In this document: piece after piece, positions 1-64,000 of the stretch
How positions within the stretch are numbered: position 1 is the stretch's first letter
Layout: every line of letters starts with the position of its first letter
Virus record (IMG/VR): IMGVR_UViG_3300020463_002275
Coordinates: 1 to 64,000 of that record
Source of the DNA: a virus
Direction: 5' to 3' (one strand)
Length of the DNA: 64,000 bases
Notes under the pieces: generated by a model
Databases searched by the model: none
What the model was told of the DNA's origin: nothing
What the model saw: the letters and a program-made list of their open reading frames with translations, nothing else
Position numbers and translations under genes: made by a program

Positions 1-909
1 AAAGATGCAAAGAACATAAATTGGAAATATCATCCAGAATTAAAAGAAAGTGTTGAAGAACGTTCGTTATCTAAAGGTGAAGAAAAGGAAAAAGAACGTA
101 TTGTAAAAGGTATGAAGAAAGCCAAAGGTGATTTTAAAGATCGCTATGGTAAAGATGCTGATGCAGTAATGTATGCAACTGCAACTAAACTTGCTAAAGA
201 AGGTAAACACATACCTAATCCTAAAAATGCATTCATTACTAAAGCAGATACTGCTTATGACTTTATTAAAATAGGTACCAATATGGCTAACTTGAAAAGT
301 ATGCCAACAGGGGTTAGTAATTATGACGAACCTGATATTATGATTGCACCTTATGCAGGTAAAAAAGAAATGAAATACCTACAAAAAGAATTAAAGAGAT
401 TAGGTTATAAGGTACAAGATGCTGACGGTTATCAAGATGCACACTATGATGAAAAGCCAACAGGTGGAGAAGAACCACCACAGGTAAAAAACGAAGGAAA
501 ACTAGGACGTTTAAAAATTAGTAAAATGCGTCCAGTACATAAAAAACGTAAATTTAGAAAACTATTTAATCAACTGAAACGTATGGGTGAAAATACTATG
601 TCACCTATTACAGTTGACAAACACGGACATATTGTAAACGGACATCATCGTTATGATGCACTACGTTTAATGGGCGAAGAGTATGCAACTGTAAGAATGA
701 TAGATGTACACGTCAGTGAAACATTAGATGAAAATTTTGCCGACGGTAAAAAAAAGGGCAAAAGTAGACCAGGTAGAGTAAAGAAATCTGGTGCTAGTTG
801 TAACGGATCAGTTACAAAGTTACGTAAAATGGCAAAAAAATACAGTGGTGAACGTGCTAAGATGTATCATTGGTGTGCCAATATGAAGTCAGGTAACAAA
901 AAGAAGTAG
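1..909 (+). CDS. Modular basic protein with a ParB/Srx-like domain (5' partial; runs off the left edge)
   Basis: Frame 1 is open from base 1 (KDAKNINW...). SPITVDKHGHIVNGHHRYDAL resembles the ParB-N GHHR motif. C-terminal module is Lys-rich. Confidence 0.55.
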   Translation, partial: KDAKNINWKYHPELKESVEERSLSKGEEKEKERIVKGMKKAKGDFKDRYGKDADAVMYATATKLAKEGKHIPNPKNAFITKADTAYDFIKIGTNMANLKSMPTGVSNYDEPDIMIAPYAGKKEMKYLQKELKRLGYKVQDADGYQDAHYDEKPTGGEEPPQVKNEGKLGRLKISKMRPVHKKRKFRKLFNQLKRMGENTMSPITVDKHGHIVNGHHRYDALRLMGEEYATVRMIDVHVSETLDENFADGKKKGKSRPGRVKKSGASCNGSVTKLRKMAKKYSGERAKMYHWCANMKSGNKKK

Positions 910-915
910 TAAATA
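910..915 (+). promoter_or_regulatory. Possible late-type promoter core (TAAATA)
   Basis: gTAAATAc directly after the upstream stop, followed by an AGGAG SD and ATG 926. Confidence 0.35.
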
Positions 916-925
916 CAGCATAGGA

Positions 926-1495
926 GTGCTTATGGATTACTTTTTAATACCTGAATTATACATAGATAAACAATTATTCACAAAAAAAGTTAAAGAACAA
1001 TGCGAATCATGGGGCCATTTTGGTTCTGGACGCTTTAAGTTTTACTCTGGCATGCCTGATGATGAAACATTAGATTATTTAGATAATACTTTTAAAAATG
1101 CAGGAGATATTGTAACCAAAGTACTCTTTAATCGTGTAAAAGCAAACAATATTATAGGTCCACACACAGATTATGGAAGAGGTTGTACAATCAACATTCC
1201 AATTTGTGGCGACTTTGCAAACAGTAGCCTAGATGCATATGAATGGACACAGCCTGTAACTGTTGTTAGTCCAAACGAAGATATTGAAGAGACTGAAGAA
1301 AGTCGTTTTTTCCCACATAGTGAAATAGAAGAACAAATAAATTACACAACCTCAATATGTTTTGATACAAGAGTGCCACATGGTGTCACAAACCAAACAA
1401 AGGAAGATAGATTCATACTAGGAGTAACATTTAACGATAAGTTTAAAGTTGGACACATAAAAGAACTATACGAAAAGGGGGAATTGCTTATATGA
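926..1495 (+). CDS. 2OG-Fe(II) oxygenase-like (DSBH) protein
   Basis: HxD motif (GPHTDY), distal His (VPHGVTN), terminal RFILGVTF strand. Confidence 0.65.
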   Translation: MLMDYFLIPELYIDKQLFTKKVKEQCESWGHFGSGRFKFYSGMPDDETLDYLDNTFKNAGDIVTKVLFNRVKANNIIGPHTDYGRGCTINIPICGDFANSSLDAYEWTQPVTVVSPNEDIEETEESRFFPHSEIEEQINYTTSICFDTRVPHGVTNQTKEDRFILGVTFNDKFKVGHIKELYEKGELLI

Positions 1496-1782
1496 TATTT
1501 TGGTTAGGATTTACAGTGATGGTATTAAACGAAGGATTCGTTATAATGCGACATGTACATCCTTGGTTTGCACGTAAACGTGAAGCACTTATGGCCAAGT
1601 ACGGTAGTAACTGGAAACGTTTTCATGCAACACTTGATTATGTATGGATAGGTGGCGTAGGTTTAGGAATAGTATTAGACTTCGCTAACTGGAAATTTTA
1701 TGCAACAGTGTTAGGCGTATTTTGGGGATTAGTTGGTATAGTTGTATACTTACCTATGCTAATAAAAAGGATTTTGCGATGA
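1492..1782 (+). CDS. Small membrane protein
   Basis: Three hydrophobic segments; start overlaps upstream stop (ATGA). Confidence 0.6.
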   Translation: MIFWLGFTVMVLNEGFVIMRHVHPWFARKREALMAKYGSNWKRFHATLDYVWIGGVGLGIVLDFANWKFYATVLGVFWGLVGIVVYLPMLIKRILR

Positions 1783-1958
1783 TTATTAATGGTGTATACA
1801 TACAACCTAATCCTTATGAAGATGGATTATGGGTGACTCTTATGTGTCCGCATAAATACATTACAGAAACTAAACTAATTGTTGAAGATTTCGAAAGTAA
1901 TCAACAACGTAAACAAATAGGCATATTTACGCCTACGGAGGATGAGAATGAAGGCTAA
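1779..1958 (+). CDS. Hypothetical protein
   Basis: ATGA overlap with upstream gene, MIINGVY...; fills the gap exactly. Confidence 0.5.
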   Translation: MIINGVYIQPNPYEDGLWVTLMCPHKYITETKLIVEDFESNQQRKQIGIFTPTEDENEG

Positions 1959-2214
1959 AGAGTTTATGTCAGAAACGACTTCTGCAGGTGCAGTAGCGGC
2001 TGTTGCAATGCCAATAGGTGCTGTTCAATCAAGAACAGGATCAAAAAAGAAGAAAAAAGATACTAAAACAAAAGAAAGCGGATTACAACGCTATACAGGT
2101 ATTAAAAAATACGGAAAAGACGGGTTTGAAGCACTACAAAAAGCAGGCAGAGATGGTGCAAGTGAAGAACAAAAAGGTGCTATTAAAGACAAGTACCTAA
2201 AAAAGAAAAAGTAG
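1948..2214 (+). CDS. Small Lys-rich hypothetical protein (possible internal head protein)
   Basis: GGAGG SD 6 nt before ATG 1948; acidic leader MKAKEFMSE then basic segments. Confidence 0.6.
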   Translation: MKAKEFMSETTSAGAVAAVAMPIGAVQSRTGSKKKKKDTKTKESGLQRYTGIKKYGKDGFEALQKAGRDGASEEQKGAIKDKYLKKKK

Positions 2215-2215
2215 G

Positions 2216-2222
2216 ATAAATA
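2216..2222 (+). promoter_or_regulatory. T4-late-like promoter core ATAAATA
   Basis: Intergenic ATAAATA ~24 nt before ATG 2246; the same heptamer recurs upstream of other genes. Confidence 0.55.
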
Positions 2223-2245
2223 CTATTGTAATTCGGAGTAACACA

Positions 2246-3052
2246 ATGAAGCAAAGTGAGTTATTAGAAAAATCCAAAGGCTTATATCACAACGTTAACA
2301 AACGTAAAAAAGCCGGGACCAGCAGAAAGAAAGGTGCAAAAGGTGCGCCAACTGATCAAGACTGGAAAGATGCGGCTAAGACTGCAAAAGAAACTACTAA
2401 TGAAGGCTTGGCTGAATTAGCAGGTGTTGCTGAAAGAGATCACGAAGTACAAATGGCTCGTGCTGATTTATACAAAATTGCCAAATATGCTATTAAGTTA
2501 CATGAAATGCTAAAAGGTGTTTCCGAAGCAGAAGGCATGCAAGGTTGGCAACAATCAAAGATTACTAAAGCGGCTGATTATATGGGATCAGTTTATCATG
2601 CAATGGATTACGAAAACAAATTTGAAGGTGTAGAAGTAACCGAATCACAAAGAGACACACATTGCTCAGACAAATGCTGTGGATCAGATGTTAAAGCAGA
2701 AGATTGTGGATGTCCTCCAGACTGCGATCATTGTAATTGTAACGATACTAGTATTCCTGAAGGCAAATCACCACATAAAAAAGGTACTAAAAAGTACAAA
2801 AAACATATGGCGGCAAAACATGCTAATATGGGCGAAGACTATAAAGAGTCAATAAGAAACAAACTTCAAGAAGCACTTCAAGAAGTAGAAGAAGTTGCTG
2901 GGTTATGTCCAGAATGTGGACTACCAAGTTATGCAACATTACCAGAAGCAAAACAAAAAGGTGTCGACGGCAAAGTATGCTGGAAAGGCTACAAAAGAAT
3001 GGGCACTAAGAAGAAAAATGGTAAAACTGTAGATAACTGCGTAAAAGCCTAA
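2246..3052 (+). CDS. Modular Lys/Cys-rich hypothetical protein (possible processed head protein)
   Basis: GGAG SD; alternating basic, helical and Cys-rich modules separated by Glu-ending linkers. Confidence 0.6.
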   Translation: MKQSELLEKSKGLYHNVNKRKKAGTSRKKGAKGAPTDQDWKDAAKTAKETTNEGLAELAGVAERDHEVQMARADLYKIAKYAIKLHEMLKGVSEAEGMQGWQQSKITKAADYMGSVYHAMDYENKFEGVEVTESQRDTHCSDKCCGSDVKAEDCGCPPDCDHCNCNDTSIPEGKSPHKKGTKKYKKHMAAKHANMGEDYKESIRNKLQEALQEVEEVAGLCPECGLPSYATLPEAKQKGVDGKVCWKGYKRMGTKKKNGKTVDNCVKA

Positions 3053-3072
3053 CCAAAAATCCAATAAATTAC

Positions 3073-3101
3073 TTGACAAATACCTAAATACAAAGTATAA
3101 T
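3073..3101 (+). promoter_or_regulatory. sigma70-type promoter TTGACA-N17-TATAAT
   Basis: Perfect consensus with 17 bp spacer; AGGAG SD and ATG 3132 downstream. Confidence 0.85.
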
Positions 3102-3131
3102 ATACTGAATACTTTTAATTAGGAGATAATC

Positions 3132-3392
3132 ATGAGTTCACGTACCTATGGTGCAGAAGAAAAAGCGAAACTTGAAAGACTAGTAAACGAAGGTGTTACT
3201 GTGCTTCAAGAAGTAGAAGACCTAAATTCTGGTCTAAAAGAAACAGTTAAGTCTGTTGCAGAAGAATTAGACATTAAGCCAAGCCTTATTAACAAAGCAA
3301 TTAAGATTGCTCAAAAAGGCGAATGGCATAAAGTTTCAGAAGAGTTTGATGATCTAGAAACACTTGTTGTTACAGTTGGCAAGGACAAGTAG
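3132..3392 (+). CDS. dsDNA-binding protein, T4 DsbA/GapR-like
   Basis: Size and helical pattern (EVEDLNSGLKETVKSVAEELDIKPSLINKAIKIA) resemble phage DsbA/DUF2312. Confidence 0.55.
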   Translation: MSSRTYGAEEKAKLERLVNEGVTVLQEVEDLNSGLKETVKSVAEELDIKPSLINKAIKIAQKGEWHKVSEEFDDLETLVVTVGKDK

Positions 3393-3673
3393 TGCAGAAG
3401 ATAAAAGACTTTTGGATTAATAGTTATCAAAGCGACAAGATTGCATTTGCATTTGAACTTGTCAGTTTTATTTTCACAGTCGGCGCCAGTATGACGCTGG
3501 CAATAACAGCCAAAGAACCTAATATGTTATTAGTTTATCCTGCATTTTTTGTTGGTAGTACAACACAATGCTATGCATCTTATCGTAGAGGTGCCGCTTG
3601 GGTAATGTTAATAACAGGTTGGTTTGTATGTGTTAATATATTTGGATACGGAGTAGCCGCTTTATGGTGGTAA
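3392..3673 (+). CDS. Small 3-TM membrane protein
   Basis: Three hydrophobic helices; GTG start overlaps upstream stop. Confidence 0.6.
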   Translation: MQKIKDFWINSYQSDKIAFAFELVSFIFTVGASMTLAITAKEPNMLLVYPAFFVGSTTQCYASYRRGAAWVMLITGWFVCVNIFGYGVAALWW

Positions 3674-3882
3674 AACCTTACCAACCTTTGGCCTGGATCA
3701 GTACAGGTTGTTTACTGATAGCCGCAACATTAGCGGCATTTAACATTTACCCTTGGTATATATTTGCATTTATTGGAAGTAATACTTTATGGGTAATTAT
3801 AGGATTACTTTGGAAAGAACGTAGTCTTGTTGTTCTTAATGCAGGACTTACAGTCATATATATTGTAGGATTAATACTTTGA
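3664..3882 (+). CDS. Small 3-TM membrane protein
   Basis: Three hydrophobic helices; overlaps both neighbours. Confidence 0.6.
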   Translation: MVVKPYQPLAWISTGCLLIAATLAAFNIYPWYIFAFIGSNTLWVIIGLLWKERSLVVLNAGLTVIYIVGLIL

Positions 3883-4457
3883 ATGTACTCATTGCAGGAG
3901 ATAGTTTTGCGGCTGAATGGCCTGGACACAATAGTTGGGTCAAACTTCTCGCAAGAGATTATGATGTAACAAATGTTGCACAAGCAGGTGTAAGTGAATA
4001 TAAAATACTACAACAAATACAAACTGCAAACTTAGATGAATATGATTTAATAATCGTTAGTCATACAAGTCTAAGTAGAGTACATACACCCAAACACCCT
4101 TTACACAAAGAAGGACTTCATAAAGACTGTGATTTAATTTTTAACGATATTAATCGCATAAGTTTTTTTAATGCAAGTCTAAAAGCCGCTAAAGATTATT
4201 TTAAATACCACTATGATGACAAGTACTACCAGACTGTATATAGTTTGCTAAGAAAAGAGATAAACACTATATTAGCAGAAAAAAAGTATCTTAGTATGTC
4301 ACATGTAGAGGTAGCAAAACTTTTTATACACGAAGATAATCATTTAGATTTCAGCGAATTTTGGCAATCACACAAAGGCACAGAAAACCACTATAACATT
4401 ACAGGCAACCAAAAAATATATGATATTGTTGTTGACAAAATCAATAAACTATGCTAG
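3879..4457 (+). CDS. SGNH/GDSL hydrolase-like protein
   Basis: N-terminal LIAGDSF, NVAQAGVS block, C-terminal ENHY His. Confidence 0.6.
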   Translation: MNVLIAGDSFAAEWPGHNSWVKLLARDYDVTNVAQAGVSEYKILQQIQTANLDEYDLIIVSHTSLSRVHTPKHPLHKEGLHKDCDLIFNDINRISFFNASLKAAKDYFKYHYDDKYYQTVYSLLRKEINTILAEKKYLSMSHVEVAKLFIHEDNHLDFSEFWQSHKGTENHYNITGNQKIYDIVVDKINKLC

Positions 4458-4460
4458 TAT
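4432..4460 (+). promoter_or_regulatory. sigma70-type promoter for DNA polymerase (TTGACA-N17-TAGTAT, extended -10 TG)
   Basis: TTGACA 4432-4437; TGc TAGTAT 4452-4460. Confidence 0.6.
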
Positions 4461-4491
4461 TATAATACGCCCAAGAGGCATGCAGATGGTC

Positions 4492-4509
4492 CGTTGGCCA
4501 CAAGCAACG
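4492..4509 (+). promoter_or_regulatory. Hairpin abutting the polymerase SD (candidate translational operator)
   Basis: CGTTG-GCCACAAG-CAACG: 5 bp stem with 8 nt loop, directly followed by AGGAG (4510-4514) and TTG 4521. Confidence 0.5.
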
Positions 4510-4520
4510 AGGAGATAGAG

Positions 4521-7211
4521 TTGAGTTACGTAGACGCACATTTTGATCGCGATTCTGATATTATCAGAACAGTTGAACGTAAAGATGGAAAAAGGCATTT
4601 CCACGAATATCAAGCAAAATATACATTCTATTATAAAGATCAACGAGGCAAGTATAAAAGTGTCTATGGTGATCCTCTCCAACGTATTGTATGTAAAAAC
4701 ACAAAAGACTTTCGTAAAGAAGTTGCTATTAACAAAAGCAAACAATTATTCGAAAGCGACATCAATCCTATATTCCAATGCCTAAGTGAAAATTATCTTA
4801 ACCAAGATGCTCCAAAACTAAACATTGCATTTTTTGATATTGAAACGGACTTTGATCCTGAACGTGGATTTGCTGATCCTAGCGACCCGTTTATGCCTAT
4901 TACATCTGTATCTGTATACTTGCAGTGGTTAGAAACAATGGTATGTTTAGCAGTTCCGCCTAAGACACTTACAATAGATCAAGCAAAGAAAGAACTTGAA
5001 GGTATTGAAAACGTAATGCTTTTCGAAAAAGAAGGTGAAATGATTGACACTTTCTTGACACTAATTGAAGATGCTGATGTATTATCAGGTTGGAACAGTG
5101 AAGGTTATGATATTCCTTACATTGTAAATAGAACAAGTCGTGTACTTTCAAAAGATGACACAAGACGTTTTTGTTTGTGGCAACAACTTCCTAAGAAAAG
5201 AGAATACGAAAAGTATGGTAAATCAGCGGAAACCTATGACCTAGTAGGTAGGGTACATTTAGATAGTTTGAATTTATATCGTAAATACACGTATGAAGAA
5301 AGACATAGTTACAGACTTGATGCTATTGGTGAAGTTGAAGTTGGTGAAAATAAAGTTCCTTATGAAGGCACTTTGGATCAATTGTACAACAATGACTTTA
5401 GAAAATTCATTGAATACAACATACAAGATACCGCTCTACTGGACAAATTGGACAAAAAACTAAGATTTATTGATCTTAGTAATGAACTGGCTCATGCAAA
5501 TACAGTTTTGCTACAGACCACAATGGGAGCAGTTGCAGTTACAGAACAAGCGATTGTAAACGAAGCACATCATCGAGGACTTCAAGTTCCAAATAGATCA
5601 AAATATGATGATGAAAGCACAGCCGCGGCAGGTGCTTATGTGGCATTTCCTAAAAAAGGATTACACAAATGGATAGGTAGTATGGACTTGAACAGTCTGT
5701 ATCCTAGTGTGATTCGTGCATTAAATATGGCACCCGAAACAATCATAGGACAAATACGTCCAACTATAAGCGAAGCCCGTGTACACGAAGATATGACGCT
5801 TAAAAAGAAAAGTTTTGCAGGATCTTGGGAGGGACGTTTTTCAACAGAAGAATATGAAGCAGTAATGGAACAACGTAGAGATGTATCACTTACTGTTGAT
5901 TGGGAACAAGGAAAGTCACCTGCAGGTTCACCGAGTGATGTACTTAGTGGTGCAGAGATTTACAAATTAATTTATGATAGTAATATGCCTTGGATGCTTT
6001 CATCTAACGGAACAATCTTTACAACTGAGTTTGAAGGTGTTATTCCAGGTATACTTGAACGTTGGTATTCAGAACGTAAAGAATTACAAGCACAACTTAA
6101 AAAAGCAAAAGATGCTGGCAATAAAATAGAAATTGAATATTGGGACAAAAGACAATTAGTTAAAAAGATTAACCTAAATAGTTTATATGGTGCTATTCTT
6201 AATCCAGGTTGTAGATTTTTTGATAAACGTATTGGTCAGTCAACAACACTTACAGGTCGTACTATTGTTAAACACATGTCAGCAGAAGTAAACAAAGTTA
6301 TAACAGGCAAATATGATCACGTAGGTGAAGCAATGATATATGGTGATACAGATAGTTGTTACTTTAGTGCTCATCCTGTTCTTAAAGAACAAATAGACAA
6401 AGGACAAGTGCCTTGGGGTAAAGATAACGTAATTAAACTTTATGATCAAGTATGTGAAGCGGCTAATGAAACATTTCCAAAGTTTATGCTAAATGCATTT
6501 CATTGTCCTAAGTCACGTTCAGATGTAATTGCGGCGGCAAGAGAAATTGTTGCAGAGTCAGGCTTGTATATTACAAAGAAACGTTATGCGGCATTAGTAT
6601 ATGATATTGAAGGCTTTAGAAGTGATGTAGATGGAAAGCCTGGTAAAGTAAAAGCAATGGGATTAGATTTACGTAGATCAGATACTCCTGTGTTTATGCA
6701 ACAGTTCTTAAGCGAACTATTATTAATGGTACTTACTGATAAACCACAAGCAGATGTACTAGAACGTATTACACAGTTCCGTAAAGAGTTTTCAGAACGT
6801 CCAGGTTGGGAGAAAGGATCTCCTAAACGTGCAAACAAGATTGGACACTATCAACGACTAGAAGAAAAGCAAGGCAAAGCAAACATGCCTGGACACGTAA
6901 GAGCAAGCATCAACTGGAATACACTTAAACGTATGAATGGCGACAAGTATTCGCAAGAGATTGTAGACGGTATGAAAGTTATTGTGTGTAAACTAAAACA
7001 GAATCCGTTAGGTTATACAAGTGTTGCGTATCCAACAGATGAACTACGTATACCAGATTGGTTTAAAGAACTGCCATTTGATGATGACGCAATGGCAGAA
7101 ACAATTATCGATAACAAACTAGACAACTTAATTGGTGTGCTTAACTATCCATTACAAGATACCAAGCAACACAATACATTTAACAGCCTATTTGATTTTG
7201 GAGAACAATGA
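4521..7211 (+). CDS. polB: Family B DNA polymerase with 3'-5' exonuclease
   Basis: ExoI FDIET; motif A SMDLNSLYPS; motif B KINLNSLYG; motif C YGDTDS; KKRY. Start moved to TTG 4521, which has an AGGAG SD. Confidence 0.95.
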   Translation: MSYVDAHFDRDSDIIRTVERKDGKRHFHEYQAKYTFYYKDQRGKYKSVYGDPLQRIVCKNTKDFRKEVAINKSKQLFESDINPIFQCLSENYLNQDAPKLNIAFFDIETDFDPERGFADPSDPFMPITSVSVYLQWLETMVCLAVPPKTLTIDQAKKELEGIENVMLFEKEGEMIDTFLTLIEDADVLSGWNSEGYDIPYIVNRTSRVLSKDDTRRFCLWQQLPKKREYEKYGKSAETYDLVGRVHLDSLNLYRKYTYEERHSYRLDAIGEVEVGENKVPYEGTLDQLYNNDFRKFIEYNIQDTALLDKLDKKLRFIDLSNELAHANTVLLQTTMGAVAVTEQAIVNEAHHRGLQVPNRSKYDDESTAAAGAYVAFPKKGLHKWIGSMDLNSLYPSVIRALNMAPETIIGQIRPTISEARVHEDMTLKKKSFAGSWEGRFSTEEYEAVMEQRRDVSLTVDWEQGKSPAGSPSDVLSGAEIYKLIYDSNMPWMLSSNGTIFTTEFEGVIPGILERWYSERKELQAQLKKAKDAGNKIEIEYWDKRQLVKKINLNSLYGAILNPGCRFFDKRIGQSTTLTGRTIVKHMSAEVNKVITGKYDHVGEAMIYGDTDSCYFSAHPVLKEQIDKGQVPWGKDNVIKLYDQVCEAANETFPKFMLNAFHCPKSRSDVIAAAREIVAESGLYITKKRYAALVYDIEGFRSDVDGKPGKVKAMGLDLRRSDTPVFMQQFLSELLLMVLTDKPQADVLERITQFRKEFSERPGWEKGSPKRANKIGHYQRLEEKQGKANMPGHVRASINWNTLKRMNGDKYSQEIVDGMKVIVCKLKQNPLGYTSVAYPTDELRIPDWFKELPFDDDAMAETIIDNKLDNLIGVLNYPLQDTKQHNTFNSLFDFGEQ

Positions 7212-7462
7212 AATTGAGCGAAGAACAGAAACTGATTTTGATCACAGACTTTATAGAACAAAAGTTACGTAAAGAAAAAGAATTAGAATATTATTTGAAA
7301 GAGTTAGAAGAGTTGCAACGCAAAATAGGTTATTTGCGTAGCGAAGTAAGTCTTACTAATACAATTATTAATATGATTAAGACTGAACAAGTGTATGACA
7401 TAAAAGATAATATGTTAGACAATGAAAATAAAATTATAGAATTACCAAAGGAAAATAAATGA
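7208..7462 (+). CDS. Coiled-coil hypothetical protein
   Basis: Heptad-like charged helix; ATGA overlaps. Confidence 0.6.
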   Translation: MKLSEEQKLILITDFIEQKLRKEKELEYYLKELEELQRKIGYLRSEVSLTNTIINMIKTEQVYDIKDNMLDNENKIIELPKENK

Positions 7463-7653
7463 AAAACTGGACTAAAAATTCTCCGTATAGAAACAAAGAC
7501 AAAGATGAAATTGCTGATATATTTTATGAACAATTTAAAAAGCATGGTGTGAGACTTCCAGAAACATATACAGAGCAAGAACTAATTGACTTAAATCCTG
7601 GAGTTCCTATATGGTTCACTAAACAACATATGAAATTGAAAGACAAAAAATGA
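7459..7653 (+). CDS. Hypothetical protein
   Basis: AAGGA SD; ATGA overlaps on both sides. Confidence 0.55.
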   Translation: MKNWTKNSPYRNKDKDEIADIFYEQFKKHGVRLPETYTEQELIDLNPGVPIWFTKQHMKLKDKK

Positions 7654-8054
7654 AAGTAGGATTTACTTGTAGTACATTTGATCTATTACATGCAGGACAT
7701 GTGATTATGTTGCGTGAAGCAAAAGAACAATGTGATTATCTTATTTGTGGATTACAAGTTGATCCAAGTATAGATAGAGCAGAAAAGAATGCACCTATAC
7801 AAACTGTAGTTGAACGCTACACTCAATTAAAAGGTGTAGAATATGTAGATGAAATTATTCCATACGGTACAGAAGAAGACCTAGAAGATATTCTTTCTAT
7901 GTACCCTATCAATGTGCGTATATTAGGAGAAGAATACCGCGACAAAGATTTTACAGGAAAAGATATTTGTCGTAAACGTGATATTGATATACATTTTAAT
8001 AAAAGAGATCACCGTTTTAGTTCAAGTGATCTACGGAGAAGAGTTTGTGAATAA
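7650..8054 (+). CDS. Cytidylyltransferase, TagD/glycerol-3-phosphate CT-like
   Basis: FDLLHAGH (HxGH), QYVDE-like EYVDEII, RFSSSDLR terminus; 134 aa. Confidence 0.85.
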   Translation: MKVGFTCSTFDLLHAGHVIMLREAKEQCDYLICGLQVDPSIDRAEKNAPIQTVVERYTQLKGVEYVDEIIPYGTEEDLEDILSMYPINVRILGEEYRDKDFTGKDICRKRDIDIHFNKRDHRFSSSDLRRRVCE

Positions 8055-8748
8055 ATTTATATTTGATGTTGATGGAACACTTACACCAAGTCGTGGTAAG
8101 ATTGATGATGATTTTAAAAAATTCTTTGTAGAATTTTGTAGTAACAATAATGTTTATCTTGTTACTGGAAGTGATAAACCTAAAACAGTCGAACAAATAG
8201 GTGAAGATCTTTATAGTATGGCCAAACGTGTATATAATTGTTCAGGTAGTGAAGTATGGGAAGGTGATAAAAGAATTAAAACTAATGATTGGAAAATTCC
8301 ATATCATGTTAAGACTTGGCTTTTAGAAAAGTTGGAAGAAAGTGACTTTCCTTTACGAACAGGTTTACATATCGAAGAACGAGTAGGTATGCTTAACTTT
8401 AGTGTTGTAGGACGTAATGCAACAATAAGTGAACGCAAACTTTACGTAAAATATGATAAAGAACATAACGAACGTAATTTTATAGCAGATTTATTTAATA
8501 AAGAGTTTGTTGATTTAGTTGCAAGGCCAGGAGGCGAAACAGGAATAGATATATCACCTAAAGGCAAAGACAAAAGTCAAATCATTTATGATTTTAATCA
8601 AGATGATACTCTACACTTTTTTGGTGATAGGATGGATTCACAAGGCAATGATTACCCTTTGAAAAAAGTTATTATTGATAACGACTTAGGTTTAGCAATA
8701 CAAGTTAACGGTTGGCAAGATACTTGGGAGAAATTAAGATGCGTATAA
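8047..8748 (+). CDS. HAD-IIB phosphomannomutase (eukaryote-type PMM fold)
   Basis: FDVDGTLT, VTGSD, IEERVGMLNFSVVGR, GGETGIDI, FFGDR..GNDY. Confidence 0.8.
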   Translation: MNKFIFDVDGTLTPSRGKIDDDFKKFFVEFCSNNNVYLVTGSDKPKTVEQIGEDLYSMAKRVYNCSGSEVWEGDKRIKTNDWKIPYHVKTWLLEKLEESDFPLRTGLHIEERVGMLNFSVVGRNATISERKLYVKYDKEHNERNFIADLFNKEFVDLVARPGGETGIDISPKGKDKSQIIYDFNQDDTLHFFGDRMDSQGNDYPLKKVIIDNDLGLAIQVNGWQDTWEKLRCV

Positions 8749-9488
8749 TGCTGACTGGACATAGAGGATACATAGGTTCTCATTTGTTAAAACGTCTTAC
8801 AAAAGAAAACAGTGTTGTTGGATTTGATTTAGTAGATGGTCAGGATTTAATAACATGCGAATTCAACGAAGAATTTGATTTGATTATTCATCTAGCAGGT
8901 CAAAGTGGTGTAAGAGATAGTATTAAAGATCCAGGACTATATTGGCGTAACAATGTAGAAGTAAGTAAAAGATTATTTGCACGTTACCCTAACACTAGAA
9001 TAATGTATGCAAGTTCTAGTTCAGCATATGAACCTGATCTTAATCCATATGCGGCAAGCAAATATTGTGTAGAAGAAGCCGCAGAAAGAAATAATAACAC
9101 ATTAGGAATGAGATTCCATACAGTGTATGATCATAATCCAAGACAAGGTATGTTTATACAAAAACTAATTGACGGCGAACTAGAATATGTTACTAATCAC
9201 TATAGAGATTTTATACACGTAGATGATTTATGTGACGCTATTGAATTGTTAATACGATCCACTTATACTGGTACTGTCGACATAGGCACAGGAGTGCCGT
9301 TTAGGATCCGTGATTTTGCAGAGGATTTGCCTATCCGCCTAAATACCCCAAATGAAAGGCAATGGACATGTGCAAACATGGACAAAATGAAAAGTCTAGG
9401 GTTTAAACCTAAACATAGTATCGAAAAACTCTTGACAAACCCGCCAAAAGATAATATAATAAAACTTGAAATAGGAGAAACTACATGA
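8739..9488 (+). CDS. NAD-dependent epimerase/dehydratase (extended SDR)
   Basis: TGHRGYIG Rossmann motif, HLA, ASSSS, YAASK (YxxxK), RDFIHVDD. Confidence 0.88.
   Translation: MRIMLTGHRGYIGSHLLKRLTKENSVVGFDLVDGQDLITCEFNEEFDLIIHLAGQSGVRDSIKDPGLYWRNNVEVSKRLFARYPNTRIMYASSSSAYEPDLNPYAASKYCVEEAAERNNNTLGMRFHTVYDHNPRQGMFIQKLIDGELEYVTNHYRDFIHVDDLCDAIELLIRSTYTGTVDIGTGVPFRIRDFAEDLPIRLNTPNERQWTCANMDKMKSLGFKPKHSIEKLLTNPPKDNIIKLEIGETT
9432..9460 (+). promoter_or_regulatory. sigma70-type promoter TTGACA-N17-TATAAT
   Basis: Perfect consensus; AGGAG SD before ATG 9485. Confidence 0.85.
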
Positions 9489-10213
9489 AAGACATTCTAC
9501 AAGACGTTGTTGCCCATACACACGCATTAGGCTTTTTAGCACTAGTGAAAGTAAGCAATGACGAAGGCACAACTATCGATGCAATGGCTGAAGACCGTTC
9601 AGTAATTTTATCAGGTAGTACACATTCGCCAGTAGCAGAGTTTGAAGGAACCTTTGGAATGCCAAACTTAGATAAACTTAGTTTGCATTTAAAAAATCCT
9701 GAGTATCAAAAAGATGCAAAGATTGACGTTGTAAAAGCAGAACGCAACGGAGAAACAATCCCAACACATATACATTTTGAAAATGCGGCAGGCGATTTCC
9801 AAAATGATTATCGCTTTATGAACAAAGCAATCATTGAAGAAAAACTAAAAACAGTTAAGTTCAAGGGTGCGGCATGGAGTGTAACATTCCAACCAAGTAT
9901 GGCAAGTATTGCACGTATGAAACTTATGAGTGCGGCACACGCAGAAGAACCAACATTTAATGTAATGACTAAAGATGGAAATTTAGTTTTTAGTTTTGGT
10001 GATCAAAGTACACACGCAGGTGAATTTGTTTTCCAACACAATATTGAAGGTACATTAGCACACACTTGGAGTTGGCCAGTAGCACAAGTACAAGCAATTC
10101 TAAACTTAGATGGTGATGCTTCTATGAGCATTTCAGATCAAGGTGCAATGATGATTAGTGTAGACAGTGGTATGGTCAAATATGATTATATCTTGCCAGC
10201 ACAAAGTAAGTAG
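9485..10213 (+). CDS. Probable DNA polymerase sliding clamp/processivity factor
   Basis: 242 aa with alternating beta/alpha pattern, near polB, C-terminal YDYILPA strand typical of clamps; no diagnostic motif. Confidence 0.45.
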   Translation: MKDILQDVVAHTHALGFLALVKVSNDEGTTIDAMAEDRSVILSGSTHSPVAEFEGTFGMPNLDKLSLHLKNPEYQKDAKIDVVKAERNGETIPTHIHFENAAGDFQNDYRFMNKAIIEEKLKTVKFKGAAWSVTFQPSMASIARMKLMSAAHAEEPTFNVMTKDGNLVFSFGDQSTHAGEFVFQHNIEGTLAHTWSWPVAQVQAILNLDGDASMSISDQGAMMISVDSGMVKYDYILPAQSK

Positions 10214-10220
10214 GAGTTTT

Positions 10221-10415
10221 ATGACAGATGATAGATCAGAAGATGCAACATACGAAAACGAAAGTAGTACGGTAACGATACCTTTGAGAGAATACGATAA
10301 GTTACGTGAGCGTCAATCATATATTACTGATAAAAGTTTAATTGGTATAATTGATAAGTTAGAAGAACTTGTTAGAGCATTGAGAAAACATATAGTAAGG
10401 ACGGACTTTGATTAA
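10221..10415 (+). CDS. Hypothetical protein
   Basis: AGGAG SD before ATG 10221. Confidence 0.55.
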   Translation: MTDDRSEDATYENESSTVTIPLREYDKLRERQSYITDKSLIGIIDKLEELVRALRKHIVRTDFD

Positions 10416-11973
10416 TAAAGATTTAACAGCAACACAAAACGACTACGCACATTTTTTGCCAGCATTGAGCGGCTTCTATGCAACATATGTAGGTAAGCAA
10501 CGCTTTCCTGATCCTGTTAAAGGTCCTTACATTGAAGACACACGTATTCCTGCTAATTGGAATAACAATGTAGAAAGTCTTAACTATCTTAACAAACAAC
10601 AAGGAGCATTTACTTACAAGTGGTCATTGTATTCAGCAGGACATGCTGATTTAGATACAACTAAAGTTGTTCCAAAAGAAGATATGGTTCGTAATAGAGA
10701 CCGAGATAATACTTGGTTACTAGGCGACTCAGGCGGATTCCAAATTGGTAAAGGTGTTTGGGAAGGAGACTGGAAAGATCCTAACTGTCCTAAAGCACAA
10801 AAGAAACGTGATGGCGTTCTGAAATGGATGGACGCATATATGGACTATGGTATGATACTTGATATTCCAGCATGGGTATCACGTTCACCAGCAGGTGCAA
10901 AAGCAACAGGTATTAGCACATATCAAGAAGCAGTAAAGGCAACACGTATTAACAACGATTACTTTATGAAGCATAGAACTGGTGCTTGTAAATTTTTAAA
11001 TGTTTTACAAGGCGAAAATCATGCAGATGCAGATGATTGGTATGACCAAATGAAAGATTACTGTGATCCTGTTAAGTATCCTGACACTCATTTTAATGGT
11101 TGGTCTATGGGTGGACAGAACATGTGCGATGTACATTTGGTTCTTAAACGCCTAGTTGCATTGTATTATGACAATCTATTACAACAAGGTGTGCATGATG
11201 TAATGCATTTCTTAGGCACATCTAAATTAGAATGGGCTACGTTGTTAACTGATATACAAAGAGCAGTAAGAAAATATTATAACCCTAATTTTATGATTAC
11301 ATTCGATTGTGCAAGTCCTTTCTTAGCAACTGCTAACGGACAAGTTTACATACAAAATGAAACTCCTGATAGAGGAAAATGGACATATAGAATGGTTCCG
11401 AGTATAGATGATAAAAAATATGCTACGGATACACGTACATTTAAAGATGCTGTATTACAAGATGGTATCTTTAAAAACTTTGAAGACAGTCCTGTAACAG
11501 ATGGAATGCTTGTAAAAGATATCTGTGTTTATAAACCTGGGGACTTAAACAAAATAGGTAAAGAAGGAAAAACATCGTGGGATAGTTTTTCATATGCGAT
11601 CCAGATGGGTCATAACGTGTGGAGTCACATAAATGCAGTTCAAGAAGCAAACAGACAGTATGACGCTGGAGTTATTCCTAAAATGCTTGTACAAGAGCAA
11701 TTTGACAGGATTCTATTCAGAGATGTTGTGGAAGAAATATTCTCAAAGACTACAAAAGAAGAGTCATTAAAAGTAATTGATGAGTATTCAAAGTTTTGGA
11801 TGGCTATACCTGGTACTAGAGGTGCTGTTGGTAAAAAGACAGTAAACAGTAGTACCTTTTTTGATGCTTTGTTTGATGTAGATCAAACTCAAGAGCAAAC
11901 TGATGAAGAGGAACTAGATGAAACCAAATTGGAGGAACTAGAAGATGAGCAACTACACGGACAAACACGATAA
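10408..11973 (+). CDS. dpdA: tRNA-guanine transglycosylase-fold protein, DpdA-like (DNA 7-deazaguanine insertase candidate)
   Basis: TGT motifs in order: GDSGGFQ, MILD, VLQG, SMGG, HFLG, TFDCASP; no C-terminal Zn CxCxxC seen; queD-like and queE nearby. Confidence 0.7.
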   Translation: MINKDLTATQNDYAHFLPALSGFYATYVGKQRFPDPVKGPYIEDTRIPANWNNNVESLNYLNKQQGAFTYKWSLYSAGHADLDTTKVVPKEDMVRNRDRDNTWLLGDSGGFQIGKGVWEGDWKDPNCPKAQKKRDGVLKWMDAYMDYGMILDIPAWVSRSPAGAKATGISTYQEAVKATRINNDYFMKHRTGACKFLNVLQGENHADADDWYDQMKDYCDPVKYPDTHFNGWSMGGQNMCDVHLVLKRLVALYYDNLLQQGVHDVMHFLGTSKLEWATLLTDIQRAVRKYYNPNFMITFDCASPFLATANGQVYIQNETPDRGKWTYRMVPSIDDKKYATDTRTFKDAVLQDGIFKNFEDSPVTDGMLVKDICVYKPGDLNKIGKEGKTSWDSFSYAIQMGHNVWSHINAVQEANRQYDAGVIPKMLVQEQFDRILFRDVVEEIFSKTTKEESLKVIDEYSKFWMAIPGTRGAVGKKTVNSSTFFDALFDVDQTQEQTDEEELDETKLEELEDEQLHGQTR

Positions 11974-12148
11974 ACTTGCAACACACTTGCAAGAGTTATA
12001 CAAACGTCATAGGTCACTTGATCAAGAAATAAAAGTTTTGTATAATCAATTTGTAGAAAATCATGAACTTAATCTTTTGAAAACAAAGAAACTTTGGTTA
12101 AAAGATGAAATATACAGAATAGAAAATGAATTAAAGGCTTTAGGATGA
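11945..12148 (+). CDS. YdcH/DUF465-like coiled-coil protein
   Basis: L..HRSLDQEI...LKTKKLWLKDEIYRI pattern. Confidence 0.6.
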   Translation: MSNYTDKHDKLATHLQELYKRHRSLDQEIKVLYNQFVENHELNLLKTKKLWLKDEIYRIENELKALG

Positions 12149-12552
12149 GTAAATTAAATCAACGTCTGCATTGGACTACAACTATTACAGAGAAAGTAAT
12201 GCTTGGAGGTATTGGTGGACTAACAGTAGTTGCCGCACTATTAGAAGTGTATGGTATGTATCAAGCAAGGAGTATAGAACTTGCTGATTTATTCTTGTTA
12301 TTCATTTATACAGAGATCGTAGGCATGGTAGGTGCTTATTATATTAGTAATAGAATACCTGTCACACTTCCAATTATTATTGCAATGACGGCTTTGTGTA
12401 GATTAATTATCCTACATAGTAAAGATGCTGATCCTTGGGTACTAATAGCAGAAGCAGGTGCTATTGTTATACTAGCAGGAGCGGCATACATTATGAGTGC
12501 AAAAGAAAAACTAAGTTTAGAAAAGAAAAAAATAAAAGAAGATGCTGAGTGA
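12145..12552 (+). CDS. psiE: Phosphate-starvation-inducible PsiE-like membrane protein
   Basis: Four TM helices; LADLFLLFIYTEIVGMV, IPVTLPIIIAMTALCRLII. Confidence 0.75.
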   Translation: MSKLNQRLHWTTTITEKVMLGGIGGLTVVAALLEVYGMYQARSIELADLFLLFIYTEIVGMVGAYYISNRIPVTLPIIIAMTALCRLIILHSKDADPWVLIAEAGAIVILAGAAYIMSAKEKLSLEKKKIKEDAE

Positions 12553-13118
12553 AAAAGATGTACGTTGATACAATAAATCCTGTAGAATTTAAAATTATTG
12601 GTAAAGATTTAAAAGAATTTTTACAAGGTTTAATCACTAATAACATAAACAATATAGACAAAGAACCCGTAGAAACGTTCATACTTACGCCTCAGGGTAA
12701 GATAAAACATCAAGTTAAAATAACAGATAAAGGTGACGGCTTTAGTATATTATGTACTAACGACCAAAGCAGTTTGTTTGCTTTTTTGAACCTTTATGGA
12801 AAATTTAAAGGTATAGTTGTAGAAAAAGTAGATGTCAAAGAAGTATATGATAAGAAATACTTCTTAAGACTTTTAGAACAAGGTAAACTAGATACTAACT
12901 TTTTAACACAACCATCATTGTATCCTGCTGAGGTAGATGATAGTTTAGTTGATTACGATAAAGGTTGTTACTTGGGTCAGGAAGTAGTTTCAAGAATGAA
13001 ACACAGACAAAAGAACAAAAAACAAATAAAGATAGCAAATATACTCAATACAAAGCCTTCAGATGCAAAAGTATTACTAGAAATAGAGAACTATATTATT
13101 ATTAAGGTACCAGTATAA
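12549..13118 (+). CDS. ygfZ: Short YgfZ/Iba57 (GcvT-like, Fe-S maturation) protein
   Basis: FLQGLITNNI, ILTPQGKI and signature DYDKGCYLGQEVVSRMKHR; only 189 aa. Confidence 0.8.
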   Translation: MKKMYVDTINPVEFKIIGKDLKEFLQGLITNNINNIDKEPVETFILTPQGKIKHQVKITDKGDGFSILCTNDQSSLFAFLNLYGKFKGIVVEKVDVKEVYDKKYFLRLLEQGKLDTNFLTQPSLYPAEVDDSLVDYDKGCYLGQEVVSRMKHRQKNKKQIKIANILNTKPSDAKVLLEIENYIIIKVPV

Positions 13119-13273
13119 TGATGACTGAGAAAGAAGTAAGAGCAGAGTTTAAAGAACACAGAAAAGATCTAGTGTTTGCTGAGTGCTGGCCTAATACAGA
13201 TCGTGCTTTTTATGAATGGTGCTCGCAGTATCTAGATTACAAACATATTAAAAGAGATGATGATGACTACTAA
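13118..13273 (+). CDS. Small hypothetical protein (51 aa; not in ORF track)
   Basis: TAATG coupling; MMTEKEVRAEF...KRDDDDY*. Confidence 0.5.
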   Translation: MMTEKEVRAEFKEHRKDLVFAECWPNTDRAFYEWCSQYLDYKHIKRDDDDY

Positions 13274-13445
13274 AAACGAAATGCTAAACAAAAAAATTGA
13301 TGAATTGGATAAGAAGATGGTCAAATTACAGTTGACTTTAGATGATTTAAGTGTTAAACTCAGTAAGCATATAGGATTTATTGACGAAACATATGAAGGG
13401 TTGAAAAATCCAATTAAGGTGGCAAGGAGGTTTTTAGGTAAATGA
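13257..13445 (+). CDS. Small coiled-coil protein
   Basis: Heptad pattern; overlaps neighbours. Confidence 0.5.
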   Translation: MMMTTKNEMLNKKIDELDKKMVKLQLTLDDLSVKLSKHIGFIDETYEGLKNPIKVARRFLGK

Positions 13446-13954
13446 AAAGAAAATACGAATCAGGTATAGCAGATAATGTTGTATTCTTTACAGGAATAGA
13501 AGTAGAAAAAACTCCTGCACACGGTATGGATACATTATTTGTTACAGGTTTACAATCTTGTGATGTTATACAAGAAAAACTAGAAGATAGACAGCATATA
13601 TTCTTTGGTGCTAATCATTCTTTCGAGCCATCAAATCAAGATTTATGGATACGATGGGAAAGAATGATAAAGGCATTCTTAACTGCTGGCAAATTGTGTT
13701 CACTTGATATTCCAATTAATTACGCAGAAGACTTTCTCAAAAGTGGTCTTACTGAATATGAAAACTTTATTCCACAACTACGTATTCCGTTGCCTTACGT
13801 AAAACAGTGGAACTACAACACTATGTTGAAGATTGACGATAAAGACTTTAAGGCAACTAATCCTGGCGTTTGGTGTCATAGTTTGCACGATCTATTAGAT
13901 AGAAATAAATTTACTGATTGGACAAAGTATGGCCTTGACAAAGTAGTAAAGTGA
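13442..13954 (+). CDS. Hypothetical protein next to the queD-like gene
   Basis: Globular-looking 170 aa ORF with alpha/beta pattern (FFTGIEVEKTP, HIFFGANHSF, WCHSLH); function not recognised. Confidence 0.6.
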   Translation: MKRKYESGIADNVVFFTGIEVEKTPAHGMDTLFVTGLQSCDVIQEKLEDRQHIFFGANHSFEPSNQDLWIRWERMIKAFLTAGKLCSLDIPINYAEDFLKSGLTEYENFIPQLRIPLPYVKQWNYNTMLKIDDKDFKATNPGVWCHSLHDLLDRNKFTDWTKYGLDKVVK

Positions 13955-13963
13955 GTGTACAAT
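13935..13963 (+). promoter_or_regulatory. sigma70-type promoter TTGACA-N17-TACAAT
   Basis: The -10 overlaps ATG 13962, which argues for a downstream start codon (14031). Confidence 0.7.
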
Positions 13964-14030
13964 GGATAGTATAACAGATGAAAGATATTACGATTATATG
14001 ATACGTAGATCTAGAGAGGAAGATACAATA

Positions 14031-14450
14031 ATGGTCCAAGAAAATATAATAAATAAGGCGGCAAGAAGTATATGGGTAACCTTTAGAAAAGAAGGTGTTC
14101 ATATGTATCCAGGAGCAGATAGTGATCCAAAATTGGCAACAGGTGATTGGGACGATGTTTCGTTTCTCGGCGTGCCTCATCGTCATATTTTCCATTTCAG
14201 GGTGCGTATCGAGGTGTTCCACAACGACAGAGATATCGAGTTCATCCAATTCAAAAGGTGGATGGAGAGACTCTATAATGGAGCGAGTGAGACCGACAAT
14301 GAAGTGCTCGTTCTAAATCACAGGTCCTGCGAAATGATTGCAGATGAACTGTACGAAAAGATTTCAGCAAAATACCCAGGCCGATTTGTTGAAATTGATG
14401 TTGCTGAAGATGGCGAAAACGGCTGTTCAATATATTACCCCAAACCATAA
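14031..14450 (+). CDS. queD: QueD/6-pyruvoyl-tetrahydropterin synthase-like (T-fold) protein
   Basis: His residues GVHMY and HRHIFHF, DIEFIQFK, SCEMIA, VAEDGENG terminus; GAGGA SD before ATG 14031. Confidence 0.65.
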   Translation: MVQENIINKAARSIWVTFRKEGVHMYPGADSDPKLATGDWDDVSFLGVPHRHIFHFRVRIEVFHNDRDIEFIQFKRWMERLYNGASETDNEVLVLNHRSCEMIADELYEKISAKYPGRFVEIDVAEDGENGCSIYYPKP

Positions 14451-14476
14451 ATGCTGTTAAAAAAGGAAATTATAAA

Positions 14477-14689
14477 ATGGCAATCAAATTCAATCGTGAA
14501 GCGTATACGAAGGTATTTAACGACTTGGATAAGTTCCGCGACTACTGTCGCTTTGAAGGCAAGATCTTTAACGAAAAAGACTTGTATAAATCCGATGCTC
14601 CTGTTTGGCAGGCGTATCAAAAACATGCAGGTTGGTTACGTGCCAAGGCTCGTAACTCCGGCAGAAAGTTTCATTCTCGGAGAAATTAA
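14477..14689 (+). CDS. Small basic hypothetical protein
   Basis: AAGGA SD; TAATG coupling to next gene. Confidence 0.55.
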   Translation: MAIKFNREAYTKVFNDLDKFRDYCRFEGKIFNEKDLYKSDAPVWQAYQKHAGWLRAKARNSGRKFHSRRN

Positions 14690-15738
14690 TGACTATTCAT
14701 ATAGTAGACATTGAAGCAGTAGATACAAGATACACAAAACAATGGAAAGATTATCTTCCACCACAACTTCAACGTGCTACAAACGAAGATGTAAAAGTAA
14801 TTAGTGGAGGGGAAACACCTCAGGCTACAACACCTGGTGCTTTTCTAAACTTTGGTGGTACTAATGTTTACAAATCAAAACAACTTGAAAAAATAGGAGC
14901 AATGTTCTGTGATGGATCTGTTGAAGATGGTGATTATTTTCTCTATACCGATGCCTGGAATCCTACAGTTATTCAACTACGGTATATGGCAGAACTATTG
15001 GGTGTTGACATCACTATTGGTGGTCTCTGGCATGCAGGTAGTTATGATCCGCAAGATTTTTTAGGAAGACTTATAGGTGACAAACCTTGGGTTAGAAATG
15101 CAGAACAGTCTATGTATGACTGCTATGACGATAACTTTTTTGCAAGTAAGTTTCATATAGATTTGTTTAACAGAAATTTTCATACTTCAGATAACAAAAA
15201 TCATCGTGTAGGCTGGCCAATGGAATATTTGGCAACTAGTTTAGATAGTTATAAGCATATGGAGAAGAAAGATTTAATTCTTTTCCCACATAGAGTTGCA
15301 CCTGAAAAGCAAGTTGAAATATTTCGTGATTTAAAACAACAATTACCACAGTATGAATTTATTGTATGTCAAGAACAAACCTTGACAAAGAATGAATATC
15401 ATAACTTGTTAGGTGAAGCAAAACTAGTGTTTAGTGCTAACTTACAAGAAACACTTGGTATTAGTTGGTACGAAGGTGCTTTAGTAGATACTATTCCTAT
15501 GGTGCCTGATAGATTAAGTTACAGTGAAATGGCTTTACCAGAATTCAAATATGAAAGCAAATGGACTGAAGACTATGATAGTTATTTAGAGCATAGAGAT
15601 AAAGTTGTTGCACAAATTGTTGAGTATATAGAAAATTACGAAGACTTTTTACCTAGTATTAACAAACAAGTTACTAAACTTAACAAAGAATTCTTTAGTG
15701 GCAAAAAACTTTATAGGGTGATTGCAGATGGCGAATGA
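14689..15738 (+). CDS. GT-B glycosyltransferase-like protein
   Basis: ILFPHRVAPEK, acceptor-site region, SANLQETLGISWYEG (ExxGxxxxE), MVPDRLSYSE. Confidence 0.75.
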   Translation: MTIHIVDIEAVDTRYTKQWKDYLPPQLQRATNEDVKVISGGETPQATTPGAFLNFGGTNVYKSKQLEKIGAMFCDGSVEDGDYFLYTDAWNPTVIQLRYMAELLGVDITIGGLWHAGSYDPQDFLGRLIGDKPWVRNAEQSMYDCYDDNFFASKFHIDLFNRNFHTSDNKNHRVGWPMEYLATSLDSYKHMEKKDLILFPHRVAPEKQVEIFRDLKQQLPQYEFIVCQEQTLTKNEYHNLLGEAKLVFSANLQETLGISWYEGALVDTIPMVPDRLSYSEMALPEFKYESKWTEDYDSYLEHRDKVVAQIVEYIENYEDFLPSINKQVTKLNKEFFSGKKLYRVIADGE

Positions 15739-16123
15739 AGATAAAGATTTTGTTGAAGGATGTGATACTATTACTATTAACGGCGAAACTGTTTTTAGTG
15801 TAAATCCAGAACCTGATTATAAAATTTCCTATTCAACTCCAACAATAGATGTAAGTTCAATATCCACCACATCCAGTAGTACAATAGATTCTTCTCACTT
15901 GACAGTAAATACTAGCACTATTGGTACACATACTTTTGATGACAATTATACATTTACAACAACATATGAAACGCCAACTGTGTTTGAAGATGTTATGCCT
16001 GATCTAGTAACTGTAAATGATATGATGGTAGAATACCCAACTTTAAAAATTGCATTTGAAAAATTCAAAAGGGTATATAAGATGGTTGAACAAGATTATA
16101 AAGGAAAAACTGAAAATGAATGA
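15728..16123 (+). CDS. Ser/Thr-rich hypothetical protein
   Basis: Low-complexity N-half plus helical C-terminus. Confidence 0.55.
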   Translation: MANEDKDFVEGCDTITINGETVFSVNPEPDYKISYSTPTIDVSSISTTSSSTIDSSHLTVNTSTIGTHTFDDNYTFTTTYETPTVFEDVMPDLVTVNDMMVEYPTLKIAFEKFKRVYKMVEQDYKGKTENE

Positions 16124-16355
16124 ACCATATAATAATGAAGGCTTTGGTTGGGCATTTTTAAATATTGTGTTATTTGCACTAGTATTACCGGGAATAGTAA
16201 TTTTAAGTATCGATAACGGATTTTCTAAATTTGCACAAATGCGTGGAGTAACAGGAGACTGTTGGGAAAACAGTAGACATGAACGTGTATGTACTGTACC
16301 AACAGAAGGTGCAAAATTAGCAAACTGTAAACTTTGGAGGAACTTCTGTGATTAA
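16116..16355 (+). CDS. Small single-TM protein with Cys-containing C-domain
   Basis: One hydrophobic helix; four Cys downstream. Confidence 0.5.
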   Translation: MNEPYNNEGFGWAFLNIVLFALVLPGIVILSIDNGFSKFAQMRGVTGDCWENSRHERVCTVPTEGAKLANCKLWRNFCD

Positions 16356-16890
16356 AAAACATTATTATTCTTGGAATGATATAGAAGATATGTGCCTAAG
16401 TATTGTTAATCAGATGTACAAAGACCAATGGAGACCTGATTATATTGTAGGTATTACAAGAGGTGGTAATGTTCCTGCAACGATAATTAGTAATATGACT
16501 GGGATACGTTGTGAAGCAATTAAAGTAAGTTTACGTGATGATAGTAAACTAGAAAGTAATACTTGGATGGCGGAAGATGCTCTTGGATACAATGACGGTA
16601 CACAAATTACAGGTGGACCTTTATATAAAAAAATTCTTATCGTAGATGATATTAATGACACTGGTGCAACCTTTAATTGGATTGCAAAAGACTGGCAACA
16701 AAGTTGTCATCCAACTAATGCACGTTGGACTGACGTATGGGGAAACAATGTTCGTATTGCTACACTAACAGATAACATGGCCAGTGAAACAGTATTACCA
16801 ATTAGTTATACATGTCATGAAGTAAACAAAGCAGAAGAAGATATATGGCTTGTATATCCTTGGGAAAATGTAGGAGTATATGATGGATGA
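16348..16890 (+). CDS. Purine phosphoribosyltransferase (type I PRTase, Gpt-like)
   Basis: IVGITRGG, PRPP loop ILIVDDINDTGAT, WLVYPWE terminus. Confidence 0.85.
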   Translation: MIKKHYYSWNDIEDMCLSIVNQMYKDQWRPDYIVGITRGGNVPATIISNMTGIRCEAIKVSLRDDSKLESNTWMAEDALGYNDGTQITGGPLYKKILIVDDINDTGATFNWIAKDWQQSCHPTNARWTDVWGNNVRIATLTDNMASETVLPISYTCHEVNKAEEDIWLVYPWENVGVYDG

Positions 16891-17494
16891 AATAAAAGTA
16901 GATAGATTAGATTTATTTCCTGTTCCAATTATTGGATCAGAATATGCACACGCAGAAAGTTTAGCACAAACGCTAATTCCTATTTTTAAAAAAATAGAAG
17001 AAGAAGATGAAAATCCAAGACCTTATAGTGCAAATGGTTACACAAACTATGACCCAGGAACACAAGTTATTGAACGTATTGAATGTAATCATTTGAGAGA
17101 ATGGATCGGTCAAGTTGGTATGGAAGGTAACAAAACTTTAGGCGTTGAAGCAGATTTAACATTTGTTGGTAGTTGGTTTAGTATTAATAGAAAACATACA
17201 TACCATGAAATGCATAATCATATTCCTGCAACATGGAGTGGAGTATATTATGTGCAAGCAAAAGAAGATGATGCACCTATAACATTTTACGATACTAACA
17301 AACAAACTAATTGGCCTTGGGCAGGCTATAAAGAACCAAATGCATATAACACTCCTTCATATAGTGTTACTCCTAAAACAGGACGTTTATTAATTTTTCC
17401 TGCACACTTAGTTCACGGTGTAAGCCAGCAGAAAAAAGATAGTGAAAGAATTACAATAAGTTTTAATTTACAAGCAACACAGGGTTTTAAATAA
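16880..17494 (+). CDS. 2OG-Fe(II) oxygenase (TIGR02466-like)
   Basis: HEMHNH..WSGVYYV, LIFPAHLVHGV, ERITISFN. Confidence 0.8.
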   Translation: MMDEIKVDRLDLFPVPIIGSEYAHAESLAQTLIPIFKKIEEEDENPRPYSANGYTNYDPGTQVIERIECNHLREWIGQVGMEGNKTLGVEADLTFVGSWFSINRKHTYHEMHNHIPATWSGVYYVQAKEDDAPITFYDTNKQTNWPWAGYKEPNAYNTPSYSVTPKTGRLLIFPAHLVHGVSQQKKDSERITISFNLQATQGFK

Positions 17495-17844
17495 TGGGAC
17501 CTTGGACTGACATAGTAGTTAAATCAAAAGAGTTTACAGTTTTTAGAGATGCTTATCCAGTTACGGAAGGACATATTCTTTTTGTTCCTTCTGAAGAAAA
17601 TTGGCAATCTCTTACTAAATGTTTCGAAGCCGCATATAAATGGGGCTACGATTGGGTTGAACGTGGATACTGTGATGCGTTCAATATAGGACAGAATGTA
17701 GGCGAAGCGGCAGGGCAGACAGTAATGTGGCCGCACGTACATCTCATACCCCGACGAGATGGGGATATGAAAGACCCAAGAGGAGGAGTGCGACATGTTA
17801 TTCCTAGTAAGGGCAAATATACAAGGAAGGAAAAGCAAGAATGA
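17494..17844 (+). CDS. HIT family nucleotide hydrolase
   Basis: AYPVTEGHILFVP, FNIGQN.G..AGQTV.WPHVHLIPR. Confidence 0.88.
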   Translation: MGPWTDIVVKSKEFTVFRDAYPVTEGHILFVPSEENWQSLTKCFEAAYKWGYDWVERGYCDAFNIGQNVGEAAGQTVMWPHVHLIPRRDGDMKDPRGGVRHVIPSKGKYTRKEKQE

Positions 17845-18050
17845 AACCAGGTGAAGCAATTATCTTAGCCGCACGTAAACAAGCGGAAGGTCAAGTAGCA
17901 ATCCATCTAGCAAATATCAAAGTTTATACAACGATGCCTGCAGGTATAGGAGAACATCCAGACGTTACTGAACAGGTAATATCAGAGTTAAATAAACTTG
18001 GTAGTGCCAACGAAAGATTAGAAATGATTGAAAAATATTTTAATGACTAA
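17841..18050 (+). CDS. Hypothetical protein
   Basis: Overlapping start/stop; GIGEHPD motif common in small phage proteins. Confidence 0.55.
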   Translation: MKPGEAIILAARKQAEGQVAIHLANIKVYTTMPAGIGEHPDVTEQVISELNKLGSANERLEMIEKYFND

Positions 18051-18864
18051 GACGCTTTTTATAGGCGATAGTCATACATGCGGATACAAAACAGTTCCTG
18101 GTAAAGTAGGACCAGGTAGTTACTCTGTATGGAATGAAAATAGTTATGTAAATGAATATGTTAACTTACATAATAAAAAGGCTGTTGTTTATGCAATGCC
18201 AGGCGCAAACAATCGGACGTATGCAGACTGGTTAGGGAGTATGTTTAAAACTTACGATGACATTGATGAGGTAATTATTTTGATGTCATCGTTAAACCGT
18301 TTTATGTTAGGATTTAATGAAAAACTATCTCCTAAGGTAATTCCAATAGAACAATTTACACATTTTGAAGGCACAGATAACACAGGCATGATTGATAGAT
18401 ATATTGATGAGATTATTTCAGAAGAATATTTTCAATTATATCAGAAACCTACCAACGATGATTATGAAAAATTTCCTGGATTAAATTTTAGTTATGACAA
18501 AGGATTGATAGATCCAGATATACGTAAATCTTCTTACATGCAAATAAAAACATTTTTTGAACTTAATACACATTTAGAACAACGTGATTTCTTTAAAGAT
18601 ATCTATACATGGGATAATATGTGTGCAGATAGAGATATTCCTTTATACCTATTTAAGATGCGTGAAAGAACATTCTTTCCAGAAGCATGGGATTTTTACG
18701 GAAAACTTAAAGTAACTAAGATAGCAGATCAAAGTGTAGAAGAATTTTTTACACAAAGGAATATTGATTATAATAACTATTTTGAAGAAGACAAAGAACA
18801 TTTTAACCAATTATACCATAAACTTATTGCACAAAAGTTTTTAAAACACTTGACAAAGGTCTAA
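18043..18864 (+). CDS. SGNH hydrolase-like protein
   Basis: FIGDSH, AMPGANN, C-terminal DKEHFN. Confidence 0.55.
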   Translation: MTKTLFIGDSHTCGYKTVPGKVGPGSYSVWNENSYVNEYVNLHNKKAVVYAMPGANNRTYADWLGSMFKTYDDIDEVIILMSSLNRFMLGFNEKLSPKVIPIEQFTHFEGTDNTGMIDRYIDEIISEEYFQLYQKPTNDDYEKFPGLNFSYDKGLIDPDIRKSSYMQIKTFFELNTHLEQRDFFKDIYTWDNMCADRDIPLYLFKMRERTFFPEAWDFYGKLKVTKIADQSVEEFFTQRNIDYNNYFEEDKEHFNQLYHKLIAQKFLKHLTKV

Positions 18865-18878
18865 ATATAGTATATAAT
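18850..18878 (+). promoter_or_regulatory. sigma70-type promoter TTGACA-N17-TATAAT
   Basis: Perfect consensus; GGAG SD before ATG 18903. Confidence 0.85.
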
Positions 18879-18902
18879 GTTTAGTATAATGGAGAATAAT
18901 AT

Positions 18903-19829
18903 ATGTCATTAGCACAACATGAATTTGGTAAAACTGTAGAAAAGAAGTTTTACTATTCAGAAATATTTCATAGTATTCAAGGTGAAGGACACTATACTGG
19001 TGTTCCGACTGCATGGATTAGATTTTTCTTGTGTAATTTACAATGCAACGGGTTTGGACAAATAGATCCTACTAATCCTGATACATATGAATTACCTTTT
19101 CAAGACTTTGATGTATCAAGTGTAAAACGTGTTGAGGACTTGCCTGTATGGGATAAAGGTTGTGATTCAAGTTACACATGGGCAAAGAAGTTTAAAGACT
19201 TAATGGGTCAAGAAACGCCAACTGTGATGGCAAATAAAATTATAGATATATTAAAGAACGAAAGTAATCCAGAAGGATTGTTTAAACATCCAGTAACAGG
19301 ACAAAGTCAACACTTATGTATCACAGGCGGAGAGCCTTTAATGGTAACTGGACAGACAGCAACTGTTGGAATATATGAAGAACTTGAAAGACAAGGTAAC
19401 TTGCCGGGCAGTATGACATTTGAAACTAATGGTACACAAAAACTTAGACAACCATTTATTGATTGGGTAAACAGAATAGACACAGAAATATTTTTTAGTT
19501 GTAGTCCTAAACTATGGTCAGTTTCAGGTGAGAAAAGAGAAAAAGCAATTAAGCCTGAAATAGTAGCAGAGTATAGAAAACTTTCAGACAAAGGACAACT
19601 AAAATTTGTAGTAGGTCCTGAAGGTAAAGAGTGGGATGAGATGGAAGAAGTAATTAAACTTTTTAAAGCAGAAGGTGTTGATTGGCCTATATGGGTTATG
19701 CCTACAGGTGCTAGAGAAGAAGAACAAATAGCAGGTGCAGGTAAAGTTGCTGAAAAGGCATTTAAACGTGGCTATAACGTAGCGGCAAGAGTACATGTAT
19801 ACTTGTTTGGTAATGCAATAGGAACTTAA
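18903..19829 (+). CDS. queE: 7-carboxy-7-deazaguanine synthase QueE (radical SAM)
   Basis: EIFHSIQGEGHYTG.P..WIRF, CNLQC...CDS, ITGGEP, FETNG, SCSPK, R.HVYLFGN. Confidence 0.85.
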   Translation: MSLAQHEFGKTVEKKFYYSEIFHSIQGEGHYTGVPTAWIRFFLCNLQCNGFGQIDPTNPDTYELPFQDFDVSSVKRVEDLPVWDKGCDSSYTWAKKFKDLMGQETPTVMANKIIDILKNESNPEGLFKHPVTGQSQHLCITGGEPLMVTGQTATVGIYEELERQGNLPGSMTFETNGTQKLRQPFIDWVNRIDTEIFFSCSPKLWSVSGEKREKAIKPEIVAEYRKLSDKGQLKFVVGPEGKEWDEMEEVIKLFKAEGVDWPIWVMPTGAREEEQIAGAGKVAEKAFKRGYNVAARVHVYLFGNAIGT

Positions 19830-19830
19830 T

Positions 19831-20010
19831 ATGTTACAAGTAATAAAAAATTTATTTAAAAGTAAGCCAGCAAACAAGCCATACCACCCGCCTTATCCAC
19901 AAGACGAACTTGAAAACATACGTGAATACAAAAATCAACAACATAAAAAAGCAATGAAGGCTAAGATTGATAAAGACCCTTCAGATGCAATTAGGAAGGC
20001 AGGATGGTAA
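19831..20010 (+). CDS. Small hypothetical protein (59 aa; not in ORF track)
   Basis: MLQVIKNLF...IRKAGW*; fills the gap, TAATG coupling downstream. Confidence 0.5.
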   Translation: MLQVIKNLFKSKPANKPYHPPYPQDELENIREYKNQQHKKAMKAKIDKDPSDAIRKAGW

Positions 20011-20396
20011 TGGACTGGGATAAAGTAAAAAAAGCAATAGGTATTAAGCCTAAAATTACAGAGAAGCCGCCCACTTCGGAAGAAACAAGACGTGCGACAC
20101 TTGAGCAAGAAAAACAAGAAGCAACAAAAAAAGGCGAACCTTGGGTTGCAGTATTAGATACACAAGTTAATCCGGACAATATACGTAATGGATTTTTTGA
20201 ATTAGATTGGAATAATGAATTCATCGAACAATTAGTAGATGCAGGATATTCAGGCGAAACTAATGAAGAAATAGTTGATGCATGGTTTAGAACTATTGTT
20301 AGTCAAATGTTAGAAGAAGAAGGACATGACAAAACAAGAGATGCAGGATATATCAATGTAGTTCCAATAGATAAAGGCAAAAGTGAAATATCATAA
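20010..20396 (+). CDS. Hypothetical protein
   Basis: Coupled start and stop; globular C-half (GFFELDWN). Confidence 0.6.
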   Translation: MDWDKVKKAIGIKPKITEKPPTSEETRRATLEQEKQEATKKGEPWVAVLDTQVNPDNIRNGFFELDWNNEFIEQLVDAGYSGETNEEIVDAWFRTIVSQMLEEEGHDKTRDAGYINVVPIDKGKSEIS

Positions 20397-20803
20397 TGCA
20401 AGACAACTTAATGGTCCAACAACAAGTAGAAAATGTTTGGCAACATATGGTAGGTGTCATATGTCTAAACCTAACCAATCGTAAACAAGTTAAAGCAGTA
20501 CTACCTAAATTCTTTGCTAAGTGGAGTACACACGATTCGTTGGTACATGCTACACGCAGAGAAATTGAAGAAGTTATCCAACCTTTAGGCATGAAACACG
20601 TTCGAGCAGAAAGACTGTATCGTATGAGTGAACAGTTTAAAGACTGGGACGGAGAAGATGCTACACAACTATACGGAATTGGCAAGTACGGTTCTGATAG
20701 TTATGAACTATTTTATAAGAAAAGAATTCCAAAAAACGTAGGCGATCACGAGTTAAAACGGTATATTGAAGAAGAATTTGTGGTTGACACAAGCCAGATT
20801 TAG
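20396..20803 (+). CDS. MBD4-like HhH-GPD DNA glycosylase (catalytic domain only)
   Basis: WQHMVGVICLN.T, IQPLG...RA, LYGIGKYGSDSY..F, DHELKRY match the MBD4 glycosylase pattern (LHGIGKYGNDSY, DHKL). Confidence 0.8.
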   Translation: MQDNLMVQQQVENVWQHMVGVICLNLTNRKQVKAVLPKFFAKWSTHDSLVHATRREIEEVIQPLGMKHVRAERLYRMSEQFKDWDGEDATQLYGIGKYGSDSYELFYKKRIPKNVGDHELKRYIEEEFVVDTSQI

Positions 20804-20812
20804 TGTTATAAT
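20784..20812 (+). promoter_or_regulatory. sigma70-type promoter TTGACA-N17-TATAAT
   Basis: Perfect consensus with TG extension. Confidence 0.85.
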
Positions 20813-20841
20813 AGTACTATAAATTATACAAAGGCACACTA

Positions 20842-21828
20842 ATGGCAACTTATATACTAGTAGATACTGCAAACACATTCTTTCGTGCAAGGCACGTTGT
20901 ACGTGGCGACATAGATACAAAGGTCGGCATGGCATTTCATATTACATTATCAGGTGTTAAGAAAGTATGGAAAGAGTTTAATGCAGATCATGTTGTGTTT
21001 TGTTTAGAAGGGCGTAGTTGGCGTAAAGACTTTTACGAGCCTTACAAACGTAACAGACAAGAAAGTCGTGATGCACTTACTCCTGCACAAGCAGAAGAAG
21101 ACAAAGTGTTTTGGGAAGTGTTTGATGAGTTCAAAGACTTTGTAGATACTAAGACTAACTGTACAGTTATGCAACATCCACAACTAGAAGCAGATGATCT
21201 TATTGCAGGTTGGGTACAAGCACATCCTAATGATACACACGTTATTATTTCAACTGACGGTGACTTTGCACAACTTATTGCACCTAATGTAAAGCAGTAC
21301 AATGGTATACAAGACGTAACAATTACACATGAAGGTTACTTTGATAAGAAAGGTAATCATGTGTTAGATAAGAAAACTAAAGAGCCTAAGCCTGCACCTA
21401 ATCCTGAATTTATGTTGTTTGAAAAGTGTATGCGAGGCGATACTAGTGATAATGTGTTTAGTGCTTATCCAGGTGTACGTACTAAAGGCACTAAAAACAA
21501 AGTCGGTCTTACTGAAGCATTTGCCGATAAAGAAACAAAAGGCTTCAATTGGAATAACATGATGTTGCAACGTTGGGTAGATCATAATGGTGAAGAACAC
21601 CGTGTGTTAGATGACTATCAACGAAATGTTATTTTGTGCGATTTATCTGCACAGCCAGGCAACATTAGAAGTATAATCAATGATGTAATTGAAGATCATA
21701 TGACTCCTAAAGAAGTACAACAAGTAGGTATGCGTCTTATGAAATTCTGTGCTAAATGGGATATGCAACGTATTGCAGACCAGGCACAACATTATGCAGA
21801 ACCATTACAAGCGAGGTACCCAGTATGA
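20842..21828 (+). CDS. rnh: T4 RNase H-like 5'-3' exonuclease (FEN/PIN fold)
   Basis: ILVDTAN, WRKDFYEPYKRNR, LEADDLIA, IISTDGDFAQL, GDTSDNV. Confidence 0.88.
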   Translation: MATYILVDTANTFFRARHVVRGDIDTKVGMAFHITLSGVKKVWKEFNADHVVFCLEGRSWRKDFYEPYKRNRQESRDALTPAQAEEDKVFWEVFDEFKDFVDTKTNCTVMQHPQLEADDLIAGWVQAHPNDTHVIISTDGDFAQLIAPNVKQYNGIQDVTITHEGYFDKKGNHVLDKKTKEPKPAPNPEFMLFEKCMRGDTSDNVFSAYPGVRTKGTKNKVGLTEAFADKETKGFNWNNMMLQRWVDHNGEEHRVLDDYQRNVILCDLSAQPGNIRSIINDVIEDHMTPKEVQQVGMRLMKFCAKWDMQRIADQAQHYAEPLQARYPV

Positions 21829-22295
21829 TAAAAGCAAAAGAAGTCCTTAAAAATAAATTTTGGATTGTTGAAGAAAACGGCTCTAAGGTAGGAACTTTAA
21901 GTGCCGCCGAAGAGTGTTACACATACTCTTGCGGAGCAGGAACACAGGTGTTTGGAGATTTTAATCAACTTAAAAAACACTTAGGAAAAATTACTTGGAG
22001 TACTGCTGATGGCGAAACATCTACATCAGAGTTTGAAGTACACGGATATCCAACTAGTTGCGAACCATTCAATCCTATGTATGATGTAAAAAACAAATTG
22101 CCTTTGTTTAGCAAAAGTAATAAATCAAAAAGTTTATATTGTGCAGGATATTACTGTATTCAATTCGAAAAAGGTTGGGTCAAAAGTTTTTGTCCTAAAC
22201 AAATAACAATTGAAAGATATAACTATAGCGGTCCATTTAAGACTGATATAGAAATGAGAACGGAGTTATCACGTGTCAATGCAAGATCCAATTAA
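21825..22295 (+). CDS. Hypothetical protein
   Basis: ATGA coupling; globular beta-rich ORF. Confidence 0.6.
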   Translation: MIKAKEVLKNKFWIVEENGSKVGTLSAAEECYTYSCGAGTQVFGDFNQLKKHLGKITWSTADGETSTSEFEVHGYPTSCEPFNPMYDVKNKLPLFSKSNKSKSLYCAGYYCIQFEKGWVKSFCPKQITIERYNYSGPFKTDIEMRTELSRVNARSN

Positions 22296-22512
22296 TACTG
22301 CACCTATACAAAACTTTATTAATAATGTAAAAGGTGCTGATGCAAGTCAGGCTAAAGAAGTTAAATTAACAATTCAGCAAGCAAAAGGACTGGCATTTAC
22401 ATTAGGTATTGTTATGGCAAGACTACAAGGCGATATGGAAAAATTTGTAAAAGAAAATGCAAGTAAAGAAGAAACAGTTGAAGTCCAAATGGACGGAGGC
22501 AACAACTGGTAA
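22273..22512 (+). CDS. Hypothetical protein
   Basis: Overlaps upstream gene; helical. Confidence 0.55.
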   Translation: MSMQDPINTAPIQNFINNVKGADASQAKEVKLTIQQAKGLAFTLGIVMARLQGDMEKFVKENASKEETVEVQMDGGNNW

Positions 22513-22519
22513 GGAGCCT

Positions 22520-22645
22520 ATGAGTAAAAGAAATCGATTAGAAAGAAAACTAGATGAGTACAATCATACAATGGAACTTGTAAGAACTGTTGTACCGATT
22601 GCTGTCTTAGTATTACAAGTAATCATCTTATTAAGGATATTATAA
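22520..22645 (+). CDS. Small protein with C-terminal TM helix
   Basis: AAGGAG SD before ATG 22520. Confidence 0.5.
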   Translation: MSKRNRLERKLDEYNHTMELVRTVVPIAVLVLQVIILLRIL

Positions 22646-22646
22646 A

Positions 22647-22772
22647 ATGGATGAACAAGATGCAATGTGGGAAGCATTCGACACACTAGTACCTAAAGAA
22701 AGTTGGGTACCAAGTGTTGAAGAGAAATGGTTAATTGATAAAATAGCAGAAGTTTTAAAAAAAATAGCATGA
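22647..22772 (+). CDS. Small hypothetical protein (41 aa; not in ORF track)
   Basis: MDEQDAMWEAF...KKIA*; ATGA coupling to next gene. Confidence 0.4.
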   Translation: MDEQDAMWEAFDTLVPKESWVPSVEEKWLIDKIAEVLKKIA

Positions 22773-23308
22773 CAACACACGCAATGATTGACCTAGAAAC
22801 ACTAGATGTTTTACCGACCGCGGTAGTGTTAACTATTGGTGGTGTAAAGTTTGATCCCAATTCTGTAAAAGAAACTACACAACATTTTTATTATAGATTT
22901 AATGTAGATGAACAATTATCCAAAGGACGCACAACTTCAAAAAGCACACTAGATTGGTGGGCTACACAAGAACAAAGTGTAGTTGATGAAGCATTGGGCG
23001 ATCATGATAGAACACCTGTGTTAAGTGTTTTAAAAAAATTAAACAAATGGTGTGTAGGTGTTGATACAATTTGGTGCCAAGGACCTGCATTTGATATTGT
23101 TATACTTGAAGATATGTTTAGACAATACGATCATCATTTGCCTTGGCCTTTTTGGAAAATAAAAGACAGTAGAACATTATTTGGTATTATGCCAACAGAC
23201 CCACGTAAGGAAATAAAGTTTGAAGCACACAACGCATTAGAAGATTGTAAAGTACAGGCTTTGTGTGTGCAACAGACTGTTAATAAGTTAGGTTTAAACC
23301 TAAGATAA
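22769..23308 (+). CDS. DEDDh 3'-5' exonuclease (Rv2179c/DexA-like)
   Basis: MIDLETL, W.QGPAFD, KDSRT, HNALEDC. Confidence 0.85.
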   Translation: MTTHAMIDLETLDVLPTAVVLTIGGVKFDPNSVKETTQHFYYRFNVDEQLSKGRTTSKSTLDWWATQEQSVVDEALGDHDRTPVLSVLKKLNKWCVGVDTIWCQGPAFDIVILEDMFRQYDHHLPWPFWKIKDSRTLFGIMPTDPRKEIKFEAHNALEDCKVQALCVQQTVNKLGLNLR

Positions 23309-23333
23309 CTACTACTATAACTTAAAAAAAGAG

Positions 23334-23340
23334 ATAAATA
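23334..23340 (+). promoter_or_regulatory. T4-late-like promoter core ATAAATA
   Basis: Intergenic, ~30 nt before ATG 23370 (AAGGA SD). Confidence 0.5.
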
Positions 23341-23369
23341 TATGCGTATATAATTAAAAGGAAATACGC

Positions 23370-23660
23370 ATGAGTAGACCAAAACCGACGGTATTACTAG
23401 AATATGTAAATAAGAAAACATTTCGCAGTGAACAAGTATTAGAAGCAGAAGCCATTTGGGCTGTTTTTCATAAAGATAAACCTTTTAATTTAAAAAGTTC
23501 TAATATGTTGACTAATTACCCAGGACCTAAATATAAGAAAACTAGTTTTTCAAATCCAGGTCATGCACATAATCTAGCAAGTAAATTAAATGATATGTTC
23601 AATTGCAAAGACTTTTCTGTATATAAATTAAGTACAGGTGAAGTAGTTGAAGAAGAATGA
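23370..23660 (+). CDS. Hypothetical protein
   Basis: SD present; YKKTSFSNPGHA motif; function not recognised. Confidence 0.6.
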   Translation: MSRPKPTVLLEYVNKKTFRSEQVLEAEAIWAVFHKDKPFNLKSSNMLTNYPGPKYKKTSFSNPGHAHNLASKLNDMFNCKDFSVYKLSTGEVVEEE

Positions 23661-24037
23661 ACAAAGAAACATATACTAAGGTATTTCTAAAACAAGCCGA
23701 AATTGCTATATCAGATGTTACTATGAAAGAGTATATGTCTAAATTATGGCAAAATATCAGAGTAAAAGATCAAGGCGGTTTACGCCTTACTGATGCAGGA
23801 ATAGAATTTCTAAAAGATAAACTAGAACTTGCAACCTATGAAATACCTTTTCCAAAAGATTTTGAACTTACAACCAATACTATAATTTGGTTAGACCAAT
23901 TTATTGATTGTCCTTATTGGTTATGTAAGTATTCTATAGAAGTTACGGACGAAAAGAAGGCACTCGAACTACATCTTTTTAGCGGAGATGTAAAGAAATA
24001 CGGACTTACCAAAGCATTAAACAGACAAAAAAAGTAA
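23657..24037 (+). CDS. Hypothetical protein
   Basis: ATGA coupling. Confidence 0.6.
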   Translation: MNKETYTKVFLKQAEIAISDVTMKEYMSKLWQNIRVKDQGGLRLTDAGIEFLKDKLELATYEIPFPKDFELTTNTIIWLDQFIDCPYWLCKYSIEVTDEKKALELHLFSGDVKKYGLTKALNRQKK

Positions 24038-24047
24038 CCAAAATAGG

Positions 24048-24076
24048 TTGACTTTCCTCTTAACCTATGTTATTAT
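24048..24076 (+). promoter_or_regulatory. sigma70-type promoter TTGACT-N17-TATTAT
   Basis: Near-consensus with TG extension, upstream of the AAA gene. Confidence 0.65.
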
Positions 24077-24132
24077 ATATACATACTAAGAAATTAAGTA
24101 TGGCACTGATACAAACAAACGAGGAATATAAC

Positions 24133-25215
24133 ATGGAATCTGTAGTACGAACTGTTACTCCAAATGGAGCAAAGAAAAGTATTATTAGGGCATTCAAAAA
24201 GAAACGTCCTATTTTTATGTGGGGCCCTCCAGGTATTGGAAAATCTGATATTATTGGGCAAATCACAAAACAACTAAAAAACTCACATCTAATTGATGTA
24301 CGTTTATCACTTTGGGAACCGACTGATATTAAAGGTATCCCGTATTATGCGGCAAACGATAATACAATGATGTGGGCACCACCACAAGAACTTCCAACAG
24401 AAGAATTTGCAAAGAAGTTCGATTATATTGTTCTTTTCCTAGATGAAATGAACTCTGCGGCTCCGGCAGTACAAGCGGCGGCTTATCAATTAATTTTAAA
24501 TAGACGTGTTGGACAATACAAATTGCCTGACAACGTTCTCATTGTTGCGGCTGGTAACCGTGAAGCAGATAAAGGTGTTACTTATAGAATGCCTGCTCCA
24601 CTTGCCAATCGTTTCGTTCACTTAGAACTAGCAGTTGATTTTGATGACTGGTTTGCATGGGCAGTAGATAACAACATTCACAATGATGTTGTTGGTTACT
24701 TAACATTTAGCAAGAAAGATTTATACGATTTCGATCCAAAGTCTCCTTCACGTTCTTTTGCAACGCCAAGAACTTGGTCGTTTGTTTCTGAACTACTTGA
24801 AGATGACGATGACGAAACTACCACTACTGATTTAATTAGTGGTGCAGTTGGAGAAGGTTTGGCTGTCAAATTTATGGCTCACCGTAAGGTTGCCGCTAGT
24901 ATGCCTAACCCAACTGAAATACTCGCAGGTAAAGTTAAAGAAATGGCCACTAAAGAAATCAGTGCCATGTATTCCTTGACCGTGAGCCTTTGCTATGAAC
25001 TTAAACAGGCGTCAGATAAAAATGACAAAAAGTTTGATGACATGGTTAATAACTTCCTGCGATTTGCAATGGATAACTTCGAAACAGAACTTGTTGTTAT
25101 GGGAATTAAAGTTGCTATTACACAATACCAACTTCCAATTGATCCAGACGAAGTTGCATGTTTTGATGAATTCCATGAACGTTTTGGCAAGTACATTAGT
25201 GCCGCCAGTAACTAA
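24133..25215 (+). CDS. MoxR-like AAA+ ATPase
   Basis: Walker A GPPGIGKS, Walker B LFLDE, AAGN, PLANRF; GAGGA SD before ATG 24133. Confidence 0.88.
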   Translation: MESVVRTVTPNGAKKSIIRAFKKKRPIFMWGPPGIGKSDIIGQITKQLKNSHLIDVRLSLWEPTDIKGIPYYAANDNTMMWAPPQELPTEEFAKKFDYIVLFLDEMNSAAPAVQAAAYQLILNRRVGQYKLPDNVLIVAAGNREADKGVTYRMPAPLANRFVHLELAVDFDDWFAWAVDNNIHNDVVGYLTFSKKDLYDFDPKSPSRSFATPRTWSFVSELLEDDDDETTTTDLISGAVGEGLAVKFMAHRKVAASMPNPTEILAGKVKEMATKEISAMYSLTVSLCYELKQASDKNDKKFDDMVNNFLRFAMDNFETELVVMGIKVAITQYQLPIDPDEVACFDEFHERFGKYISAASN

Positions 25216-25220
25216 TAGTA

Positions 25221-25252
25221 TAAAGGGTAGGGGCTTCTCTACCCTTTATTCT
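25221..25252 (+). terminator. Rho-independent terminator
   Basis: TAAAGGGTAG(GG)-GCTT-(CT)CTACCCTTTA stem-loop followed by TTCTT. Confidence 0.7.
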
Positions 25253-25264
25253 TACCAAAACAGG

Positions 25265-25292
25265 TTGACTAATAACGTAAATATGCTATTAT
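25265..25292 (+). promoter_or_regulatory. sigma70-type promoter TTGACT-N16-TATTAT (extended -10)
   Basis: Follows the terminator; TGc before the -10. Confidence 0.5.
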
Positions 25293-25320
25293 ATATGTAT
25301 AGTAACAAAAAGGACATGGC

Positions 25321-26613
25321 ATGGGCTTAGATACTAAAGGATTCAAACCAGTAGAATTATCCAAAGAAGAACTAGAAATAATGCGTGAAGAAGTTCACGA
25401 TAGGGTAATTGTTGCAAGAGTAGGTCTTTTATTAAGACACCCATTCTTTGGTAATATGGCTACTAGAATGCGTGTACAAAACTGCGATGACTGGTGTCCT
25501 ACAGCCGCTACAGACGGTAGAAATTTATACTACAATACACAATTTTTTAATATGCTAACAAACAAACAGATTGAGTTTGTTATTGCTCATGAAATTCTTC
25601 ATTGCGTATTTGATCATATTATCCGAAGAGAAGACCGACAGCCTCGTATATTCAATATTGCGTGTGACTATAAAGTAAATAATCTTTTAGTACGCGACAA
25701 GATTGGCGAGCGTGTTGATCAAATTCAAATTTTTCAAGACTTCAAATATGATGATTGGACATCTGAAGAAGTATATGATGATATCTATAACAAATATGAT
25801 GACGAAGAATTAGAAGCACTTGGAGAACTTTTAGACGAACATATTGATTGGGAAAAAGACGGAGATCAACAAGGTGAAGGCGATGCACCTAGTAAAGGTG
25901 CAGGTAACGGAAAAGGCGATAAGAAGTCTAAACGTCCTTCATATTCAAAAGAAGAATTAAAAAAGATACGTGACGAAATAAAAGAAAGCATGATTACATC
26001 TGCTCAATCAGCAGGTGCTGGTAATACACCAGGCGAAATTGCACGTATGATAAAAGAACTTACTGAACCTAAAATGAACTGGCGTGAACTATTGCGTCAA
26101 CAAATTCAATCCACTATTAAAAGTGACTTTACTTTTAGTCGTCCTTCACGTAAAGGTTGGCACACTGGTGCAATATTACCTGGTATGAATTTTATGGATA
26201 CTATTGATATTTGCATTGGTATTGATATGAGTGGATCTATCGGAGATATACAAGCACAAGACTTCTTAGGTGAAGTAAAAGGTATAATGGACGAATACAA
26301 AGATTACAAAATTAAATTATGGTGTTTTGATACTAAGGTGTATAACGAAGAAGACTTTAGTGCAGACGGTGGACAAGACTTGACAGACTATGAAATTTTA
26401 GGTGGCGGTGGCACTGACTTTGATGCTAACTGGAGTTATATGAAAGAAAATGATATACAACCTAAAAAGTTTATTATGTTTACAGATGGATATCCATTTG
26501 GTAGTTGGGGTGACGAAGATTATTGTGATACAATTTTTGTTATTCATAGCCATCGTGATAAGAACTTACAAGCACCATTTGGGATGACTGCACACTATGA
26601 TGAAGCCGCTTAA
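25321..26613 (+). CDS. Metallopeptidase-like + vWA domain protein (DUF2201-like), MoxR partner
   Basis: TAATDG, AHEILH (HExxH), acidic/Gly linker, MIDAS IDMSGS, GGGGTDF, FTDG. Confidence 0.85.
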   Translation: MGLDTKGFKPVELSKEELEIMREEVHDRVIVARVGLLLRHPFFGNMATRMRVQNCDDWCPTAATDGRNLYYNTQFFNMLTNKQIEFVIAHEILHCVFDHIIRREDRQPRIFNIACDYKVNNLLVRDKIGERVDQIQIFQDFKYDDWTSEEVYDDIYNKYDDEELEALGELLDEHIDWEKDGDQQGEGDAPSKGAGNGKGDKKSKRPSYSKEELKKIRDEIKESMITSAQSAGAGNTPGEIARMIKELTEPKMNWRELLRQQIQSTIKSDFTFSRPSRKGWHTGAILPGMNFMDTIDICIGIDMSGSIGDIQAQDFLGEVKGIMDEYKDYKIKLWCFDTKVYNEEDFSADGGQDLTDYEILGGGGTDFDANWSYMKENDIQPKKFIMFTDGYPFGSWGDEDYCDTIFVIHSHRDKNLQAPFGMTAHYDEAA

Positions 26614-26872
26614 AGCACCAAATCCAAATAATATTTTTAAAATACGAAATCCTAAGGTACTTCCTCCGCATTTTGAGTATGCGGACATAGAAGTGCTTTA
26701 TAATCTAGAATCCGCAATCCAGGACTGGATATCTGAGCATCTTAAAGGAAGGTTCATTGTAACAAAAACGGCGAATCCTTCACGCAATAATACCGTAGTC
26801 AGAGTAGGTTTTGAAGATGGTAAAGAACTAAGTTATTTCATGTTAGCCTGTCCACTTTTGCGGTACAAATAA
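26597..26872 (+). CDS. Hypothetical protein
   Basis: Overlaps upstream gene. Confidence 0.55.
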   Translation: MMKPLKAPNPNNIFKIRNPKVLPPHFEYADIEVLYNLESAIQDWISEHLKGRFIVTKTANPSRNNTVVRVGFEDGKELSYFMLACPLLRYK

Positions 26873-26907
26873 ATAAAGTACGCATATATATAATATAGGA
26901 GTAAATA

Positions 26908-27195
26908 ATGAGCGATACAAAAGATACTAAACAAGACGCACCGGCAGTGGATTCTCCGGCAACTGCACCAGCAGATGCACCGGCAACACCACAAGCAGGA
27001 GCAGACTTGTCAGTACAAGACCTCCAAGGACTAAAAACAATTATTGATGTTGCTAGTTCACGTGGAGCATTTAAACCCAATGAAATGATGAGTGTTGGTC
27101 AGGTTTATGGTAAACTTGAAGCATTCCTTTCTGCGGTACAACAAACCCAAGCACAACAGGCACCTACTGAAACAGGACCTGCAAAAGGAGCATAA
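26908..27195 (+). CDS. Hypothetical protein (Ala/Pro-rich termini)
   Basis: AGGAG SD; ATAAATA at 26869-26875 upstream. Confidence 0.6.
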   Translation: MSDTKDTKQDAPAVDSPATAPADAPATPQAGADLSVQDLQGLKTIIDVASSRGAFKPNEMMSVGQVYGKLEAFLSAVQQTQAQQAPTETGPAKGA

Positions 27196-27196
27196 T

Positions 27197-27790
27197 ATGG
27201 CTGAAATAAAACACGTTGGTAGACTTACTACTAACAATAGAAAATTAGTCGTGGCATACAGAGTAGTCCCAGGTGAACCTGATAACTGTCTTGTAATTCA
27301 TACAGAGAGTTTAGAAGCGGCTGACCATGACACACTAATTAACATGGTAGAAAGTAATGCTGGACAAACTTCAGATGAACTTTCAACTGTAATGGCTAGA
27401 ACACAACTTACAGATGGTTCTAACATGTTAGCACGTTTTCACCAAACAGGTAAATTAGTAAAAGTTCCTACTAAACTTGTAGAACTTACACCTAATAGAA
27501 CAACTGCTATTAAATTAGATGAAATTAATCAAATGATTGCTGACCAAAAAGGTGTAACAATCGAAGAATTAGCAGTGCCAGATAATACACAACCGGCACC
27601 AGCACCTACTGCACCAGCAGTTGAGGATGCTACATCAACAGGCGAAGCACCGCTTGATGACGAAGCATTAGCCGCACAATACAGGTCACAAGCCGACTCT
27701 ATGTTTAAAGAAGCAAAGAGACTAAGGGAGCAAGCAGAAGAACTAGCACCTACTAAGAAAAAGGCAAAGATGACCGAAAGTGTCTCGTAA
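27197..27790 (+). CDS. Hypothetical protein
   Basis: AAGGAG SD before ATG 27197 (MAEIKHVGRL). Confidence 0.6.
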   Translation: MAEIKHVGRLTTNNRKLVVAYRVVPGEPDNCLVIHTESLEAADHDTLINMVESNAGQTSDELSTVMARTQLTDGSNMLARFHQTGKLVKVPTKLVELTPNRTTAIKLDEINQMIADQKGVTIEELAVPDNTQPAPAPTAPAVEDATSTGEAPLDDEALAAQYRSQADSMFKEAKRLREQAEELAPTKKKAKMTESVS

Positions 27791-28091
27791 AAACAACAAG
27801 TTATCTAAAGACGTCATTGCTCATTGGCCGGAAGTATTCAAGGACATAGAAGTACGTACTGTACCCCTTGAATACCTCCATTCTATTACTGTCAGATTTC
27901 GTGACGGTAAAGCATGGGTAATAGAACTAGACAAAAAAACACCCCCAAATCCTGACTTAGAGTATGGTTTAGAGTCCTTATTTCGCGAATATGATAAGGC
28001 TATTGACACCATAGATTTTAGGTTAAATACTCATAAAGTACGAAAAGACATAGAAGGACGTACGAAATCCTTTATGAAAAAACGTAAATAA
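27780..28091 (+). CDS. Hypothetical protein
   Basis: GTG start overlapping upstream gene. Confidence 0.55.
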   Translation: MSRKNNKLSKDVIAHWPEVFKDIEVRTVPLEYLHSITVRFRDGKAWVIELDKKTPPNPDLEYGLESLFREYDKAIDTIDFRLNTHKVRKDIEGRTKSFMKKRK

Positions 28092-28118
28092 ATAAAATAC
28101 AGTTAGTTTGTCAAAGGC

Positions 28119-28125
28119 ATAAATA
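28119..28125 (+). promoter_or_regulatory. T4-late-like promoter core ATAAATA
   Basis: Intergenic, upstream of a structural gene. Confidence 0.6.
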
Positions 28126-28164
28126 CTGTATAAGTTAGATTATGGAATATTCAGGAGCCATTAA

Positions 28165-30027
28165 ATGAGTTTAAGAATTAGAAGAGGAACCAATGCTGAA
28201 AGATCCGGAGTAACTTTCTTTGAAGGTGAATTAGTTTATACAACTGATACAAAGAAGTTATTTGTAGGTGACGGAGCAACAGTAGGTGGTATTGCTGTAG
28301 ACAGTACAGCAGGTAGTATTAACAGCCTTACAGATGTCAACATCGTAGGCATACAAACAGGTCAAATCCTACAATGGGACGGCGCACAATTTATTGCAGG
28401 TGATGACGTAGGTGACAAAGAAAGCGTCACTGGCGCAGATAGCACTATTTTAGTAGATGCAACTAACAGTTCAATTAACTTAAATGGCACAGTTAAAGGA
28501 CATATTATTCCAGATCAAAACGAAGTGTATGACTTAGGCTCCACTACAAAACGCTTCAACGATTTATTCCTTTCAGGTACTACTATTGATTTAGGTGGTA
28601 CAACTATTACATCATCAGGTGGTAAACTTTCATTCAGTCAACCTATTGTAGCAACAATGGAAACAAGCGGTGACATTGATGTAAAAGATAATAATATTAT
28701 TAACTCAGGTGCAACTGGTGATGTTATTATACGTCCTAGTAACACAGGCGAATTTGCTGTAGATAATTCAGTAGGTGCAAGATTATTTGAAGTTGATCTA
28801 GCAGGTAATTCATTTGGTTCTGTAGGTTCAACAGTATTACAACTTCCTGTATATTTAAGTGCAGACTATACTGCACATGCAAGTAAAGTCGAAACAGGTC
28901 AACTAGTATTTGATAACACAACAAAATCATTAAAACTTTACGATGGTAATGCTTGGGTAGCAGTACAAGGTTCAGGCGGCGGCGGAAGCGGCATTATGGA
29001 AGGTCAAACATATGATATCAATATCGTTGGTGATGTTATTGCTGGAGATAGTTCAATTATATTAGATGCTTCTGCATCTAGATATTTTGGAAGTGTAAAT
29101 GCAACAGATGGTGGTCCAGTAATTACTACTGGTGCTACAAATGTTTTATCTTCATTAGATTTTGGTACTGGTACAATACTTGCTTTAAAAGTTACTACGT
29201 TAAAAAACAATACTAGTGATGAAAATATTATTAACATGGGTAGTGACAAAGCAACGTCTAATATTTCTATTGGTACTGTCAATGCTGATGAAATTAATAG
29301 TGGAGCAATTTATGGTAACTTTGTAGGTTCACTATACAGTGATGCAAGTTCACAAATAATTGATGGAATAACTGGTGCAATAAACGCGGCTGGTGGTATA
29401 ACTACAGATGATTTAAACCTTCCAGGATCAACATTAAAAGTAGGAGTTGCTACAACTGGTCCAAGTATACAATTACAAGCAACTGGCACAAATGATATGT
29501 CAGCACAAACAAGTGATAGAGGTAAGATTGTTTTCCAAAGAAATGACACAAACGGCGAAGTAACAGAAGCAGTTATTGCTGGTGGACGTTCTTCAGTGAA
29601 CATGGTTATTAACGATGGTACAAATAACTTTCCTGAAACACATACATTTATTTTTAACAACAGTGCTAACTTTGGACTTGGTAAATATGTTCCGTCAACT
29701 AAACTACATGTTGCAGGAAGCATAACAGCAGATGGTGGATACATCGGTGGTGTACAAACTATCAGTGGTCCAGGTGCAATTAATTTAACAACACTACACA
29801 CAGAAATTACAACAACTGGTGCTGATGCATATACACTTGCAGATGGTACAGCAGGTCAACTTAAAATTATTAGTATGAAGGTCGATGGCGGTGATGGAAC
29901 ACTTACTCCAACTACACTTGCAAATGGTACAACTATCACATTCAACGATGTTAACGATAGTGTTACTATGATTTATAGTGGTTTAGGTTGGTTACCAATT
30001 GCTGTACAAGGCGCTGTTGTAGCGTAA
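28165..30027 (+). CDS. Tail fibre/spike-like virion protein with Mtd-N-like N-terminus
   Basis: LRIRRGT..R......EGELVYTTDTKKLFVGDG; Gly/Thr/Ser-rich beta repeats (HIIPDQNEVYDLGS). Confidence 0.75.
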   Translation: MSLRIRRGTNAERSGVTFFEGELVYTTDTKKLFVGDGATVGGIAVDSTAGSINSLTDVNIVGIQTGQILQWDGAQFIAGDDVGDKESVTGADSTILVDATNSSINLNGTVKGHIIPDQNEVYDLGSTTKRFNDLFLSGTTIDLGGTTITSSGGKLSFSQPIVATMETSGDIDVKDNNIINSGATGDVIIRPSNTGEFAVDNSVGARLFEVDLAGNSFGSVGSTVLQLPVYLSADYTAHASKVETGQLVFDNTTKSLKLYDGNAWVAVQGSGGGGSGIMEGQTYDINIVGDVIAGDSSIILDASASRYFGSVNATDGGPVITTGATNVLSSLDFGTGTILALKVTTLKNNTSDENIINMGSDKATSNISIGTVNADEINSGAIYGNFVGSLYSDASSQIIDGITGAINAAGGITTDDLNLPGSTLKVGVATTGPSIQLQATGTNDMSAQTSDRGKIVFQRNDTNGEVTEAVIAGGRSSVNMVINDGTNNFPETHTFIFNNSANFGLGKYVPSTKLHVAGSITADGGYIGGVQTISGPGAINLTTLHTEITTTGADAYTLADGTAGQLKIISMKVDGGDGTLTPTTLANGTTITFNDVNDSVTMIYSGLGWLPIAVQGAVVA

Positions 30028-30071
30028 ACCAACTATAAACACACATTACTAAGATAAGGATAAGTATTAGT

Positions 30072-30647
30072 ATGGAAGTTCTATACCTAATATTATTCGC
30101 TTATGTTGCATACATGCTGATTGTCACAATTGGTATTACATACGGATATCATCGTTATTTTTCTCATAAAGAATTTAAAGCCACTACTTGGCAAGAAGTA
30201 ATAATGTTGTATTGTGGTTTGTTATGTGGTGGTAGATCTCCGCTTACATGGGTAGGTGTTCATCGTATGCATCATGCTCATAGCGATACAGAATTAGATC
30301 CACACAGCAAAAAATTTCAACCTTGGTATGTAATACTTTTTAGTTTATGGCATGTCGACAGTATTCCACGAAAATTTATAAAAGATATGCTGAAAAATCC
30401 AAGAGTTGTATTTTTTCACAAACATACAAATAAACTGTATATTGCAAATGCAATTTTACTTACACTCATCTTTGGTCCTAAAGCACTTCTTGTTTTAGGC
30501 ATAATTTATTTACTTGCTTACTTTGGTTTTGGTGCATTGAATTTATGGGGTCACGATGCAGAAGGTCCTATTAATAATATATGGATAAACTTGATTGCTC
30601 CTTGGGAAGGGAATCATAAAGACCATCATGAAGTAAGTATGAGATGA
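30072..30647 (+). CDS. Membrane fatty-acid (acyl-lipid/CoA delta-9-type) desaturase
   Basis: Three His boxes HRYFSH, HRMHH, NHKDHH plus TM helices. Confidence 0.85.
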   Translation: MEVLYLILFAYVAYMLIVTIGITYGYHRYFSHKEFKATTWQEVIMLYCGLLCGGRSPLTWVGVHRMHHAHSDTELDPHSKKFQPWYVILFSLWHVDSIPRKFIKDMLKNPRVVFFHKHTNKLYIANAILLTLIFGPKALLVLGIIYLLAYFGFGALNLWGHDAEGPINNIWINLIAPWEGNHKDHHEVSMR

Positions 30648-31168
30648 TTTATTACAAATATTTAGATATAAATTATAAAAGTTTAGCAGAAGAAATAAAA
30701 AAATATCTTCTTGACAATCCTCATCTAATAGAACGTGGCGACGGTAACTGGCGGGTTGCTACATCTTGGCTTTTAGAAAATTTTCCGCATATAAAAGATT
30801 TGTTTGAATGGGAGATAGAATTTGCAGGCATTTTTGTATCACATACAAGTGAAGGTAGTGTGCATATTGATAACGATGAAAAACCTGTAAGAATTAATTT
30901 TCCTATAATGAATTGCCACGATACTGTAACAAAGTATTTTAGACGTACAGGAGATACTATAAAAGGAAAACAAACTAATGGCGTATCGTATCACGGAGTT
31001 GATACAGATAACTTAGAAGAAGTTGATCACTTTGTATTAGACAGACCGGTTGCTATGCGTGTTTTAGAACCTCACCAAGTTTGTGTTGATCACGAGAACT
31101 ATCCAAGAGTAAGTTGTACTATACAATTTAAACAAGATATAGAATATTTGTTAAAGGAAAAGATATGA
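30644..31168 (+). CDS. 2OG-Fe(II) oxygenase-like protein
   Basis: VHIDND (HxD), EPHQV, RVSCTI. Confidence 0.6.
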   Translation: MIYYKYLDINYKSLAEEIKKYLLDNPHLIERGDGNWRVATSWLLENFPHIKDLFEWEIEFAGIFVSHTSEGSVHIDNDEKPVRINFPIMNCHDTVTKYFRRTGDTIKGKQTNGVSYHGVDTDNLEEVDHFVLDRPVAMRVLEPHQVCVDHENYPRVSCTIQFKQDIEYLLKEKI

Positions 31169-32142
31169 ATAATAATGTAACATTTACTACTAGCACCGAT
31201 AGAGATGAAATTGTAAAATTGTTAAAAGATGTTGGTATCATTGTAATGCGAGATCACGGAATGAGTCTATCACAATACAATGACTTTTTATTAGATGTTG
31301 GTTATCATCAACATCCTAAAGTTTGGTGTGCCCATAAAGAATTTCCTATTTTTTGGCGTGTAAACAATCAACCAGTAGACGACAAAGGTCATGAAGGATT
31401 GTTTGGTAAGCACGATATTGATTGGCATTCAAACATTTTATACACACAAGACAGTCATGAAGTTGTATGCATATATGGTCATAAAATTCCAACAGGTAGT
31501 GGTGATTGTAGTCCAACTACGTATTCAAATACAGTACCTTATTTTAAAACACTACCTAAAAATGTACAAGACCGTTATAAAAAATTATACACTAAATGGA
31601 CTTATGATGAAAACAAGACAATGGAAAATAGAGACATTAATTTGCACAGAGCAGGATTAGACGGAGAAGCACTAGCAGGCGAAGCAGAAGATACTTCAGA
31701 TGAAAATTTAAATCATCAAATAAATGAAAATGCAAAAACACAATCTATATTTAATGCTGTAAATTTTGATCCTTCAAACAAACATTTATTCAAAAAGGGA
31801 AGACATCAATACGAAGGATATAACAGATTAGTACCAAATCATCCAGTAGGTGCTGAAGGTTTATTTTTTAACTATCTAAATATCGAAGACATTGTTGATG
31901 AAAACTATGAACCTGTACCAGACGCACGAGAAATTTTTGAAACACTTAAACAAGATTTACTCATTGACGATACATATCATTATGTACACGAATGGCAAGA
32001 AACTGACATTGTTATAGCAGACCAATTGACTGGTGTTCACCGTAGAGACCATGGTGTTCCAGATAGCGTAGAAAGGGAATTGTTAAGAGCAACGTTTTGG
32101 TATAAAACACAAGACAGAATTCACTATGACTATTCATTATAA
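31165..32142 (+). CDS. TauD/TfdA-family dioxygenase
   Basis: DWHSN, TTYSNT, HEWQETDIVIADQLTGVHRR. Confidence 0.75.
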   Translation: MNNNVTFTTSTDRDEIVKLLKDVGIIVMRDHGMSLSQYNDFLLDVGYHQHPKVWCAHKEFPIFWRVNNQPVDDKGHEGLFGKHDIDWHSNILYTQDSHEVVCIYGHKIPTGSGDCSPTTYSNTVPYFKTLPKNVQDRYKKLYTKWTYDENKTMENRDINLHRAGLDGEALAGEAEDTSDENLNHQINENAKTQSIFNAVNFDPSNKHLFKKGRHQYEGYNRLVPNHPVGAEGLFFNYLNIEDIVDENYEPVPDAREIFETLKQDLLIDDTYHYVHEWQETDIVIADQLTGVHRRDHGVPDSVERELLRATFWYKTQDRIHYDYSL

Positions 32143-32917
32143 TAATATATTACATAACCAAAGCCTTGCAGTAAGAACAAATGTTTTACAGGAAGTTAAA
32201 AAAGTTATAGAAAAAGTTGAACCAGACTTTGATAGTGTAGAAAAATATAAAACAAATATTATTGAATGGTTAAAACCTATAGTAGATTTGAAAGATTTTT
32301 ATGTTTATCCGATGAATGGAATAACTGAAGGTTTGAATTGGTGGTATTATCAAGATAATCGTAGTGTCTATATGGACGAAGGAGACTATCAATGGATACA
32401 CTCTCGAGGAAACATGTATGATAACTGTATTAAATATGTAAGTGTACCAAGTGCAATAAATGGAAATTTTACAAACATTCCTGAAAACACACCTACAGCA
32501 GTTGACTTAGCATACGTTGGTAGTACTAAAGTAAAAAAAATAAACTTGCCAAAAAATGTTGAATATGTATTTTACAGTTTTTCTAAACCATTTGGTATTA
32601 GAAATATTAGAACTGGTTGGATATTTACAAAACAAAAAGATTCTAAATTAGATGCATTAATACATAGTGCAAAGTATTATAACTATTTTGCAAATAGTGT
32701 TAGCGAAGCAATAATCAAAAATTTTGATGTTGACTTTATATACAATTCGTTGTATAATAAACAAAAGACTATTTGTGAAGAATTAGATATTGTTCCTAGT
32801 GATAGTGTTTGGCTTGCTACAAGCACTAGAGAAGAGTATCAAAAATTTAGACGTAGCGGAGATATAGCAAGACTCTGCCTAGCAGGAATATATAATGAAC
32901 AAGAAACACTTACCTAG
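32126..32917 (+). CDS. PLP-dependent fold-type-I enzyme (compact)
   Basis: NGITEGL, VDLAY (pyridine-binding Asp), SFSKPFG..R.GW (Schiff-base Lys). Confidence 0.65.
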   Translation: MTIHYNNILHNQSLAVRTNVLQEVKKVIEKVEPDFDSVEKYKTNIIEWLKPIVDLKDFYVYPMNGITEGLNWWYYQDNRSVYMDEGDYQWIHSRGNMYDNCIKYVSVPSAINGNFTNIPENTPTAVDLAYVGSTKVKKINLPKNVEYVFYSFSKPFGIRNIRTGWIFTKQKDSKLDALIHSAKYYNYFANSVSEAIIKNFDVDFIYNSLYNKQKTICEELDIVPSDSVWLATSTREEYQKFRRSGDIARLCLAGIYNEQETLT

Positions 32918-33506
32918 TATACATAACTACAATTTAGATATTGACTTAAAACAATTACAAGATGCTTGTAATAAACTGGCAGAAAAGTTTGTTGATGTAA
33001 AAACAGCAAACCCAATGTTGTGTGATAATCATATGGAGTTAGTTGCTCATGTTTATGATAACTTTGAACAAATTAATTTAACTACACCTAGCGAAATATT
33101 ACCTTATACTACAAGTATTAAAGAAAGACTAAGACGAAAAGAAGAACATTTATATAACGTGCCTACAGAAGATTATACAGGCAGTTATTTTGAAAAAATA
33201 ATTACACAATTAAAAGCACCAGCAAGTAGAATTAGAATTACTAAACTTGCTCCAGGAAAAAATATTCCGTTTCATGTTGACTATGATGTGAGTTATGCTG
33301 TCAGATGTATTGTACCTATTTACGGAGACAAGCAAGTAATAAATTTATTTAAACGTGAAGGCAAACTAGAAGCATATAGTCTAGAGAACGGTAATGCTTA
33401 TTTCCTTAATATTGGATATCCACATGCCGTTGTTAACATGAGTAGCAAACCTCGTATTGCTCTTATGTTTAGTCTTAATGGTACAGAGGATATTCAACAT
33501 TTATGA
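32895..33506 (+). CDS. AspH-like 2OG-Fe(II) hydroxylase
   Basis: RITKLAPG..IPFHVD, YPHAVVN, RIALMFS. Confidence 0.75.
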   Translation: MNKKHLPSIHNYNLDIDLKQLQDACNKLAEKFVDVKTANPMLCDNHMELVAHVYDNFEQINLTTPSEILPYTTSIKERLRRKEEHLYNVPTEDYTGSYFEKIITQLKAPASRIRITKLAPGKNIPFHVDYDVSYAVRCIVPIYGDKQVINLFKREGKLEAYSLENGNAYFLNIGYPHAVVNMSSKPRIALMFSLNGTEDIQHL

Positions 33507-33964
33507 TTACATGGTACTTAGAACCAATACAATCTCATATAGATAAAATTAAAGAATTGTTTGCTAAAAACGTAGATCATAAATTAGCAAGTAATTATTT
33601 AGAAATGCCTCTTTTTGAACATACAAAATTTGCTAGAATGGGATACGATAATGATAAAATGATTTATTATAGTGCAGGTATGGAACGTCCTCAGTATAAT
33701 GGATCTGTTAGAATAATGAGTAGGCACACAAGAGATAGAGAATACGATTTTGGATCTAAGAGCGATGATTTAGCAAGAGGTTTAGAAACATTAGAACAAA
33801 GTGTAGCATATGCCCAGTCATTAGGTTACAAAGACATATGGCTTAGTAGAGAATTTAATCCAAAACTGTTTGAATACTTTGCAAAGCAAAGCAAATACGA
33901 TTGGACTGTAACACACGAATTAATGCATTATGGCGAATACCAATATATAATGAGACTACAATGA
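33503..33964 (+). CDS. GNAT-like acyltransferase (tentative)
   Basis: beta4-helix pattern VRIMSRH...GLETLEQSVAYAQSLGYKDIWLSR. Confidence 0.45.
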   Translation: MITWYLEPIQSHIDKIKELFAKNVDHKLASNYLEMPLFEHTKFARMGYDNDKMIYYSAGMERPQYNGSVRIMSRHTRDREYDFGSKSDDLARGLETLEQSVAYAQSLGYKDIWLSREFNPKLFEYFAKQSKYDWTVTHELMHYGEYQYIMRLQ

Positions 33965-34692
33965 CTGTAACAACTTGTAAAACTTCATTTTTTTCTATTG
34001 ATGATATTGGTGTTATAGTTAAAACAAATAATCAAAGCATTAAAAAACAACCTTGCGTTTGGCTGATACACGGCAGTGGCGGAATCAGTAGTAATGAAGA
34101 TTTATGGATTGAACGTGCATTTGAATTAGGTCATACAGTTATTATTGTTGACAGTTATAGCAATAGAGGCATATACAAACAAAATTGGGAAAGTATGGAA
34201 GAATTTAGAATTGACCCAAAACAACGTGCTAAGGATCAAATAAAAGCATACGAATACCTTTTAAATAAACAAAACATTATACCTTTTGCAGATATAACTA
34301 ATAGTAAAGTAGTAGGGTTTTCAGACGGTGGTACAGCAGGAATATGGCTACAACAAAATGATTATCCTGACTATTGGAAGGAAAGTTATTGCTTATATCC
34401 AGGATTGAAGCCAACAGTATTACCCCGAGAAATATATCAAATACGTAGTAATAAGGTGCATATATTTGTAGGAGAATTAGATAATTGGACCCCGGCTTTT
34501 TATGATTTAGATTATCAAAAAGCAACTAATTGTAAACTTACTATATGGCCAGAAACACATCATAGTTTTAGTAAACCGGGTATAGGAACATGGCATGAAA
34601 ATACACTTAATTACAAAAGAGAACGTGGAGTTTACTGTAAATACAGTGCAGAAGCAACACAACAGACAATGGAAATAGTTTTTAATGGATAA
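33961..34692 (+). CDS. Dienelactone hydrolase-family alpha/beta hydrolase
   Basis: IHGSGG, GFSDGG nucleophile elbow, GELDNW, HHSF. Confidence 0.75.
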   Translation: MTVTTCKTSFFSIDDIGVIVKTNNQSIKKQPCVWLIHGSGGISSNEDLWIERAFELGHTVIIVDSYSNRGIYKQNWESMEEFRIDPKQRAKDQIKAYEYLLNKQNIIPFADITNSKVVGFSDGGTAGIWLQQNDYPDYWKESYCLYPGLKPTVLPREIYQIRSNKVHIFVGELDNWTPAFYDLDYQKATNCKLTIWPETHHSFSKPGIGTWHENTLNYKRERGVYCKYSAEATQQTMEIVFNG

Positions 34693-35221
34693 TAAAGTTT
34701 GTTTTACATTTGAGTTTGAATATGATATGAAAGCATTAGCAGACATAGTGTATAATATTGACAAATGGGATAGTTATATTCCACCAAAGTGGGATGAAAC
34801 AAAATACACTATTAATAATTTTACTGGTGTAACATATAGGTATTATGAAGATTTACAAAACAAAGAACCTATAAAAACAATAAGAGAAAAATTAAATTTT
34901 CCATATTTGGATTATAAGACAACTCAACTACTAAAGTTTCCTCCGCATAATGGACCTACTATTCATAGAGATACGGAACGACATACTGCTATACTTTTTC
35001 CGATATATACTAATGAAGTATACGAACCTATAAAATTTTATCATGATGATACATCAGAATGGTTTGAAGTAGACTATCATGATAAGGTAATTGTATTTGA
35101 TGCAAAAGTGTTACATGCAGTTGCAAATAAAGAGTATAATAGATTTAGTTTACAGTTTGATTTTAAAGAAACGTATAAAGAAGTATATGAAAAATATTGT
35201 AACGGAGAATTTTTTGCTTAA
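34685..35221 (+). CDS. 2OG-Fe(II) oxygenase-like protein
   Basis: TIHRD, VLHAV, RFSLQF. Confidence 0.6.
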   Translation: MDNKVCFTFEFEYDMKALADIVYNIDKWDSYIPPKWDETKYTINNFTGVTYRYYEDLQNKEPIKTIREKLNFPYLDYKTTQLLKFPPHNGPTIHRDTERHTAILFPIYTNEVYEPIKFYHDDTSEWFEVDYHDKVIVFDAKVLHAVANKEYNRFSLQFDFKETYKEVYEKYCNGEFFA

Positions 35222-37397
35222 CGTTTTCGGAGTACAATTGAATGCACACTATACTGTGACACTTCCTGTTAGTTTAGGAACATTGTGGTCGTATCTTTAT
35301 ACAGTAAAAGATGTATACAAACATTTGAATCATACAGGCTGGGCAACTTATCATAAGCCTGAAACTAGTGTAATGGAACTGTTTCCAGAAGTTGATAAAA
35401 ACGGTGCACCTGATGTAGTGCTTGTTAGTTTATACATGTGGAATAGAAACAGATCCATAAAACTTACAAAAGCAATTAAAGAAAAATATCCTGATGTAAA
35501 AATTATTGTCGGAGGAAATGAAGTTCCTCAAGATCCTGAAAGATTTAAACAGTTTGTTGCTGATAATCCTCAGTTTGATTACTATGTTAACAGTGAAGGC
35601 GAAATGGCATTAGAAATGATGTTGCGAAAAATACTTGCTGAAAAAGGTATTTACAAGTCAAAATATTATGAAGATTGTTATCACCAAACAAAAAATGGCA
35701 AAATTATTAGTAAGCAAACAACTAGACGTTACTTAAATCATAAAGCAGAATTAGATTATCCTAGTGCATGTGCATTAGGACTATATGATGACTTAGTTGC
35801 AAAATTGCCTAAAGATATACAAATACAAGGTGTATTAGAAACTAATAGAGGATGTCCTTACACTTGTACATTCTGTGATTGGGGATTAGAAGAAAAACTA
35901 AGACGTTTTAGCATGAAGCGTATCAAGGACGAAATTGATTGGTATGTAGGCAACGTACACGAAATAATGTTTTCTGATGCTAACTTTGGCATTTTGCATA
36001 GAGATCTAGATATTGCAAAATATTTAATCAAGGCAAAATTACAACATCCTAATCCTAAATTACATACAACAGCAATTACGTATGCAAAAAATAACAAAGA
36101 AAGAGTTTTACGTATTGCAGAGATATTAGAGAAATTTGACTTTAGTAGAAGTGGTGCAACTTTTAGTTTGCAAAGTTTACATACTCCTACACTTGAAGCA
36201 ATCAAAAGAGATAACTTGAGTATTACAAAAGATTTTGAATGGATTGCACAAAACTTTATTAAAAAAGGCTTACCTTACTATCATGAAATGATTATGGGAA
36301 TGCCGTTAGAAACAAAAGAAAGTTTTCTAAACGGTATGAGTAAGTTGTTAAAATATAATCCATTAGAAATAAATGTATACAAATTAGCATGGTTGGAAAA
36401 CAGTGAAATAAGTTTAGAAAAACATGAAGATATTTACAAGTTAGAATGGGACGAGTTTGAACAAGGACCTAGTCCGTTTGAAGATGAAAAAGAATATGCA
36501 TATATCATTGGAAGTACGAGTACGATTACACGAAAAGATATGAGATATATTAGAGACATACGTGATTTGATACAAGTGTTATGGTTAGGAAGAACAATAT
36601 TCTATGTAGGAAGATATCTACAAAACGAATATGACATTGAAGCATGTGATATGATTGAAAAAATTGTTGACTGGTTTCAAACAAAAGGCGATAAAGAATT
36701 TTTTGATACATTGTTAGCAAGTAAAGAAGATGCAGTGCGTGATAAAAAAAGAGATGTACCTCTTTGGTTTCCTTACCAAAAAGATAAATTAAAATTCCAT
36801 AGGTATTCTAATGCTTGGTTATTTTTACACGGCACAAAAGAAAGAAAAAATCATTTCTATGAACAAATTACACAGTTTTTCTTAGACACTTACAAGCAAG
36901 TAGACAAAGACTTATTATTAGATCTTATACACTTCAATAAAAATATACTTATTGATGGAGAACAAACTGAATTCAATACAAACTTTACAACAAAGTATAG
37001 TTGGATTGATTATTTTACGAAAGGCCAACTTATGAAATCTAAGACAACATATGATGCTAAAATAGAAGTTGCTGGAAATACAAAAGTTTCTAAAGATGCT
37101 GTTGATCGAAATGTTTTCTTATATTATATTTCAGGCGGACATGAATTCATGTTTAACAAACAAAATGCATTTTATTATCCAGATGGAACATACACAAACG
37201 AACAAGGCATACATCATTACATAAGTAGAATAGGAATGTTTTATCCTAAAGATACTTACTTTGAAAGTGCTGAAGATATTATTGATAGTATATTAAACGA
37301 AGAAGATATTGATATTAAAGAATATATTACTAGTGCAAGACTTAAAATATCAAAAAATATTAACGAAGAATTAAATCCTTTTAAAGTTTCTGCTTAA
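35187..37397 (+). CDS. Cobalamin (B12)-binding radical SAM enzyme (class B methyltransferase-like)
   Basis: N-terminal B12 domain (SLYMWN, IIVGGNEV, NSEGE), ETNRGCPYTCTFCDWG, DANFG, MIMGMPLET. Confidence 0.85.
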   Translation: MKNIVTENFLLNVFGVQLNAHYTVTLPVSLGTLWSYLYTVKDVYKHLNHTGWATYHKPETSVMELFPEVDKNGAPDVVLVSLYMWNRNRSIKLTKAIKEKYPDVKIIVGGNEVPQDPERFKQFVADNPQFDYYVNSEGEMALEMMLRKILAEKGIYKSKYYEDCYHQTKNGKIISKQTTRRYLNHKAELDYPSACALGLYDDLVAKLPKDIQIQGVLETNRGCPYTCTFCDWGLEEKLRRFSMKRIKDEIDWYVGNVHEIMFSDANFGILHRDLDIAKYLIKAKLQHPNPKLHTTAITYAKNNKERVLRIAEILEKFDFSRSGATFSLQSLHTPTLEAIKRDNLSITKDFEWIAQNFIKKGLPYYHEMIMGMPLETKESFLNGMSKLLKYNPLEINVYKLAWLENSEISLEKHEDIYKLEWDEFEQGPSPFEDEKEYAYIIGSTSTITRKDMRYIRDIRDLIQVLWLGRTIFYVGRYLQNEYDIEACDMIEKIVDWFQTKGDKEFFDTLLASKEDAVRDKKRDVPLWFPYQKDKLKFHRYSNAWLFLHGTKERKNHFYEQITQFFLDTYKQVDKDLLLDLIHFNKNILIDGEQTEFNTNFTTKYSWIDYFTKGQLMKSKTTYDAKIEVAGNTKVSKDAVDRNVFLYYISGGHEFMFNKQNAFYYPDGTYTNEQGIHHYISRIGMFYPKDTYFESAEDIIDSILNEEDIDIKEYITSARLKISKNINEELNPFKVSA

Positions 37398-38061
37398 ACT
37401 CAGTTACACCTAAACCTATTTTATTTTCATTGTCAAATCTTGGATCATTCCATTCTTTTTTAATTTCTTTTGGAAACGGTAAACTAGTATATTCTAAACT
37501 TTCAATATTTTTATAATATTCTTTGTTAGGTTTCCAAGGAGACCCTATACAAACAGTTAATTTTATATCATTACCTGTATTAGTCATACCATGTGGGTGT
37601 GAGCCGTTTATAACATATGCATCAGTTTGTGGTTCGTAATAATGCTTATTGCTATTTCCATCAAAGAAATACAGTGTGCTTTCTTTTTTGCCTTTGACCA
37701 CCCATCTAAATTTATGTTGCATTCCGCCAACTTCTTCTGGCGCACTATCAACATGATCATTTAACATTTCGCCAGGCTTAGTTTTGATAACTGTGACATT
37801 TCCTACTCCACCAATATAAGGAAAAACGTAATCACGCAAAGCAACAACTGATGCTGATTCTTTTGGTAAATTAGGATTAAAACTGTATTGTTCAAACCAG
37901 CCAACGTCCGGCCTAGCATTATATAAACTACACATCCATGCACCATGAAATTTAATCCAGTACCAATCATTTTCTGGTAAAGATAATATTTCTTGTGCAA
38001 CTTGTTCTTTGTTAGGAATATCAAGATTTACAAGATCCATGTATGTAATTATTCTGTCCAT
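37381..38061 (-). CDS. AspH-like 2OG-Fe(II) oxygenase
   Basis: KTKPGEMLNDHVDS, HPHGMTN; 3' end overlaps the convergent B12-rSAM gene. Confidence 0.65.
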   Translation of the reverse strand: MDRIITYMDLVNLDIPNKEQVAQEILSLPENDWYWIKFHGAWMCSLYNARPDVGWFEQYSFNPNLPKESASVVALRDYVFPYIGGVGNVTVIKTKPGEMLNDHVDSAPEEVGGMQHKFRWVVKGKKESTLYFFDGNSNKHYYEPQTDAYVINGSHPHGMTNTGNDIKLTVCIGSPWKPNKEYYKNIESLEYTSLPFPKEIKKEWNDPRFDNENKIGLGVTEFKQKL

Positions 38062-38843
38062 GCATACTCCTTACCACAATTAACTCTATACAATAACCTA
38101 TTAGGATTATCTGTAGGCGGGCGTCTGTGTTGTGTAAACAAACTTTCTGTTATAAACAAATCACCAATGTCCCATTTGTGTTCGTAAATTTTTGCTTCCT
38201 GAAATTTTGTTTGTAGTAACTCGAAATAGTAATTATTATCAGATGTTCCTCTAAGTTCTGTACAAAATAAATGTGGAAAAAATAAACCTTCATTTCCATA
38301 AGGATCTTTAATAACAATTTTTTTCCAATTAGTATGAGGTTTTATTAAGTCTTCTAAATCATTTTGAAATACATCATGATTGAAATAAAAATTTCCTTCT
38401 GCTTGTCTTAGTTCATCTTTAGCAGTTTTGCTTAGGTTATTGAAAATCATATTATTACTTAGATACTGTTGTGTGCCATTATCTAAATTTTCTATACCTT
38501 GAAACATGATAAACGGAGCAAGAGTTTTTGTAACACAATTATCACTATGCCAACCTATTTCAGCAGATTTACCCATACGTCCTTTAGGTGAACCATCTTC
38601 ATATTTTTGTCCTGTAATTTGTCCTACATACTTACACTCTGGATGGTCAACTGGACTTGCATCTGTAACATTGCCAAGTTTGTGTGCTATCTCATTTATT
38701 ACAGACCAATGTGTATCTAATTTTTTCAAAACAACAAATCCGTTTTGCCACACTAATTGTTCTAAATCAATCCAAGGATTATCTACATTATAGTTTTCTA
38801 TTTGTAGGCCAAAAGGTTTTAGTTGTGTTAATGTGCCAGTCAT
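38049..38843 (-). CDS. TauD/TfdA-family dioxygenase
   Basis: GWHSD, HKWDIGDLFITESLFTQHRR, RLLYR. Confidence 0.8.
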   Translation of the reverse strand: MTGTLTQLKPFGLQIENYNVDNPWIDLEQLVWQNGFVVLKKLDTHWSVINEIAHKLGNVTDASPVDHPECKYVGQITGQKYEDGSPKGRMGKSAEIGWHSDNCVTKTLAPFIMFQGIENLDNGTQQYLSNNMIFNNLSKTAKDELRQAEGNFYFNHDVFQNDLEDLIKPHTNWKKIVIKDPYGNEGLFFPHLFCTELRGTSDNNYYFELLQTKFQEAKIYEHKWDIGDLFITESLFTQHRRPPTDNPNRLLYRVNCGKEYAWTE

Positions 38844-39403
38844 TGTTTATTCTCTACAGTTGTTACAAGGTGTATTCGTTTTTCAAAACTACCGTTGAAC
38901 GCAGTATGTGGCTGTGTTGTGTCTACCCAATACAAAGTTCCTTGTGGCATATGAACAGTTTTATTATCCCATACCATCATACAACGGTCATTTGTAATAA
39001 TTGGTATATGTAATCTATATGTGCTATCTTGGTGCCATGTTAAACAGGTTTTAGGCTCCATAAGTAATAACCTTGTCCTACCTATGTTAAATTTATTTTG
39101 CAAGTCTTGAAGCAACTCATAAAGATAAGTTCCTTTTAGATCAGGAACAATATTAACAAAGTCCTTTTCTTTAACTTTATCTTTACGCGGTGGAGGATTT
39201 CCCTCTCCATCCCAATTTTCGTAATCCCAATCTAAACTACCTACAGCATCTAAGTATTTGTTTTTTGATTTTTCATTTGCATATGTCAAACCTAATTGTG
39301 TTTTAAATGTATCAGAAAATAAATCCTTATTTTCAAAAAGTAAAACCGTTTCAGTTTTAAGACGTTCTATGTCTATGTTGTAATTTATAATTTGTTTATA
39401 CAT
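38840..39403 (-). CDS. AspH-like 2OG-Fe(II) hydroxylase
   Basis: RTRLLLMEPKTCLTWHQD, RLHIPI, PHTAFNGS..RIHLV. Confidence 0.78.
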   Translation of the reverse strand: MYKQIINYNIDIERLKTETVLLFENKDLFSDTFKTQLGLTYANEKSKNKYLDAVGSLDWDYENWDGEGNPPPRKDKVKEKDFVNIVPDLKGTYLYELLQDLQNKFNIGRTRLLLMEPKTCLTWHQDSTYRLHIPIITNDRCMMVWDNKTVHMPQGTLYWVDTTQPHTAFNGSFEKRIHLVTTVENKQ

Positions 39404-39405
39404 TT

Positions 39406-40269
39406 TTACTCCGATAATATTTTAGAAATACATATCCTATTACATAATCCATCACGACTAAATTCTTTCCAATTATCATTTTTACTTAAACCAAATAATA
39501 AAGTATTACTTGTATCAATTCCAAAGAAAGTACATACTTCTTTTGATTGTTGTATATACTTATTATAAATGAAAGACAAGTTAAATTTATTCATTAATTT
39601 GATATGCAAATTCATACTAAAGTGATTTAAATAATACCAATCGTTTAATTGTTTGACTGGTGTTTGTATTTCTTCTTTATCAAATTTCATACCTATTTTA
39701 TTCATACCTGTAGCAAAAACTTTACTAAGACTTGTTGCTACACTTTTGATACAAGGTTCGTTAATATTTACATCACCGATATTGCTAATATTAAGATATG
39801 CACAATCTAATAATACATCTACTTTGTTATTATTACAATGTTCTATAATGCTGTAATAATCTTCATGTATATTGCCTGTAGCACTAAATGGTGTACTTAA
39901 TATCAAAGTTTGCCCTTTTTTTATGTCCGAAAAGTGTTCTAATACAGTACAACCATTACGTGCATGGAATGGATATTCTCCTTTTAACACTACTAAATTT
40001 GCTATTGTATAGTATGCATACCAGTCCATAAAAGCACCTGTTACACCGTCTATAACGCCCGTACAAGCGAATTTATCCAGTCCTAGTACATTTGAGTGCT
40101 TATACTCATTTAATTGGTTTTTATATAAATTTTTAAATAAATCTATGTCAGCAAACGTCATAATTGTAGTTGGTTCGTTCCAGCAATCAGCCGAGACTTC
40201 ACGAACATAATCATAAACTTCTTTATCAAATATAGGTCTTGCACCAGTCTGTAAATGTGTTTTATCCAC
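39406..40269 (-). CDS. PLP-dependent fold-type-I enzyme (compact)
   Basis: DGVTGAF, LDCAY, SLSKVF; probable GTG start at 40269 overlapping the upstream stop. Confidence 0.65.
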   Translation of the reverse strand: MDKTHLQTGARPIFDKEVYDYVREVSADCWNEPTTIMTFADIDLFKNLYKNQLNEYKHSNVLGLDKFACTGVIDGVTGAFMDWYAYYTIANLVVLKGEYPFHARNGCTVLEHFSDIKKGQTLILSTPFSATGNIHEDYYSIIEHCNNNKVDVLLDCAYLNISNIGDVNINEPCIKSVATSLSKVFATGMNKIGMKFDKEEIQTPVKQLNDWYYLNHFSMNLHIKLMNKFNLSFIYNKYIQQSKEVCTFFGIDTSNTLLFGLSKNDNWKEFSRDGLCNRICISKILSE

Positions 40270-40903
40270 TCTGATCAAACCCCCATTTGCGTTCTTCACA
40301 CCACCAACACTTACCACAATGTTCCATGCCCGGATCTGGAGTGTCAAATTCTTTAATCCATTCACAACTTCTTGTTAAGGGAAATAAGTTTTCTAAAAGA
40401 TTATATTTCTTATATATTTTACATAGATATTTTTTATCAATATTAGTCCACGGAGTAAACCCAATTCCGTCTTTTGTATTTCTTACTATATTAGGATCTC
40501 GTTCATGAGTTTCTGTTGTTGCTTGACTAAAAGTATCAGTTACAGACTTAGGTGGGTCTTTGGTTATACCTGTGTATACATGAGTGATAGTTTTATTGTT
40601 ATAATACTGTTTTGGTGTATTAAATAACTTTTCGTCTGTTTGTGTAGTTGCATATGAAATGTGGTGTAAAAAGTTGTAGTTGTTTGTAAGTTCTGCACAC
40701 TTACTTACTACGTTTACTGATGCTAATGCATTACATATATTCTTACTTTGATTTGCTAACGTAAAAATGTGAAGTTTATGGTTCGAATATTTTAATAAAA
40801 AATATAATAGTAATGCACTATCTGCTCCACCACTTACTGTAATACCCAAAGTTGAATCTGGTATTTCTAACTCTAAGTTATCAATAACATTTATAGTAGC
40901 CAT
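40262..40903 (-). CDS. QueC-like PP-loop adenine-nucleotide alpha-hydrolase
   Basis: SGGADS, TRSC, C-terminal HCGKCWWCEER Zn motif. Confidence 0.75.
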   Translation of the reverse strand: MATINVIDNLELEIPDSTLGITVSGGADSALLLYFLLKYSNHKLHIFTLANQSKNICNALASVNVVSKCAELTNNYNFLHHISYATTQTDEKLFNTPKQYYNNKTITHVYTGITKDPPKSVTDTFSQATTETHERDPNIVRNTKDGIGFTPWTNIDKKYLCKIYKKYNLLENLFPLTRSCEWIKEFDTPDPGMEHCGKCWWCEERKWGFDQSG

Positions 40904-40904
40904 A

Positions 40905-42014
40905 CTATTTCCTTTTAGGTATCTTTGAATCTGCTGAACTTACACAACTTTTAGTAATACACGTTTTAGGTGTCTTAAACAGTTCGAAACCTGTTTCTAT
41001 GTTGCCTAGTGGTGCATCATGGCACGAATAACTCCTTTTTACGCTACCGTCTGGCTCGCGTATTATAAGTCCGCTAAAACCGGCGTTACACCGCCATCCT
41101 TCGAAATTATTGAAATTAAAGGCATTAAAACGTTCTGCTTGGTCCATATACCACTTTTTACCATTAGAATCTTTTAGTTCTACTTGCATATGCCAAGGAA
41201 CACTGGCATCATTTTTTCCTTCTACTCCATGAGGTATTTGGAATGAGGCTTTCGGTCTTTCTGCCCAGACTCTCTTACTTTCTGTGTATCCTCTTTGTGG
41301 CATTCCGTTCCAGAGTCTTTTAAGATCTTCCTCCTTGTATCCTTCAACCACTCTTGAGGCTGTTGGATCGGACTGAGGTTTAAGAGTGACATTGATACCA
41401 CGTTCGTGGAAGAAGAGAGCGTTTTCCCAATCCCTTTCAAAGTGTTCAGGCACCATGACCTGATTAATTGTAACTTGTACATCATGTTCTTGACACAAGA
41501 TCAATTTGTCTGCAAAGTCTTGCATCTTCTCCTTACTGTTTACGTGTTCTACATGCAGACTTGCGGTTATGCTTGCTCTATGAAATGGTTTAGCATATTC
41601 AACATAAGTGTTAAACCATTTCATAGGTCGGCTACAATTACTAGTCATATGAATACTAGTATAATTTGTATTAGATACATCGTCGGCTAGATACTTTAAT
41701 ATATCCAAGTATCCAGGATGGAATGTAGGTTCTCCCCCTGACAGGGAGAAGTGAAAACTGTTGAAACCGTTGTCTCTGGCTTGACGTTTAATCTCATCCA
41801 CTGTTCGCAAGCATAACTCGGTAGGACGGTGGTCTTTACGATCGCTTCTTGCGTAAGGCCAACAGTAGGAACATCTATAGTTACAGAACCTTCCGAGTAG
41901 CCAGGATACAGTAAATAAATCACGATAAAGCAAAGTGCGTTGACCCACAGAGACAATATCGCCAAACGGGATCTTTGTAAAATCATAATTGCTCCATTTT
42001 AAATCTTCTGTCAT
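40905..42014 (-). CDS. Radical SAM enzyme with C-terminal Cys cluster
   Basis: CNYRCSYC, SGGEPT, C-terminal CNAG...SC..C..CVSSAD. Confidence 0.88.
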   Translation of the reverse strand: MTEDLKWSNYDFTKIPFGDIVSVGQRTLLYRDLFTVSWLLGRFCNYRCSYCWPYARSDRKDHRPTELCLRTVDEIKRQARDNGFNSFHFSLSGGEPTFHPGYLDILKYLADDVSNTNYTSIHMTSNCSRPMKWFNTYVEYAKPFHRASITASLHVEHVNSKEKMQDFADKLILCQEHDVQVTINQVMVPEHFERDWENALFFHERGINVTLKPQSDPTASRVVEGYKEEDLKRLWNGMPQRGYTESKRVWAERPKASFQIPHGVEGKNDASVPWHMQVELKDSNGKKWYMDQAERFNAFNFNNFEGWRCNAGFSGLIIREPDGSVKRSYSCHDAPLGNIETGFELFKTPKTCITKSCVSSADSKIPKRK

Positions 42015-42019
42015 GATAT

Positions 42020-42048
42020 TATTATACGATAAATATGATTATATGTCA
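42020..42048 (-). promoter_or_regulatory. sigma70-type promoter TTGACA-N17-TATAAT on the - strand
   Basis: tgtcaa 42043-42048, attata 42020-42025; ATG at 42014 lies close to the likely +1. Confidence 0.8.
42028..42034 (+). promoter_or_regulatory. ATAAATA late-type core for the nitroreductase, nested in the opposite-strand sigma70 spacer
   Basis: ATAAATA 42028-42034; GGAG SD and ATG 42090 downstream. Confidence 0.5.
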
Positions 42049-42089
42049 AGCACAACATACATATACTTATTAATACGGAGAATTTTAAT

Positions 42090-42680
42090 ATGAAGGATAT
42101 GATTAGACTGGCTAGAACTGTAGAACGCTGTCAAAGGAATTTTGATCATACGAAAAGAATACCTAATAAACATGTAAAATACATTTTGAACTGTGCTACT
42201 AGTATGCCTACAAAACAGCAACAAAATTTTTATAACATTACAGTTATAGAAGAAGAGCCTCTTGCAAGAGAGTTTTATACTACTTGTTCTATTGCAGACG
42301 GTGAAGAATGGAGGAATAGCCAAACTTATGCTCCATTAGTTTTATTATATTCGACTTACCCGAAATATAACAGATATGAGCCATATAATGATATAGCGAT
42401 GTCTATAGGGCTCAGTTCAGGAGCCGCCGCACTTGCCGCCGCCAATTTGGGATATAAAACAGGTTTTTGTAAATGCATCGACGAACATCTAACAAATGCA
42501 TTTGTTTGGGATCATTTTCGTAAAAAAGTATGGGATCCAACACTGGCAGTAGGAATAGGACATTCTTTAGAAGGATTCGACAGAACTGAAGGTGTATTAG
42601 ATGGTGAAGTAAAATATCAAGCAGAATCCAATGGAGACAAAGAAATTAAAATTTTTAGACGTCCGCGGCCATCTCCTTAA
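42090..42680 (+). CDS. Nitroreductase-family flavoprotein
   Basis: RCQRNFD, AT.MPTKQ.QNFY, AAANLGYKTGFC, LAVGIG; the only + strand gene in the - block. Confidence 0.75.
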   Translation: MKDMIRLARTVERCQRNFDHTKRIPNKHVKYILNCATSMPTKQQQNFYNITVIEEEPLAREFYTTCSIADGEEWRNSQTYAPLVLLYSTYPKYNRYEPYNDIAMSIGLSSGAAALAAANLGYKTGFCKCIDEHLTNAFVWDHFRKKVWDPTLAVGIGHSLEGFDRTEGVLDGEVKYQAESNGDKEIKIFRRPRPSP

Positions 42681-43839
42681 TTGTTGTCCAAATAGTTTTA
42701 CCATTCAAACTTCCAATATCTTTTTTGAAAACAGGTTCTAAGTGTTTTGTTCTTTGTGTAAATATTTCTTTTGCATCTTGTTCATGTAATGCTTTAGGAC
42801 TACAAAGACCACAACCACAATGAAACTTAGGACATCTAATTACAGGCATCTTTCCACTGCGTAACGATTTTCTTAGTTTATCTATTATTGGTTTAAAATT
42901 ACTTGCTTTTCCAATTGGTCCTATTTCACCATCCATATTAACTTGACATGTTTGATGATGCCACACGCCGTCAAGTTCGCTGTTAATAAAAAGAAAGTCC
43001 CAGTTTACCATACAATGCCAACCATGAAAATTAGTTGTAGGTACTCTAAAATCTCTAGACCATTTATCGGCTACTTTAATATTTAGACACTTACCATTAC
43101 AGCACGGTCTACCAATAGTTTCAAGAGAGGTTTTTTTCTGTGCCATATGCATGGTATTTTTTACAGGTTTCGGTTTTAGTTTCTTAGTCCACTGATTTTT
43201 AAAATACTCTAATTGCTTATCTGTATATGCATGTGCAGTACCGTCTAATAAATCAGATTTATTATTACTATCACCTATGGGTCTGCTAGTATATGTTATA
43301 CCTAACTCGTCAAACCATTCCGCTAATTCAATACACTCTTCAAAATAATCTTTGTGAAACATATGATTAATTCTAAAATTATATCCGCTTTCATGCATTA
43401 ATTTTATATTTTCTATTACTAATTTTTTCTGCTCCGGAGTGCCTTCAGCATGATAACTTAATGTAGTGCTATTAATACATTCCATAATCTGCTTGCAACG
43501 CTTTGCTGTATAACATCCGTTTGTTGTAATATTAGACCTTATAAATGGATATGTTTCTTTAGCATATTGCACAAATTTAAAAAACGCAGGATGTATTGTT
43601 GGTTCACCGCCTGTGTATGCAATATCTAATTTAAGAGGATCTTTTCTATATAAGTCTAATAATTGTGCATACTCTACAATTCCGTCTAATGTATGTTTGA
43701 GTACGTTTATATCGACTAGTGGACTTGTTTTGTTACTGTGATGTGGTCCGCAATAACTACATGCGTAAGTGCATCTTCTGCCTAAATCCCATACTACGCT
43801 AAAATCTTCTTTCCGCGTATGGTTAATAGCGTTTAGCAC
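42655..43839 (-). CDS. Radical SAM enzyme
   Basis: CTYACSYC, TGGEPT, TTNG, C-terminal CPKFHCGCGLC. Confidence 0.88.
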   Translation of the reverse strand: MLNAINHTRKEDFSVVWDLGRRCTYACSYCGPHHSNKTSPLVDINVLKHTLDGIVEYAQLLDLYRKDPLKLDIAYTGGEPTIHPAFFKFVQYAKETYPFIRSNITTNGCYTAKRCKQIMECINSTTLSYHAEGTPEQKKLVIENIKLMHESGYNFRINHMFHKDYFEECIELAEWFDELGITYTSRPIGDSNNKSDLLDGTAHAYTDKQLEYFKNQWTKKLKPKPVKNTMHMAQKKTSLETIGRPCCNGKCLNIKVADKWSRDFRVPTTNFHGWHCMVNWDFLFINSELDGVWHHQTCQVNMDGEIGPIGKASNFKPIIDKLRKSLRSGKMPVIRCPKFHCGCGLCSPKALHEQDAKEIFTQRTKHLEPVFKKDIGSLNGKTIWTTIKEMAADV

Positions 43840-44521
43840 TTAAATCTCCTTTAGGAATATCGGTAGAACCAAATCCTATGATTGCTCGTTTGTATTCTGT
43901 ACTTGTTTCTAAAAGTTCTTTGCTAGATAGATACCAACTGCTACTATGCCATCTTGCAGTATCAAACACCATTGCTGTGCCTAATTTCCATTCATAAACA
44001 CTTTCAACTTTTAAATCAAAATATAACCTGTGATACCATGTGCCTCTTGGATTATACTTTGCAACTTCTTCATCTAAATTTTCTGTATGTCTGTAATTAA
44101 TAATTTCACCATTGTCAGTATACTTCATATTACCATCTTTGTATATTGCTTTTCTAGGTTTATGTTCTACTCTATCGTAATTTACTGTGTAGGGTTGTTT
44201 ACAGTTCCATTCTAAAGGTATTATTACTCCTACATCAACTCTACAATCAGTTGTATCGTCCCAAGGTACAGTAGTAAAATCAGTATGTAATCCAGCAGGC
44301 TCTCCACTATGAAAATATTGAAACTTCCAATCAAATTTACCAAGTCCTAAAGAATCAGAAAAATAATTTCCAATGTGTTCGTTTATGTTTTTAGGTGTAT
44401 CAACAAAGTAATTTAAATTAAACTTACCTGTGTATTTAATTTTATCAGAAAGAAATGCTTCCTGGGCCAATTCTTTGTAATAATTTATATCTAAATTTAT
44501 ATCGTAACTTCCATATTGCAT
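43823..44521 (-). CDS. 2OG-Fe(II) oxygenase-like protein
   Basis: GLHTD, VFDTARWHSS, KRAIIGF. Confidence 0.6.
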   Translation of the reverse strand: MQYGSYDINLDINYYKELAQEAFLSDKIKYTGKFNLNYFVDTPKNINEHIGNYFSDSLGLGKFDWKFQYFHSGEPAGLHTDFTTVPWDDTTDCRVDVGVIIPLEWNCKQPYTVNYDRVEHKPRKAIYKDGNMKYTDNGEIINYRHTENLDEEVAKYNPRGTWYHRLYFDLKVESVYEWKLGTAMVFDTARWHSSSWYLSSKELLETSTEYKRAIIGFGSTDIPKGDLSAKRY

Positions 44522-45444
44522 TATATACGCTCTTCTCTTTCAACTTTATTTAATCCTTTGTCTGTACCACGTTCATCAAATACACCTTCAATTAAAAACC
44601 GTAAAGGTGTACGCACACCAAATTGATGCTTACCGTCCGCATCACTTATCCATCCTACATGAATACTATCTGATTCTTGTAAATTAAAATCTGCACACAC
44701 TTTTGTATATAAATTTTCATAATTACTCCACCAAAAATCTGTACCAAAATGTTGCATTGCTTCTGCTCCTAGCCACATATCACTTACATTTGCATAAGCA
44801 AAATCGTTCATAATAGCAATAGGTCCATTTACACGTTCTCTAGTATAGCGTATGCCAATACGTTGACTGCCCATACCAAGTGCTTTTGATAAACTTACAC
44901 TAACACTTTTAACAGCAGGATGTGTAACATCAAATTCAAAATTTCTACATTGTCCAAACCATGCTCCATCAATGTGTACTGGAATGTCATGTCTGTCGCA
45001 ATGATCTAACAACTTGTCAAAATCCTTATGATAATTTGTAGTGATACAACTAGGATAACTTACTATGAAAACATCACCTTTTTTAAGATCACTATAATGA
45101 GTAATTTGATTTACAGTAAAGTCTGTTAAGCGTCTATGATACTTGTATTCACCTTTGTATACTGTTATATTACGTCCATACAGTTGATGTAATTCATCTA
45201 ATTGGTGTGTAGTTCCTAAAATTGCATCTCTACGTACAAAAGTGTTTAATCCTTTGTACTGCACACGTTTATGTGCGTTAATCCATTCGTCGATAATTTG
45301 TAAAAATATTTTTGTATACTCATGAGGATCTTTTGGATATCTTTGCATATCTAAATTTTCTCTAAATTTGGTAAACTTGCTAAGGTACATAGGCCTTTGC
45401 CGTCTGGTACCTAGCATTTCAAATGTTATATCTTCATACTTCAT
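44521..45444 (-). CDS. PLP-dependent fold-type-I enzyme (compact)
   Basis: GTTHQLD, IDGAW, SLSKALG...RIG; probable start MKYED at 45444. Confidence 0.65.
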   Translation of the reverse strand: MKYEDITFEMLGTRRQRPMYLSKFTKFRENLDMQRYPKDPHEYTKIFLQIIDEWINAHKRVQYKGLNTFVRRDAILGTTHQLDELHQLYGRNITVYKGEYKYHRRLTDFTVNQITHYSDLKKGDVFIVSYPSCITTNYHKDFDKLLDHCDRHDIPVHIDGAWFGQCRNFEFDVTHPAVKSVSVSLSKALGMGSQRIGIRYTRERVNGPIAIMNDFAYANVSDMWLGAEAMQHFGTDFWWSNYENLYTKVCADFNLQESDSIHVGWISDADGKHQFGVRTPLRFLIEGVFDERGTDKGLNKVEREERI

Positions 45445-46136
45445 ACTATGCGTCCAAAACCCCAATATCTTTCTAAACAAAAAAAGCATTCTCCACAATG
45501 CAAATGATTGCCTTTATCATCTAATAATTCATAAGGCGCATTTTCACAACTAAAAGTATAAGGATATAATTTTTCCATCATATCTAATTCTTCATACGCA
45601 CTTGCAGTACCTTTTTTGTCAGTAGCACCAAAAACTCTATATGGATTTGTGTTAGGATGTGAAATATTATCCCTATCAGTATCTCTAATATCAAGATGCT
45701 TTTGTATTCTTGAGAAATCTAGTCCGTGCGTACTTGCATTTTCTTTAAAATAATTTTTCATTTCTAGTGGAGGTGGATTTTTTGTTAGTCCACTAAAAAA
45801 TCCTATATCGCCATATTTTTCTTTTACTTCTGCAACTAATTGTTCTTGGCCATTAGTATAATTTTTGTCACTATGTGGCACTGTTATAGTAAAATGTTCA
45901 GTAGGTTCTATTCCTGTAAGATCTTTTACAATACCTATAACACGTTTTGCGCCTGCAATATATAAATTTTTAAAATCTGTATCTAAAGTTACTACAATTA
46001 TTTTAGTATCTAAATTATTATCTTTGATATGTTTGCATAAAGCATAGTATAGGATAGAACTATCTGCTCCTCCGCTTAATTTCATTCCTATGTATTCGCC
46101 AATGTTTAAATTTTTAATCTTATCTAATATACTCAT
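45441..46136 (-). CDS. QueC-like PP-loop adenine-nucleotide alpha-hydrolase
   Basis: SGGADS, TFSC, HCGECFFCLER. Confidence 0.75.
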   Translation of the reverse strand: MSILDKIKNLNIGEYIGMKLSGGADSSILYYALCKHIKDNNLDTKIIVVTLDTDFKNLYIAGAKRVIGIVKDLTGIEPTEHFTITVPHSDKNYTNGQEQLVAEVKEKYGDIGFFSGLTKNPPPLEMKNYFKENASTHGLDFSRIQKHLDIRDTDRDNISHPNTNPYRVFGATDKKGTASAYEELDMMEKLYPYTFSCENAPYELLDDKGNHLHCGECFFCLERYWGFGRIV

Positions 46137-47029
46137 ATCCATTTCTCCACTATTGCGTCCAATTTACAAGGACATGCTTTATAATTACACACTATAGGAT
46201 CCTCTGGTAGTGTGTATGCACCCGTTTTAAGATTACCCAAACTTCCACCAACACGTTTTGTACAACGTAGCATATTGCCATCTGGTTCTACCATTAATCT
46301 TTTTATACCTGCTGTACAAGTATATCCGTTGAATATATGCTTTTGTTGATCTAATACTTTCATAAACTTTAACGGATCACCATCAAAATGTAAGTTTCGA
46401 GGTATGGTCCAATCTATACCAAATGGCTTCATTTTATGCCATGCATTATTTTGTATCCATTCTCTTTGTTCGTCAGTGTATTTAAAATAGTTTGTACCAC
46501 CTATACTAGTCCTTGTAAATTTTGGAGTTATTTCTACTTTCAGATCAGTCAACCTATAATACAAAGACTTAGCACGTTCAAAATTATCTGGTGTAATCAT
46601 AAGTGGTATACTTACACTTGCTTTATGTTGCATAATTTTTGCAACTTCATAAAAATGATCATCGTCAGCAAATTCGTTATGCCAACTTAAAAAACAAAAT
46701 GCCCTGTGTGTTCTAAACTTTTCCCAATATCTTAAAGTCCTACTTGCGTTTGTACTAAATTCTACAAAAACTGTGTCTGAACTTATAGTATCTACAAAGT
46801 CCTGGAACTTAGGCCATAGTGTAGGTTCTCCGCCTAAAACTTCTACATAAAGATACTTGTTCTTTTTTTGCATTTTTTCAATAAGATCGATGTAGGGCTC
46901 CCATTCAGTTGGCCAACGTTCACTGCCATCTCTATGATAATCGTCACAGTAACTACAATTATAATTGCATACATTATGTATAAACAACGTGATAATAGCA
47001 CAGTCTAGATTTTCATTAGTTATGTGCAT
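46133..47029 (-). CDS. Radical SAM enzyme with C-terminal twitch-like Cys cluster
   Basis: CNYNCSYC, LGGEPT, STNA, CTAG...RC...CNYKACPC. Confidence 0.88.
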   Translation of the reverse strand: MHITNENLDCAIITLFIHNVCNYNCSYCDDYHRDGSERWPTEWEPYIDLIEKMQKKNKYLYVEVLGGEPTLWPKFQDFVDTISSDTVFVEFSTNASRTLRYWEKFRTHRAFCFLSWHNEFADDDHFYEVAKIMQHKASVSIPLMITPDNFERAKSLYYRLTDLKVEITPKFTRTSIGGTNYFKYTDEQREWIQNNAWHKMKPFGIDWTIPRNLHFDGDPLKFMKVLDQQKHIFNGYTCTAGIKRLMVEPDGNMLRCTKRVGGSLGNLKTGAYTLPEDPIVCNYKACPCKLDAIVEKWI

Positions 47030-48372
47030 TAAAATAAATCCTTATATTGCGGTACAATATCTAAAATATTTTGATCACGTACTTTGTCAAGTTTTTTAGT
47101 TTGATCTACAAAATGTTCTAACCATTCCTCTGAATAGTCTTCGCTCATCATAAATTTTTCTACGCCATTTAAAACTTTTGCATAATTTCCTTTTACATGG
47201 TCACTAAAGTCTGTTGTTGCAATCCAATCCTTATGTTCTTGATAATAATCTTTTACTTGTTGTTTTAATTCAGGAGGCAAAACTTTTACATTAAAATATT
47301 TAGGACTATGACACATATGATGTGTAAGTATAGGTCTCATACCATCAATAGGATTAAATTTATCTAATCCACTTTCAGTAAGTTTCCATTTCATAAAATC
47401 TGCCATATGGAATACATTATAAGGTGTAACAGTAAACGCAAACCATGCTTTGAGATTAATTTTTTCATTTTGCTGTAGCGTCATCATATGTTTGTATACT
47501 GCATCAAACTTTGCAGGAGTGCGTTGATAGTTAAACACATCACCTATGCCATCTATACTAACACCAATTCTAATTTGTTTAAATTGTTCCCACAGATAAA
47601 CTAATCTATCAGGAACCATTGTAAGATTACTATTATATTCTAATTGTATCTGTTTACTTTTACCAGACGCTACTAAACGTTCTAAACTTTCTTGATGTTC
47701 TTTAATAATTAAAGGTTCGCCGCCAACTATATAAAGTTTTTTTGCTTTAGGCCCGTACTTTTCAAAATTACTCCAGTATCTATTATTATTTTGAAACCAA
47801 TCATATTGATCAGTATGCCACTTGCCTTTGGCATTTTTAGTAAGTTTAATTTTTTCATGTGTATCTTTGTATTCTGTTTTTCCTGTTATTGCAACAAAAT
47901 CATCATACCATTTATGACTGTCTGTAGGTCCACACATTCTACATTTTAAATTACAAAAATTACCGTATCGTACATCCATAAATTCGATTGGCAAACTTTC
48001 AGCATCAATAGTTCCATCTTCTTCAGTATGTGGTAACATTTTTTCTAAACTTATATCGCCAAACCATTTACCCCAATCGTCATTTTCATACTCACGTCTG
48101 CTACGAATACCGTTTACTTCTTCTTGTCGGCAACGTTCGCACTCAGGATGCCATTCGCCTTTCATCATTGACTTTCTTACTTCTTTTAGTATTTCTGCAT
48201 TACGTGCTTCGTTCCAATCATCTTTGCCTGCATTATACGGAGTACCATCTTCTTTAGACATGATACCACGCTTAGGACTGTAACTGTTTGTGTTACAACA
48301 AATACGCAAATCACCATTGTTACGCATGTTAATACTATTCCACGGTAATGGGCAAAAAGTACAATCACTCAT
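47029..48372 (-). CDS. Radical SAM enzyme with N-terminal SPASM/twitch-like domain
   Basis: CPLPW...GDLRICC...CERC, then GNFCNLKCRMC, GGEPL, YNSN. Confidence 0.88.
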   Translation of the reverse strand: MSDCTFCPLPWNSINMRNNGDLRICCNTNSYSPKRGIMSKEDGTPYNAGKDDWNEARNAEILKEVRKSMMKGEWHPECERCRQEEVNGIRSRREYENDDWGKWFGDISLEKMLPHTEEDGTIDAESLPIEFMDVRYGNFCNLKCRMCGPTDSHKWYDDFVAITGKTEYKDTHEKIKLTKNAKGKWHTDQYDWFQNNNRYWSNFEKYGPKAKKLYIVGGEPLIIKEHQESLERLVASGKSKQIQLEYNSNLTMVPDRLVYLWEQFKQIRIGVSIDGIGDVFNYQRTPAKFDAVYKHMMTLQQNEKINLKAWFAFTVTPYNVFHMADFMKWKLTESGLDKFNPIDGMRPILTHHMCHSPKYFNVKVLPPELKQQVKDYYQEHKDWIATTDFSDHVKGNYAKVLNGVEKFMMSEDYSEEWLEHFVDQTKKLDKVRDQNILDIVPQYKDLF

Positions 48373-49781
48373 TTGATATCCTCAAAAATATCTTTCATTT
48401 CAGGAAAAGTTTCTGCGAAAGAAATACCACGTTGCTTGTCACATAAATCTAAAAATTCTTTCATTTCAGGCAAGCGTTGTGTCCAATCTTCGCTTTCCAT
48501 AAACTGTAACATACCGTTAAGTCTGCTTATTCCATAACTAGCATTACGCCATGTATCATAATCAACTTTTCCTTTGTGCCAACTAGGAACACCTTTTTCC
48601 CAGTTTTCTTCCCACCACGGGTACCATGCTTCATATTTTTCACGACATTTTTCTTTAAACCACTTTGGTAAAATTTTAACATTAAGATGTGGTGGATGAT
48701 AAACAAAGTGATAATTAATAGCACCTGCACCAAATGGCCACATGTTAATTTTTTTAAAATTTTGTTCTAGTTTCCATTGTATAAAGTCAGGTAAGTAGTA
48801 AATGTTTAAAGCCTGTACTGCACAAGCAACTGTAACTTCTGTATTATTAGGTGTTTCGTTATCTAAAATATGAAACACTTCTTCTTGACGTTTCCAATTA
48901 CTAGGATAACGTATATAATCGTTCATTTCCTTAATACTATCTATTGAATAATGAAAACGTACTAATTTAAATTCTTTCCACAAGTCAAATAAATCTTCAC
49001 GCCATTCAACTCCATTTGAATTATAGCGTAGTTCTAAATCTTTTGCATATCCCATTTTAATTGCATGTTCAAGTATTTCGTAGTGTTCTTCAATAATAAG
49101 GCTTTCGCCTCCTGCAAAATAAATTTGTTGCATACTTGGCATTTGTTCATAAAACTGATTCCAAAATACAGGATTTTGTTTATGCCAATTATAACTACTT
49201 CCATTAAAACTACCTTTGTCTTTCCATTGCATAGTTTCTTTAAGACTTTCATCTTGTACTGCTGGAAAAATCTTTTTATAATCTTTAATCCATCCTGATG
49301 AATCATGAGGTGAACACATAACACAAGCAAGTTGGCACTTAGTTCCAAAACGTAAATCAATATATGCTAACTGTGGAGGTACACTTCCATCTTCTTTTGT
49401 ATCTGCAACTATTTTATCAACATCAACACGCTGACTCCAATAGTGTGTTTCCCACATACGTTTTGAATTATGTCCTGCGGCTTCTTCTTTGTAACACTTG
49501 ATACAACTTGGAGGCATTTCTCCGTTAAGCATTTGTTTACGCACATTCTTCATATATGTACTATTCCATGCTGTTTCAAAATCACTAACATTTAAGTTAT
49601 TAGGTCTTCCATGCTCATCTTTGAGAATACCAACTTGTCCTCCGTGTTCTTTATCGTTTGTAGGACCAACTGAACTTGCATTTGCAGTACAGCATACTCG
49701 CATGCTACCGTCAGGTCTAGTACTTAAATGTACCCAAGGTAGTAAGCAGAATGTTTCTGATGGTGATTTAAAGTCTTTCAT
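48369..49781 (-). CDS. Radical SAM enzyme with N-terminal SPASM/twitch-like domain (paralog of the adjacent gene)
   Basis: CLLPW...GSMRVCC...CIKC, then CQLACVMC, GGES, YNSN. Confidence 0.88.
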   Translation of the reverse strand: MKDFKSPSETFCLLPWVHLSTRPDGSMRVCCTANASSVGPTNDKEHGGQVGILKDEHGRPNNLNVSDFETAWNSTYMKNVRKQMLNGEMPPSCIKCYKEEAAGHNSKRMWETHYWSQRVDVDKIVADTKEDGSVPPQLAYIDLRFGTKCQLACVMCSPHDSSGWIKDYKKIFPAVQDESLKETMQWKDKGSFNGSSYNWHKQNPVFWNQFYEQMPSMQQIYFAGGESLIIEEHYEILEHAIKMGYAKDLELRYNSNGVEWREDLFDLWKEFKLVRFHYSIDSIKEMNDYIRYPSNWKRQEEVFHILDNETPNNTEVTVACAVQALNIYYLPDFIQWKLEQNFKKINMWPFGAGAINYHFVYHPPHLNVKILPKWFKEKCREKYEAWYPWWEENWEKGVPSWHKGKVDYDTWRNASYGISRLNGMLQFMESEDWTQRLPEMKEFLDLCDKQRGISFAETFPEMKDIFEDIK

Positions 49782-50824
49782 TATAAGTGTACATCTCTAA
49801 CTAATTGTTTGCATTTTCTTACACAAACAAAATATGTTTGTAAGTGATCGTCTATAAGTTTCCAATAACCACCTATTATATCTACTAAATTTGTGTGGTG
49901 TAGATTATGTAAATTTTTATCAACTTTGTGTGTTTCCCAAAGTTGTTCAATCTCGTTTGGATTACCCATCCAACAACAAGGCGTTACATATCCTCTTGCA
50001 TCAACATATATATTGCCAAACTTCTTGTGAAATTCAGTATCGCCACTATTTGTTTTTGCAGGACATTTTACACAACTTATTTCAGTATTTGATTTGTGTG
50101 TTTCTTTCTTATCCTTATCACCAAATTTAATATCTGATATTTCTACATCGTCAATCTTGTTTGCATCGCTAGTATCATACCAATCTGGTACTTCAAATTT
50201 TGTATCTCTTTCGTTGTCAATTTCATCTACTACTTCTCTATCACTATGAATCAACATTAGTTTTGAAAATCCTTCTCGATCTAACCTTTCCTTTACATCA
50301 TCTAATTGATGTTTATTGTGCGAGAATACAATAAATTGCCAAACAGCATCTCCTCCTGCGGCAATGTATGCTCTAAAATTACGCTGTAGTATTTCCCATT
50401 TTACATTTCGTCTATAAAGATGATTAGTATCTTCTAAACCGTCTATACCAAAAACTACAGTTAACTTACCCTTTTTTTTACTAATACGACCTAACTTGTG
50501 CCAAAACGCAACATCTCTTGTACCACCATTGGTGCTAATTGATATTTTTTTTGTTTGTATACTTAATGTATGTGCCCATTGTACTAGATCTATTAATTCT
50601 GGATTAATAGATGGTTCATCAACACTTCCACAAAAATGAATATCTGTCAATTGATCCCAATTGTACTTACTAAACCATTTCTTGTAATTTTCTAACGTAT
50701 GTGCGGCATTATTAAGATCGCTTAAATGCATATCGGCTCTGTCGCATTGCGGACATGCCGCATTGCAATAATTTGTACATTCTAGTTGCAATCTACCAAC
50801 TTGTGTTGTATTAAACCATTCCAT
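49781..50824 (-). CDS. Radical SAM enzyme with C-terminal SPASM-like domain
   Basis: CNAACPQC, CGSVDEP, STNGG, YVDARGYVTPCCW...CVRKC. Confidence 0.88.
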   Translation of the reverse strand: MEWFNTTQVGRLQLECTNYCNAACPQCDRADMHLSDLNNAAHTLENYKKWFSKYNWDQLTDIHFCGSVDEPSINPELIDLVQWAHTLSIQTKKISISTNGGTRDVAFWHKLGRISKKKGKLTVVFGIDGLEDTNHLYRRNVKWEILQRNFRAYIAAGGDAVWQFIVFSHNKHQLDDVKERLDREGFSKLMLIHSDREVVDEIDNERDTKFEVPDWYDTSDANKIDDVEISDIKFGDKDKKETHKSNTEISCVKCPAKTNSGDTEFHKKFGNIYVDARGYVTPCCWMGNPNEIEQLWETHKVDKNLHNLHHTNLVDIIGGYWKLIDDHLQTYFVCVRKCKQLVRDVHL

Positions 50825-50835
50825 GATATACGTAC

Positions 50836-51924
50836 TTATCTGAACTGTTCACCGTAAGGATCGAACTCGGTGCCACACTTTTGAGAACAAACTCCAAGTT
50901 TACCATCTGCAACACTAGACTTATTCCAACTATTTGTTATGCTTCCGATTAGTTGTCCATTAACTACATCTTCTATATCATTTTCTATAATACTAATTCC
51001 TTGTTTTCCGCCAGCACTATCTATATGATCCCATATTTGTTCAACTTTAGGATCTGCATGCCACCACTTGTACATTCTTCCTGCTGTCCAACAACACGGC
51101 ATTAACAATCCCTCTGCTGTAACAAATATACTACCTTGCTTCGCAACTTTACATTTTATAGAACATTTGTCTAAATATTCTTTCATACTTCCATATGACT
51201 TTACTATTTCTGCTTGTTTTAACAATGCTAAATTTTTATTTTTTTCTTCTTTTGGTTGTTGCAGTTTTTGTGTTTCAGCACCTTTTCTGTTTACCGCTTG
51301 GTGATGATATTTAGGTTTTATATCAGTAGTTACAAATCTACCACTTTTCTTTTTAATAAATTTTTCACACCCCCATTGATTAGCAAGTGCTTCTGCTTCA
51401 TCTACTTGATGTTCGTTATGCTGAAATATTAAGAAATCCCAACGTGCTCTGCCTCCAGCATCAATAAATGCTTGCATGTTTCTTTCTACATTATCCCATA
51501 CAACATTTTGTCTGTATAGATGATTTGTATCACGCAATCCATCAACACTAAAAATAACAGCACCCTTTCTTCCTATTACTTCTGCTAATTTTGCCCACCA
51601 ATAGATATCTTTGGCGCCAGCATTAGTATTCATACTAAGCCACATATTAGAATTATGTTCTCTAAAATATTGAAATATTTCTAATGTATCTTTTGCAACT
51701 ATAGGATCTCCTAAGTTACCGCACATATACATAACATTCAATTGCTTGATAAATGAAGGACTAAACATACGCTTGGTATCTTCAATACTTAATTCAGCAT
51801 TTGTTATGTGAGGATTGTCAGCACCGCCATTCATATTACGATCACACATAGGACAAGCCGCCTGGCAACGTTGAGTCACCTCTAAATGAACTTCCTTAAT
51901 ATCTGCGAATCTATACATTCTCAT
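50836..51924 (-). CDS. Radical SAM enzyme with C-terminal SPASM-like domain (paralog of the adjacent gene)
   Basis: CQAACPMC, CGNLGDP, NTNAG, FVTAEGLLMPCCW...CSQKC. Confidence 0.88.
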   Translation of the reverse strand: MRMYRFADIKEVHLEVTQRCQAACPMCDRNMNGGADNPHITNAELSIEDTKRMFSPSFIKQLNVMYMCGNLGDPIVAKDTLEIFQYFREHNSNMWLSMNTNAGAKDIYWWAKLAEVIGRKGAVIFSVDGLRDTNHLYRQNVVWDNVERNMQAFIDAGGRARWDFLIFQHNEHQVDEAEALANQWGCEKFIKKKSGRFVTTDIKPKYHHQAVNRKGAETQKLQQPKEEKNKNLALLKQAEIVKSYGSMKEYLDKCSIKCKVAKQGSIFVTAEGLLMPCCWTAGRMYKWWHADPKVEQIWDHIDSAGGKQGISIIENDIEDVVNGQLIGSITNSWNKSSVADGKLGVCSQKCGTEFDPYGEQFR

Positions 51925-52480
51925 TTTGTTTTAACAATTCACTTAACAAATGTGCTTTAAGTAGCACCGCTTGGCTATAACTTTTGTGTGAGATATTTAA
52001 AAAATTATTGTCTACTTTAAACGAATCAGCATCTATAAGTTTTATTTGACCGTCTGATGTAAAAACGATATTTGATAAGTTAATGTCGTCATGGAAAAAA
52101 TATTGACCTTTAGGAAGATGTTTTTCACTAAACTCAAGACAATCAAAATATACACGGTTGTAAAATTTTACAATCTTAAGAGCATTTTCTAATGTAGACA
52201 TTTTGTGCAATCTGTCGTACTCATCTGCTTCATCTAGTACATCGTATCCATCACAAACAATATCAAGACGTTCCATTTTATAAATATCTCTTGTTTTCCA
52301 TTCAATCGGCTTTACAACATAACTGTGATCTTTTGAAAATAGTACATATAAGTTGTAATATTCCTCTTCCCATCCCCTTTGACCAACTTTTATTATTTTT
52401 GTAGCATTTTTCTCTTGAAGTTTTATCGTAGCATTGTTTCTTTTAATTATTTTTGCGTTATAAAAATTTTTATCCATCAT
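51911..52480 (-). CDS. Small protein-kinase-like (PKL/APH) phosphotransferase
   Basis: IIK, EEEY, HDDINLSN catalytic loop, KLIDADSF metal-binding motif. Confidence 0.65.
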   Translation of the reverse strand: MMDKNFYNAKIIKRNNATIKLQEKNATKIIKVGQRGWEEEYYNLYVLFSKDHSYVVKPIEWKTRDIYKMERLDIVCDGYDVLDEADEYDRLHKMSTLENALKIVKFYNRVYFDCLEFSEKHLPKGQYFFHDDINLSNIVFTSDGQIKLIDADSFKVDNNFLNISHKSYSQAVLLKAHLLSELLKQNENV

Positions 52481-52694
52481 ATACCAACTTTACTTCTTTA
52501 CCAGGACCTACACGACTTGGTAAATCTCCATACTGTTCAATATACCATTCAATAACAGCCACATACCAATTTTGACTGTTGTGATGTGCTTGCTTGTTGA
52601 ACTTATAAATGTTATTATTAGTTGCTTCCATACAACTCAAGGCTCTAGCACTTTCAGTTTGTAATTGTCTAAGTGTTAATTTATTTGCGTCCAA
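52470..52694 (-). CDS. Small hypothetical protein
   Basis: Overlaps both neighbours. Confidence 0.55.
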   Translation of the reverse strand: MDANKLTLRQLQTESARALSCMEATNNNIYKFNKQAHHNSQNWYVAVIEWYIEQYGDLPSRVGPGKEVKLVYDG

Positions 52695-55600
52695 TTTTCA
52701 TATACCTTGTGTATTGCCCTAAGTCAAGTTCTCCTTCATATAAAACTGTTTGCATAGGCGCACTTGCACTAAACTCTTGTAAACTGCTAGAGCAATTAAC
52801 ATGTTCTTCAATGCTAAAATAGTTATTACTTTGTAATATGATTAATCTTCCTTCGGGCAATAAATCATACCATTTAGAAAAATTATCAATATGCTCACAA
52901 CTTGTATTAATAATAGTGTGTGGCATTTCCGTCAACGGAGCAGTTGTTCCGTCAAGTCTTTCAGTTGTATAACTATGTTCAACGTAATCTATATCCATTA
53001 TATCTTGTGTTGTTGCTTTAAATTTCCATGTATCACTTACCAAGTCTGCATTGAATATTTCTGCTATTTTCCATGCTTTAGAATCTAAATCAAAACTTCT
53101 AATTTTCTCAAAATCTATTTTGTGTTCCTGTAACATCGGAACAACACTACTATACCAACCAGCACATAAAAATACTGTTCCTAAATCAGGACAAACTTTT
53201 TTTACTTCTTCCACTAACCACTTTTTACTTTTTAACTGACCTCTGCTCATTACGTCTTTATCATATTTAATATTTTGCTTATCAAGTACTTCTAATGGTT
53301 TAACATATAAACTACCTGTATATTTTTCTAATACACGCCATAATGCATGCCTATTATTATCCATAGTAAGATTGACTTCGTCAGTAACACTAGGTTCTAA
53401 TCTTTTAATACTCCAAATATTTTTAAATAGTCCTGCTTTCTTTATATCTTCTACTAATGTATCTTTGCCTTCGATTAATCTAAACAAACTCATTTCATTT
53501 GATTCGACTAATGCTTTTCTTAAATCTTCTGTGGTATCACTATTGTCTATAAGTCTAAACAAACTATGAACATTTTTTTCTGTAACTGCTTTACGTAAAT
53601 CTTCGTATTCATCTCCTAGTAATCTAAAAAGGCTATGTATGTTTTTTTCTGTAACTGCTTTACGTAAATCTTCATGATTGTCTCCAAGCAATCTAAATAG
53701 ACTATGAAGATTTTCTTCAACTACAGTCTTTCGTAGATCTTCATGTTCATCGCCAACTAGCCTAAACAAACTGTGTACATTATCTTCAGTAATTGCTTTA
53801 CGTAACTCTTCATGATCTTTACCTAATAATCTAAACAAACTATGCACATTTTTTTCAATATACATTTTTCTTATATCTTCAATACCTTCAATACCTTTAT
53901 CTTCTAGATATCTAAATAAACTATGGTAATTTCTTTCTTCTACAAATTTACGTAAATCTTCATTTCCGGTTATACGAAGAATGTCTAACATATGTCCATC
54001 ATTATAAAATCTTCTTAGATTAGTTACTTTATCACCGTACAGTATTTCAAATCTATCTAGCAAATCTACAATAAAATTATCTCTAGGCGGTAATGGGTCG
54101 TCTTCTTTAAAAGGTATTGTTTGTTTCCATTCAGTATCTGCTTGTATTTCTGTAAGTTCTATTTTAACAGGTTGTGTGTTAGATGTAGTTTCTTTATCAT
54201 TATACATCTGTTGCCATTCTTCTGTTGTATCTGTAGTTTCAGTAAACTGTTCATACAACCAATTGAAGTCATTTATTAACCTAAGATCAGACCCACTAGA
54301 AAGGCCAAACTCCATACCAGCGGTAGCACCTGCCAAAGCAAACTCCCCAAATGGTCTATCGCGTCCCACGGTTGTCCAAGTTTTAAGTCTTTCATTTGTT
54401 TCGTCCTCCTTTTGTCTATCAATTACTTTACTGCTTAGTTTTGCACATTCTCTAAATGCACTACGCCAAGTACTAAACTCGCTTGAATTAAATGCAGTTA
54501 TGCAAGATATTTTTTCCATTTTTTTAAATCTATCACTAATACTTGTAGTCATATCAGGACGACTAGTATCCATATCACGAGTCATTTGTGTTGGAAATAA
54601 TTTTACACCGCCATATCCGTATACTAAATCATTTATAGGATTTTGACTACGCCATACGTGTACTGCTCTGTTATCTTCAGCAATATAATCAAAGTTAAAA
54701 TCATCTGCAATTACAGCATCACCATCTACAATCCAAAACATTTCAGTCGAACAAACGTTTGCCGCGGCAATATGTGCTTGATGTATTCCTTTTACTCCAT
54801 GTATACGTTGGGCTCTTGGAAAACGTGTTTTTAACTTATTAAAGTTTTCGTCGGCGTTTGCTTCGTCATAAGATATCATTACAATATCATATTCAGTTTT
54901 TTTAGTAGGAACAAAGTTAGACGAAAAAGTGTTAAATTGCGTTGTATTTGTACGTATATAAGGATGTTCAGGTCTTGGTGGGTTGCGGTATGTATTTTTA
55001 AAAAACTTGCTCTGTTGAGCATCTAAGGGCGTTACAGCAATAGGTAATTCTATATCTGCAAGTATACGTTCACCGTAATCTTCAATTGCTTCTAGTAAGT
55101 CACTTTCGTCTTGCACTTTATTTTTCCAAAGATCATTTAAGTATTCAAAGTCGCGTACATTAATATACTCCCAATCAGTACACATTGTTTTGTGCAATCC
55201 TTCTCTGGCTCCATAAATTGCCCATAATCCGTTAGTTACATCTGCGCCTGCCATACACCAGACATATAGTCTTTCCAAATTTTTCCAATGATTTCCTATG
55301 AGTTCTTTTTTTGCAGGTTTGATACCTTCAATTAAACACATTTTTACACCTTCTCGGAAACCGGCACGCCATGCTTGGTGTGGTGTAGCATTATTATGAA
55401 CAGTACTCATTAAACTATTAATTTGTATGTACTCAAGGTCCCAACAAAAATCAATACCTGCCGCTATATTATCAGGATCTGCATTTTCGTGTGTTTTCAT
55501 TTTTAGGACAGTTTCTCTATCCCAACACTTTATACCACCATTTCCGTAACGCAGTCCGTTAATAATATTATCAGCAGTCCAACTAACAACGTGTCTAGTA

Positions 55601-55857
55601 AGATCAACACCTTCTTGAAAGTTAATCACTTCGTTCAAGAATTGTTCATCTATTTGATTATCACCATCGATGGTAATAAATCTTTTTGTTTTGGCTATTT
55701 CTGCACAGGCTTTGTGAGCGGCATCTGATCCTTCTACACCGTGTATACGTTTAGCCCACGGAACTTTAGTTAATAAGTTCGTGTAATTTTCTTCTGCATT
55801 TGGCTCGTCATATGACAAATATATGATATCATAATCTAAAACTTTAAATTGCTTCAT
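52681..55857 (-). CDS. Fusion of two GT-A-like domains, a 23-aa tandem repeat and a class I SAM methyltransferase-like domain
   Basis: Two homologous domains (YDIIYLSYDE..IDGDN / YDIVMISYDE..VDGDA, each with AWR/TWR..FRE); repeat unit EDLRKAVTEKNVHSLFRLLGDEH; C-terminal FLCAGWY, SFDLD, IINTSCEH. Confidence 0.75.
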   Translation of the reverse strand: MKQFKVLDYDIIYLSYDEPNAEENYTNLLTKVPWAKRIHGVEGSDAAHKACAEIAKTKRFITIDGDNQIDEQFLNEVINFQEGVDLTRHVVSWTADNIINGLRYGNGGIKCWDRETVLKMKTHENADPDNIAAGIDFCWDLEYIQINSLMSTVHNNATPHQAWRAGFREGVKMCLIEGIKPAKKELIGNHWKNLERLYVWCMAGADVTNGLWAIYGAREGLHKTMCTDWEYINVRDFEYLNDLWKNKVQDESDLLEAIEDYGERILADIELPIAVTPLDAQQSKFFKNTYRNPPRPEHPYIRTNTTQFNTFSSNFVPTKKTEYDIVMISYDEANADENFNKLKTRFPRAQRIHGVKGIHQAHIAAANVCSTEMFWIVDGDAVIADDFNFDYIAEDNRAVHVWRSQNPINDLVYGYGGVKLFPTQMTRDMDTSRPDMTTSISDRFKKMEKISCITAFNSSEFSTWRSAFRECAKLSSKVIDRQKEDETNERLKTWTTVGRDRPFGEFALAGATAGMEFGLSSGSDLRLINDFNWLYEQFTETTDTTEEWQQMYNDKETTSNTQPVKIELTEIQADTEWKQTIPFKEDDPLPPRDNFIVDLLDRFEILYGDKVTNLRRFYNDGHMLDILRITGNEDLRKFVEERNYHSLFRYLEDKGIEGIEDIRKMYIEKNVHSLFRLLGKDHEELRKAITEDNVHSLFRLVGDEHEDLRKTVVEENLHSLFRLLGDNHEDLRKAVTEKNIHSLFRLLGDEYEDLRKAVTEKNVHSLFRLIDNSDTTEDLRKALVESNEMSLFRLIEGKDTLVEDIKKAGLFKNIWSIKRLEPSVTDEVNLTMDNNRHALWRVLEKYTGSLYVKPLEVLDKQNIKYDKDVMSRGQLKSKKWLVEEVKKVCPDLGTVFLCAGWYSSVVPMLQEHKIDFEKIRSFDLDSKAWKIAEIFNADLVSDTWKFKATTQDIMDIDYVEHSYTTERLDGTTAPLTEMPHTIINTSCEHIDNFSKWYDLLPEGRLIILQSNNYFSIEEHVNCSSSLQEFSASAPMQTVLYEGELDLGQYTRYMKIGRK
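53474..53961 (-). repeat. In-frame tandem repeat, ~69 bp (23 aa) period, about 7 copies plus degenerate ones
   Basis: tgtaactgctttacgtaaatcttc occurs at 53581 and 53650 (69 bp apart); the HSLFRL motif recurs. Confidence 0.85.
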
Positions 55858-56371
55858 CTACATATCCATAAGTGTTAAATATCTTTGGTGTGTATATACT
55901 TACATCACCTTCTTCGTCATCATATTCGAACTGAACTGTATGTCCGTTTGCTATTTGTTCTACTGTAGCGTCAAATGTTCTAATTAATAAATGCGGATCA
56001 TTTGCTTTTGTAATACTAAACTTGCACACTTGATTAGGATTTAACAAAAGGTTTTCTTTTACGTTTACAAACAATTTCCAATTACGCCATTTTATATTTC
56101 TTGTGATTATACAATCTGCATTGTCTTGTTTAGGAATATGATAAATTACATCTTTTATATCATAACTAAATTTTGGCTGTTCGTATTCTAATAATGTATA
56201 TTCTTTTTTTGCCAAATCAAACTTTACAACATAATTTTGTTTTTTGTCTGGGTTTTCCATAAAGTCAACATATAAGTCTTCGTCTACTTCTAAAGCATAT
56301 TCATGATCAGGAGTATAGTTTTGTAAACCTGTTACTTTACTTGTATCTTTATCAAATATTAACCAGTACAT
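55844..56371 (-). CDS. Hypothetical protein in the glycosyltransferase operon
   Basis: Overlapping start/stop with neighbours. Confidence 0.6.
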   Translation of the reverse strand: MYWLIFDKDTSKVTGLQNYTPDHEYALEVDEDLYVDFMENPDKKQNYVVKFDLAKKEYTLLEYEQPKFSYDIKDVIYHIPKQDNADCIITRNIKWRNWKLFVNVKENLLLNPNQVCKFSITKANDPHLLIRTFDATVEQIANGHTVQFEYDDEEGDVSIYTPKIFNTYGYVDEAI

Positions 56372-57165
56372 TGTTCATACCTTGCTAAAATTTTATTACA
56401 AAAATCTTTTTCTGTATAATGAAATACTCCGTGTTGTCGGTGGTTGCCAATTTTCAAACCATCATTAAAATACCAATCAACTTTTTGTTGCCAATGCTCA
56501 CTGGTATCTACCCAATTTTGAGCATGTAATTTCATATGTACAAAATCTATTATGTCTACGTCTTGAAAATTATCATATTCCATAAGTTCTAATACTATGG
56601 CCGCACAAACATCAATACTACAATGTTTAGGTTTATGATTTTTACAGAATATTTCATAAAAATCTTCCCAATTTTCTATTACAGTTTCTAGTAGTGCAAA
56701 AAAGTTTGCAACACGTTTTGTTTTTTTAAAGTAATACAATCCTGTATACACATTTATTAGGTAATTTTGTGAAAAGACTTTTCTGTAATAGGTATCATTA
56801 ATAGGTTCTTGTCTATATGTAATAGGATTTTGTGTAAAATATAGTTCTTGATCTTTAAACTTAGACCAATTAATTTTTTCTAAAAACAAAACATCGCTGT
56901 CAACAACTATTGTTTCGTCATATGGCGAAAGGTTAAAGGCTTTCCATCTGTTTTCTATTTTCCATTCACTACTTTTTGCTTGATCATGTTTTAACACAAT
57001 AACTTTGTCGAATACAAAAGCAGTTTTTTGGTCAACTTCTTTGTCTGTTACTAAAGTAAAATGCATATTATTATTTTTCATACCGCTCATTGCACATAGG
57101 TATGCTTGTTTTACATAATCATCTGTAGAATTATTTTGTGCAAATATCAAAACACCTTGTTTCAT
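56359..57165 (-). CDS. GT8-like (GT-A) glycosyltransferase
   Basis: SPYDETIVVDSDVLF (DxD), YTGLYYFKK, VHMK. Confidence 0.7.
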   Translation of the reverse strand: MKQGVLIFAQNNSTDDYVKQAYLCAMSGMKNNNMHFTLVTDKEVDQKTAFVFDKVIVLKHDQAKSSEWKIENRWKAFNLSPYDETIVVDSDVLFLEKINWSKFKDQELYFTQNPITYRQEPINDTYYRKVFSQNYLINVYTGLYYFKKTKRVANFFALLETVIENWEDFYEIFCKNHKPKHCSIDVCAAIVLELMEYDNFQDVDIIDFVHMKLHAQNWVDTSEHWQQKVDWYFNDGLKIGNHRQHGVFHYTEKDFCNKILARYEQCTG

Positions 57166-57950
57166 AGTATTTCCTCTAGACTGTACTTGTTCATAGCATG
57201 TACTGTAAGTCCTTTTGTAGCAATCGGATTATCATCAATAAAAAACATAAGTTTATCTTCATTTATTTCGTGTGTAATATCTTTATCAATAGTATAAAAA
57301 AGTTTTCCTGGCATAGGATTAACAAAATTACCTTTAGAATGATTGTTCATTATATGAGCACCAATACTAAAAGCAAAATCGTTTCTATATGTTTGCTGTA
57401 CTATTTGATATAACATTCTATAGTGGCGCCATTGCTCTTCAATATGCTGTAATAAATCAAAAAATATTTTGTTTTGTTTACATTTTACAAAATACACACA
57501 AGTTGCCCAATAAAAGTCTACACTTGAATCGCTTATTTTATCAAATTGACGATAATCTAAATTTTGTCCCAGATGATATGCATCTTTATACATTAGTAAA
57601 GGATGTGTTTGCTTAAAGCAATTTTTATAAACGTCATCACATATGATTATGTCACTATCTATCATAAGTGTCTGATCATATGGAGACAATTCATAACTTA
57701 AAACCCTTGCATTATTTTTAAATGTTAAATGTTTGCCACTATTACCATTGTTATATAATTTGCTTGTATATCTTTGTGGTGTTTTGAAATCAATTACTTT
57801 ATCAAAAACATTATCTGGAACTTTACAGTCAGTAATTACACTTGTTGGTAAATTAAGATACTTCTTTGCACGTTCTGCAACCATACATGCTTGCTTGACG
57901 TAATCTATTTCTTCATTATTAAATGCATGTACTAGTATACCTTTAGACAT
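57162..57950 (-). CDS. GT8-like (GT-A) glycosyltransferase, paralog
   Basis: SPYDQTLMIDSDII, WATCVYF, RNDFAFS, VHAMNK. Confidence 0.7.
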   Translation of the reverse strand: MSKGILVHAFNNEEIDYVKQACMVAERAKKYLNLPTSVITDCKVPDNVFDKVIDFKTPQRYTSKLYNNGNSGKHLTFKNNARVLSYELSPYDQTLMIDSDIIICDDVYKNCFKQTHPLLMYKDAYHLGQNLDYRQFDKISDSSVDFYWATCVYFVKCKQNKIFFDLLQHIEEQWRHYRMLYQIVQQTYRNDFAFSIGAHIMNNHSKGNFVNPMPGKLFYTIDKDITHEINEDKLMFFIDDNPIATKGLTVHAMNKYSLEEIL

Positions 57951-58278
57951 TAAGGATTCCTTGTACAGTTCTTTCACTATCAACTATTTTTTGATATTCA
58001 GAATGATAACTTTCTGAGGCTTTTGTAAATGCTGTGACTAATTCGTTATAAAATGCTTCTTTATTTTTAATTTTAATAGGAGTGTTATTATTGTCTACAA
58101 AAATATCACTTTTTAGTGCTAGTATACTTGCAATAAATTCTCTAGTGGCAGTAAATTGCCCGCCTTCATAATAGACAGTGCATTCTTTTGTATACTTTTC
58201 TTGTAATATGCGTTTTTGGTTTTTAAATGTTGTAACGTAATCTGCATGTTCTAATGCTTTTTTAAGACGTTGATCCAT
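57943..58278 (-). CDS. Hypothetical protein
   Basis: GGAG SD; first gene behind a sigma70 promoter. Confidence 0.65.
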   Translation of the reverse strand: MDQRLKKALEHADYVTTFKNQKRILQEKYTKECTVYYEGGQFTATREFIASILALKSDIFVDNNNTPIKIKNKEAFYNELVTAFTKASESYHSEYQKIVDSERTVQGILNV

Positions 58279-58297
58279 AATTTCTCCATATAGCAGT

Positions 58298-58326
58298 ATT
58301 ATATGACAGATCGACTAAAAAGTCAA
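58298..58326 (-). promoter_or_regulatory. sigma70-type promoter TTGACT-N17-TATAAT on the - strand
   Basis: agtcaa 58321-58326, attata 58298-58303. Confidence 0.8.
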
Positions 58327-58329
58327 GTA

Positions 58330-59277
58330 TTAACTACCACTAAAATTGGATTGTCTATTGAGTTGAGGTAATGGTGTATTAACATATACACCACTGGCTC
58401 TTTTGAATCCCATTGTAGTAGTAAGATTGCCTACTACATACTCGTCGATTGGAACAACACCTTTTGCTCCAGAAGTATTACCAGTGTCTGCTTCTTCCAT
58501 ACGTATACGGAATTCTATTGTAGAACTGTTTACTTCTTTGCCTCTAATATAATAGTTGTTATCTGCGTAAACTCCACTACCTGTTTTTCTAAAAAGTTGC
58601 TGTTCTGATGAAGTTAATTGAAAGTTTCCTATAGCACTACCTGTACCACTGTTACTTGTGGAAGTATAATTGTAACCAAATGATACTGTGCCTGCATTAG
58701 AAAGCATTGTTGCCCAGTCATTTGTTTTTGCAACGTTAGCGCCTGATGCTGTGCTAGATAAACTGCTGACAAATGTTATTGTTCCGCCAGCATTAAAAAA
58801 ATGCCTACGAGCATCTGCACTTGAAAACACTACTCTAAAATAACCATTAAGTTCTTGATTCCATTGTGTAGGTCCAAAGGTTAATGTATCAGGATCAGTT
58901 CCTGATGTACTTTGTAATGCTGATAATCTAAATCTATTTGGATTATTTTCCAATACAGACATAGTATTTTCATAATCAGCAAAACCTTTTAAAACTCCGT
59001 CTGGGTTATCACTTGTTTCATCTGCAATTAAATCACCTATTAATGCTTGTGCTATTGTTCCTGCAGAACTTTGATTTGTTTGATGTCTGCTTATTCTGTC
59101 AATATCAGTATAAAGTTGATTTAGATGTGTGGCTGTTACTAGATTACCTACAGCAACTTGTGAACTTGCTGTATTTTCTCCATATCCTTCGTTACCAGAT
59201 CCAATAGCAAGGATATTTTCTACCCTTGTTTGCAAATTATTATATCTAGTTGCGGTAATTAAATCACCAACGGCCAT
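58330..59277 (-). CDS. Virion structural protein (tail/baseplate-associated)
   Basis: MAVGDLITA start; Gly/Ser/Thr-rich; RRHFFNAGG; paralog of the next gene. Confidence 0.7.
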   Translation of the reverse strand: MAVGDLITATRYNNLQTRVENILAIGSGNEGYGENTASSQVAVGNLVTATHLNQLYTDIDRISRHQTNQSSAGTIAQALIGDLIADETSDNPDGVLKGFADYENTMSVLENNPNRFRLSALQSTSGTDPDTLTFGPTQWNQELNGYFRVVFSSADARRHFFNAGGTITFVSSLSSTASGANVAKTNDWATMLSNAGTVSFGYNYTSTSNSGTGSAIGNFQLTSSEQQLFRKTGSGVYADNNYYIRGKEVNSSTIEFRIRMEEADTGNTSGAKGVVPIDEYVVGNLTTTMGFKRASGVYVNTPLPQLNRQSNFSGS

Positions 59278-59329
59278 TTACTCTTCTCCAATTATATAGT
59301 AAAAATGATACTATACTTTATTAATTATG

Positions 59330-60238
59330 TCAAAGACTATTTGTAGCCGAAAATGCTGGCGCTGGTGTATCAACAAAAGACCCACTTGCTCTCACAAATC
59401 CTATTTTGGCTTCTAATAATCCTTGAACTGGTTCATCAATTTTATAACCACCCGGGTTATCATCATAAAAATTGTATTTCACACTAATCGTAGAACTAGT
59501 AGGCGCCTTAGCATAAAGAATGTAATTATTATTTCCATACACTCCTGTTGCTGATTTTCTATATATTTCTTGATACGAAGTTGTTAAGTCAAAATTGCCA
59601 ATACTTTGTACAACACCTGTTCCTGATGTTGTTGTTTCTTGATAATTCATGCTTACTGTTCCTGCATTTCCAAGTATAGATGCCCAGTCTTGACTTTTTG
59701 CAACACTATCTCCTGAAGTAGGAGTTCCGCTTAATGAACTTATAAAAGTAAGCGATCCTCCAGCATTAAAAAAATGTCTACGTGCATCACTATCTGCAAA
59801 CGATACTTGAAATTCACATTCAATTGGTGCTGTCCATTGATTTCTACGTTGAATTACTTCAGCGTTATTCAGTGTACTACTTTGTGCTGATGCTAATCTA
59901 AATCTATTTCCTACTGTTTCTATTATACTAATAAAATCTTCGTAGTCTTTGAAACCTTCTTTTGTATCTGCTCCACTAGTATCTTCAGCAACCGAATCTC
60001 CTACCTCAACTTCTGCGATAGAATTTGGAGCACCACCTGTTTGGTGAACAAAAATTTTGTTTAAATCTGTAAACATAGCATTAACGTGGCTTACATTTAT
60101 TACAACATTGCTTGATACTTGCCCACTGGTTACAGTTTGACCATAACCTTCGTTACCTGATCCATTGCCAAGGATTGCACTTACTCTTCCTTGTGCATTG
60201 TTGTATCTTGCGGCTGTTATTAAATCGCCAACTGCCAT
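59330..60238 (-). CDS. Virion structural protein (paralog)
   Basis: MAVGDLITA, DARRHFFNAGG, W..IL.NAGTV shared with 58330..59277. Confidence 0.7.
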   Translation of the reverse strand: MAVGDLITAARYNNAQGRVSAILGNGSGNEGYGQTVTSGQVSSNVVINVSHVNAMFTDLNKIFVHQTGGAPNSIAEVEVGDSVAEDTSGADTKEGFKDYEDFISIIETVGNRFRLASAQSSTLNNAEVIQRRNQWTAPIECEFQVSFADSDARRHFFNAGGSLTFISSLSGTPTSGDSVAKSQDWASILGNAGTVSMNYQETTTSGTGVVQSIGNFDLTTSYQEIYRKSATGVYGNNNYILYAKAPTSSTISVKYNFYDDNPGGYKIDEPVQGLLEAKIGFVRASGSFVDTPAPAFSATNSL

Positions 60239-60248
60239 GCCTGCTTCC

Positions 60249-61730
60249 TTATACTTTTAAAACACACTCTATTAACTGCTCCGTATCAGAAGTGCTTGAT
60301 TCTAATGCAACACCTACTAATCCGTTACTAGCAATAGTTGAAGCAACACCGTCCTGCCATGCATAAACTGCTTGTCCTTTTGATACTGGACCTTTTACTC
60401 TTACTGGCACACGACCTTTTAAGCCGACTGCTTGTCCTTCGGACATACTATTCATTAAATATGCTGGTGATTCTGAAATGACACCTATAGCAAAATCACT
60501 TACTTTTGCTGGACGAACTTCTTTTTCTCCGCCTACTGCTACTACTGTTCCTATTGGTAAATGTTCGTTTGTTTCATAATTCTCTGCAAGGTCTGCGTAT
60601 TGTGCTTGTGTTGCTGTTCCTCTAAAGAAATTAGCATGTAAATCACCCGAACTATCTCTTAATGCTGTTGTGCTTGCAATAGCACTTGTGTCTCCTGCAT
60701 AATCTGCACTATTAAATCTAATAGCATTTGCACTAGAAGCATTTCCTTGAAAATTATCTGCCCAAACATTTGACCATTTTGCAATACTTGATCCTAATGT
60801 ATATGTACTTGTTGCACCTGGATTTATTCCTGTTGATTGAATAACTACACTATTTGTTTGTACACTATTTGCATTACTTGTTTTAAATCTAATAATATTA
60901 TTTGTACCAACTTCATTTGCAATTACGCCTTGGTTACCATTTTCAATATAAATGTGTAAATCGTTTTGATCACCTATTGTAACACCTGCATCTGGAAATC
61001 TTACAATATCTTCAAACTCAGTTGCAGTTCCTGGTGTACTTTGTACAAAACTGCTTGCTTCTAAACCATTAAGTTTCAAAGCATTACTTGCCGTTCCCCA
61101 ATAATAATGTCCTACAGGTGTTGTAACTCCATTAGTTGCATCGGTTGTATTAACAAGTGTTAAACCTTTCTTGACTACATCAAATCCTGTAATAGCATTT
61201 AACGGATCAGTACCGTCAATAGTAAATTCTTGTCCGCTTATAATATAGATAATTTCATCTTCGATTGTTGCGGCAATTACACTATGGTTTATGCTTGCAA
61301 CATCACGAATTGTTTTACTCTGCATCTGTGTAAGACCTGAACCAGCACCTTGCGGTCCAACTAATACAAATGATGTTCCGTTATATGTATATAATTGACT
61401 GTTTCCTGAATCCCACCAAAAGTCACCTGCTGTTAAACCTGCAGGCTGTGAGGTTGAAACTTCTGCACCGCCTGTTGTTTTAAACTTTGAACCATCGTAG
61501 AATTTAATTTTTCCGTTTGTTGAGTCATGCCATATCTGTCCGCTAACTGGTTTAGGCGGTTGTGATGTTCCGCTAAAGTTTTCTAACAAAAACAAAAAGT
61601 TTTCGTTTTGTATTTCGCCGTATCCGGCATAGTTCTTACCAACAAATGTTAAATCTGTTGTAAGATCAACGGTGCCATCTTGCACTACTACTAGTGTTGC
61701 TCCGTTGTATTTGTTAATTGTATAAGCCAT
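60249..61730 (-). CDS. Baseplate-wedge/tail-fibre-like protein with C-terminal autocleaving chaperone-like domain
   Basis: MAYTINK...GKNYAGYGEIQNENFLFLLENF; C-terminal YADLAE...GLKGRVPVRV. Confidence 0.72.
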   Translation of the reverse strand: MAYTINKYNGATLVVVQDGTVDLTTDLTFVGKNYAGYGEIQNENFLFLLENFSGTSQPPKPVSGQIWHDSTNGKIKFYDGSKFKTTGGAEVSTSQPAGLTAGDFWWDSGNSQLYTYNGTSFVLVGPQGAGSGLTQMQSKTIRDVASINHSVIAATIEDEIIYIISGQEFTIDGTDPLNAITGFDVVKKGLTLVNTTDATNGVTTPVGHYYWGTASNALKLNGLEASSFVQSTPGTATEFEDIVRFPDAGVTIGDQNDLHIYIENGNQGVIANEVGTNNIIRFKTSNANSVQTNSVVIQSTGINPGATSTYTLGSSIAKWSNVWADNFQGNASSANAIRFNSADYAGDTSAIASTTALRDSSGDLHANFFRGTATQAQYADLAENYETNEHLPIGTVVAVGGEKEVRPAKVSDFAIGVISESPAYLMNSMSEGQAVGLKGRVPVRVKGPVSKGQAVYAWQDGVASTIASNGLVGVALESSTSDTEQLIECVLKV

Positions 61731-61754
61731 GTTTCAACCCTTTAATTATAACTA

Positions 61755-61761
61755 TATTTAT
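61755..61761 (-). promoter_or_regulatory. T4-late-like promoter core ATAAATA
   Basis: tatttat in the intergenic gap upstream of ATG 61730. Confidence 0.55.
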
Positions 61762-61762
61762 C

Positions 61763-63583
61763 TTACACACTAGATGTAAGGTTTTGGCTAAATGTCCAAT
61801 TCCCACCTGATGTGACGTATTCCTTTAATGATCTTGTTACACTAACTGTAACTGATCCAGTTGCGTTTGTAAAACCAATATCTTGTAATACTGATTCATT
61901 TTGTACTCCTGCGGCGTCTACTGCTATAAACGATTTAGTTGTGACTGCTGTTATATCAATACCTGTAACACTTGCACCGCCAAGTGTTGTACAGTGAATT
62001 TTTGCAGTTGTACCGTTTGCAACAGTACTTGCATTAACTAAGTCGTTTAGCACTAAGCCAATTTGTGTATCATTTAATCCTGTAATATCCATACTAAATG
62101 AAATAGCCGCCGCTGAAATTGATTCATCAACATATTGTTTTGATGCTCCATCTGTTGCTTGTGTTGGTAATGCTAAAGCAGTAATTTTTTGATTTGCTAG
62201 ATTTACGTCACCGTTTCCGTTAATCGTAAGTCCACTAGCACCTGTAATTGTACTACCATTAATATTGATATTATCAACATCTAAATTAACTAGTGTACCT
62301 ACGGTTGTAAGGCTAGATGCTGTAACACCGCCTCCTAATGTTGTAGCACTTAGTACTGATGATCCTGCAATTTTGTATTCGTTACCTGTTGTAACATTAA
62401 TATTTTCTGTTGCTGTCCAACTATTAGTTGCTTGTATCCAAGTCCATTTTTTGTCTGCTCCTGTAACTCTTATAACCATACCAGCATCGTCTACGCCTGC
62501 ATCTGTTAACAAAGTACTGTCGCTAGTAATAGCAAGTTCAATTTGTTTATCTTCTACTCTTAAAGTGCTTACATCTATACTTGCACTAGATCCTTCTACT
62601 AATAAATTTCCTGTTACACGAATATCTCCTGTAACATCTAATGTATACTCTGGTGTGTTATCAAAAATACCTACACGTTTGTTTGCCGCGTCTATGAATA
62701 CAGCATCAATTTGTTGTGCCCCTGCGGCTGTACTTGTAACTCTTATTGCATAGTTTTCATCTAATTGTGCATTCGCTGTAACAAATGAATTACCTATAAT
62801 ACTTAAAGTTTGGTTAGCATTAGGTCCTATAGTAACCCCTGATGAATTACTAACTGTTAGAGAACCAGTAATAGTGTTATTTGTTGTTGAACTTACAAAG
62901 TTATCAGCACCAACTTTCGTACCGTCTGCTTTTATTAATGCCTTTGCCGCATCTGCTGTTCCTTCAAATATAAAATTATCTTTGTCAATTACGTTTATAC
63001 CTTTTTTGATATTACCTGTAATACCATCTATTGTGTATCCTACTGCTGGGGTAAATTCAACATTACTAATAACAGCGGCTCTTGCTGTTGAACCATCAGT
63101 ACCATTACCTAAATATAAACTTGCAAGTGTACGACTTCTGTCTTGAGTGTCAAGCACACTTTCAATTCTAAATCCTGTCTCACCTTGTTTTGATTTGTAT
63201 ACCGGTCCTGCTAATGTAGGATTACCTGATCCATCAAAAAAGTATAACTGATCATTTACATTGTCAATCCATAGATCACCAGCAACCATAGCAGGTTGTT
63301 GTTTTTGTACAAAAGGTCCACCAACATATTTAAAATATGTACCTTCATAAACTTTTACACGGGCTTCACCTGTATCAAACCAAAGTTGTCCTTTTATAGG
63401 ATTAGTTGGACTATTAGAATTACTAAAATTTTCTAGTAGTTTTATAAAATTTTCATTAAATGCTTCGCCGTATCCTGTATAATTTCTACCTACTAATGTA
63501 AGCGAAGTACTGTTAACATCAATAGTTCCATCAATTAAATCTACTAGTAACGTGCCGTCTGTTTTGTTTAGTTTATACGCCAT
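61763..63583 (-). CDS. Baseplate-wedge/tail-fibre-like structural protein
   Basis: MAYKLNKTDG...GRNYTGYGE..NENFIKLLENF N-terminus homologous to 60249..61730; beta-repeat body. Confidence 0.72.
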   Translation of the reverse strand: MAYKLNKTDGTLLVDLIDGTIDVNSTSLTLVGRNYTGYGEAFNENFIKLLENFSNSNSPTNPIKGQLWFDTGEARVKVYEGTYFKYVGGPFVQKQQPAMVAGDLWIDNVNDQLYFFDGSGNPTLAGPVYKSKQGETGFRIESVLDTQDRSRTLASLYLGNGTDGSTARAAVISNVEFTPAVGYTIDGITGNIKKGINVIDKDNFIFEGTADAAKALIKADGTKVGADNFVSSTTNNTITGSLTVSNSSGVTIGPNANQTLSIIGNSFVTANAQLDENYAIRVTSTAAGAQQIDAVFIDAANKRVGIFDNTPEYTLDVTGDIRVTGNLLVEGSSASIDVSTLRVEDKQIELAITSDSTLLTDAGVDDAGMVIRVTGADKKWTWIQATNSWTATENINVTTGNEYKIAGSSVLSATTLGGGVTASSLTTVGTLVNLDVDNININGSTITGASGLTINGNGDVNLANQKITALALPTQATDGASKQYVDESISAAAISFSMDITGLNDTQIGLVLNDLVNASTVANGTTAKIHCTTLGGASVTGIDITAVTTKSFIAVDAAGVQNESVLQDIGFTNATGSVTVSVTRSLKEYVTSGGNWTFSQNLTSSV

Positions 63584-64000
63584 TAAACTTTCCCTGTGTA
63601 AATTATGTAATTTAAGGACATAAACGGATTTAGTGTTTCCATTGCTTGCCCTGTTGTTCCAGAAACTCCTCCACTTGTTGTTACAGCCTGCCCTGCATTT
63701 TGCCCTGTTGGAGCATCAAAAATAATTGATGATGTTGGACTATTAACACCTTTTTGTGCATCAAGTATTGCGTAAAACTGTGTACCTTCAACAACTAAGT
63801 CGTGTTCGTGATCTGGTAAATTAACTTGCCCAATAGTAGTTGTTTCTTGACCGCCAGTATTACCAAGTTCACTACCTTGTAATCCTGAAATTCTGCCAGC
63901 ACCTGTTCCGCCCATATCGTCAAGTCCCATAACAGTTCTACCACGCATGTCTGGTAAAGCAAATCTTGCAACACCTGCATCGCTAAGTAGTCCTTGTTGT
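63583..64000 (-). CDS. Tail-collar-domain fibre protein (5' partial; runs off the right edge)
   Basis: FALPDMRGRTVMG...GGQETTTI...LPDHEH...NPFMSLNYIIYTG is the tail-collar C-terminal pattern. Confidence 0.8.
   Translation of the reverse strand, partial: QQGLLSDAGVARFALPDMRGRTVMGLDDMGGTGAGRISGLQGSELGNTGGQETTTIGQVNLPDHEHDLVVEGTQFYAILDAQKGVNSPTSSIIFDAPTGQNAGQAVTTSGGVSGTTGQAMETLNPFMSLNYIIYTGKV

Follow-up and report, generated by a model that had tools for sequence, protein, structure and literature searches.

Complete absence of AGCT and GCWGC over ~250 kb of a marine jumbo phage genome, and its on/off pattern among recombining relatives

Staphylococcus phage K and its relatives are GATC-free, and the host enzyme concerned is of the Sau3AI type. 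The uncultured ocean phage described here is likewise a large myovirus from which a 4-base restriction word has vanished completely; however, it lacks two words, and only for phage K is the cutting enzyme known. A survey of restriction-site avoidance in virulent double-stranded DNA phages (Rusinov et al. 2018, PMC6286503) reports complete or near-complete elimination of sites for roughly one viral genome in ten. As in that survey, a large double-stranded DNA phage of the lytic type has shed short palindromic Type II words through synonymous changes. It differs in that two words stand at absolute zero over ~250 kb of a jumbo genome, and in that this state toggles word by word among relatives that freely exchange genes. 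The missing words exactly match the recognition sequences of AluI-type (AGCT), TseI/ApeKI-type (GCWGC) and BbvI-type (GCAGC) enzymes, and AGCT and GCWGC methylases both appear in a REBASE-derived table (PMC11033074). In contrast to such restriction-modification (R-M) systems, the sampled phage DNA encodes no enzyme or methylase of these types. The absence of both GCAGC and GCTGC fits a palindromic enzyme and an asymmetric Type IIS enzyme equally.

A second group of described systems comprises the phages with 7-deazaguanine bases (Hutinet et al. 2019, PMC6884629; Cui et al. 2023, PMC10516641; Kot et al. 2020, PMC7544227), which make DNA resistant to a wide range of restriction enzymes. The present phage resembles them in possessing QueE, FolE and a polymerase-adjacent, TGT-like protein with a GDSGGFQ motif. 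Compared to the known members, its modification, which is predicted here, coexists with total site loss, and its candidate transglycosylase is too divergent for the sequence profiles of Pfam, PHROG and PDB.

Counts of the two words and their silent recoding

The window, that is, the whole stretch of 64,000 nt that was analysed (positions 1–64000, both strands), had been read by eye as devoid of AGCT and GCWGC. Exact counting gives 0 for AGCT, GCAGC and GCTGC alike, and this is also true of the remainder of the contig (181,934 bp in all). The control words listed in that sequence-only reading are all present (GATC 166, CCGG 24, GGCC 36, CCWGG 48, GANTC 68 and GCSGC 72 in the window). Its rough estimate of 150–200 AGCT and tens of GCWGC was also sound: a maximal-order and a zero-order Markov model predict 115 and 201 AGCT, and 49 and 35 GCWGC, respectively. 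No other 4- or 5-mer with an expectation above 5 is missing from the window. On the contig, the same models predict 394 and 589 AGCT, and 193 and 111 GCWGC, against none observed.

A stricter null was built from 200 synonymous-codon shuffles within 166 ORFs, which keep the amino-acid sequence and the codon usage of each gene. These shuffled contigs contain 463 ± 15 AGCT (minimum 423) and 212 ± 7 GCWGC (minimum 190). By contrast, GATC lies at expectation (469 vs 477), and GCSGC is enriched (277 vs 77). The comparison with Markov models and codon-preserving shuffles, which the sequence-only reading had named as its own check, therefore shows that the gap is not explained by codon or dinucleotide bias; the shortfall of the two words goes beyond the effects of base and dinucleotide frequencies, codon usage and protein sequence. 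Both are established targets of Type II enzymes. As each is symmetric in double-stranded DNA, and as the 6.5 kb of non-coding DNA is likewise free of them, an RNA-level target was rejected. Zero sites represent an extreme case of the already known anti-restriction by site loss.

Both words were lost through the choice among synonymous codons and codon pairs. Although 86% of alanine codons are GCA or GCT, the first codon of the 235 Ala-Ala pairs genome-wide is GCG (155) or GCC (80) and never GCA or GCT, so that the GCG/GCC-first rule noted earlier holds without exception. The three alanine runs quoted earlier as examples were all found in place, including the GCWGC-avoiding GCC-GCC-GCA...GCC-GCC-GCC at 42423–42443 and GCG-GCT...GCG-GCG-GCT at 24456–24483. 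Codon-pair choice is equally strict, with GCT chosen in 0 of 1293 cases after an A-ending codon (33% elsewhere), AGC in 0 of 759 before a T-starting codon, and CTN in 0 of 73 after NAG. In orthologues of the site-bearing relative G001, 49 of 77 AGCT sites are replaced with the protein unchanged. The replacements affect all four positions (AGCA 13, AGCG 4, AGCC 4, TGCT 4, and others).

A mutational process, such as the deamination of cytosines methylated within the two words, or else a sequencing or assembly artefact, would be a very improbable source of this pattern. C-to-T type replacements (AGTT, AACT and AATT) are indeed common, at 22 of the 77 sites. However, the spread of replacements over every position and their adherence to the codon frame point to selection among synonymous options, and bias does not reach 0 of ~460. 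As for an artefact, independent assemblies from JGI and from several ENA/Tara samples arrived at this site-free sequence, the runs containing the phage come from 8 studies, all of seawater metagenomes, and all ORFs are intact. With the contigs that overlap it, which come from independent samples and assemblers, the site-free span grows to ~250 kb.

Relatives with and without the two words

The family B DNA polymerase (4494–7211, + strand; PF00136 and PF03104) served as an anchor to gather 80 related loci. Among close and heavily recombining relatives, some lack both words, some lack GCWGC only, and most retain both, at 0 sites in the site-free and at least 0.3 sites per kb in the site-bearing ones. 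The AGCT purge and the GCWGC purge are separate traits, the AGCT-free genomes being almost a subset of the GCWGC-free ones, and the site-free state is maintained despite recombination with site-bearing relatives. One near-identical contig (L137) carries 2 AGCT within a small divergent patch, and could be a chimeric assembly. A megablast search against cultured phages gave no match.

No methylase was found in the site-bearing relatives G006, G007, G008 and G001. In G006, a complete genome of 357.6 kb that retains the sites, no C5 or N4/N6 methylase is present, which indicates that AGCT and GCWGC sites are harmless to those relatives. The missing words record the DNA cutters met by an abundant uncultured ocean phage, and the on/off pattern among gene-exchanging relatives suggests that restriction words can be gene-flow barriers between phages. 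Site-free and site-bearing sister genomes with distinct polymerase-side genes amount to a natural experiment, and comparing them could lead to the cutter or the host, or show how far 7-deazaguanine protection reaches.

Probable host restriction and phage-encoded candidates

The purge probably, though by no means surely, reflects selection by host restriction enzymes of the AluI type and of the TseI/ApeKI or BbvI type. Double-stranded DNA bearing AGCT or GCWGC would have been cut by sequence-specific endonucleases, most plausibly Type II R-M enzymes of the host, until the lineage had removed every site. Imported segments carrying a site would be selected out, and site-free phages would form a gene pool of their own with their own accessory genes. 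A CviJI-like RGCY specificity was excluded, as AGCC and GGCC are present. With respect to the host, the phage encodes a TonB-dependent receptor, for which no close cellular relative was found, and has Shine-Dalgarno sites. AGCT methylation has been described in marine Thaumarchaeota and GCWGC methylation in one Chloroflexi MAG (PMC8919816); both are unlikely hosts of a phage with a TonB-dependent receptor, and a thaumarchaeal one was further judged unlikely on account of the Shine-Dalgarno sites and of GATC, which is also methylated there and is not avoided here. These marine methylomes weigh against host restriction.

Palindrome depletion beyond AGCT and GCWGC extends to many words and is graded. 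On the contig, GTGCAC (4 observed vs 27 expected), CTGCAG (15 vs 62), TGCGCA (0 vs 10), AGCGCT (0 vs 9), GCGC (67 vs 144) and CAATTG (45 vs 100) are affected. TGCA is low in the relatives L024/L025 and L229, and the complete relative G006 has 2 GTGCAC vs 55 and 0 AGCGCT vs 26 expected. Such graded, lineage-specific depletion of many words is typical of phages that meet multiple R-M systems (PMC6286503, the survey by Rusinov et al. 2018).

It is possible, if unlikely, that the phage itself encodes one or two methylase-less, sequence-specific nucleases directed at AGCT and GCWGC in the DNA of the host or of rival phages, the phage being safe only by site loss, with the gene or genes lying in ~100 kb of unsampled genome or among ORFs of unknown fold. 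The absolute zero over ~250 kb, the on/off difference between close recombining genomes, the travelling of the site-free status with lineage-specific accessory genes, and the site-retaining relatives without C5 or N4/N6 methylase, complete G006 included, would all agree with this. However, it leaves the many partly depleted palindromes unexplained, near-identical L137 carries its 2 AGCT, possible chimera though it is, and no such gene was found. The 181,934-bp contig has no C5, N4/N6 or Dam-type methylase (PF00145, PF01555, PF02086), and Pfam, PADLOC and six-frame searches of the contig returned no HNH, Mrr or PvuII-type nuclease. The ~70 kb of flanking overlapping contigs likewise yielded no restriction or methylase gene, either in the stored Pfam hits for called genes or in direct scans of a few of these genes. 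A matching methyltransferase or endonuclease, proposed earlier as something to look for in the rest of the phage, was not found in the contig or these flanks, with ~100 kb of the genome outside them.

Two candidate cutters were rejected. A TnsA-like PD-(D/E)XK protein at 170443–170880 is the only restriction-fold protein found; its gene belongs to the conserved core, resembles T4 gp4 (head completion) in type, and occurs in more than 597 loci, site-bearing and site-free alike. A SegE-type GIY-YIG gene also occurs in the site-bearing G001 and G006.

In a related scenario, which we regard as doubtful, the purge is self-imposed: a methylase-less, sequence-specific nuclease or another DNA-targeting enzyme, confined to the site-free lineages, would attack AGCT or GCWGC at every infection. 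Its carriers would have to be and remain without the word, which would split the freely recombining group into isolated pools, each with a polymerase-side cassette. The absolute zero and the sharp contrast between recombining relatives fit an intermittent host barrier no better than a cutter encountered at every infection, for example one encoded by the phage. The sequence-only reading had proposed strong selection by host R-M systems or by a nuclease or methylase of the phage. Selection is borne out by the zeros and the silent recoding, but the two agents are not separated.

The polymerase-side slot and the deazaguanine genes

A variable slot directly preceding the polymerase gene, a new finding here, has a content that tracks which words are absent. 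An SGNH-like hydrolase is present in every AGCT-free relative and a 2OG oxygenase in the relatives that lack GCWGC only; this gene-to-word link rests on just 2 and 3–4 independent events, and could be plain population structure. Under host restriction, the SGNH and 2OG-oxygenase genes would be markers of the site-free pool and not the cause of site loss.

The SGNH/GDSL-like hydrolase of the phage (3879–4457, + strand, 192 aa) lies between a DUF6552 gene and the polymerase, and of the 80 related loci, the 7 that are AGCT-free have it and no others do. Its AlphaFold2 model has a pLDDT of 84, and the best Foldseek matches are all GDSL esterases or acylhydrolases, such as TesA, with E-values of 1.5e-4 and weaker and TM-scores up to 0.56. 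The residues G7-D8-S9 (block I) and N170-H171 (block V His) are invariant among 18 homologues. However, the Asn of the block III GxND is missing, the position reading SHTS followed by a His-rich stretch. No match was found in Pfam (above threshold), PHROGs or PADLOC. On the predicted structure, the protein is SGNH-like in fold, but we do not file it as a regular SGNH/GDSL member. It was rejected as an AGCT nuclease on account of its esterase-type fold and of homologues at 50% identity or less that occur in DNA with normal AGCT counts; the 2OG-oxygenase cassette of the slot was rejected as a nuclease, as it matches PF13759. That the cassette proteins associated with site loss are an SGNH-fold hydrolase and a 2OG oxygenase, and not nucleases, speaks against a phage-encoded cutter. 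Farther upstream, a 189-aa protein (926–1495, + strand) with a weak 2OG-oxygenase-like (Asp/Asn hydroxylase) match is found only in AGCT-free relatives, in 4 of the 4 loci that reach that far.

The earlier suspicion that the phage modifies its DNA is partly upheld. A QueE-like radical SAM enzyme of the 7-carboxy-7-deazaguanine synthase type (18903–19829, + strand) is clear (phrog_2076, E 3e-54), and FolE is located in the right-hand extension formed by overlapping contigs. The candidate DNA guanine transglycosylase (TGT/DpdA-like, 10408–11973, + strand, 521 aa) carries GDSGGFQ at residues 106–112, invariant in 17 homologues, and contains DSGGFQ, which we take to be the active-site motif that marks TGT enzymes. 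Its fold match, however, is weak: the model, with a pLDDT of 50, reaches Z 9.3 with its best match, archaeosine TGT, and 8.4 with DpdA, compared to 8.7 with unrelated TIM barrels, and no sequence match was found in Pfam, PHROG or PDB. Two further genes sit in the deazaguanine cluster. The 2OG-Fe(II) oxygenase at 16880–17494 (+ strand, PF13759) has close homologues (78–89% identical) only in AGCT-free DNA, at 4 loci, with no GCWGC in three and a single one in the fourth; the gene is absent from G001 and G002. A second SGNH/GDSL-like protein at 18028–18864 (+ strand, 278 aa, weak PF00657 match) has close homologues (79–96% identical) only in site-free DNA, at loci L152–L155.

DpdA3-type phages replace all guanines with deazaguanine (PMC10516641), and such full replacement, if present here, should already protect many G-containing sites, which would weigh against host restriction. 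In phage CAjan, GA and GGC are the modified contexts (PMC7544227). It is rather improbable, on balance, that the purge complements DNA modification, in the sense that a tailored base or the transglycosylase of the site-free lineages would leave the G in the two words exposed to a host enzyme, so that these lineages alone would have to delete them. The site-free-specific genes at 3879–4457, 16880–17494 and 18028–18864 are of a tailoring type and lie beside or inside the deazaguanine cluster; moreover, the strongly purged words are all free of GA and GGC, and GATC, which contains GA, is at expectation. However, over all palindromes, depletion is not significantly milder for those with GA or GGC than for the others (Mann-Whitney p 0.70), and the few independent events behind the gene-to-word link bear on this reading as well. 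At the AGCT sites that survive in relatives, a preceding G is only slightly enriched, from 0.13 to 0.20, a weak trend.

Absence of AGCT and GCWGC and its silent recoding

Exact counting bore out the window-wide gap noted in a sequence-only reading, giving 0 AGCT, 0 GCAGC and 0 GCTGC, while the control words of that reading are all present (GATC 166, CCGG 24, GGCC 36, CCWGG 48, GANTC 68 and GCSGC 72). The window, which has a GC content of 34%, would be expected to contain 115 AGCT under a maximal-order Markov model and 201 under a zero-order model, and 49 and 35 GCWGC, respectively. AGCT and GCWGC are its sole 4-/5-mers at zero with an expectation above 5. The window forms the first 64 kb of a viral contig of 181,934 bp. 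Over the whole contig, the expectations rise to 394 (Markov) and 589 (zero-order) for AGCT, and to 193 and 111 for GCWGC, against an observed count of 0 for each word. For a codon-preserving null, 166 ORFs (96% coding) were called on the contig and the synonymous codons inside each gene were permuted 200 times, keeping the proteins and the per-gene codon usage. The shuffled genes contain 463±15 AGCT (minimum 423) and 212±7 GCWGC (minimum 190), compared to none of either in the real genes. The gap thus lies far below both the Markov and the codon-preserving expectations and derives from neither composition nor coding; it is real and statistically overwhelming. GCSGC exceeds the codon-preserving null (277 versus 77) as a by-product.

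Codon choice shows how the words are evaded. Alanine is encoded by GCA (64%), GCT (22%), GCC (6%) and GCG (8%) overall; the first codon of all 235 Ala-Ala pairs, however, is either GCG (155) or GCC (80). GCT never follows a codon ending in A (0/1293, versus 33% elsewhere), serine AGC never precedes a codon starting with T (0/759, versus 13%), and leucine CTN never follows NAG (0/73, versus 40%). In 31 orthologue pairs with the site-bearing relative G001, the latter has 77 AGCT, and the aligned positions in the phage carry many different replacements, 49 of which leave the amino acids unaltered. Changes occur at all four AGCT positions, which argues for selection among synonymous options rather than one mutational bias. 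In G001 itself, GCWGC occurs at roughly half its expected number; each of the 16 sites in conserved orthologues is an Ala-Ala codon pair in frame 0, with none in the other two frames.

The contig, with a completeness of 51% as estimated by CheckV, is extended by ~32 kb on the left and ~38 kb on the right by overlapping contigs from other samples, which also lack both words and, in the stretches compared, are almost identical to it (97.5% over 10.6 kb for L137). The site-free span therefore amounts to ~250 kb of a genome estimated at ~350 kb; a complete relative from IMG/VR, G006, has 357,559 bp. Agreement among independent JGI and several ENA/Tara assemblies excludes an assembly artefact. The DNA polymerase belongs to family B and shares at most 45% identity with that of any cultured phage, and the major capsid protein shares 67-71% identity with its counterparts in Rak2-like, PA5oct-like and Atu_ph07-like jumbo phages. 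Close relatives of the polymerase are encoded at more than 590 IMG/VR loci, and runs from 8 studies contain the sequence; this is a common seawater phage.

Variation in purged words across recombining relatives

Among 80 loci collected around the polymerase gene (window 4494-7211, + strand; 87-99% protein identity), both words are missing in 6, AGCT is missing and GCWGC scarce in 1, and GCWGC alone is missing in 7; the remaining loci have 1-5.6 AGCT and 0.1-2.3 GCWGC per kb. In a second set of 80 loci, this time collected around a conserved head gene, 7 were free of both words, 2 lacked GCWGC alone and 69 had both. Nearly all genomes free of AGCT are also free of GCWGC; mapped onto the polymerase tree, AGCT absence requires 2 changes and GCWGC absence 6. 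Identity rankings conflict strongly from gene to gene, which indicates heavy recombination among these phages. Some contigs (L098, L101 and the Tara scaffold L137) combine site-free with site-bearing DNA, which may reflect genuine recombination or chimeric assembly. In L137, a divergent patch of ~150 bp (7300-7440, versus about 178,560-178,760 of the contig) covers a gene end and terminator and carries 2 AGCT; its source would be either a short stretch imported by recombination or chimerism of the scaffold.

Further palindromes are depleted to varying degrees. The 6-mers GTGCAC (4 versus 27), CTGCAG (15 versus 62), TGCGCA (0 versus 10), AGCGCT (0 versus 9), GCTAGC (2 versus 11), GGTACC (6 versus 16) and CAATTG (45 versus 100), in addition to GCGC (67 versus 144), fall below the codon-preserving null in the phage, and GATC, TGCA, GTAC, CATG, ACGT and CTAG occur about as often as expected. 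The avoided words vary across the group: TGCA is strongly depleted in L024 and L025 (together 48 versus 186 expected) and in L229 (12 sites in 12.7 kb), and G006 is purged of GTGCAC (2 versus 55), AGCGCT (0 versus 26) and AAGCTT (28 versus 91). Encounters with several restriction systems are known to leave a graded depletion of many words (PMC6286503). The present case is restriction-site avoidance, a known kind, at its extreme end; new here are the polymorphism for single words in relatives that recombine, and the correlate in a polymerase-adjacent cassette.

Genes accompanying site loss and 7-deazaguanine modification

The slot that separates the polymerase from a small DUF6552 gene (window 3664-4494, with its counterpart in the 80 polymerase-anchored loci) is hypervariable, being either empty or filled by one of at least five alternative genes: SGNH-like, two 2OG-oxygenase types, 240-aa, 243-aa and HAD-like 114-aa. 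In the window and in all 7 AGCT-free loci, it holds an SGNH-like 192-aa protein (3879-4457), the predicted model of which (pLDDT 84) matches GDSL/SGNH esterases. A 201-218-aa 2OG-Fe(II) oxygenase (PF13759; 218 aa in the case of L003:2749-3405) occupies the slot in 6 loci lacking GCWGC only. Elsewhere the slot is empty or has other genes, most commonly that of the 240-aa protein, which tracks no purged word. Oxygenase homologues of at least 71% identity all reside in GCWGC-free or nearly GCWGC-free DNA, and SGNH-like homologues of at least 68% identity in AGCT-free DNA, except for one mosaic contig; at 50-55% identity several SGNH-like homologues are in AGCT-poor DNA, and more distant ones in normal DNA.

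Four other genes are confined to site-free DNA: a 2OG-like protein (926-1495), a 2OG oxygenase (16880-17494) and a second SGNH-like protein (18028-18864), the latter two inside the deazaguanine cluster, and a 343-aa gene left of the contig. This last gene is part of a block of 162-, 147-, 343-, 59- and 50-aa genes (L258:12621-14893, ~18-20 kb left of the contig start) that sits between MazG and the clamp loader and is missing from G001, G002 and G006. The 343-aa protein has no Pfam match, and its C-terminal ...SGLHCVT, with an HC motif, looks like that of amidinotransferases or arginine deiminases. The genes confined to site-free DNA appear to be tailoring-type enzymes. Independent contrasts on the polymerase tree link slot gene and word in 2/2 and 3/4 events, numbers at which significance is unreachable. 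If site-bearing DNA is barred from site-free genomes, any accessory gene of the pool would correlate with site loss. In view of this possibility and the few independent events, we treat these genes as markers rather than the cause.

Site loss might instead depend on the particular DNA modification of this lineage, which we consider improbable. QueE is clear in the contig, and FolE is encoded in the right-hand extension (L143:3611-4321, about 15 kb beyond the contig end), unlike in G001, where it lies inside the deazaguanine cluster. A 521-aa protein (10408-11973) has an invariant GDSGGFQ motif and, in structure comparison, matches archaeosine TGT best (Z 9.3; DpdA, Z 8.4), but its model is of low quality and ordinary TIM barrels reach similar scores. 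The QueE-like gene (18903-19829) is just 35-37% identical to the same-place gene in G001, G002, L154 and L155, some of which are site-free; the cluster itself appears to be mosaic. Deazaguanines shield phage DNA from restriction (PMC6884629), with modification at GA and GGC in CAjan (PMC7544227) and replacement of all G in DpdA3-type phages (PMC10516641). None of the strongly purged words of the phage contains GA or GGC, and over all palindromes the depletion of GA/GGC words does not differ significantly from that of the rest (p 0.70). The surviving AGCT in relatives are weakly enriched for a preceding G. Modification context and site loss may therefore be connected.

Candidate enzymes and host

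The sequence-only reading had left the choice between host restriction-modification and a phage enzyme. We consider host enzymes of AluI type and TseI/BbvI type the most likely agent, with modest confidence. No methylase or restriction-type nuclease was found in the contig and its extensions. Six-frame searches of the contig gave no C5, N4/N6 or Dam-type methylase and no HNH, Mrr-type or PvuII-type nuclease; neither did stored Pfam matches for the called genes of the contig and extensions (~250 kb of ~350 kb), nor Pfam and PADLOC scans of lineage-specific ORFs without assigned function. Site-keeping relatives, complete G006 included, likewise yielded no C5 or N4/N6 methylase. A phage-borne nuclease without a methylase, which might be encoded in the remaining ~100 kb of the genome or have an unfamiliar fold, is a rather unlikely agent. 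Neither of the two nuclease-like genes in the contig fits the role of cutter. The TnsA-like protein (170443-170880) matches the PHROG 'head closure' family and belongs to the gene core, occurring in more than 597 loci irrespective of their sites, and the SegE-type GIY-YIG gene (97327-97884) also occurs in the site-bearing G001 and G006.

As to the host, a 578-aa TonB-dependent receptor (Plug and beta-barrel) followed by a DUF6580 membrane protein (contig 112126-114338; L086:7126-9338) points to a Gram-negative bacterium. Both genes are missing from G001 and G002, and a search for a close cellular relative of the receptor found none. To the right of the contig, at a distance of about 25-35 kb from its end, L261:8000-15524 is a region of early type that lies on the opposite strand and has a higher GC content (about 41%); it has numerous small ORFs, gaps of kilobase size between the called genes, tRNA-Arg(TCT) and tRNA-Leu(TAA). 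L261 alone has 5 AGCT there, and the same region is AGCT-free in the contigs L260 and L262.

What the first reader, a model, noticed from the sequence alone, without database searches (positions are those of the whole stretch)
12549..13118. Minimal phage YgfZ/Iba57: an Fe-S maturation helper for nine radical SAM enzymes?
Seen: the signature KGCYLGQE and the N-terminal FLQGLITN block are present, but the protein is only 189 aa, so much of the middle appears deleted. The window encodes 9 radical SAM proteins. Known: YgfZ/Iba57 supports [4Fe-4S] maturation, notably for radical SAM enzymes such as MiaB and RimO; cellular members are roughly 250-330 aa. Inference: the phage carries its own streamlined cluster-maturation factor to meet unusual Fe-S demand. 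I do not know this as a common phage gene.
Basis: partly seen in the sequence, partly recalled or inferred. Interest (0 to 1): 0.7.

Follow-up and report, generated by a model that had tools for sequence, protein, structure and literature searches.

The report
Minimal SAR11-type YgfZ in jumbo phage
A giant uncultured marine phage carries a working-looking, one-third-shortened copy of the iron-sulfur helper YgfZ; the shortening arose in SAR11 bacteria, not in the phage, and the gene travels with other iron-sulfur supply genes in phages packed with radical SAM enzymes.

Summary
The ORF is real: 189 aa as listed, probably 186 aa from the ATG at 12558. It carries the YgfZ/IBA57 signature, including the invariant Cys.

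- **Family.** It passes NCBIfam TIGR03317 narrowly. Its model (pLDDT 87) superposes on E. coli YgfZ and human IBA57 at Z about 15.
- **What is missing.** Against a 280-aa YgfZ it lacks a 39-residue beta-alpha-beta-alpha-beta block, one barrel strand and the last 39 residues.
- **Intact and selected.** dN/dS is 0.15-0.18.
- **Origin.** The truncation is not a phage invention. Pelagibacteraceae (SAR11) have the same 192-209 aa form as their only YgfZ (43% identity). Phage and SAR11 forms make one clade with 100% support.
- **Rarity.** No PHROG, BFVD fold or bona fide GenBank phage match was found. The gene is a gene-sized cassette at six or more positions in Rak2/BF-like jumbo phages.
- **Radical SAM count.** The window has 8 supported radical SAM genes, not 9.
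- **Radical SAM link: mixed.** In three relatives ygfZ lies within 2 kb of a radical SAM gene, once overlapping its stop codon. But 15 related contigs with 9-21 radical SAM genes lack it.
- **New support.** ygfZ-positive contigs also carry SufE (including this genome), a NifU-domain protein or A-type carriers. SufE: 3 of 8 against 1 of 60.

An earlier-findings search by words found no earlier phage YgfZ.

The parts
12558..13118 (+). Short YgfZ/CAF17-family gene. It is 186 aa from the ATG at 12558; the mechanical ORF starts at the GTG at 12549 and gives 189 aa.
   Evidence: ORF. TIGR03317 scores 50.8 bits against a cut-off of 49. AF2 model has pLDDT 87.4. Fold matches YgfZ and IBA57. Homologues start at M4. 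dN/dS is 0.15-0.18.
12618..12641 (+). N-terminal FLQGLITN block (residues 24-31) inside the intact ferredoxin-like domain.
   Evidence: F24, Q26 and T30 are invariant or nearly invariant. Residues 13-74 match Pfam GCV_T positions 50-112, below the cut-off.
12837..12842 (+). Junction (residues 97/98) where canonical YgfZ proteins have a further 39-45 residues forming a beta-alpha-beta-alpha-beta block that includes the DPRxxxxGxR consensus.
   Evidence: Alignment gap analysis. Secondary-structure mapping against the AF2 model of the 280-aa homologue P0092.
12960..12983 (+). Signature K138-G-C140-Y-L-G-Q-E145, including the family's invariant cysteine.
   Evidence: Invariant in 99 aligned homologues. 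It is the core of the TIGR03317 match and of the matches to 1nrk and 1vly.
12145..12552 (+). PsiE-family membrane protein gene immediately upstream. Its stop codon overlaps the GTG at 12549.
   Evidence: Pfam PF06146 at 73.6 bits. Homologues at 49-50% identity in the same Pelagibacteraceae-type genomes that hold the short YgfZ.
13118..13273 (+). 51-aa ORF that moved together with ygfZ in one relative only (L001). It is not a constant partner.
   Evidence: 81% nucleotide identity over window 12534-13251 against L001. Absent next to ygfZ in L012-L017.
35091..37397 (+). B12-binding radical SAM enzyme (KedN5-like C-methyltransferase family). Candidate Fe-S client.
   Evidence: Pfam B12-binding plus Radical_SAM. 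NF033712 at E 1e-56, below its cut-off.
40905..43839 (-). Two radical SAM genes (40905-42014 and 42655-43839), with a nitroreductase-like gene on the + strand between them.
   Evidence: Pfam Radical_SAM at 54.9 and 38.9 bits. Also found in the six-frame search.
46133..51924 (-). Five consecutive radical SAM genes. Two are N-terminal twitch-domain radical SAM proteins (47029-48372 and 48369-49781), a type that binds auxiliary clusters.
   Evidence: Pfam. NF033640 N_Twi_rSAM at 352 and 420 bits against a cut-off of 170. Six-frame search.

Best explanation
The gene encodes a functional, minimal YgfZ/IBA57-type iron-sulfur cluster helper.

**Origin and spread.** An ancestor of these phages took it from a Pelagibacteraceae (SAR11) lineage in which YgfZ had already lost a 39-residue subdomain and half of its C-terminal barrel. 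It now moves as a gene-sized cassette among a sub-lineage of marine jumbo phages of about 350 kb, related to Rak2 and Serratia phage BF.

**Proposed mechanism.** By analogy with IBA57 and YgfZ, the exposed cysteine of the KGCYLGQE loop (C140) works with the host's A-type carrier proteins. Together they build, insert or re-insert [4Fe-4S] clusters into apo-enzymes. In the infected cell the largest new demand comes from the phage's own 8 radical SAM enzymes. The phage SufE (just outside the window) would feed sulfur in at an earlier step.

**Shown here:** family identity, fold, which parts are missing, purifying selection, SAR11 origin, mobility, physical linkage to radical SAM genes in three relatives, and co-occurrence with SufE, NifU-domain and A-type carrier genes.

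**Inferred:** Fe-S activity of the short form, its partners, its clients, and whether folate still binds.
For: **Family and fold**
- TIGR03317 is above its cut-off.
- The signature and the cysteine are invariant.
- The AF2 model has pLDDT 87.4. Foldseek's best hits are YgfZ 1nrk, Iba57 7z3h and IBA57 6qe3 at E about 1e-9.
- VIA-align gives Z 15.7 with 183 of 189 residues aligned on 1nrk, and Z 15.4 on 6qe3.

**Selection**
- The ORF is intact in 8 loci and 17 protein clusters. dN/dS is 0.15-0.18 for the least saturated pairs.

**Origin**
- 192-209 aa orthologues sit in housekeeping context in genomes of 0.7-1.4 Mb. One is named Pelagibacteraceae and seen on at least 1000 contigs.
- It is 43% identical end to end.
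- Phage plus short cellular forms make one clade with 100% support.

**Linkage to radical SAM genes**
- In L015 the ygfZ start overlaps the stop of a radical SAM gene, inside a 14-gene array.
- Radical SAM genes lie within 2 kb in L016 and L017.
- Every ygfZ-positive viral contig of 27 kb or more has radical SAM genes.

**Fe-S gene set**
- SufE is in G000 at 96,823-97,227.
- A NifU-domain protein and SufE lie right after the array in G004.
- Two A-type carriers are in G002. SufE is also in G006.
- The 15 control contigs checked for all three families have none of them. SufE is in only 1 of 60 ygfZ-negative contigs.

**Partners and background**
- The donor-type genomes have two A-type carriers each.
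- YgfZ is needed for the radical SAM enzymes MiaB and RimO, and IBA57 complements ygfZ mutants (PMC10002905).
Against: - No biochemical data exist for any short-form YgfZ.
- The missing block holds a motif conserved in the long forms (DPRxxxxGxR), so folate binding or partner contacts may be lost.
- The score is only just over the TIGR03317 cut-off, and close relatives fall just under it at 47-48 bits. The full-length YgfZ equivalog model is far below its cut-off: 37.7 against 219.
- None of 46 related contigs has ygfZ. The 15 of them that I counted carry 9-21 radical SAM genes each.
- In the window the gene lies in the replication module beside psiE, 22 kb from the nearest radical SAM gene.
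- Adjacency in L015-L017 could simply reflect a hypervariable island that collects accessory genes.
- The contigs are fragments and are not phylogenetically independent, so my Fisher tests are only indicative.
Confidence: 0.55

Rival explanations
1. A general host-maintenance auxiliary gene. The phage copy tops up the host's own YgfZ activity to keep host [4Fe-4S] enzymes (respiration, tRNA and ribosome thiomethylation) working under the oxidative or nutrient stress of infection. It would have no special tie to the phage's radical SAM enzymes.
For: - In the window and in L012 the gene sits in the replication or early region, next to the stress-type gene psiE.
- Both ygfZ and psiE have SAR11 homologues at 43-50% identity.
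- Most radical-SAM-rich relatives do without it.
- E. coli ygfZ mutants are sensitive to oxidative stress (PMC10002905).
Against: - In L015 the gene is translationally coupled to a radical SAM gene inside an array that ends with NifU-domain and SufE genes.
- Radical SAM genes lie within 2 kb in L016 and L017.
- With about 8% of such a genome lying that close to a radical SAM gene, 3 or more of 8 contexts by chance has P about 0.02.
Confidence: 0.25
2. A neofunctionalised folate-dependent (GcvT-like) one-carbon enzyme that takes part in the phage's tailoring chemistry on sugars, peptides or nucleic acid, rather than in Fe-S handling.
For: - The fold is equally close to GcvT T-proteins: Z 16.0 for 1yx2 and 15.8 for 1vlo.
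- The gene often lies in tailoring islands, for example right after a NodU-like carbamoyltransferase in L013 and L017.
- In the window and L012 it lies within 3 kb of a 521-aa ORF with a DSGGFQ motif, which resembles tRNA-guanine transglycosylase.
Against: - The YgfZ-specific KGC[YF]xGQE loop and its cysteine are invariant, whereas Pfam GCV_T is below its cut-off.
- The SAR11 orthologue is the only YgfZ-like gene found in those genomes, which also hold 10-12 other GCV_T proteins, and it sits in housekeeping context.
- No neighbour is constant across the eight contexts.
- The 521-aa ORF matches no family.
Confidence: 0.1
3. A hitch-hiking or decaying gene with no current function in the phage.
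For: Distribution is patchy, and it is absent from the closest relatives by capsid and by twitch radical SAM gene.
Against: - Reading frames are intact in all copies. dN/dS is 0.15-0.18. All family-invariant residues are kept over 52-96% identity.
- Copies at 97-99% nucleotide identity occur in phages whose core genes are only about 50% identical, which indicates recent transfer and retention.
Confidence: 0.04

Closest known systems
E. coli YgfZ (PDB 1NRK, 1VLY; NCBIfam NF007110, TIGR03317; COG0354)
   Same: - Same signature loop with the cysteine.
- Same N-terminal ferredoxin-like domain.
- 183 of 189 residues superpose at Z 15.7, rmsd 3.4 A.
- The TIGR03317 domain model is passed.
   Different: - 186-189 aa against 326 aa.
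- It lacks a beta-alpha-beta-alpha-beta block, one barrel strand and the C-terminal helix plus two strands.
- The full-length equivalog model scores 37.7 against a cut-off of 219.
- Only 16-18% identity.
- Encoded by a virus.
Mitochondrial IBA57/CAF17 (human 6QE3, 6GEU; Chaetomium 7Z3H)
   Same: - Best sequence identity among solved structures: 22-27% over the aligned residues, at Z 14.7-15.4.
- Same cysteine-bearing motif. From my own knowledge, not a tool result: in IBA57 this cysteine ligates a [2Fe-2S] cluster together with ISCA2.
- It acts late in [4Fe-4S] assembly (PMC10002905).
   Different: The same deletions as against YgfZ. There is no targeting peptide. The partner would have to be a bacterial A-type carrier, which this phage record does not encode but the presumed host lineage does.
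Short YgfZ of Pelagibacteraceae (for example GIR16884.1, annotated 'hypothetical protein'; protein P0298)
   Same: - Same length class (192-209 aa) and the same deletions.
- 43% identity end to end.
- One clade with the phage copies, with 100% support.
   Different: Chromosomal, single copy, in a conserved housekeeping neighbourhood (purE, purK, an aminoacyl-tRNA synthetase, sppA). The phage copies form their own branch (SH-aLRT 93) and are mobile.
Other virus-encoded Fe-S cluster auxiliary genes (A-type carriers, NifU or Nfu, SufE)
   Same: Same general idea: a virus supplements the host's Fe-S biogenesis. nifU is reported as a viral auxiliary gene in soils (abstract of PMC13149639). Relatives of this phage carry SufE, NifU-domain and A-type carrier genes.
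   Different: I found no report of a virus-encoded YgfZ/IBA57 in the searchable literature. There is none in PHROGs or BFVD, and none in bona fide GenBank phages.
GcvT aminomethyltransferase family (Pfam PF01571)
   Same: Same overall fold, at Z up to 16.0, with a weak match of residues 13-74.
   Different: It is below the Pfam cut-off (20.1 against 25.6). It carries the YgfZ-specific cysteine motif. It lacks a large part of the domain that surrounds the folate pocket in T-proteins.

Membership tests
YgfZ / IBA57 / CAF17 (COG0354, TIGR03317) | Signature K-G-C-[YF]-x-G-Q-E with the invariant cysteine. | tested here: met
   KGCYLGQE at residues 138-145. K138, G139, C140, G143, Q144 and E145 are invariant in 99 homologues.
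YgfZ / IBA57 / CAF17 (COG0354, TIGR03317) | Score over the curated cut-off of the family's domain model, TIGR03317. | tested here: met
   50.8 bits against 49. This is narrow: phage relatives P0012 and P0015 and the SAR11 forms score 44-48 bits, just under the cut-off.
YgfZ / IBA57 / CAF17 (COG0354, TIGR03317) | Full-length equivalence to E. coli YgfZ (NF007110, 327 positions). | tested here: not met
   37.7 bits against a cut-off of 219. Only residues 135-161 match.
YgfZ / IBA57 / CAF17 (COG0354, TIGR03317) | GcvT-like fold shared with the solved YgfZ and IBA57 structures. | tested here: met
   Foldseek top hits are 1nrk, 7z3h and 6qe3 at E about 1e-9. VIA gives Z 15.7 and 15.4 with 180-183 residues aligned. 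The fold alone does not separate YgfZ from GcvT.
YgfZ / IBA57 / CAF17 (COG0354, TIGR03317) | Complete three-domain architecture: both halves of the central domain and a full C-terminal barrel. | tested here: not met
   Missing are the residues that correspond to 97-135, 220-232 and 242-280 of a 280-aa YgfZ modelled at pLDDT 94.4.
YgfZ / IBA57 / CAF17 (COG0354, TIGR03317) | Folate binding. | not testable with these tools
   No ligand modelling or assay was available. The deleted block contains the DPRxxxxGxR consensus of the long forms.
YgfZ / IBA57 / CAF17 (COG0354, TIGR03317) | Supports [4Fe-4S] enzyme activity in vivo (MiaB, RimO; complementation of ygfZ mutants). | not testable with these tools
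   This is known for E. coli YgfZ and eukaryotic IBA57 (PMC10002905). No data exist for any short form.
YgfZ / IBA57 / CAF17 (COG0354, TIGR03317) | An A-type carrier partner (IscA, ErpA or ISCA type) is available. | tested here: inconclusive
   There is none in the 182-kb phage record. There are two per genome in the Pelagibacteraceae-type genomes and two in the ygfZ-positive relative G002.
GcvT aminomethyltransferase (Pfam PF01571) | Score over Pfam's gathering cut-off. | tested here: not met
   20.1 bits against 25.6, over residues 13-74 only.

The most novel reading that the evidence does not exclude
A sub-lineage of marine jumbo phages of about 350 kb carries its own dispersed late-acting Fe-S delivery kit: SufE, an Nfu-type carrier, A-type carriers and a minimal YgfZ. 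The kit would charge and re-charge the 8-14 radical SAM tailoring enzymes these phages encode. Because the ygfZ copy (and the psiE beside it) is of Pelagibacteraceae type, these jumbo phages would infect SAR11, cells barely larger than the virion. The 186-192 aa form would also define the minimal functional core of the poorly understood YgfZ/IBA57 proteins.
Probability: 0.2. Interest if true: 0.75.

Novelty: new variant of a known kind. Interest (0 to 1): 0.5.

Why it matters
- **A natural minimal form.** YgfZ/IBA57 is required for [4Fe-4S] enzymes from bacteria to human mitochondria, yet its mechanism and the role of folate are unresolved (PMC10002905). This form keeps the cysteine loop but lacks a whole subdomain and half the barrel. 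[quoted passage not shown] That makes it a ready test of which parts are essential.
- **A new class of viral auxiliary gene.** It extends viral auxiliary genes from early Fe-S scaffold and carrier genes to the last, client-loading step.
- **A testable reason.** Radical SAM arrays flanked by SufE and Nfu genes give a concrete hypothesis for why a virus would need it.
- **A host lead.** It points to a host for an uncultured, globally distributed jumbo-phage lineage.
- **An annotation gap.** The SAR11 proteins fall 1-5 bits below the NCBIfam cut-off and are deposited as 'hypothetical protein'.

Tried and rejected
So the 151-kb, 133-kb and 296-kb contigs that hold P0012, P0015 and P0333 could not be read.
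- **The search of earlier findings** failed once and then worked.
- **The 51-aa downstream ORF as a partner:** rejected. It is shared only with L001.
- **Link to the 521-aa ORF with a DSGGFQ motif** (possible transglycosylase): not supported. It matches no family or PDB sequence, and its position relative to ygfZ is not conserved.
- **Ninth radical SAM gene (2246-3052):** rejected.
- **Promoter and terminator scan around the gene:** no more sites than in shuffled sequence, so uninformative.
- **"More radical SAM genes means ygfZ is present":** rejected within this lineage. Density is 6.6 hits per 100 kb in ygfZ-positive contigs, against 11.1 in 15 ygfZ-negative contigs chosen by the twitch radical SAM gene.
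- **Pelagimyophage identity:** suggested by a weak DNA hit to HTVC008M and by the host-recognition-cluster paper (PMC7029224). Rejected. The capsid protein is closest to jumbo phages of about 350 kb: Vibrio 2.275.O, Sinorhizobium Phosso, Serratia BF and Yersinia fHe-Yen9-04, at 68-71%.
- **Taxonomy of the donor genomes** could not be read from the genome search, which withholds names. It was inferred from one named cluster member and from a DmdA that scores 424 bits against the P. ubique enzyme 3tfh.
- **J-domain or HscB-like reading of L351:2491-3030** is mine only. Pfam gave no hit.
Full report
**1. Is it there?**

The ORF 12549..13118 on the + strand gives 189 aa, with FLQGLITN at residues 24-31 and KGCYLGQE at residues 138-145. 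All phage homologues begin at the position of M4. An ATG lies at 12558, six bases after the stop of the upstream psiE-like gene. The real product is therefore probably 186 aa.

The window is the first 64 kb of a 181,934-bp IMG/VR record that CheckV rates 51% complete.

Eight ORFs have radical SAM support. The ninth ORF with a CX3CX2C motif (2246-3052) has none.

**2. What family?**

- NCBIfam TIGR03317 (CAF17-like YgfZ) scores 50.8 bits against a cut-off of 49.
- The full-length E. coli YgfZ model scores only 37.7 against 219.
- Pfam GCV_T scores 20.1 against 25.6.
- An exhaustive phmmer search finds 2,255 relatives at E <= 1e-3. Typical cellular YgfZ proteins of 250-300 aa align in two separate stretches.
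- Over 99 aligned homologues, G18, Q26, L46, G50, K138, G139, C140, G143, Q144, E145 and R149 are invariant.
- An AlphaFold2 model built on that alignment is confident: pLDDT 87.4, pTM 0.86.
- Foldseek ranks E. coli YgfZ (1nrk), Chaetomium Iba57 (7z3h), 3ttg and human IBA57 (6qe3) first, at E about 1e-9.
- VIA-align superposes 183 of 189 residues on 1nrk (Z 15.7, rmsd 3.4 A) and 180 on 6qe3 (Z 15.4, 23% identity). T-proteins tie at Z 15-16, so the fold alone does not separate YgfZ from GcvT. The cysteine motif does.

**3. What is missing?**

I modelled a 280-aa Rhizobium YgfZ (P0092, pLDDT 94.4) and mapped both secondary structures through the alignment. The phage protein keeps:

- the N-terminal ferredoxin-like domain;
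- the helices around the signature loop;
- three strands of the C-terminal barrel.

It lacks:

- P0092 residues 97-135, a strand-helix-strand-helix-strand block that contains the DPRxxxxGxR consensus of the long forms;
- residues 220-232, one barrel strand;
- residues 242-280, a helix, two strands and the tail.

**4. Is it decaying?**

No. Seventeen protein clusters of 186-196 aa at 52-96% identity exist in marine metagenomes. Some sequences are seen on dozens of contigs of up to 296 kb. All eight copies for which I have DNA are intact. Nei-Gojobori dN/dS is 0.15, 0.18 and 0.15 for the three least saturated pairs.

**5. Where does the short form come from?**

- The best cellular matches (39-46% identity, end to end) are 192-209 aa proteins in single-cell and metagenome genomes of uncultured marine Alphaproteobacteria, 0.7-1.4 Mb in size. 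The metagenome loci that carry them have 27-29% G+C.
- They sit in a conserved housekeeping neighbourhood: purE, purK, an amidohydrolase, a heptosyltransferase, a class II aminoacyl-tRNA synthetase, sppA and polyprenyl synthase.
- One identical-cluster member is deposited as a hypothetical protein of a Pelagibacteraceae bacterium and occurs on at least 1000 contigs.
- One such genome has 11 GCV_T-family matches, and its DmdA-like protein scores 424 bits against the P. ubique enzyme 3tfh.
- Eighteen of 41 sampled relatives have the short form as their only hit. More distant relatives of 1.5-1.6 Mb have a 277-298 aa form.
- In a maximum-likelihood tree the 12 phage and 14 short cellular sequences form one clade with 100% support, on a very long stem. 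The phage sequences lie on one side of a branch with SH-aLRT 93.

So the deletion predates the transfer. The phage inherited a SAR11-style minimal YgfZ. The SAR11 proteins score 44-48 bits on TIGR03317, just under the cut-off. That explains their 'hypothetical' labels.

**6. Which phage?**

It has a T4-type DNA polymerase, portal and major head protein. The head protein is 68-71% identical to those of isolates of about 350-470 kb: Vibrio phage 2.275.O, Sinorhizobium phage Phosso, Serratia phage BF and Yersinia phage fHe-Yen9-04. This agrees with the CheckV estimate. More than 600 IMG/VR contigs encode relatives of this capsid protein; the 80 best are 82-91% identical.

**7. How common is ygfZ in viruses, and how does it move?**

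- There is no PHROG and no BFVD fold match.
- tblastn of the window's protein finds nothing in 50,697 GenBank phage records.
- A canonical YgfZ and the SAR11 form hit only records that look like bacterial DNA: 254-kb 'Acinetobacter phage' contigs, a 691-kb Salmonella scaffold and a 1.4-kb fragment.
- The literature library holds no report of a viral YgfZ.
- In IMG/VR I found nine contigs with the gene, counting the window's own record.

Its neighbours differ almost every time:

| Locus | Position of ygfZ |
|---|---|
| Window | after psiE |
| L012 | directly after the DNA polymerase gene |
| L013, L017 | after a NodU-like carbamoyltransferase |
| L015 | inside a radical SAM array |
| L016 | two genes from a radical SAM gene |
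| L002/L003 | after a gp46-like nuclease region |

Against L001 the shared DNA is window 12534-13251 at 81% identity. Against L002 and L003 it starts and stops at the gene's ends, at 97-99% identity, while flanking core genes are only about 50% identical at the protein level. Both of those contigs break inside the gene. This is the behaviour of a gene-sized mobile cassette that is still being exchanged.

**8. Link to radical SAM genes**

*For the link:*
- Radical SAM matches on ygfZ-positive contigs number 8, 2, 8, 2, 14, 1, 6, 1 and 0. The zero is a 9.9-kb fragment.
- In L015, four co-directional radical SAM genes precede ygfZ. The last overlaps its start by 7 nt, and six more ORFs with the CX3CX2C motif follow within the locus.
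- L016 and L017 have a radical SAM gene within 2 kb.
- If about 8% of such a genome lies that close to a radical SAM gene, 3 or more of 8 contexts has P about 0.02.

*Against the link:*
- 14 contigs chosen by capsid have no ygfZ and 0-5 radical SAM hits.
- 46 contigs (46-257 kb) chosen by an 84-96% identical twitch radical SAM gene also have no ygfZ.
- Fifteen of those carry 9-21 radical SAM matches each: 11.1 per 100 kb, against 6.6 in ygfZ-positive contigs. Six of them are 147-257 kb and span well beyond the 36 kb that separates the two genes in this genome.

Radical SAM arrays are therefore a hallmark of the whole lineage, and ygfZ is a rare extra. Load alone does not explain it.

**9. A wider Fe-S gene set**

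I then looked for other Fe-S biogenesis genes.

| Record | Other Fe-S genes found |
|---|---|
| This genome (G000) | SufE at 96,823-97,227, overlapping the stop of the gp46-like gene; no A-type carrier or NifU domain |
| G004 (the L015 contig) | a NifU-domain protein (76 bits) and SufE (93 bits), immediately after the last gene of the radical SAM array that contains ygfZ |
| G002 (the L012 contig) | two A-type carriers (35 and 60 bits) beside an ACP-like gene |
| G006 | SufE |
| 15 radical-SAM-rich ygfZ-negative contigs (1.96 Mb) | none of the three families |
| 45 further ygfZ-negative contigs | SufE only in G067, a close relative of this genome (twitch gene 96% identical) |

By my arithmetic, SufE at 3 of 8 against 1 of 60 gives a Fisher P of about 0.004. 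Any of the three families at 4 of 8 against 0 of 15 gives P of about 0.008. Neither test is corrected for relatedness or for contig length.

**10. Mechanism proposed**

Established knowledge (PMC10002905):
- IBA57 works with ISCA carriers to form and deliver [4Fe-4S] clusters.
- YgfZ is its bacterial homologue and is needed for MiaB and RimO.
- IBA57 genes rescue E. coli ygfZ mutants.
- Radical SAM enzymes with auxiliary clusters may need repeated re-loading.

My inference: the phage protein uses C140 together with host A-type carriers, of which the donor-type genomes have two each, to load or re-load clusters. The phage's radical SAM proteins are the main new clients. Two of them belong to the twitch family NF033640, at 352 and 420 bits. 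SufE would boost the sulfur supply upstream. Whether folate still binds cannot be told.

**11. Rivals**

The rivals are a general host-maintenance role, a folate-dependent tailoring enzyme, and a functionless passenger. They are weighed in their own sections.

**12. Earlier notes of this scan**

Earlier notes describe the 30-58 kb island as a radical SAM and sugar-tailoring island that is conserved in hundreds of phage contigs. My counts agree with the 'hundreds of contigs' part. I did not test the sugar reading. None of the notes listed or found by words mentions a phage YgfZ.

**13. Verdict**

- The family assignment is right.
- 'Streamlined by the phage' is wrong, because the short form was inherited from SAR11.
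- 'Needed because of nine radical SAM enzymes' is only partly supported.
- A first virus-borne YgfZ, with a natural minimal architecture, embedded in a viral Fe-S supply set, is a moderately interesting new variant of a known kind.

Noticed in passing
Related viral records G083, G087, G088, G093 and others (contigs of loci L298, L303, L305, L311): Relatives of this phage carry 9-21 radical SAM matches per contig: for example 21 in 170 kb and 19 in 165 kb. I found no description of such arrays in the searchable literature. Pelagimyophage 'host recognition clusters' are only said to gain radical SAM cassettes (PMC7029224).
   Followed up: partly
G000 96,823-97,227 (+), which is L187:3823-4227, 33 kb beyond the window's end: A SufE gene (PF02657, 97.8 bits) whose start overlaps the stop of the gp46/SbcC-like gene. 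It is only 33% identical to the SufE of the Pelagibacteraceae-type genomes. A longer ORF on the opposite strand masks it in a naive ORF call.
   Followed up: partly
L350:4596-5376 (G004) and L351:2491-4645 (G002): In G004, a NifU-domain protein and SufE follow a 14-gene radical SAM array. In G002 there are two A-type carriers, an ACP-like protein, a nitroreductase-like protein and a 179-aa protein that looks to me like a J-domain or HscB co-chaperone but has no Pfam hit.
   Followed up: partly
window 10408-11973 (+): A 521-aa ORF containing DSGGFQ, the catalytic motif of tRNA-guanine transglycosylases and of DpdA-type DNA transglycosylases as I recall it. It has no hit in Pfam, NCBIfam, PHROGs or PDB sequences. 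It is conserved at 37% identity in L012.
   Followed up: partly
L002 (end) and L003 (start): Two contigs from one metagenome both break inside ygfZ. They match the window at 97-99% nucleotide identity only within the gene, while flanking genes are about 50% identical at the protein level. This points to a very recent cassette exchange, and to an assembly fork caused by it.
   Followed up: yes
Protein P0298 (GIR16884.1) and loci L018, L021, L097-L101, L186: The native YgfZ of abundant Pelagibacteraceae is only 192-209 aa. It scores 44-48 bits on TIGR03317 (cut-off 49) and is deposited as 'hypothetical protein'. This is a systematic annotation gap.
   Followed up: yes
window 11945-12552 (+): DUF465 and PsiE-family genes lie directly upstream of ygfZ. 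The PsiE-like protein is 49-50% identical to a 140-aa ORF in the same Pelagibacteraceae-type genomes. This is a second hint at the host.
   Followed up: partly
window 2246-3052 (+): A 268-aa ORF with a CX3CX2C motif at residue 156 is not a recognisable radical SAM protein. It has only weak hits to PHROGs of unknown function.
   Followed up: yes
L013:3240-3689 and L002:9604-10014: Next to ygfZ in other phages lie a P-loop kinase-like ORF (GLPGSGKST motif) and a phosphoribosyltransferase-like ORF (VVDDVYTTGTS motif). I read these from the sequence only.
   Followed up: no

Follow-up and report, generated by a model that had tools for sequence, protein, structure and literature searches.

A radical SAM-rich gene island among the tail-fibre genes of a marine giant phage belongs to a widespread family of modular loci

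Layout and gene content of the island

The window analysed here comprises 64,000 nt (positions 1 to 64,000) of the 182-kb IMG/VR record IMGVR_UViG_3300020463_002275, from an uncultured marine giant phage. An earlier sequence-only reading had compared the locus with T4-like marine phages, but the DNA polymerase of the phage is closest (41–45%) to those of 350–490 kb jumbo myoviruses, e.g., Atu_ph07 and 121Q, and not to those of classical T4-like cyanophages. The island spans about 26 kb and is wedged between tail-fibre genes, the fibre proteins of the record being encoded at 28165–30027 and 58330–63583. Between 30072 and 52694, 27 ORFs are packed with overlapping or abutting ends and no gaps, and all island genes are intact. 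They form two convergent arms, + (30072–37397) and − (from 52694 to 37381), whose ends share 17 bp at 37381–37397. The left flank and the + arm contain the following genes:

28165..30027, +, fibre-like protein, 620 aa (Mtd_N domain, E 1.3e-11)
30072..30647, +, g01, membrane di-iron desaturase/hydroxylase-like, 191 aa (PF00487, E 5.7e-9)
30644..31168, +, g02, HxD...H motif only
31165..32142, +, g03, TauD-family 2OG oxygenase (PF02668, E 4.6e-18)
32126..32917, +, g04, short class-I aminotransferase-like PLP protein, paralogue of g13 and g19
32895..33506, +, g05, AspH-like 2OG oxygenase (PF05118, E 2.9e-6)
33503..33964, +, g06, 153 aa, no family match
33901..34692, +, g07, dienelactone-hydrolase-type alpha/beta hydrolase, DLH (PF01738, E 2e-5)
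34685..35221, +, g08, HxD...H motif only
35091..37397, +, g09, B12-binding radical SAM enzyme (PF02310 and PF04055)

The − arm, with its right flank and one gene on the opposite strand, contains:

37381..38061, −, g10, AspH-like oxygenase, last gene of the arm (AspH profile, E 1e-5)
38049..38843, −, g11, TauD-family 2OG oxygenase (PF02668, E 1.6e-14)
38840..39403, −, g12, AspH-like oxygenase, fourth gene of cassette B (PF05118, E 5.6e-13)
39406..40365, −, g13, class-I aminotransferase-like PLP protein, third gene of cassette B (alignment A1)
40262..40903, −, g14, QueC-like PP-loop ATPase, second gene of cassette B (SGGADS; C-terminal HCGKCWWCEER)
40905..42014, −, g15, core radical SAM (class C), first gene of cassette B (PF04055, E 1.6e-14)
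42090..42680, +, nitroreductase-family flavoprotein (PF00881, E 1.1e-5)
42655..43839, −, g17, class-C radical SAM, locally replaced allele (PF04055, E 1.2e-9)
43823..44521, −, g18, HxD...H protein (motif only), fourth gene of cassette A
44521..45498, −, g19, class-I aminotransferase-like PLP protein, third gene of cassette A (alignment A1)
45441..46142, −, g20, QueC-like PP-loop ATPase, second gene of cassette A (SGGADS, HCGECFFCLER)
46133..47029, −, g21, class-C radical SAM, first gene of cassette A (PF04055, E 2.9e-10)
47029..48372, −, g22, N-terminal-twitch (N-twitch) radical SAM, variable member (NF033640, 351.9 bits; cut-off 170)
48369..49781, −, g23, N-twitch radical SAM, conserved core member (NF033640, 420.3 bits)
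49781..50824, −, g24, radical SAM with C-terminal SPASM-like domain, variable (PF04055, partial SPASM)
50836..51924, −, g25, radical SAM, core member (PF04055)
51911..52480, −, g26, small kinase-like protein (FFHDDINLSN...IDADSF motif)
52470..52694, −, g27, conserved 74-aa protein
52681..55857, −, g28, 1058-aa fusion protein (two GT-A domains, helical repeats, methyltransferase)

Much of this agrees with the sequence-only reading, which had described about 27 tightly packed genes in two convergent arms, their location among fibre genes and the enzyme classes. The flanks were partly as stated, with a fibre-like gene (Mtd_N) on the left and a glycosyltransferase on the right; the baseplate gene placed on the right is not there, and the gene in that position is g28. 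All eight proposed radical SAM genes were confirmed by PF04055, and they are the only matches to this family in the whole record. For g09 the KedN5 family matches at E 1e-56, below the cut-off; it is a probable C-methyltransferase-type radical SAM, and its true start probably lies downstream of 35091.

Five of the eight proposed oxygenases hold: g03 and g11 (TauD), g05 and g12 (AspH), and the AspH-like g10 (hhalign against AspH 87%, about E 4e-6 [3.9e-6]). The other three, g02, g08 and g18, show HxD...H only. No family was found for g08 or g18, nor for g02 in Pfam or PHROGs, and profile comparison of g02 with the AspH and TauD sets gave no link. In the Atlas, g18 is found among viral hypothetical proteins only, with DUF6445 on 13% of one cluster.

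The three PLP genes were upheld: their proteins share the invariant lysine of SxSK and the aspartate of D..A(W/Y), and profiles match solved aminotransferases (3if2 at 2.7e-5 for g13). In alignment A1, K215 (SxSK) and D187 of g13 and the SxSK lysine of g04 are invariant; g04 matches g13 at BLAST 2e-11 and g19 at 1.5e-7. Both QueC-like genes could likewise be retained, since g14 (384 metagenomic relatives) and g20 carry SGGxDS and a C-terminal CG.C..C.ER, though both score below the Pfam QueC cut-off (g14, 21.9 bits; cut-off 22). The desaturase (g01, His boxes HRYFSH, HRMHH and HKDHH), the DLH hydrolase and the nitroreductase were also recovered, the latter family being present in 25–31/81 viral loci and not found in cellular loci with the island protein as query. 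A 94-aa ORF at 42039–42323 is probably spurious. The proposed GNAT had to be dropped, as g06 matches no family, and the proposed kinase g26 is a weak assignment (Pkinase E 0.07 and an HxDxxxxN..D motif).

The g28 protein has GT-A domains at residues 1–~300 and ~320–540, about seven helical repeats of 23/27 aa at ~600–800, and a class-I SAM methyltransferase at 836–1058; a 69-nt tandem repeat lies within the gene at 53549–53881. From the AF2 models (pLDDT 84 and 92), the GT-A fold matches B4GALNT1 (Z 10.8), STIV A197 (10.0) and ThuS (9.7), and the methyltransferase fold matches NNMT, BioC and RebM (Foldseek about 1e-7). The GT-A domains have an invariant DxD. Nucleotidyltransferases such as MobA and IspD also have the GT-A fold (Z about 9), which counts against a sugar-transfer reading.

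A four-gene cassette occurs twice in the same order: radical SAM, PP-loop, aminotransferase-like, and a fourth gene. Three genes of cassette A are paralogous to those of cassette B, g21 to g15 (E 6e-22), g20 to g14 (27% identity, E 3e-19) and g19 to g13 (30% identity, E 4e-33), whereas the fourth is an AspH oxygenase in B and the HxD..H protein of no matched family in A. In addition, g24 is paralogous to g25 (E 7e-45).

A conserved core in phages and predatory bacteria

The island belongs to a type of modular locus that is widespread and combines a conserved core with interchangeable tailoring genes. Of 48 related viral loci with at least 8 kb on each side of the g23 orthologue, most contain the core (g28, g27, g25, g23 and g15); g25 was found in 45, g27 in 44, a g28-type GT-A domain in 37 and g15 in 32. 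Because g28 is part of this core, the unit reaches at least 55857. The same core was found in hundreds of phage contigs. Minus g27, for which tblastn at E ≤ 1e-5 gave no match in the cellular loci, it also lies on chromosomal contigs of Bdellovibrionota, predatory Bdellovibrio-type bacteria. There, stand-alone versions of the g28 domains flank g23, and the 15 cellular loci contain g15 (13), g25 (11), a methyltransferase domain (11) and a GT-A domain (8).

Sequence identity for g23 is 84–100% in the best 80 of 201 viral loci and 55–62% in Bdellovibrionota. The g15 orthologues share 77–99% identity in 62 viral loci and 54–67% beside g23 in cellular loci, while g25 matched in 78/81 viral loci with a median of 65%, and at 41–46% in cellular loci. 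Small and without a Pfam family, g27 is present in 70/81 viral loci and has 1995 clusters of metagenomic relatives at 90% identity. It has little resemblance to a precursor peptide, being conserved along almost its entire length with no variable core.

The linked multi-enzyme system proposed from sequence alone is thus supported by a five-part core that recurs in viral loci and, for the most part, in cellular genomes; this gene-neighbourhood comparison speaks against independent acquisition without conserved linkage. That the system is undescribed holds as regards function: marine myophages have already been noted to carry numerous radical SAM genes or cassettes, with no function given (PMC5332604; PMC7029224).

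The array around the core is hypervariable: per ~20 kb, related loci carry 8 radical SAM genes at the median and 13 at most, and clustering of 257 distinct N-twitch proteins at 50% identity yields 86 groups. The interchangeable genes are N-twitch and SPASM radical SAMs, the B12 radical SAM, the two cassette copies, TauD/AspH oxygenases, and the desaturase-like, hydrolase and nitroreductase genes. As gene content differs greatly among relatives and many accessory genes are limited to few loci, the island could be a hypervariable dumping ground of unrelated auxiliary genes with no joint function. We already disfavour this and consider it scarcely probable, given that the core co-occurs across viruses and bacteria, that the intact genes overlap like an operon without gaps, and that the cassette is repeated in the same order.

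Radical SAM genes aside, the most frequent neighbour in the cellular arrays is GT2 (37 genes from 17 loci). The arrays also contain carbamoyltransferase, SDR, AspH, desaturase (one full-length desaturase-like protein) and PP-loop genes. PLP genes adjoin N-twitch genes in cellular loci (21 observed, 7.6 shuffled) and PP-loop genes adjoin class-C radical SAMs in viral loci (25 and 8.9), both counts being inflated by locus kinship.

The latter pairing of radical SAMs with proteins carrying a QueC-like Zn motif, together with a QueE-like gene at 18903–19829 and weak QueE matches for g21 and g17, could point to DNA or nucleotide hypermodification, e.g., a 7-deazapurine-type base made by QueC-like and QueE-like radical SAM pairs. 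Phage DNA had indeed been suggested as a target. This role is unlikely, to the point of having very little probability, because neither TGT/DpdA nor a canonical QueC was found in the record (incomplete at 182 kb). The QueC-like proteins do not reach the QueC cut-off, the island lies among fibre genes rather than replication genes, and in bacteria the same core adjoins GT2 genes.

Possible late expression and role in decoration

The motif ATAAATA is much rarer than expected, at 10 sites instead of 43. It precedes the fibre genes at 28165 (sites at 28088 and 28119, just upstream) and 61730, with none inside the arms in the sense direction; the nitroreductase gene has its own at 42029. Judged from this 7-base motif, transcription would seem to start at late-type promoters ahead of fibre genes and to continue through both arms, and the fibre-like gene at 28165..30027 is probably the first of a + late transcription unit.

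Our best explanation, to which we give about even odds (roughly 0.5), is that the island acts late in infection to assemble a sugar-bearing decoration and to edit it by radical chemistry. The GT-A domains of g28 would attach sugars to an acceptor, and the methyltransferase and radical SAMs would then edit these sugars, the latter via hydrogen-atom abstraction leading to oxidation, epimerisation, C-methylation, or C–C or C–N chemistry. Within a cassette, the radical SAM might make a keto or carboxy function, the aminotransferase-like enzyme might convert the keto group to an amine, and the QueC-like ATPase might activate a carboxylate or amide to give an amide, amidine or nitrile, which the fourth protein (AspH in B, the HxD..H protein in A) may hydroxylate. 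As both arms appear to be read from late-type promoters before fibre genes, a virion fibre protein would be the likeliest target, the alternative being a host envelope glycan or glycolipid.

The link to sugars is drawn from the GT-A and methyltransferase folds of g28, the GT2-rich cellular arrays and a carbamoyltransferase gene elsewhere in the record (144374–145477). It is also favoured by a match between the N-terminal domain of the N-twitch family and the twitch domain of BtrN, an aminocyclitol dehydrogenase of the radical SAM class. Against a sugar link stand the lack of a sugar-nucleotide synthesis gene, flippase or polymerase in the island and of any Pfam GT2 match in the 182-kb record. 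We know of no NF033640 member with a known reaction, and we therefore infer all of the island chemistry. Also against sugars, AspH-family enzymes often act on proteins or lipids, and the radical SAM cores are nearest in sequence to the peptide-modifying SPASM/twitch maturases 8VPO (a cyclopropyl synthase; 3e-15) and SkfB (1e-12).

These similarities raise the possibility of protein or peptide maturation, in which the radical SAMs, AspH/TauD enzymes, kinase-like protein and GT-A domains would directly modify residues of a fibre protein or an unrecognised small peptide, with a logic like that of proteusin, sactipeptide or glycocin pathways. Weak NCBIfam matches to many RiPP maturases, the peptide S-glycosyltransferases SunS and ThuS and polypeptide GalNAc-transferases among the best GT-A folds, protein hydroxylation by AspH enzymes, the position between fibre genes, and g27 as a small conserved ORF heading the array are all in keeping with it. 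We nevertheless regard it as rather unlikely. The island has no plausible precursor peptide, as noted before, g27 lacks a variable core and is confined to the viral loci at the tblastn threshold above, and Pfam reported no PqqD/RRE domain, protease or exporter among the scanned island proteins. Moreover, RiPP pathways seldom include PLP aminotransferase-like or QueC-like enzymes, and GT2 and carbamoyltransferase genes abound in the cellular arrays.

The BtrN match would equally suit a free aminoglycoside-, aminocyclitol- (pseudo-oligosaccharide) or nucleoside-type metabolite made during infection, perhaps aimed at competitors or the host, and twitch and B12 methylase radical SAMs, aminotransferase-like, 2OG and kinase-like enzymes, glycosyltransferases and carbamoyltransferase make up an aminoglycoside-cluster-like mix. 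Such a product is improbable: in line with the scaffold synthase already reported missing from the island, no 2-deoxy-scyllo-inosose synthase, other cyclase, exporter or resistance gene was found among its proteins, and both the fixed place in the fibre cluster and the strain-level turnover, which resembles that of O-antigen or receptor-binding loci, fit surface decoration better.

Remodelling of host-envelope lipids or lipid A by the desaturase-like protein, LpxO/OlsC-like AspH enzymes and the B12 and other radical SAMs acting on acyl chains seems very improbable. The desaturase-like proteins of the island and of one cellular array and the recurrence of AspH-family genes in both settings would suit it, as would a match to Tes 7TOL at 1.5e-9 and weak family matches to the lipid radical SAMs Tes, HpnJ/HpnR and rSAM_ladder_B12; Tes likewise has an N-terminal cluster domain (PMC13459092). 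But the family matches span the generic radical SAM core only and are far below family cut-offs. The conserved core pairs GT-A, methyltransferase and radical SAM without acyl-chain enzymes, and g01 is a variable accessory with homologues in 14–18 related loci.

For the sugar-bearing decoration that we favour, gain, loss and replacement of cassettes would diversify the product. A near-identical relative (97–100%) differs from the island by a 1112-bp indel that corresponds to one clean extra radical SAM gene in the relative, and g17 has a nucleotide identity of 69–83% to the same relative, against 97–100% in its flanks.

Layout and gene content of the island

Between 30072 and 52694, where the sequence-only reading had described about 27 tightly packed genes, we counted 27 ORFs with ends that abut or overlap. 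The two convergent arms it proposed are likewise present and meet in a 17-bp overlap. Genes are numbered g01–g09 along the + arm and from g28 down to g10 along the − arm, and the surrounding features are as follows.

28165–30027, + strand: fibre-like gene (left flank)
30072–37397, + strand: + arm
52694 down to 37381, − strand: − arm
52681–55857, − strand: g28 (1058 aa)
56359–57165 and 57162–57983, − strand: tandem paralogue pair with a DSD motif
58330–59277 and 59330–60238, − strand: tandem paralogue pair, fibre-like
60249–61730 and 61763–63583, − strand: tandem paralogue pair, fibre-like

All eight of the claimed radical SAM genes were recovered with Pfam and NCBIfam, one with a B12 domain and two within the family NF033640. 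They pass the PF04055 cut-off in a search of their own genome and are the only PF04055 matches of the whole record; in a per-protein scan g22 (27.4 bits) and g25 (28.1 bits) fell just below the 29.5-bit cut-off. The CxxxCxxC motifs could be read directly in the sequence. The eight proposed oxygenases held up in part: two TauD and two AspH proteins are clear and a fifth (37381–38061) is AspH-like by profile comparison, while the other three have an HxD...H motif only and no family match. Profile and hhalign tests linked none of g02, g08 and g18 to AspH or TauD. A third AspH-like gene lies at 1067–1432 (+), distant from the island. The desaturase, hydrolase and nitroreductase were confirmed as a desaturase-like protein with three His boxes, a DLH hydrolase and an opposite-strand nitroreductase gene (42090–42680), whereas the kinase is weakly supported and the GNAT-like gene unsupported. 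The ORF at 42039–42323 was rejected as spurious, since its composition is odd and it overlaps the nitroreductase gene in antisense orientation. PHROGs gave one weak QueC-like match for ten unassigned island proteins, and the Atlas returned viral hypothetical proteins only for g18 and no usable match for g27.

The right flank had been read as GT and baseplate genes; the gene at its start, g28, does carry GT-A domains and belongs to the system itself. It has no family match, and its domain profiles found nothing among PDB sequences, so that only the fold search gave matches, using domain models built from alignments with stand-alone relatives. Residues 1–300 are modelled as a GT-A domain (AF2 pLDDT 84) in which D64 and D66 of the DxD motif are invariant. 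This domain aligns with B4GALNT1 (VIA Z 10.8, rmsd 3.0 over 141 residues), ThuS (Z 9.7) and many other GT-A enzymes (Z 9–10), and nucleotidyltransferases of the same fold also score Z ~9. In the model the N-terminal region of g28 has the GT-A fold; as nucleotidyltransferases share it, sugar transfer is a predicted activity. The GT-A domain is repeated at ~320–540, and the last 223 residues are modelled with the fold of a class-I SAM methyltransferase (pLDDT 92; Foldseek matches to NNMT, BioC and RebM at 4e-8 to 4e-7, probability 1.00), predicted from this fold to be SAM-dependent. The stretch that separates the GT part from the methyltransferase part comprises ~7 helical repeats, HSLFRLLGD..EDLRKAVTE.N, encoded by a 69-nt (138-nt) tandem repeat (53549–53881, −); it might serve for spacing or for binding.

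The fold of the g28 N-terminal region is also that of virion-protein glycosylation enzymes, PBCV-1 A64R (2p6w) and STIV A197 (2c0n, Z 10.0), and the island, too, lies beside structural genes. Those systems differ in having no radical SAM component. Further to the right, the DSD motif of the first tandem pair suggests that its members may be GT-A-like enzymes, and the 60249–61730 protein contains an intramolecular-chaperone domain of the Peptidase_G2 type, as is usual in fibres and spikes.

The core of the T4-type late promoter, ATAAATA, occurs at 10 sites in the window against 43 expected (100 of 100 shuffles gave at least 10), and TATAAATA occurs once against 12.8 expected. Most sites lie 30–60 nt upstream of gene starts, a distribution as would be expected of a purged late-promoter word. 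ATAAATA stands directly upstream of the fibre gene at 28165 and, on the − strand, in the interval from 61763 to 61730 that separates two fibre-like genes, and another site precedes the nitroreductase gene; none lies in the sense direction within either arm. Since the genes also follow one another without gaps between 57983 and 37381, each arm looks like a late unit that begins at a fibre gene and is transcribed by read-through. An unlisted 111-aa ORF (57943–58278, −) occupies most of the sole sizeable gap of the − arm (346 nt).

N-twitch radical SAM proteins and a repeated cassette

The radical SAM proteins g22 (351.9 bits, positions 3–398 of 398) and g23 (420.3 bits, positions 1–398 of 398) are full-length members of NF033640 (N_Twi_rSAM, twitch domain-containing radical SAM protein; curated cut-off 170), and the remaining six score 25–44 bits and are non-members. 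To our knowledge NF033640 is a catalogue entry with no reaction assigned; what differs here is that one conserved orthologue stands together with a hypervariable array. The proteins of this family have an N-terminal four-Cys domain (C..PW..CC..CxxC) followed by the CxxxCxxC core, and C12, C30/C31, C93, C96 and then C149/C153/C156 are invariant or nearly so across 30 diverse members. Pfam SPASM matches residues 12–97 in such a protein, and the profile of the N-terminal domain matches the twitch domain of BtrN (E 1.4e-3); they are called N-twitch proteins here. The sequences nearest to the radical SAM cores of the island are peptide maturases. Single-sequence PDB searches gave nothing useful for g23, g13 or g14.

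The N-twitch family as a whole is very large: in a set of 1.84 billion representatives it accounts for 4,550 clusters (50% identity, E ≤ 1e-30). A set of 257 distinct N-twitch proteins splits into 86 clusters at the same identity, and the g23 orthologues make up one of these. Some representatives (P0242, P0243, P0245 and P0246) are 800–1400 aa long with two matched stretches, so N-twitch domains occur also as fused didomain proteins. Literature searches found neither a characterised radical SAM enzyme with an N-terminal twitch nor a Bdellovibrio radical-SAM glycan cluster.

Two stretches of the − arm, g21-g20-g19-g18 and g15-g14-g13-g12, have the same order of a class-C radical SAM (the g15/g17/g21 type), a QueC-like PP-loop protein, an aminotransferase-like protein and an oxygenase or HxD..H protein, and the first three members of each are clearly paralogous (g21/g15, E 6e-22; g20/g14, E 3e-19; g19/g13, E 4e-33). 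The three PLP proteins claimed for the island proved to be one paralogous family with the invariant SxSK lysine, the D..A(W/Y) aspartate and RxG, whose profile matches solved class-I aminotransferases, among them 3if2 (2.7e-5) and 3g7q. In an alignment of 16 sequences D187, S212, K215 and R223/G225 vary little or not at all, and PF00155 scores of 16.4 and 15.2 bits lie under the 19.7 cut-off. Judged by these motifs and profiles, the proteins are a divergent, shortened form of class I/II aminotransferases.

PLP genes adjoin N-twitch genes in 21 cases in the cellular loci described below, against 7.6 in shuffled gene orders, and PP-loop genes adjoin class-C radical SAM genes in 25 cases in the viral loci, against 8.9; both counts are inflated by related loci. 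The first pairing, together with the BtrN-type twitch, recalls BtrN/BtrS of butirosin 2-deoxystreptamine formation, a twitch radical SAM dehydrogenase with a PLP aminotransferase, which may serve by analogy as a model of how a sugar-like ring can be oxidised by radical chemistry and then transaminated. The island differs in that its twitch domain is permuted to the N-terminus, its PLP proteins are compact (250–325 aa) and class-I-like rather than of the DegT/BtrS type, and 2-deoxy-scyllo-inosose synthase is lacking; no aminoglycoside-type scaffold cyclase, this synthase or an equivalent, is among the Pfam/NCBIfam matches of the island genes.

The second pairing resembles QueE-QueC of the preQ0 pathway, and as such would bear on a modification of phage DNA. 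Both proteins that had been called QueC-like do contain SGGADS and the C-terminal Zn-type Cys motif CG.C..C.ER (HCGKCWWCEER in g14, HCGECFFCLER in g20), but they stay under the QueC gathering score of 22 (PF06508; g14 21.9 bits, g20 15.5 bits), with an alignment confined to the C-terminal ~55 residues. The neighbouring radical SAM is not QueE either (33 bits against a cut-off of 260), and the FolE/QueD/TGT context, of which TGT was the one searched for, is not seen. A search of the incomplete 182-kb record gave no match to PF01702 (TGT/DpdA), and canonical QueC is also absent from it; DNA modification is therefore unlikely. A QueE-like radical SAM gene is located in the replication region (18903–19829, +; phrog_2076, E 3e-54).

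Conserved core and turnover in viral and bacterial loci

Relatives of g23 (48369–49781) were found in 201 viral stretches, the best 80 of the 201 being 83–100% identical. All island proteins were mapped onto 81 g23-bearing viral loci, and this neighbourhood analysis, which the sequence-only reading had proposed as a check, revealed conserved linkage around g23. The gene order is fixed. It runs from g28 through g27 (74 aa) and the radical SAM gene g25 to a first variable block; then come g23, another variable block, g15 and, last, more variable genes. In the 48 viral loci with at least 8 kb on either side of g23, g25 is found in 45, g27 in 44, the GT-A domain in 37 and g15 in 32. The intervening blocks consist mostly of divergent radical SAM paralogues, with a median of 8 and a maximum of 13 radical SAM genes per locus. 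The nitroreductase gene was rejected as a fixed partner of g15, which it adjoins in only ~8 loci, and is a recurrent accessory.

Turnover can be followed in IMGVR_UViG_3300020450_001451, which is 97–100% identical to the window across most of 33945–59781. Exactly at the g19|g18 junction (44521/44522) it has a clean 1,112-bp insertion (L002:4698–5809, on this related locus) that adds one 372-aa radical SAM gene, and across g17 the identity falls to 69–83%, which suggests that the g17 allele has been replaced. Other relatives have homologues of g01, g03, g04 and g05 on the strand of g15, downstream of it; the + arm seen here is thus a part of this island that has been inverted.

A g23-type alignment was used to scan prokaryote genomes, one for each species. 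Orthologues of g23 (55–62% identity) are present on long contigs or complete chromosomes of Bdellovibrionales, Bacteriovoracaceae, Halobacteriovoraceae and Oligoflexia, where they adjoin g25 (41–46%), g15 (54–67%) and stand-alone g28-type GT-A and methyltransferase domains. These loci also contain additional N-twitch paralogues, PLP and PP-loop genes, 37 GT2 genes (in 17 loci), and carbamoyltransferase, B12 radical SAM, AspH, desaturase and SDR genes; three of the genomes have 7–13 N-twitch family members apiece. g27 is absent from the cellular loci at tblastn E ≤ 1e-5, and no GT2 gene (PF00535) was found in the phage record. In an even sample of 201 Bdellovibrionota genomes, 23 have an N-twitch family member (E ≤ 1e-20) and 8 a g23 orthologue at ≥55% identity, so the locus is an accessory island in these bacteria too.

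A quick g23 tree places the viral orthologues in one clade (SH-aLRT 91), which also takes in short 'MAG' contigs whose labels name unrelated phyla, and most Bdellovibrionota sequences in another (85), while a few branch deeper. The phage-type island was seen on such contigs (L083–L086, L108, L111, L113, L115 and L118), several with g27, in bins assigned to Flavobacteriaceae, Neisseriaceae, Rickettsiales, Chloroflexota, Acidimicrobiaceae, Verrucomicrobiales and Planctomycetota; they are probably mis-binned phage DNA.

A possible sugar-bearing decoration and the phage that carries the island

The features of the island fit a pathway that builds a sugar-bearing decoration and edits it, as part of an arms race over recognition. 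This reading is drawn from a core that joins GT-A domains, a methyltransferase and radical SAM proteins, from the GT2 and carbamoyltransferase genes that accompany the bacterial loci, from the BtrN type of the twitch domain, from the preference of PLP and PP-loop genes for certain radical SAM classes as neighbours, and from the position of the island inside a fibre cluster combined with strain-level turnover of cassettes. By analogy with BtrN/BtrS and QueC-type activation, a cassette might start with a radical oxidation, followed by transamination and then by ATP-dependent formation of an amide, amidine or nitrile, and hydroxylation would come last.

Against this reading, the island contains no sugar-nucleotide pathway, we know of no NF033640 member with a known reaction, and the radical SAM cores have their nearest sequences among peptide maturases. 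Proteusin-type RiPP sets, in which several radical SAM enzymes, a 2OG hydroxylase and a methyltransferase act on one peptide, do resemble the island in having many radical SAM and oxygenase genes without a scaffold synthase. In the island, however, neither a precursor nor a leader-binding domain or protease was detected, and its accessories are dominated by GT, PLP and PP-loop enzymes. No RiPP precursor with a conserved leader and a variable core was found: the sole small conserved ORF, g27, is represented in public metagenomes by 1,995 unnamed clusters (90% identity), all of ~74 aa, and is conserved end to end except for its last ~6 residues. Pfam searches of the island proteins (E ≤ 0.01) likewise gave no RRE/PqqD domain, which a divergent RRE could escape, and no leader protease or exporter.

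In its strongest form the sugar-decoration reading would make the N-twitch arrays a combinatorial glycan-editing machine, in which each paralogue performs a different radical transformation of sugars on a virion fibre (phage) or cell-surface structure (Bdellovibrionota), and cassette swaps alter the chemistry of the surface as part of such an arms race. We consider this possible but doubtful, with a chance of roughly three in ten. If true, this would add a new way of diversifying glycans after assembly, and giant phages and predatory bacteria would have in common a large pool of radical sugar chemistry. If fibres or the host envelope carry the product, it would matter for the host range of phages, for superinfection exclusion and for how predator and prey recognise each other in the ocean. 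Despite the cost of radical SAM enzymes and their sensitivity to oxygen, hundreds of contigs from abundant uncultured marine phages devote 20–25 kb and up to 13 of these enzymes to the host-recognition region. As none of the ~4,550 clusters is known to have a characterised member, one assigned reaction would annotate thousands of genes. The problem is approachable by experiment through a defined five-part core, a repeated four-gene cassette and the same core on Bdellovibrionota chromosomes; because of the latter, genetics would be possible if a culturable strain carries the core, with heterologous expression of a minimal gene set as the other route.

Radical SAM genes in marine phages have been noted before, as 12 such genes plus Fe-S carrier genes in a T4-like marine genome (Nishimura et al., 2017; PMC5332604) and as cassettes in the host-recognition cluster of pelagimyophages (Zaragoza-Solas et al., 2020; PMC7029224), a cluster that is likewise a large non-syntenic island amid fibre genes. 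Both papers give counts and locations only, without the core, the cassette structure, a cellular counterpart or a function. The phage studied here differs from theirs in a polymerase nearer to jumbo myoviruses and in a record without an Fe-S carrier gene; neither the carrier (PF01521) nor IscU (PF01592) was found across it. DNA of the whole island had no match in 50,697 phage records, and the g22, g23 and g13 proteins gave nothing or only 20–24% matches (Ralstonia RsoM2USA and the Vibrio K566/K567 jumbo phages). By these comparisons the core is absent from every cultured phage in the collection.

The IMG/VR record is 181,934 bp long with a CheckV completeness of 51%. Its family-B DNA polymerase (4494–7211) is 41–45% identical to those of 350–490 kb jumbo myoviruses (Phosso, Atu_ph07, 121Q and Vibrio 2.275.O), and a genome of ~350 kb is therefore plausible. 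The window, which is the initial 64 kb of this record, contains no tRNA genes. The replication region includes a gene with a 3'-5' exoribonuclease Rv2179c-like domain (22769–23308, +; E 8e-37), and a 601-aa carbamoyltransferase gene lies at 144374–145477 (+) of the record, of the same family that recurs beside the cellular arrays.
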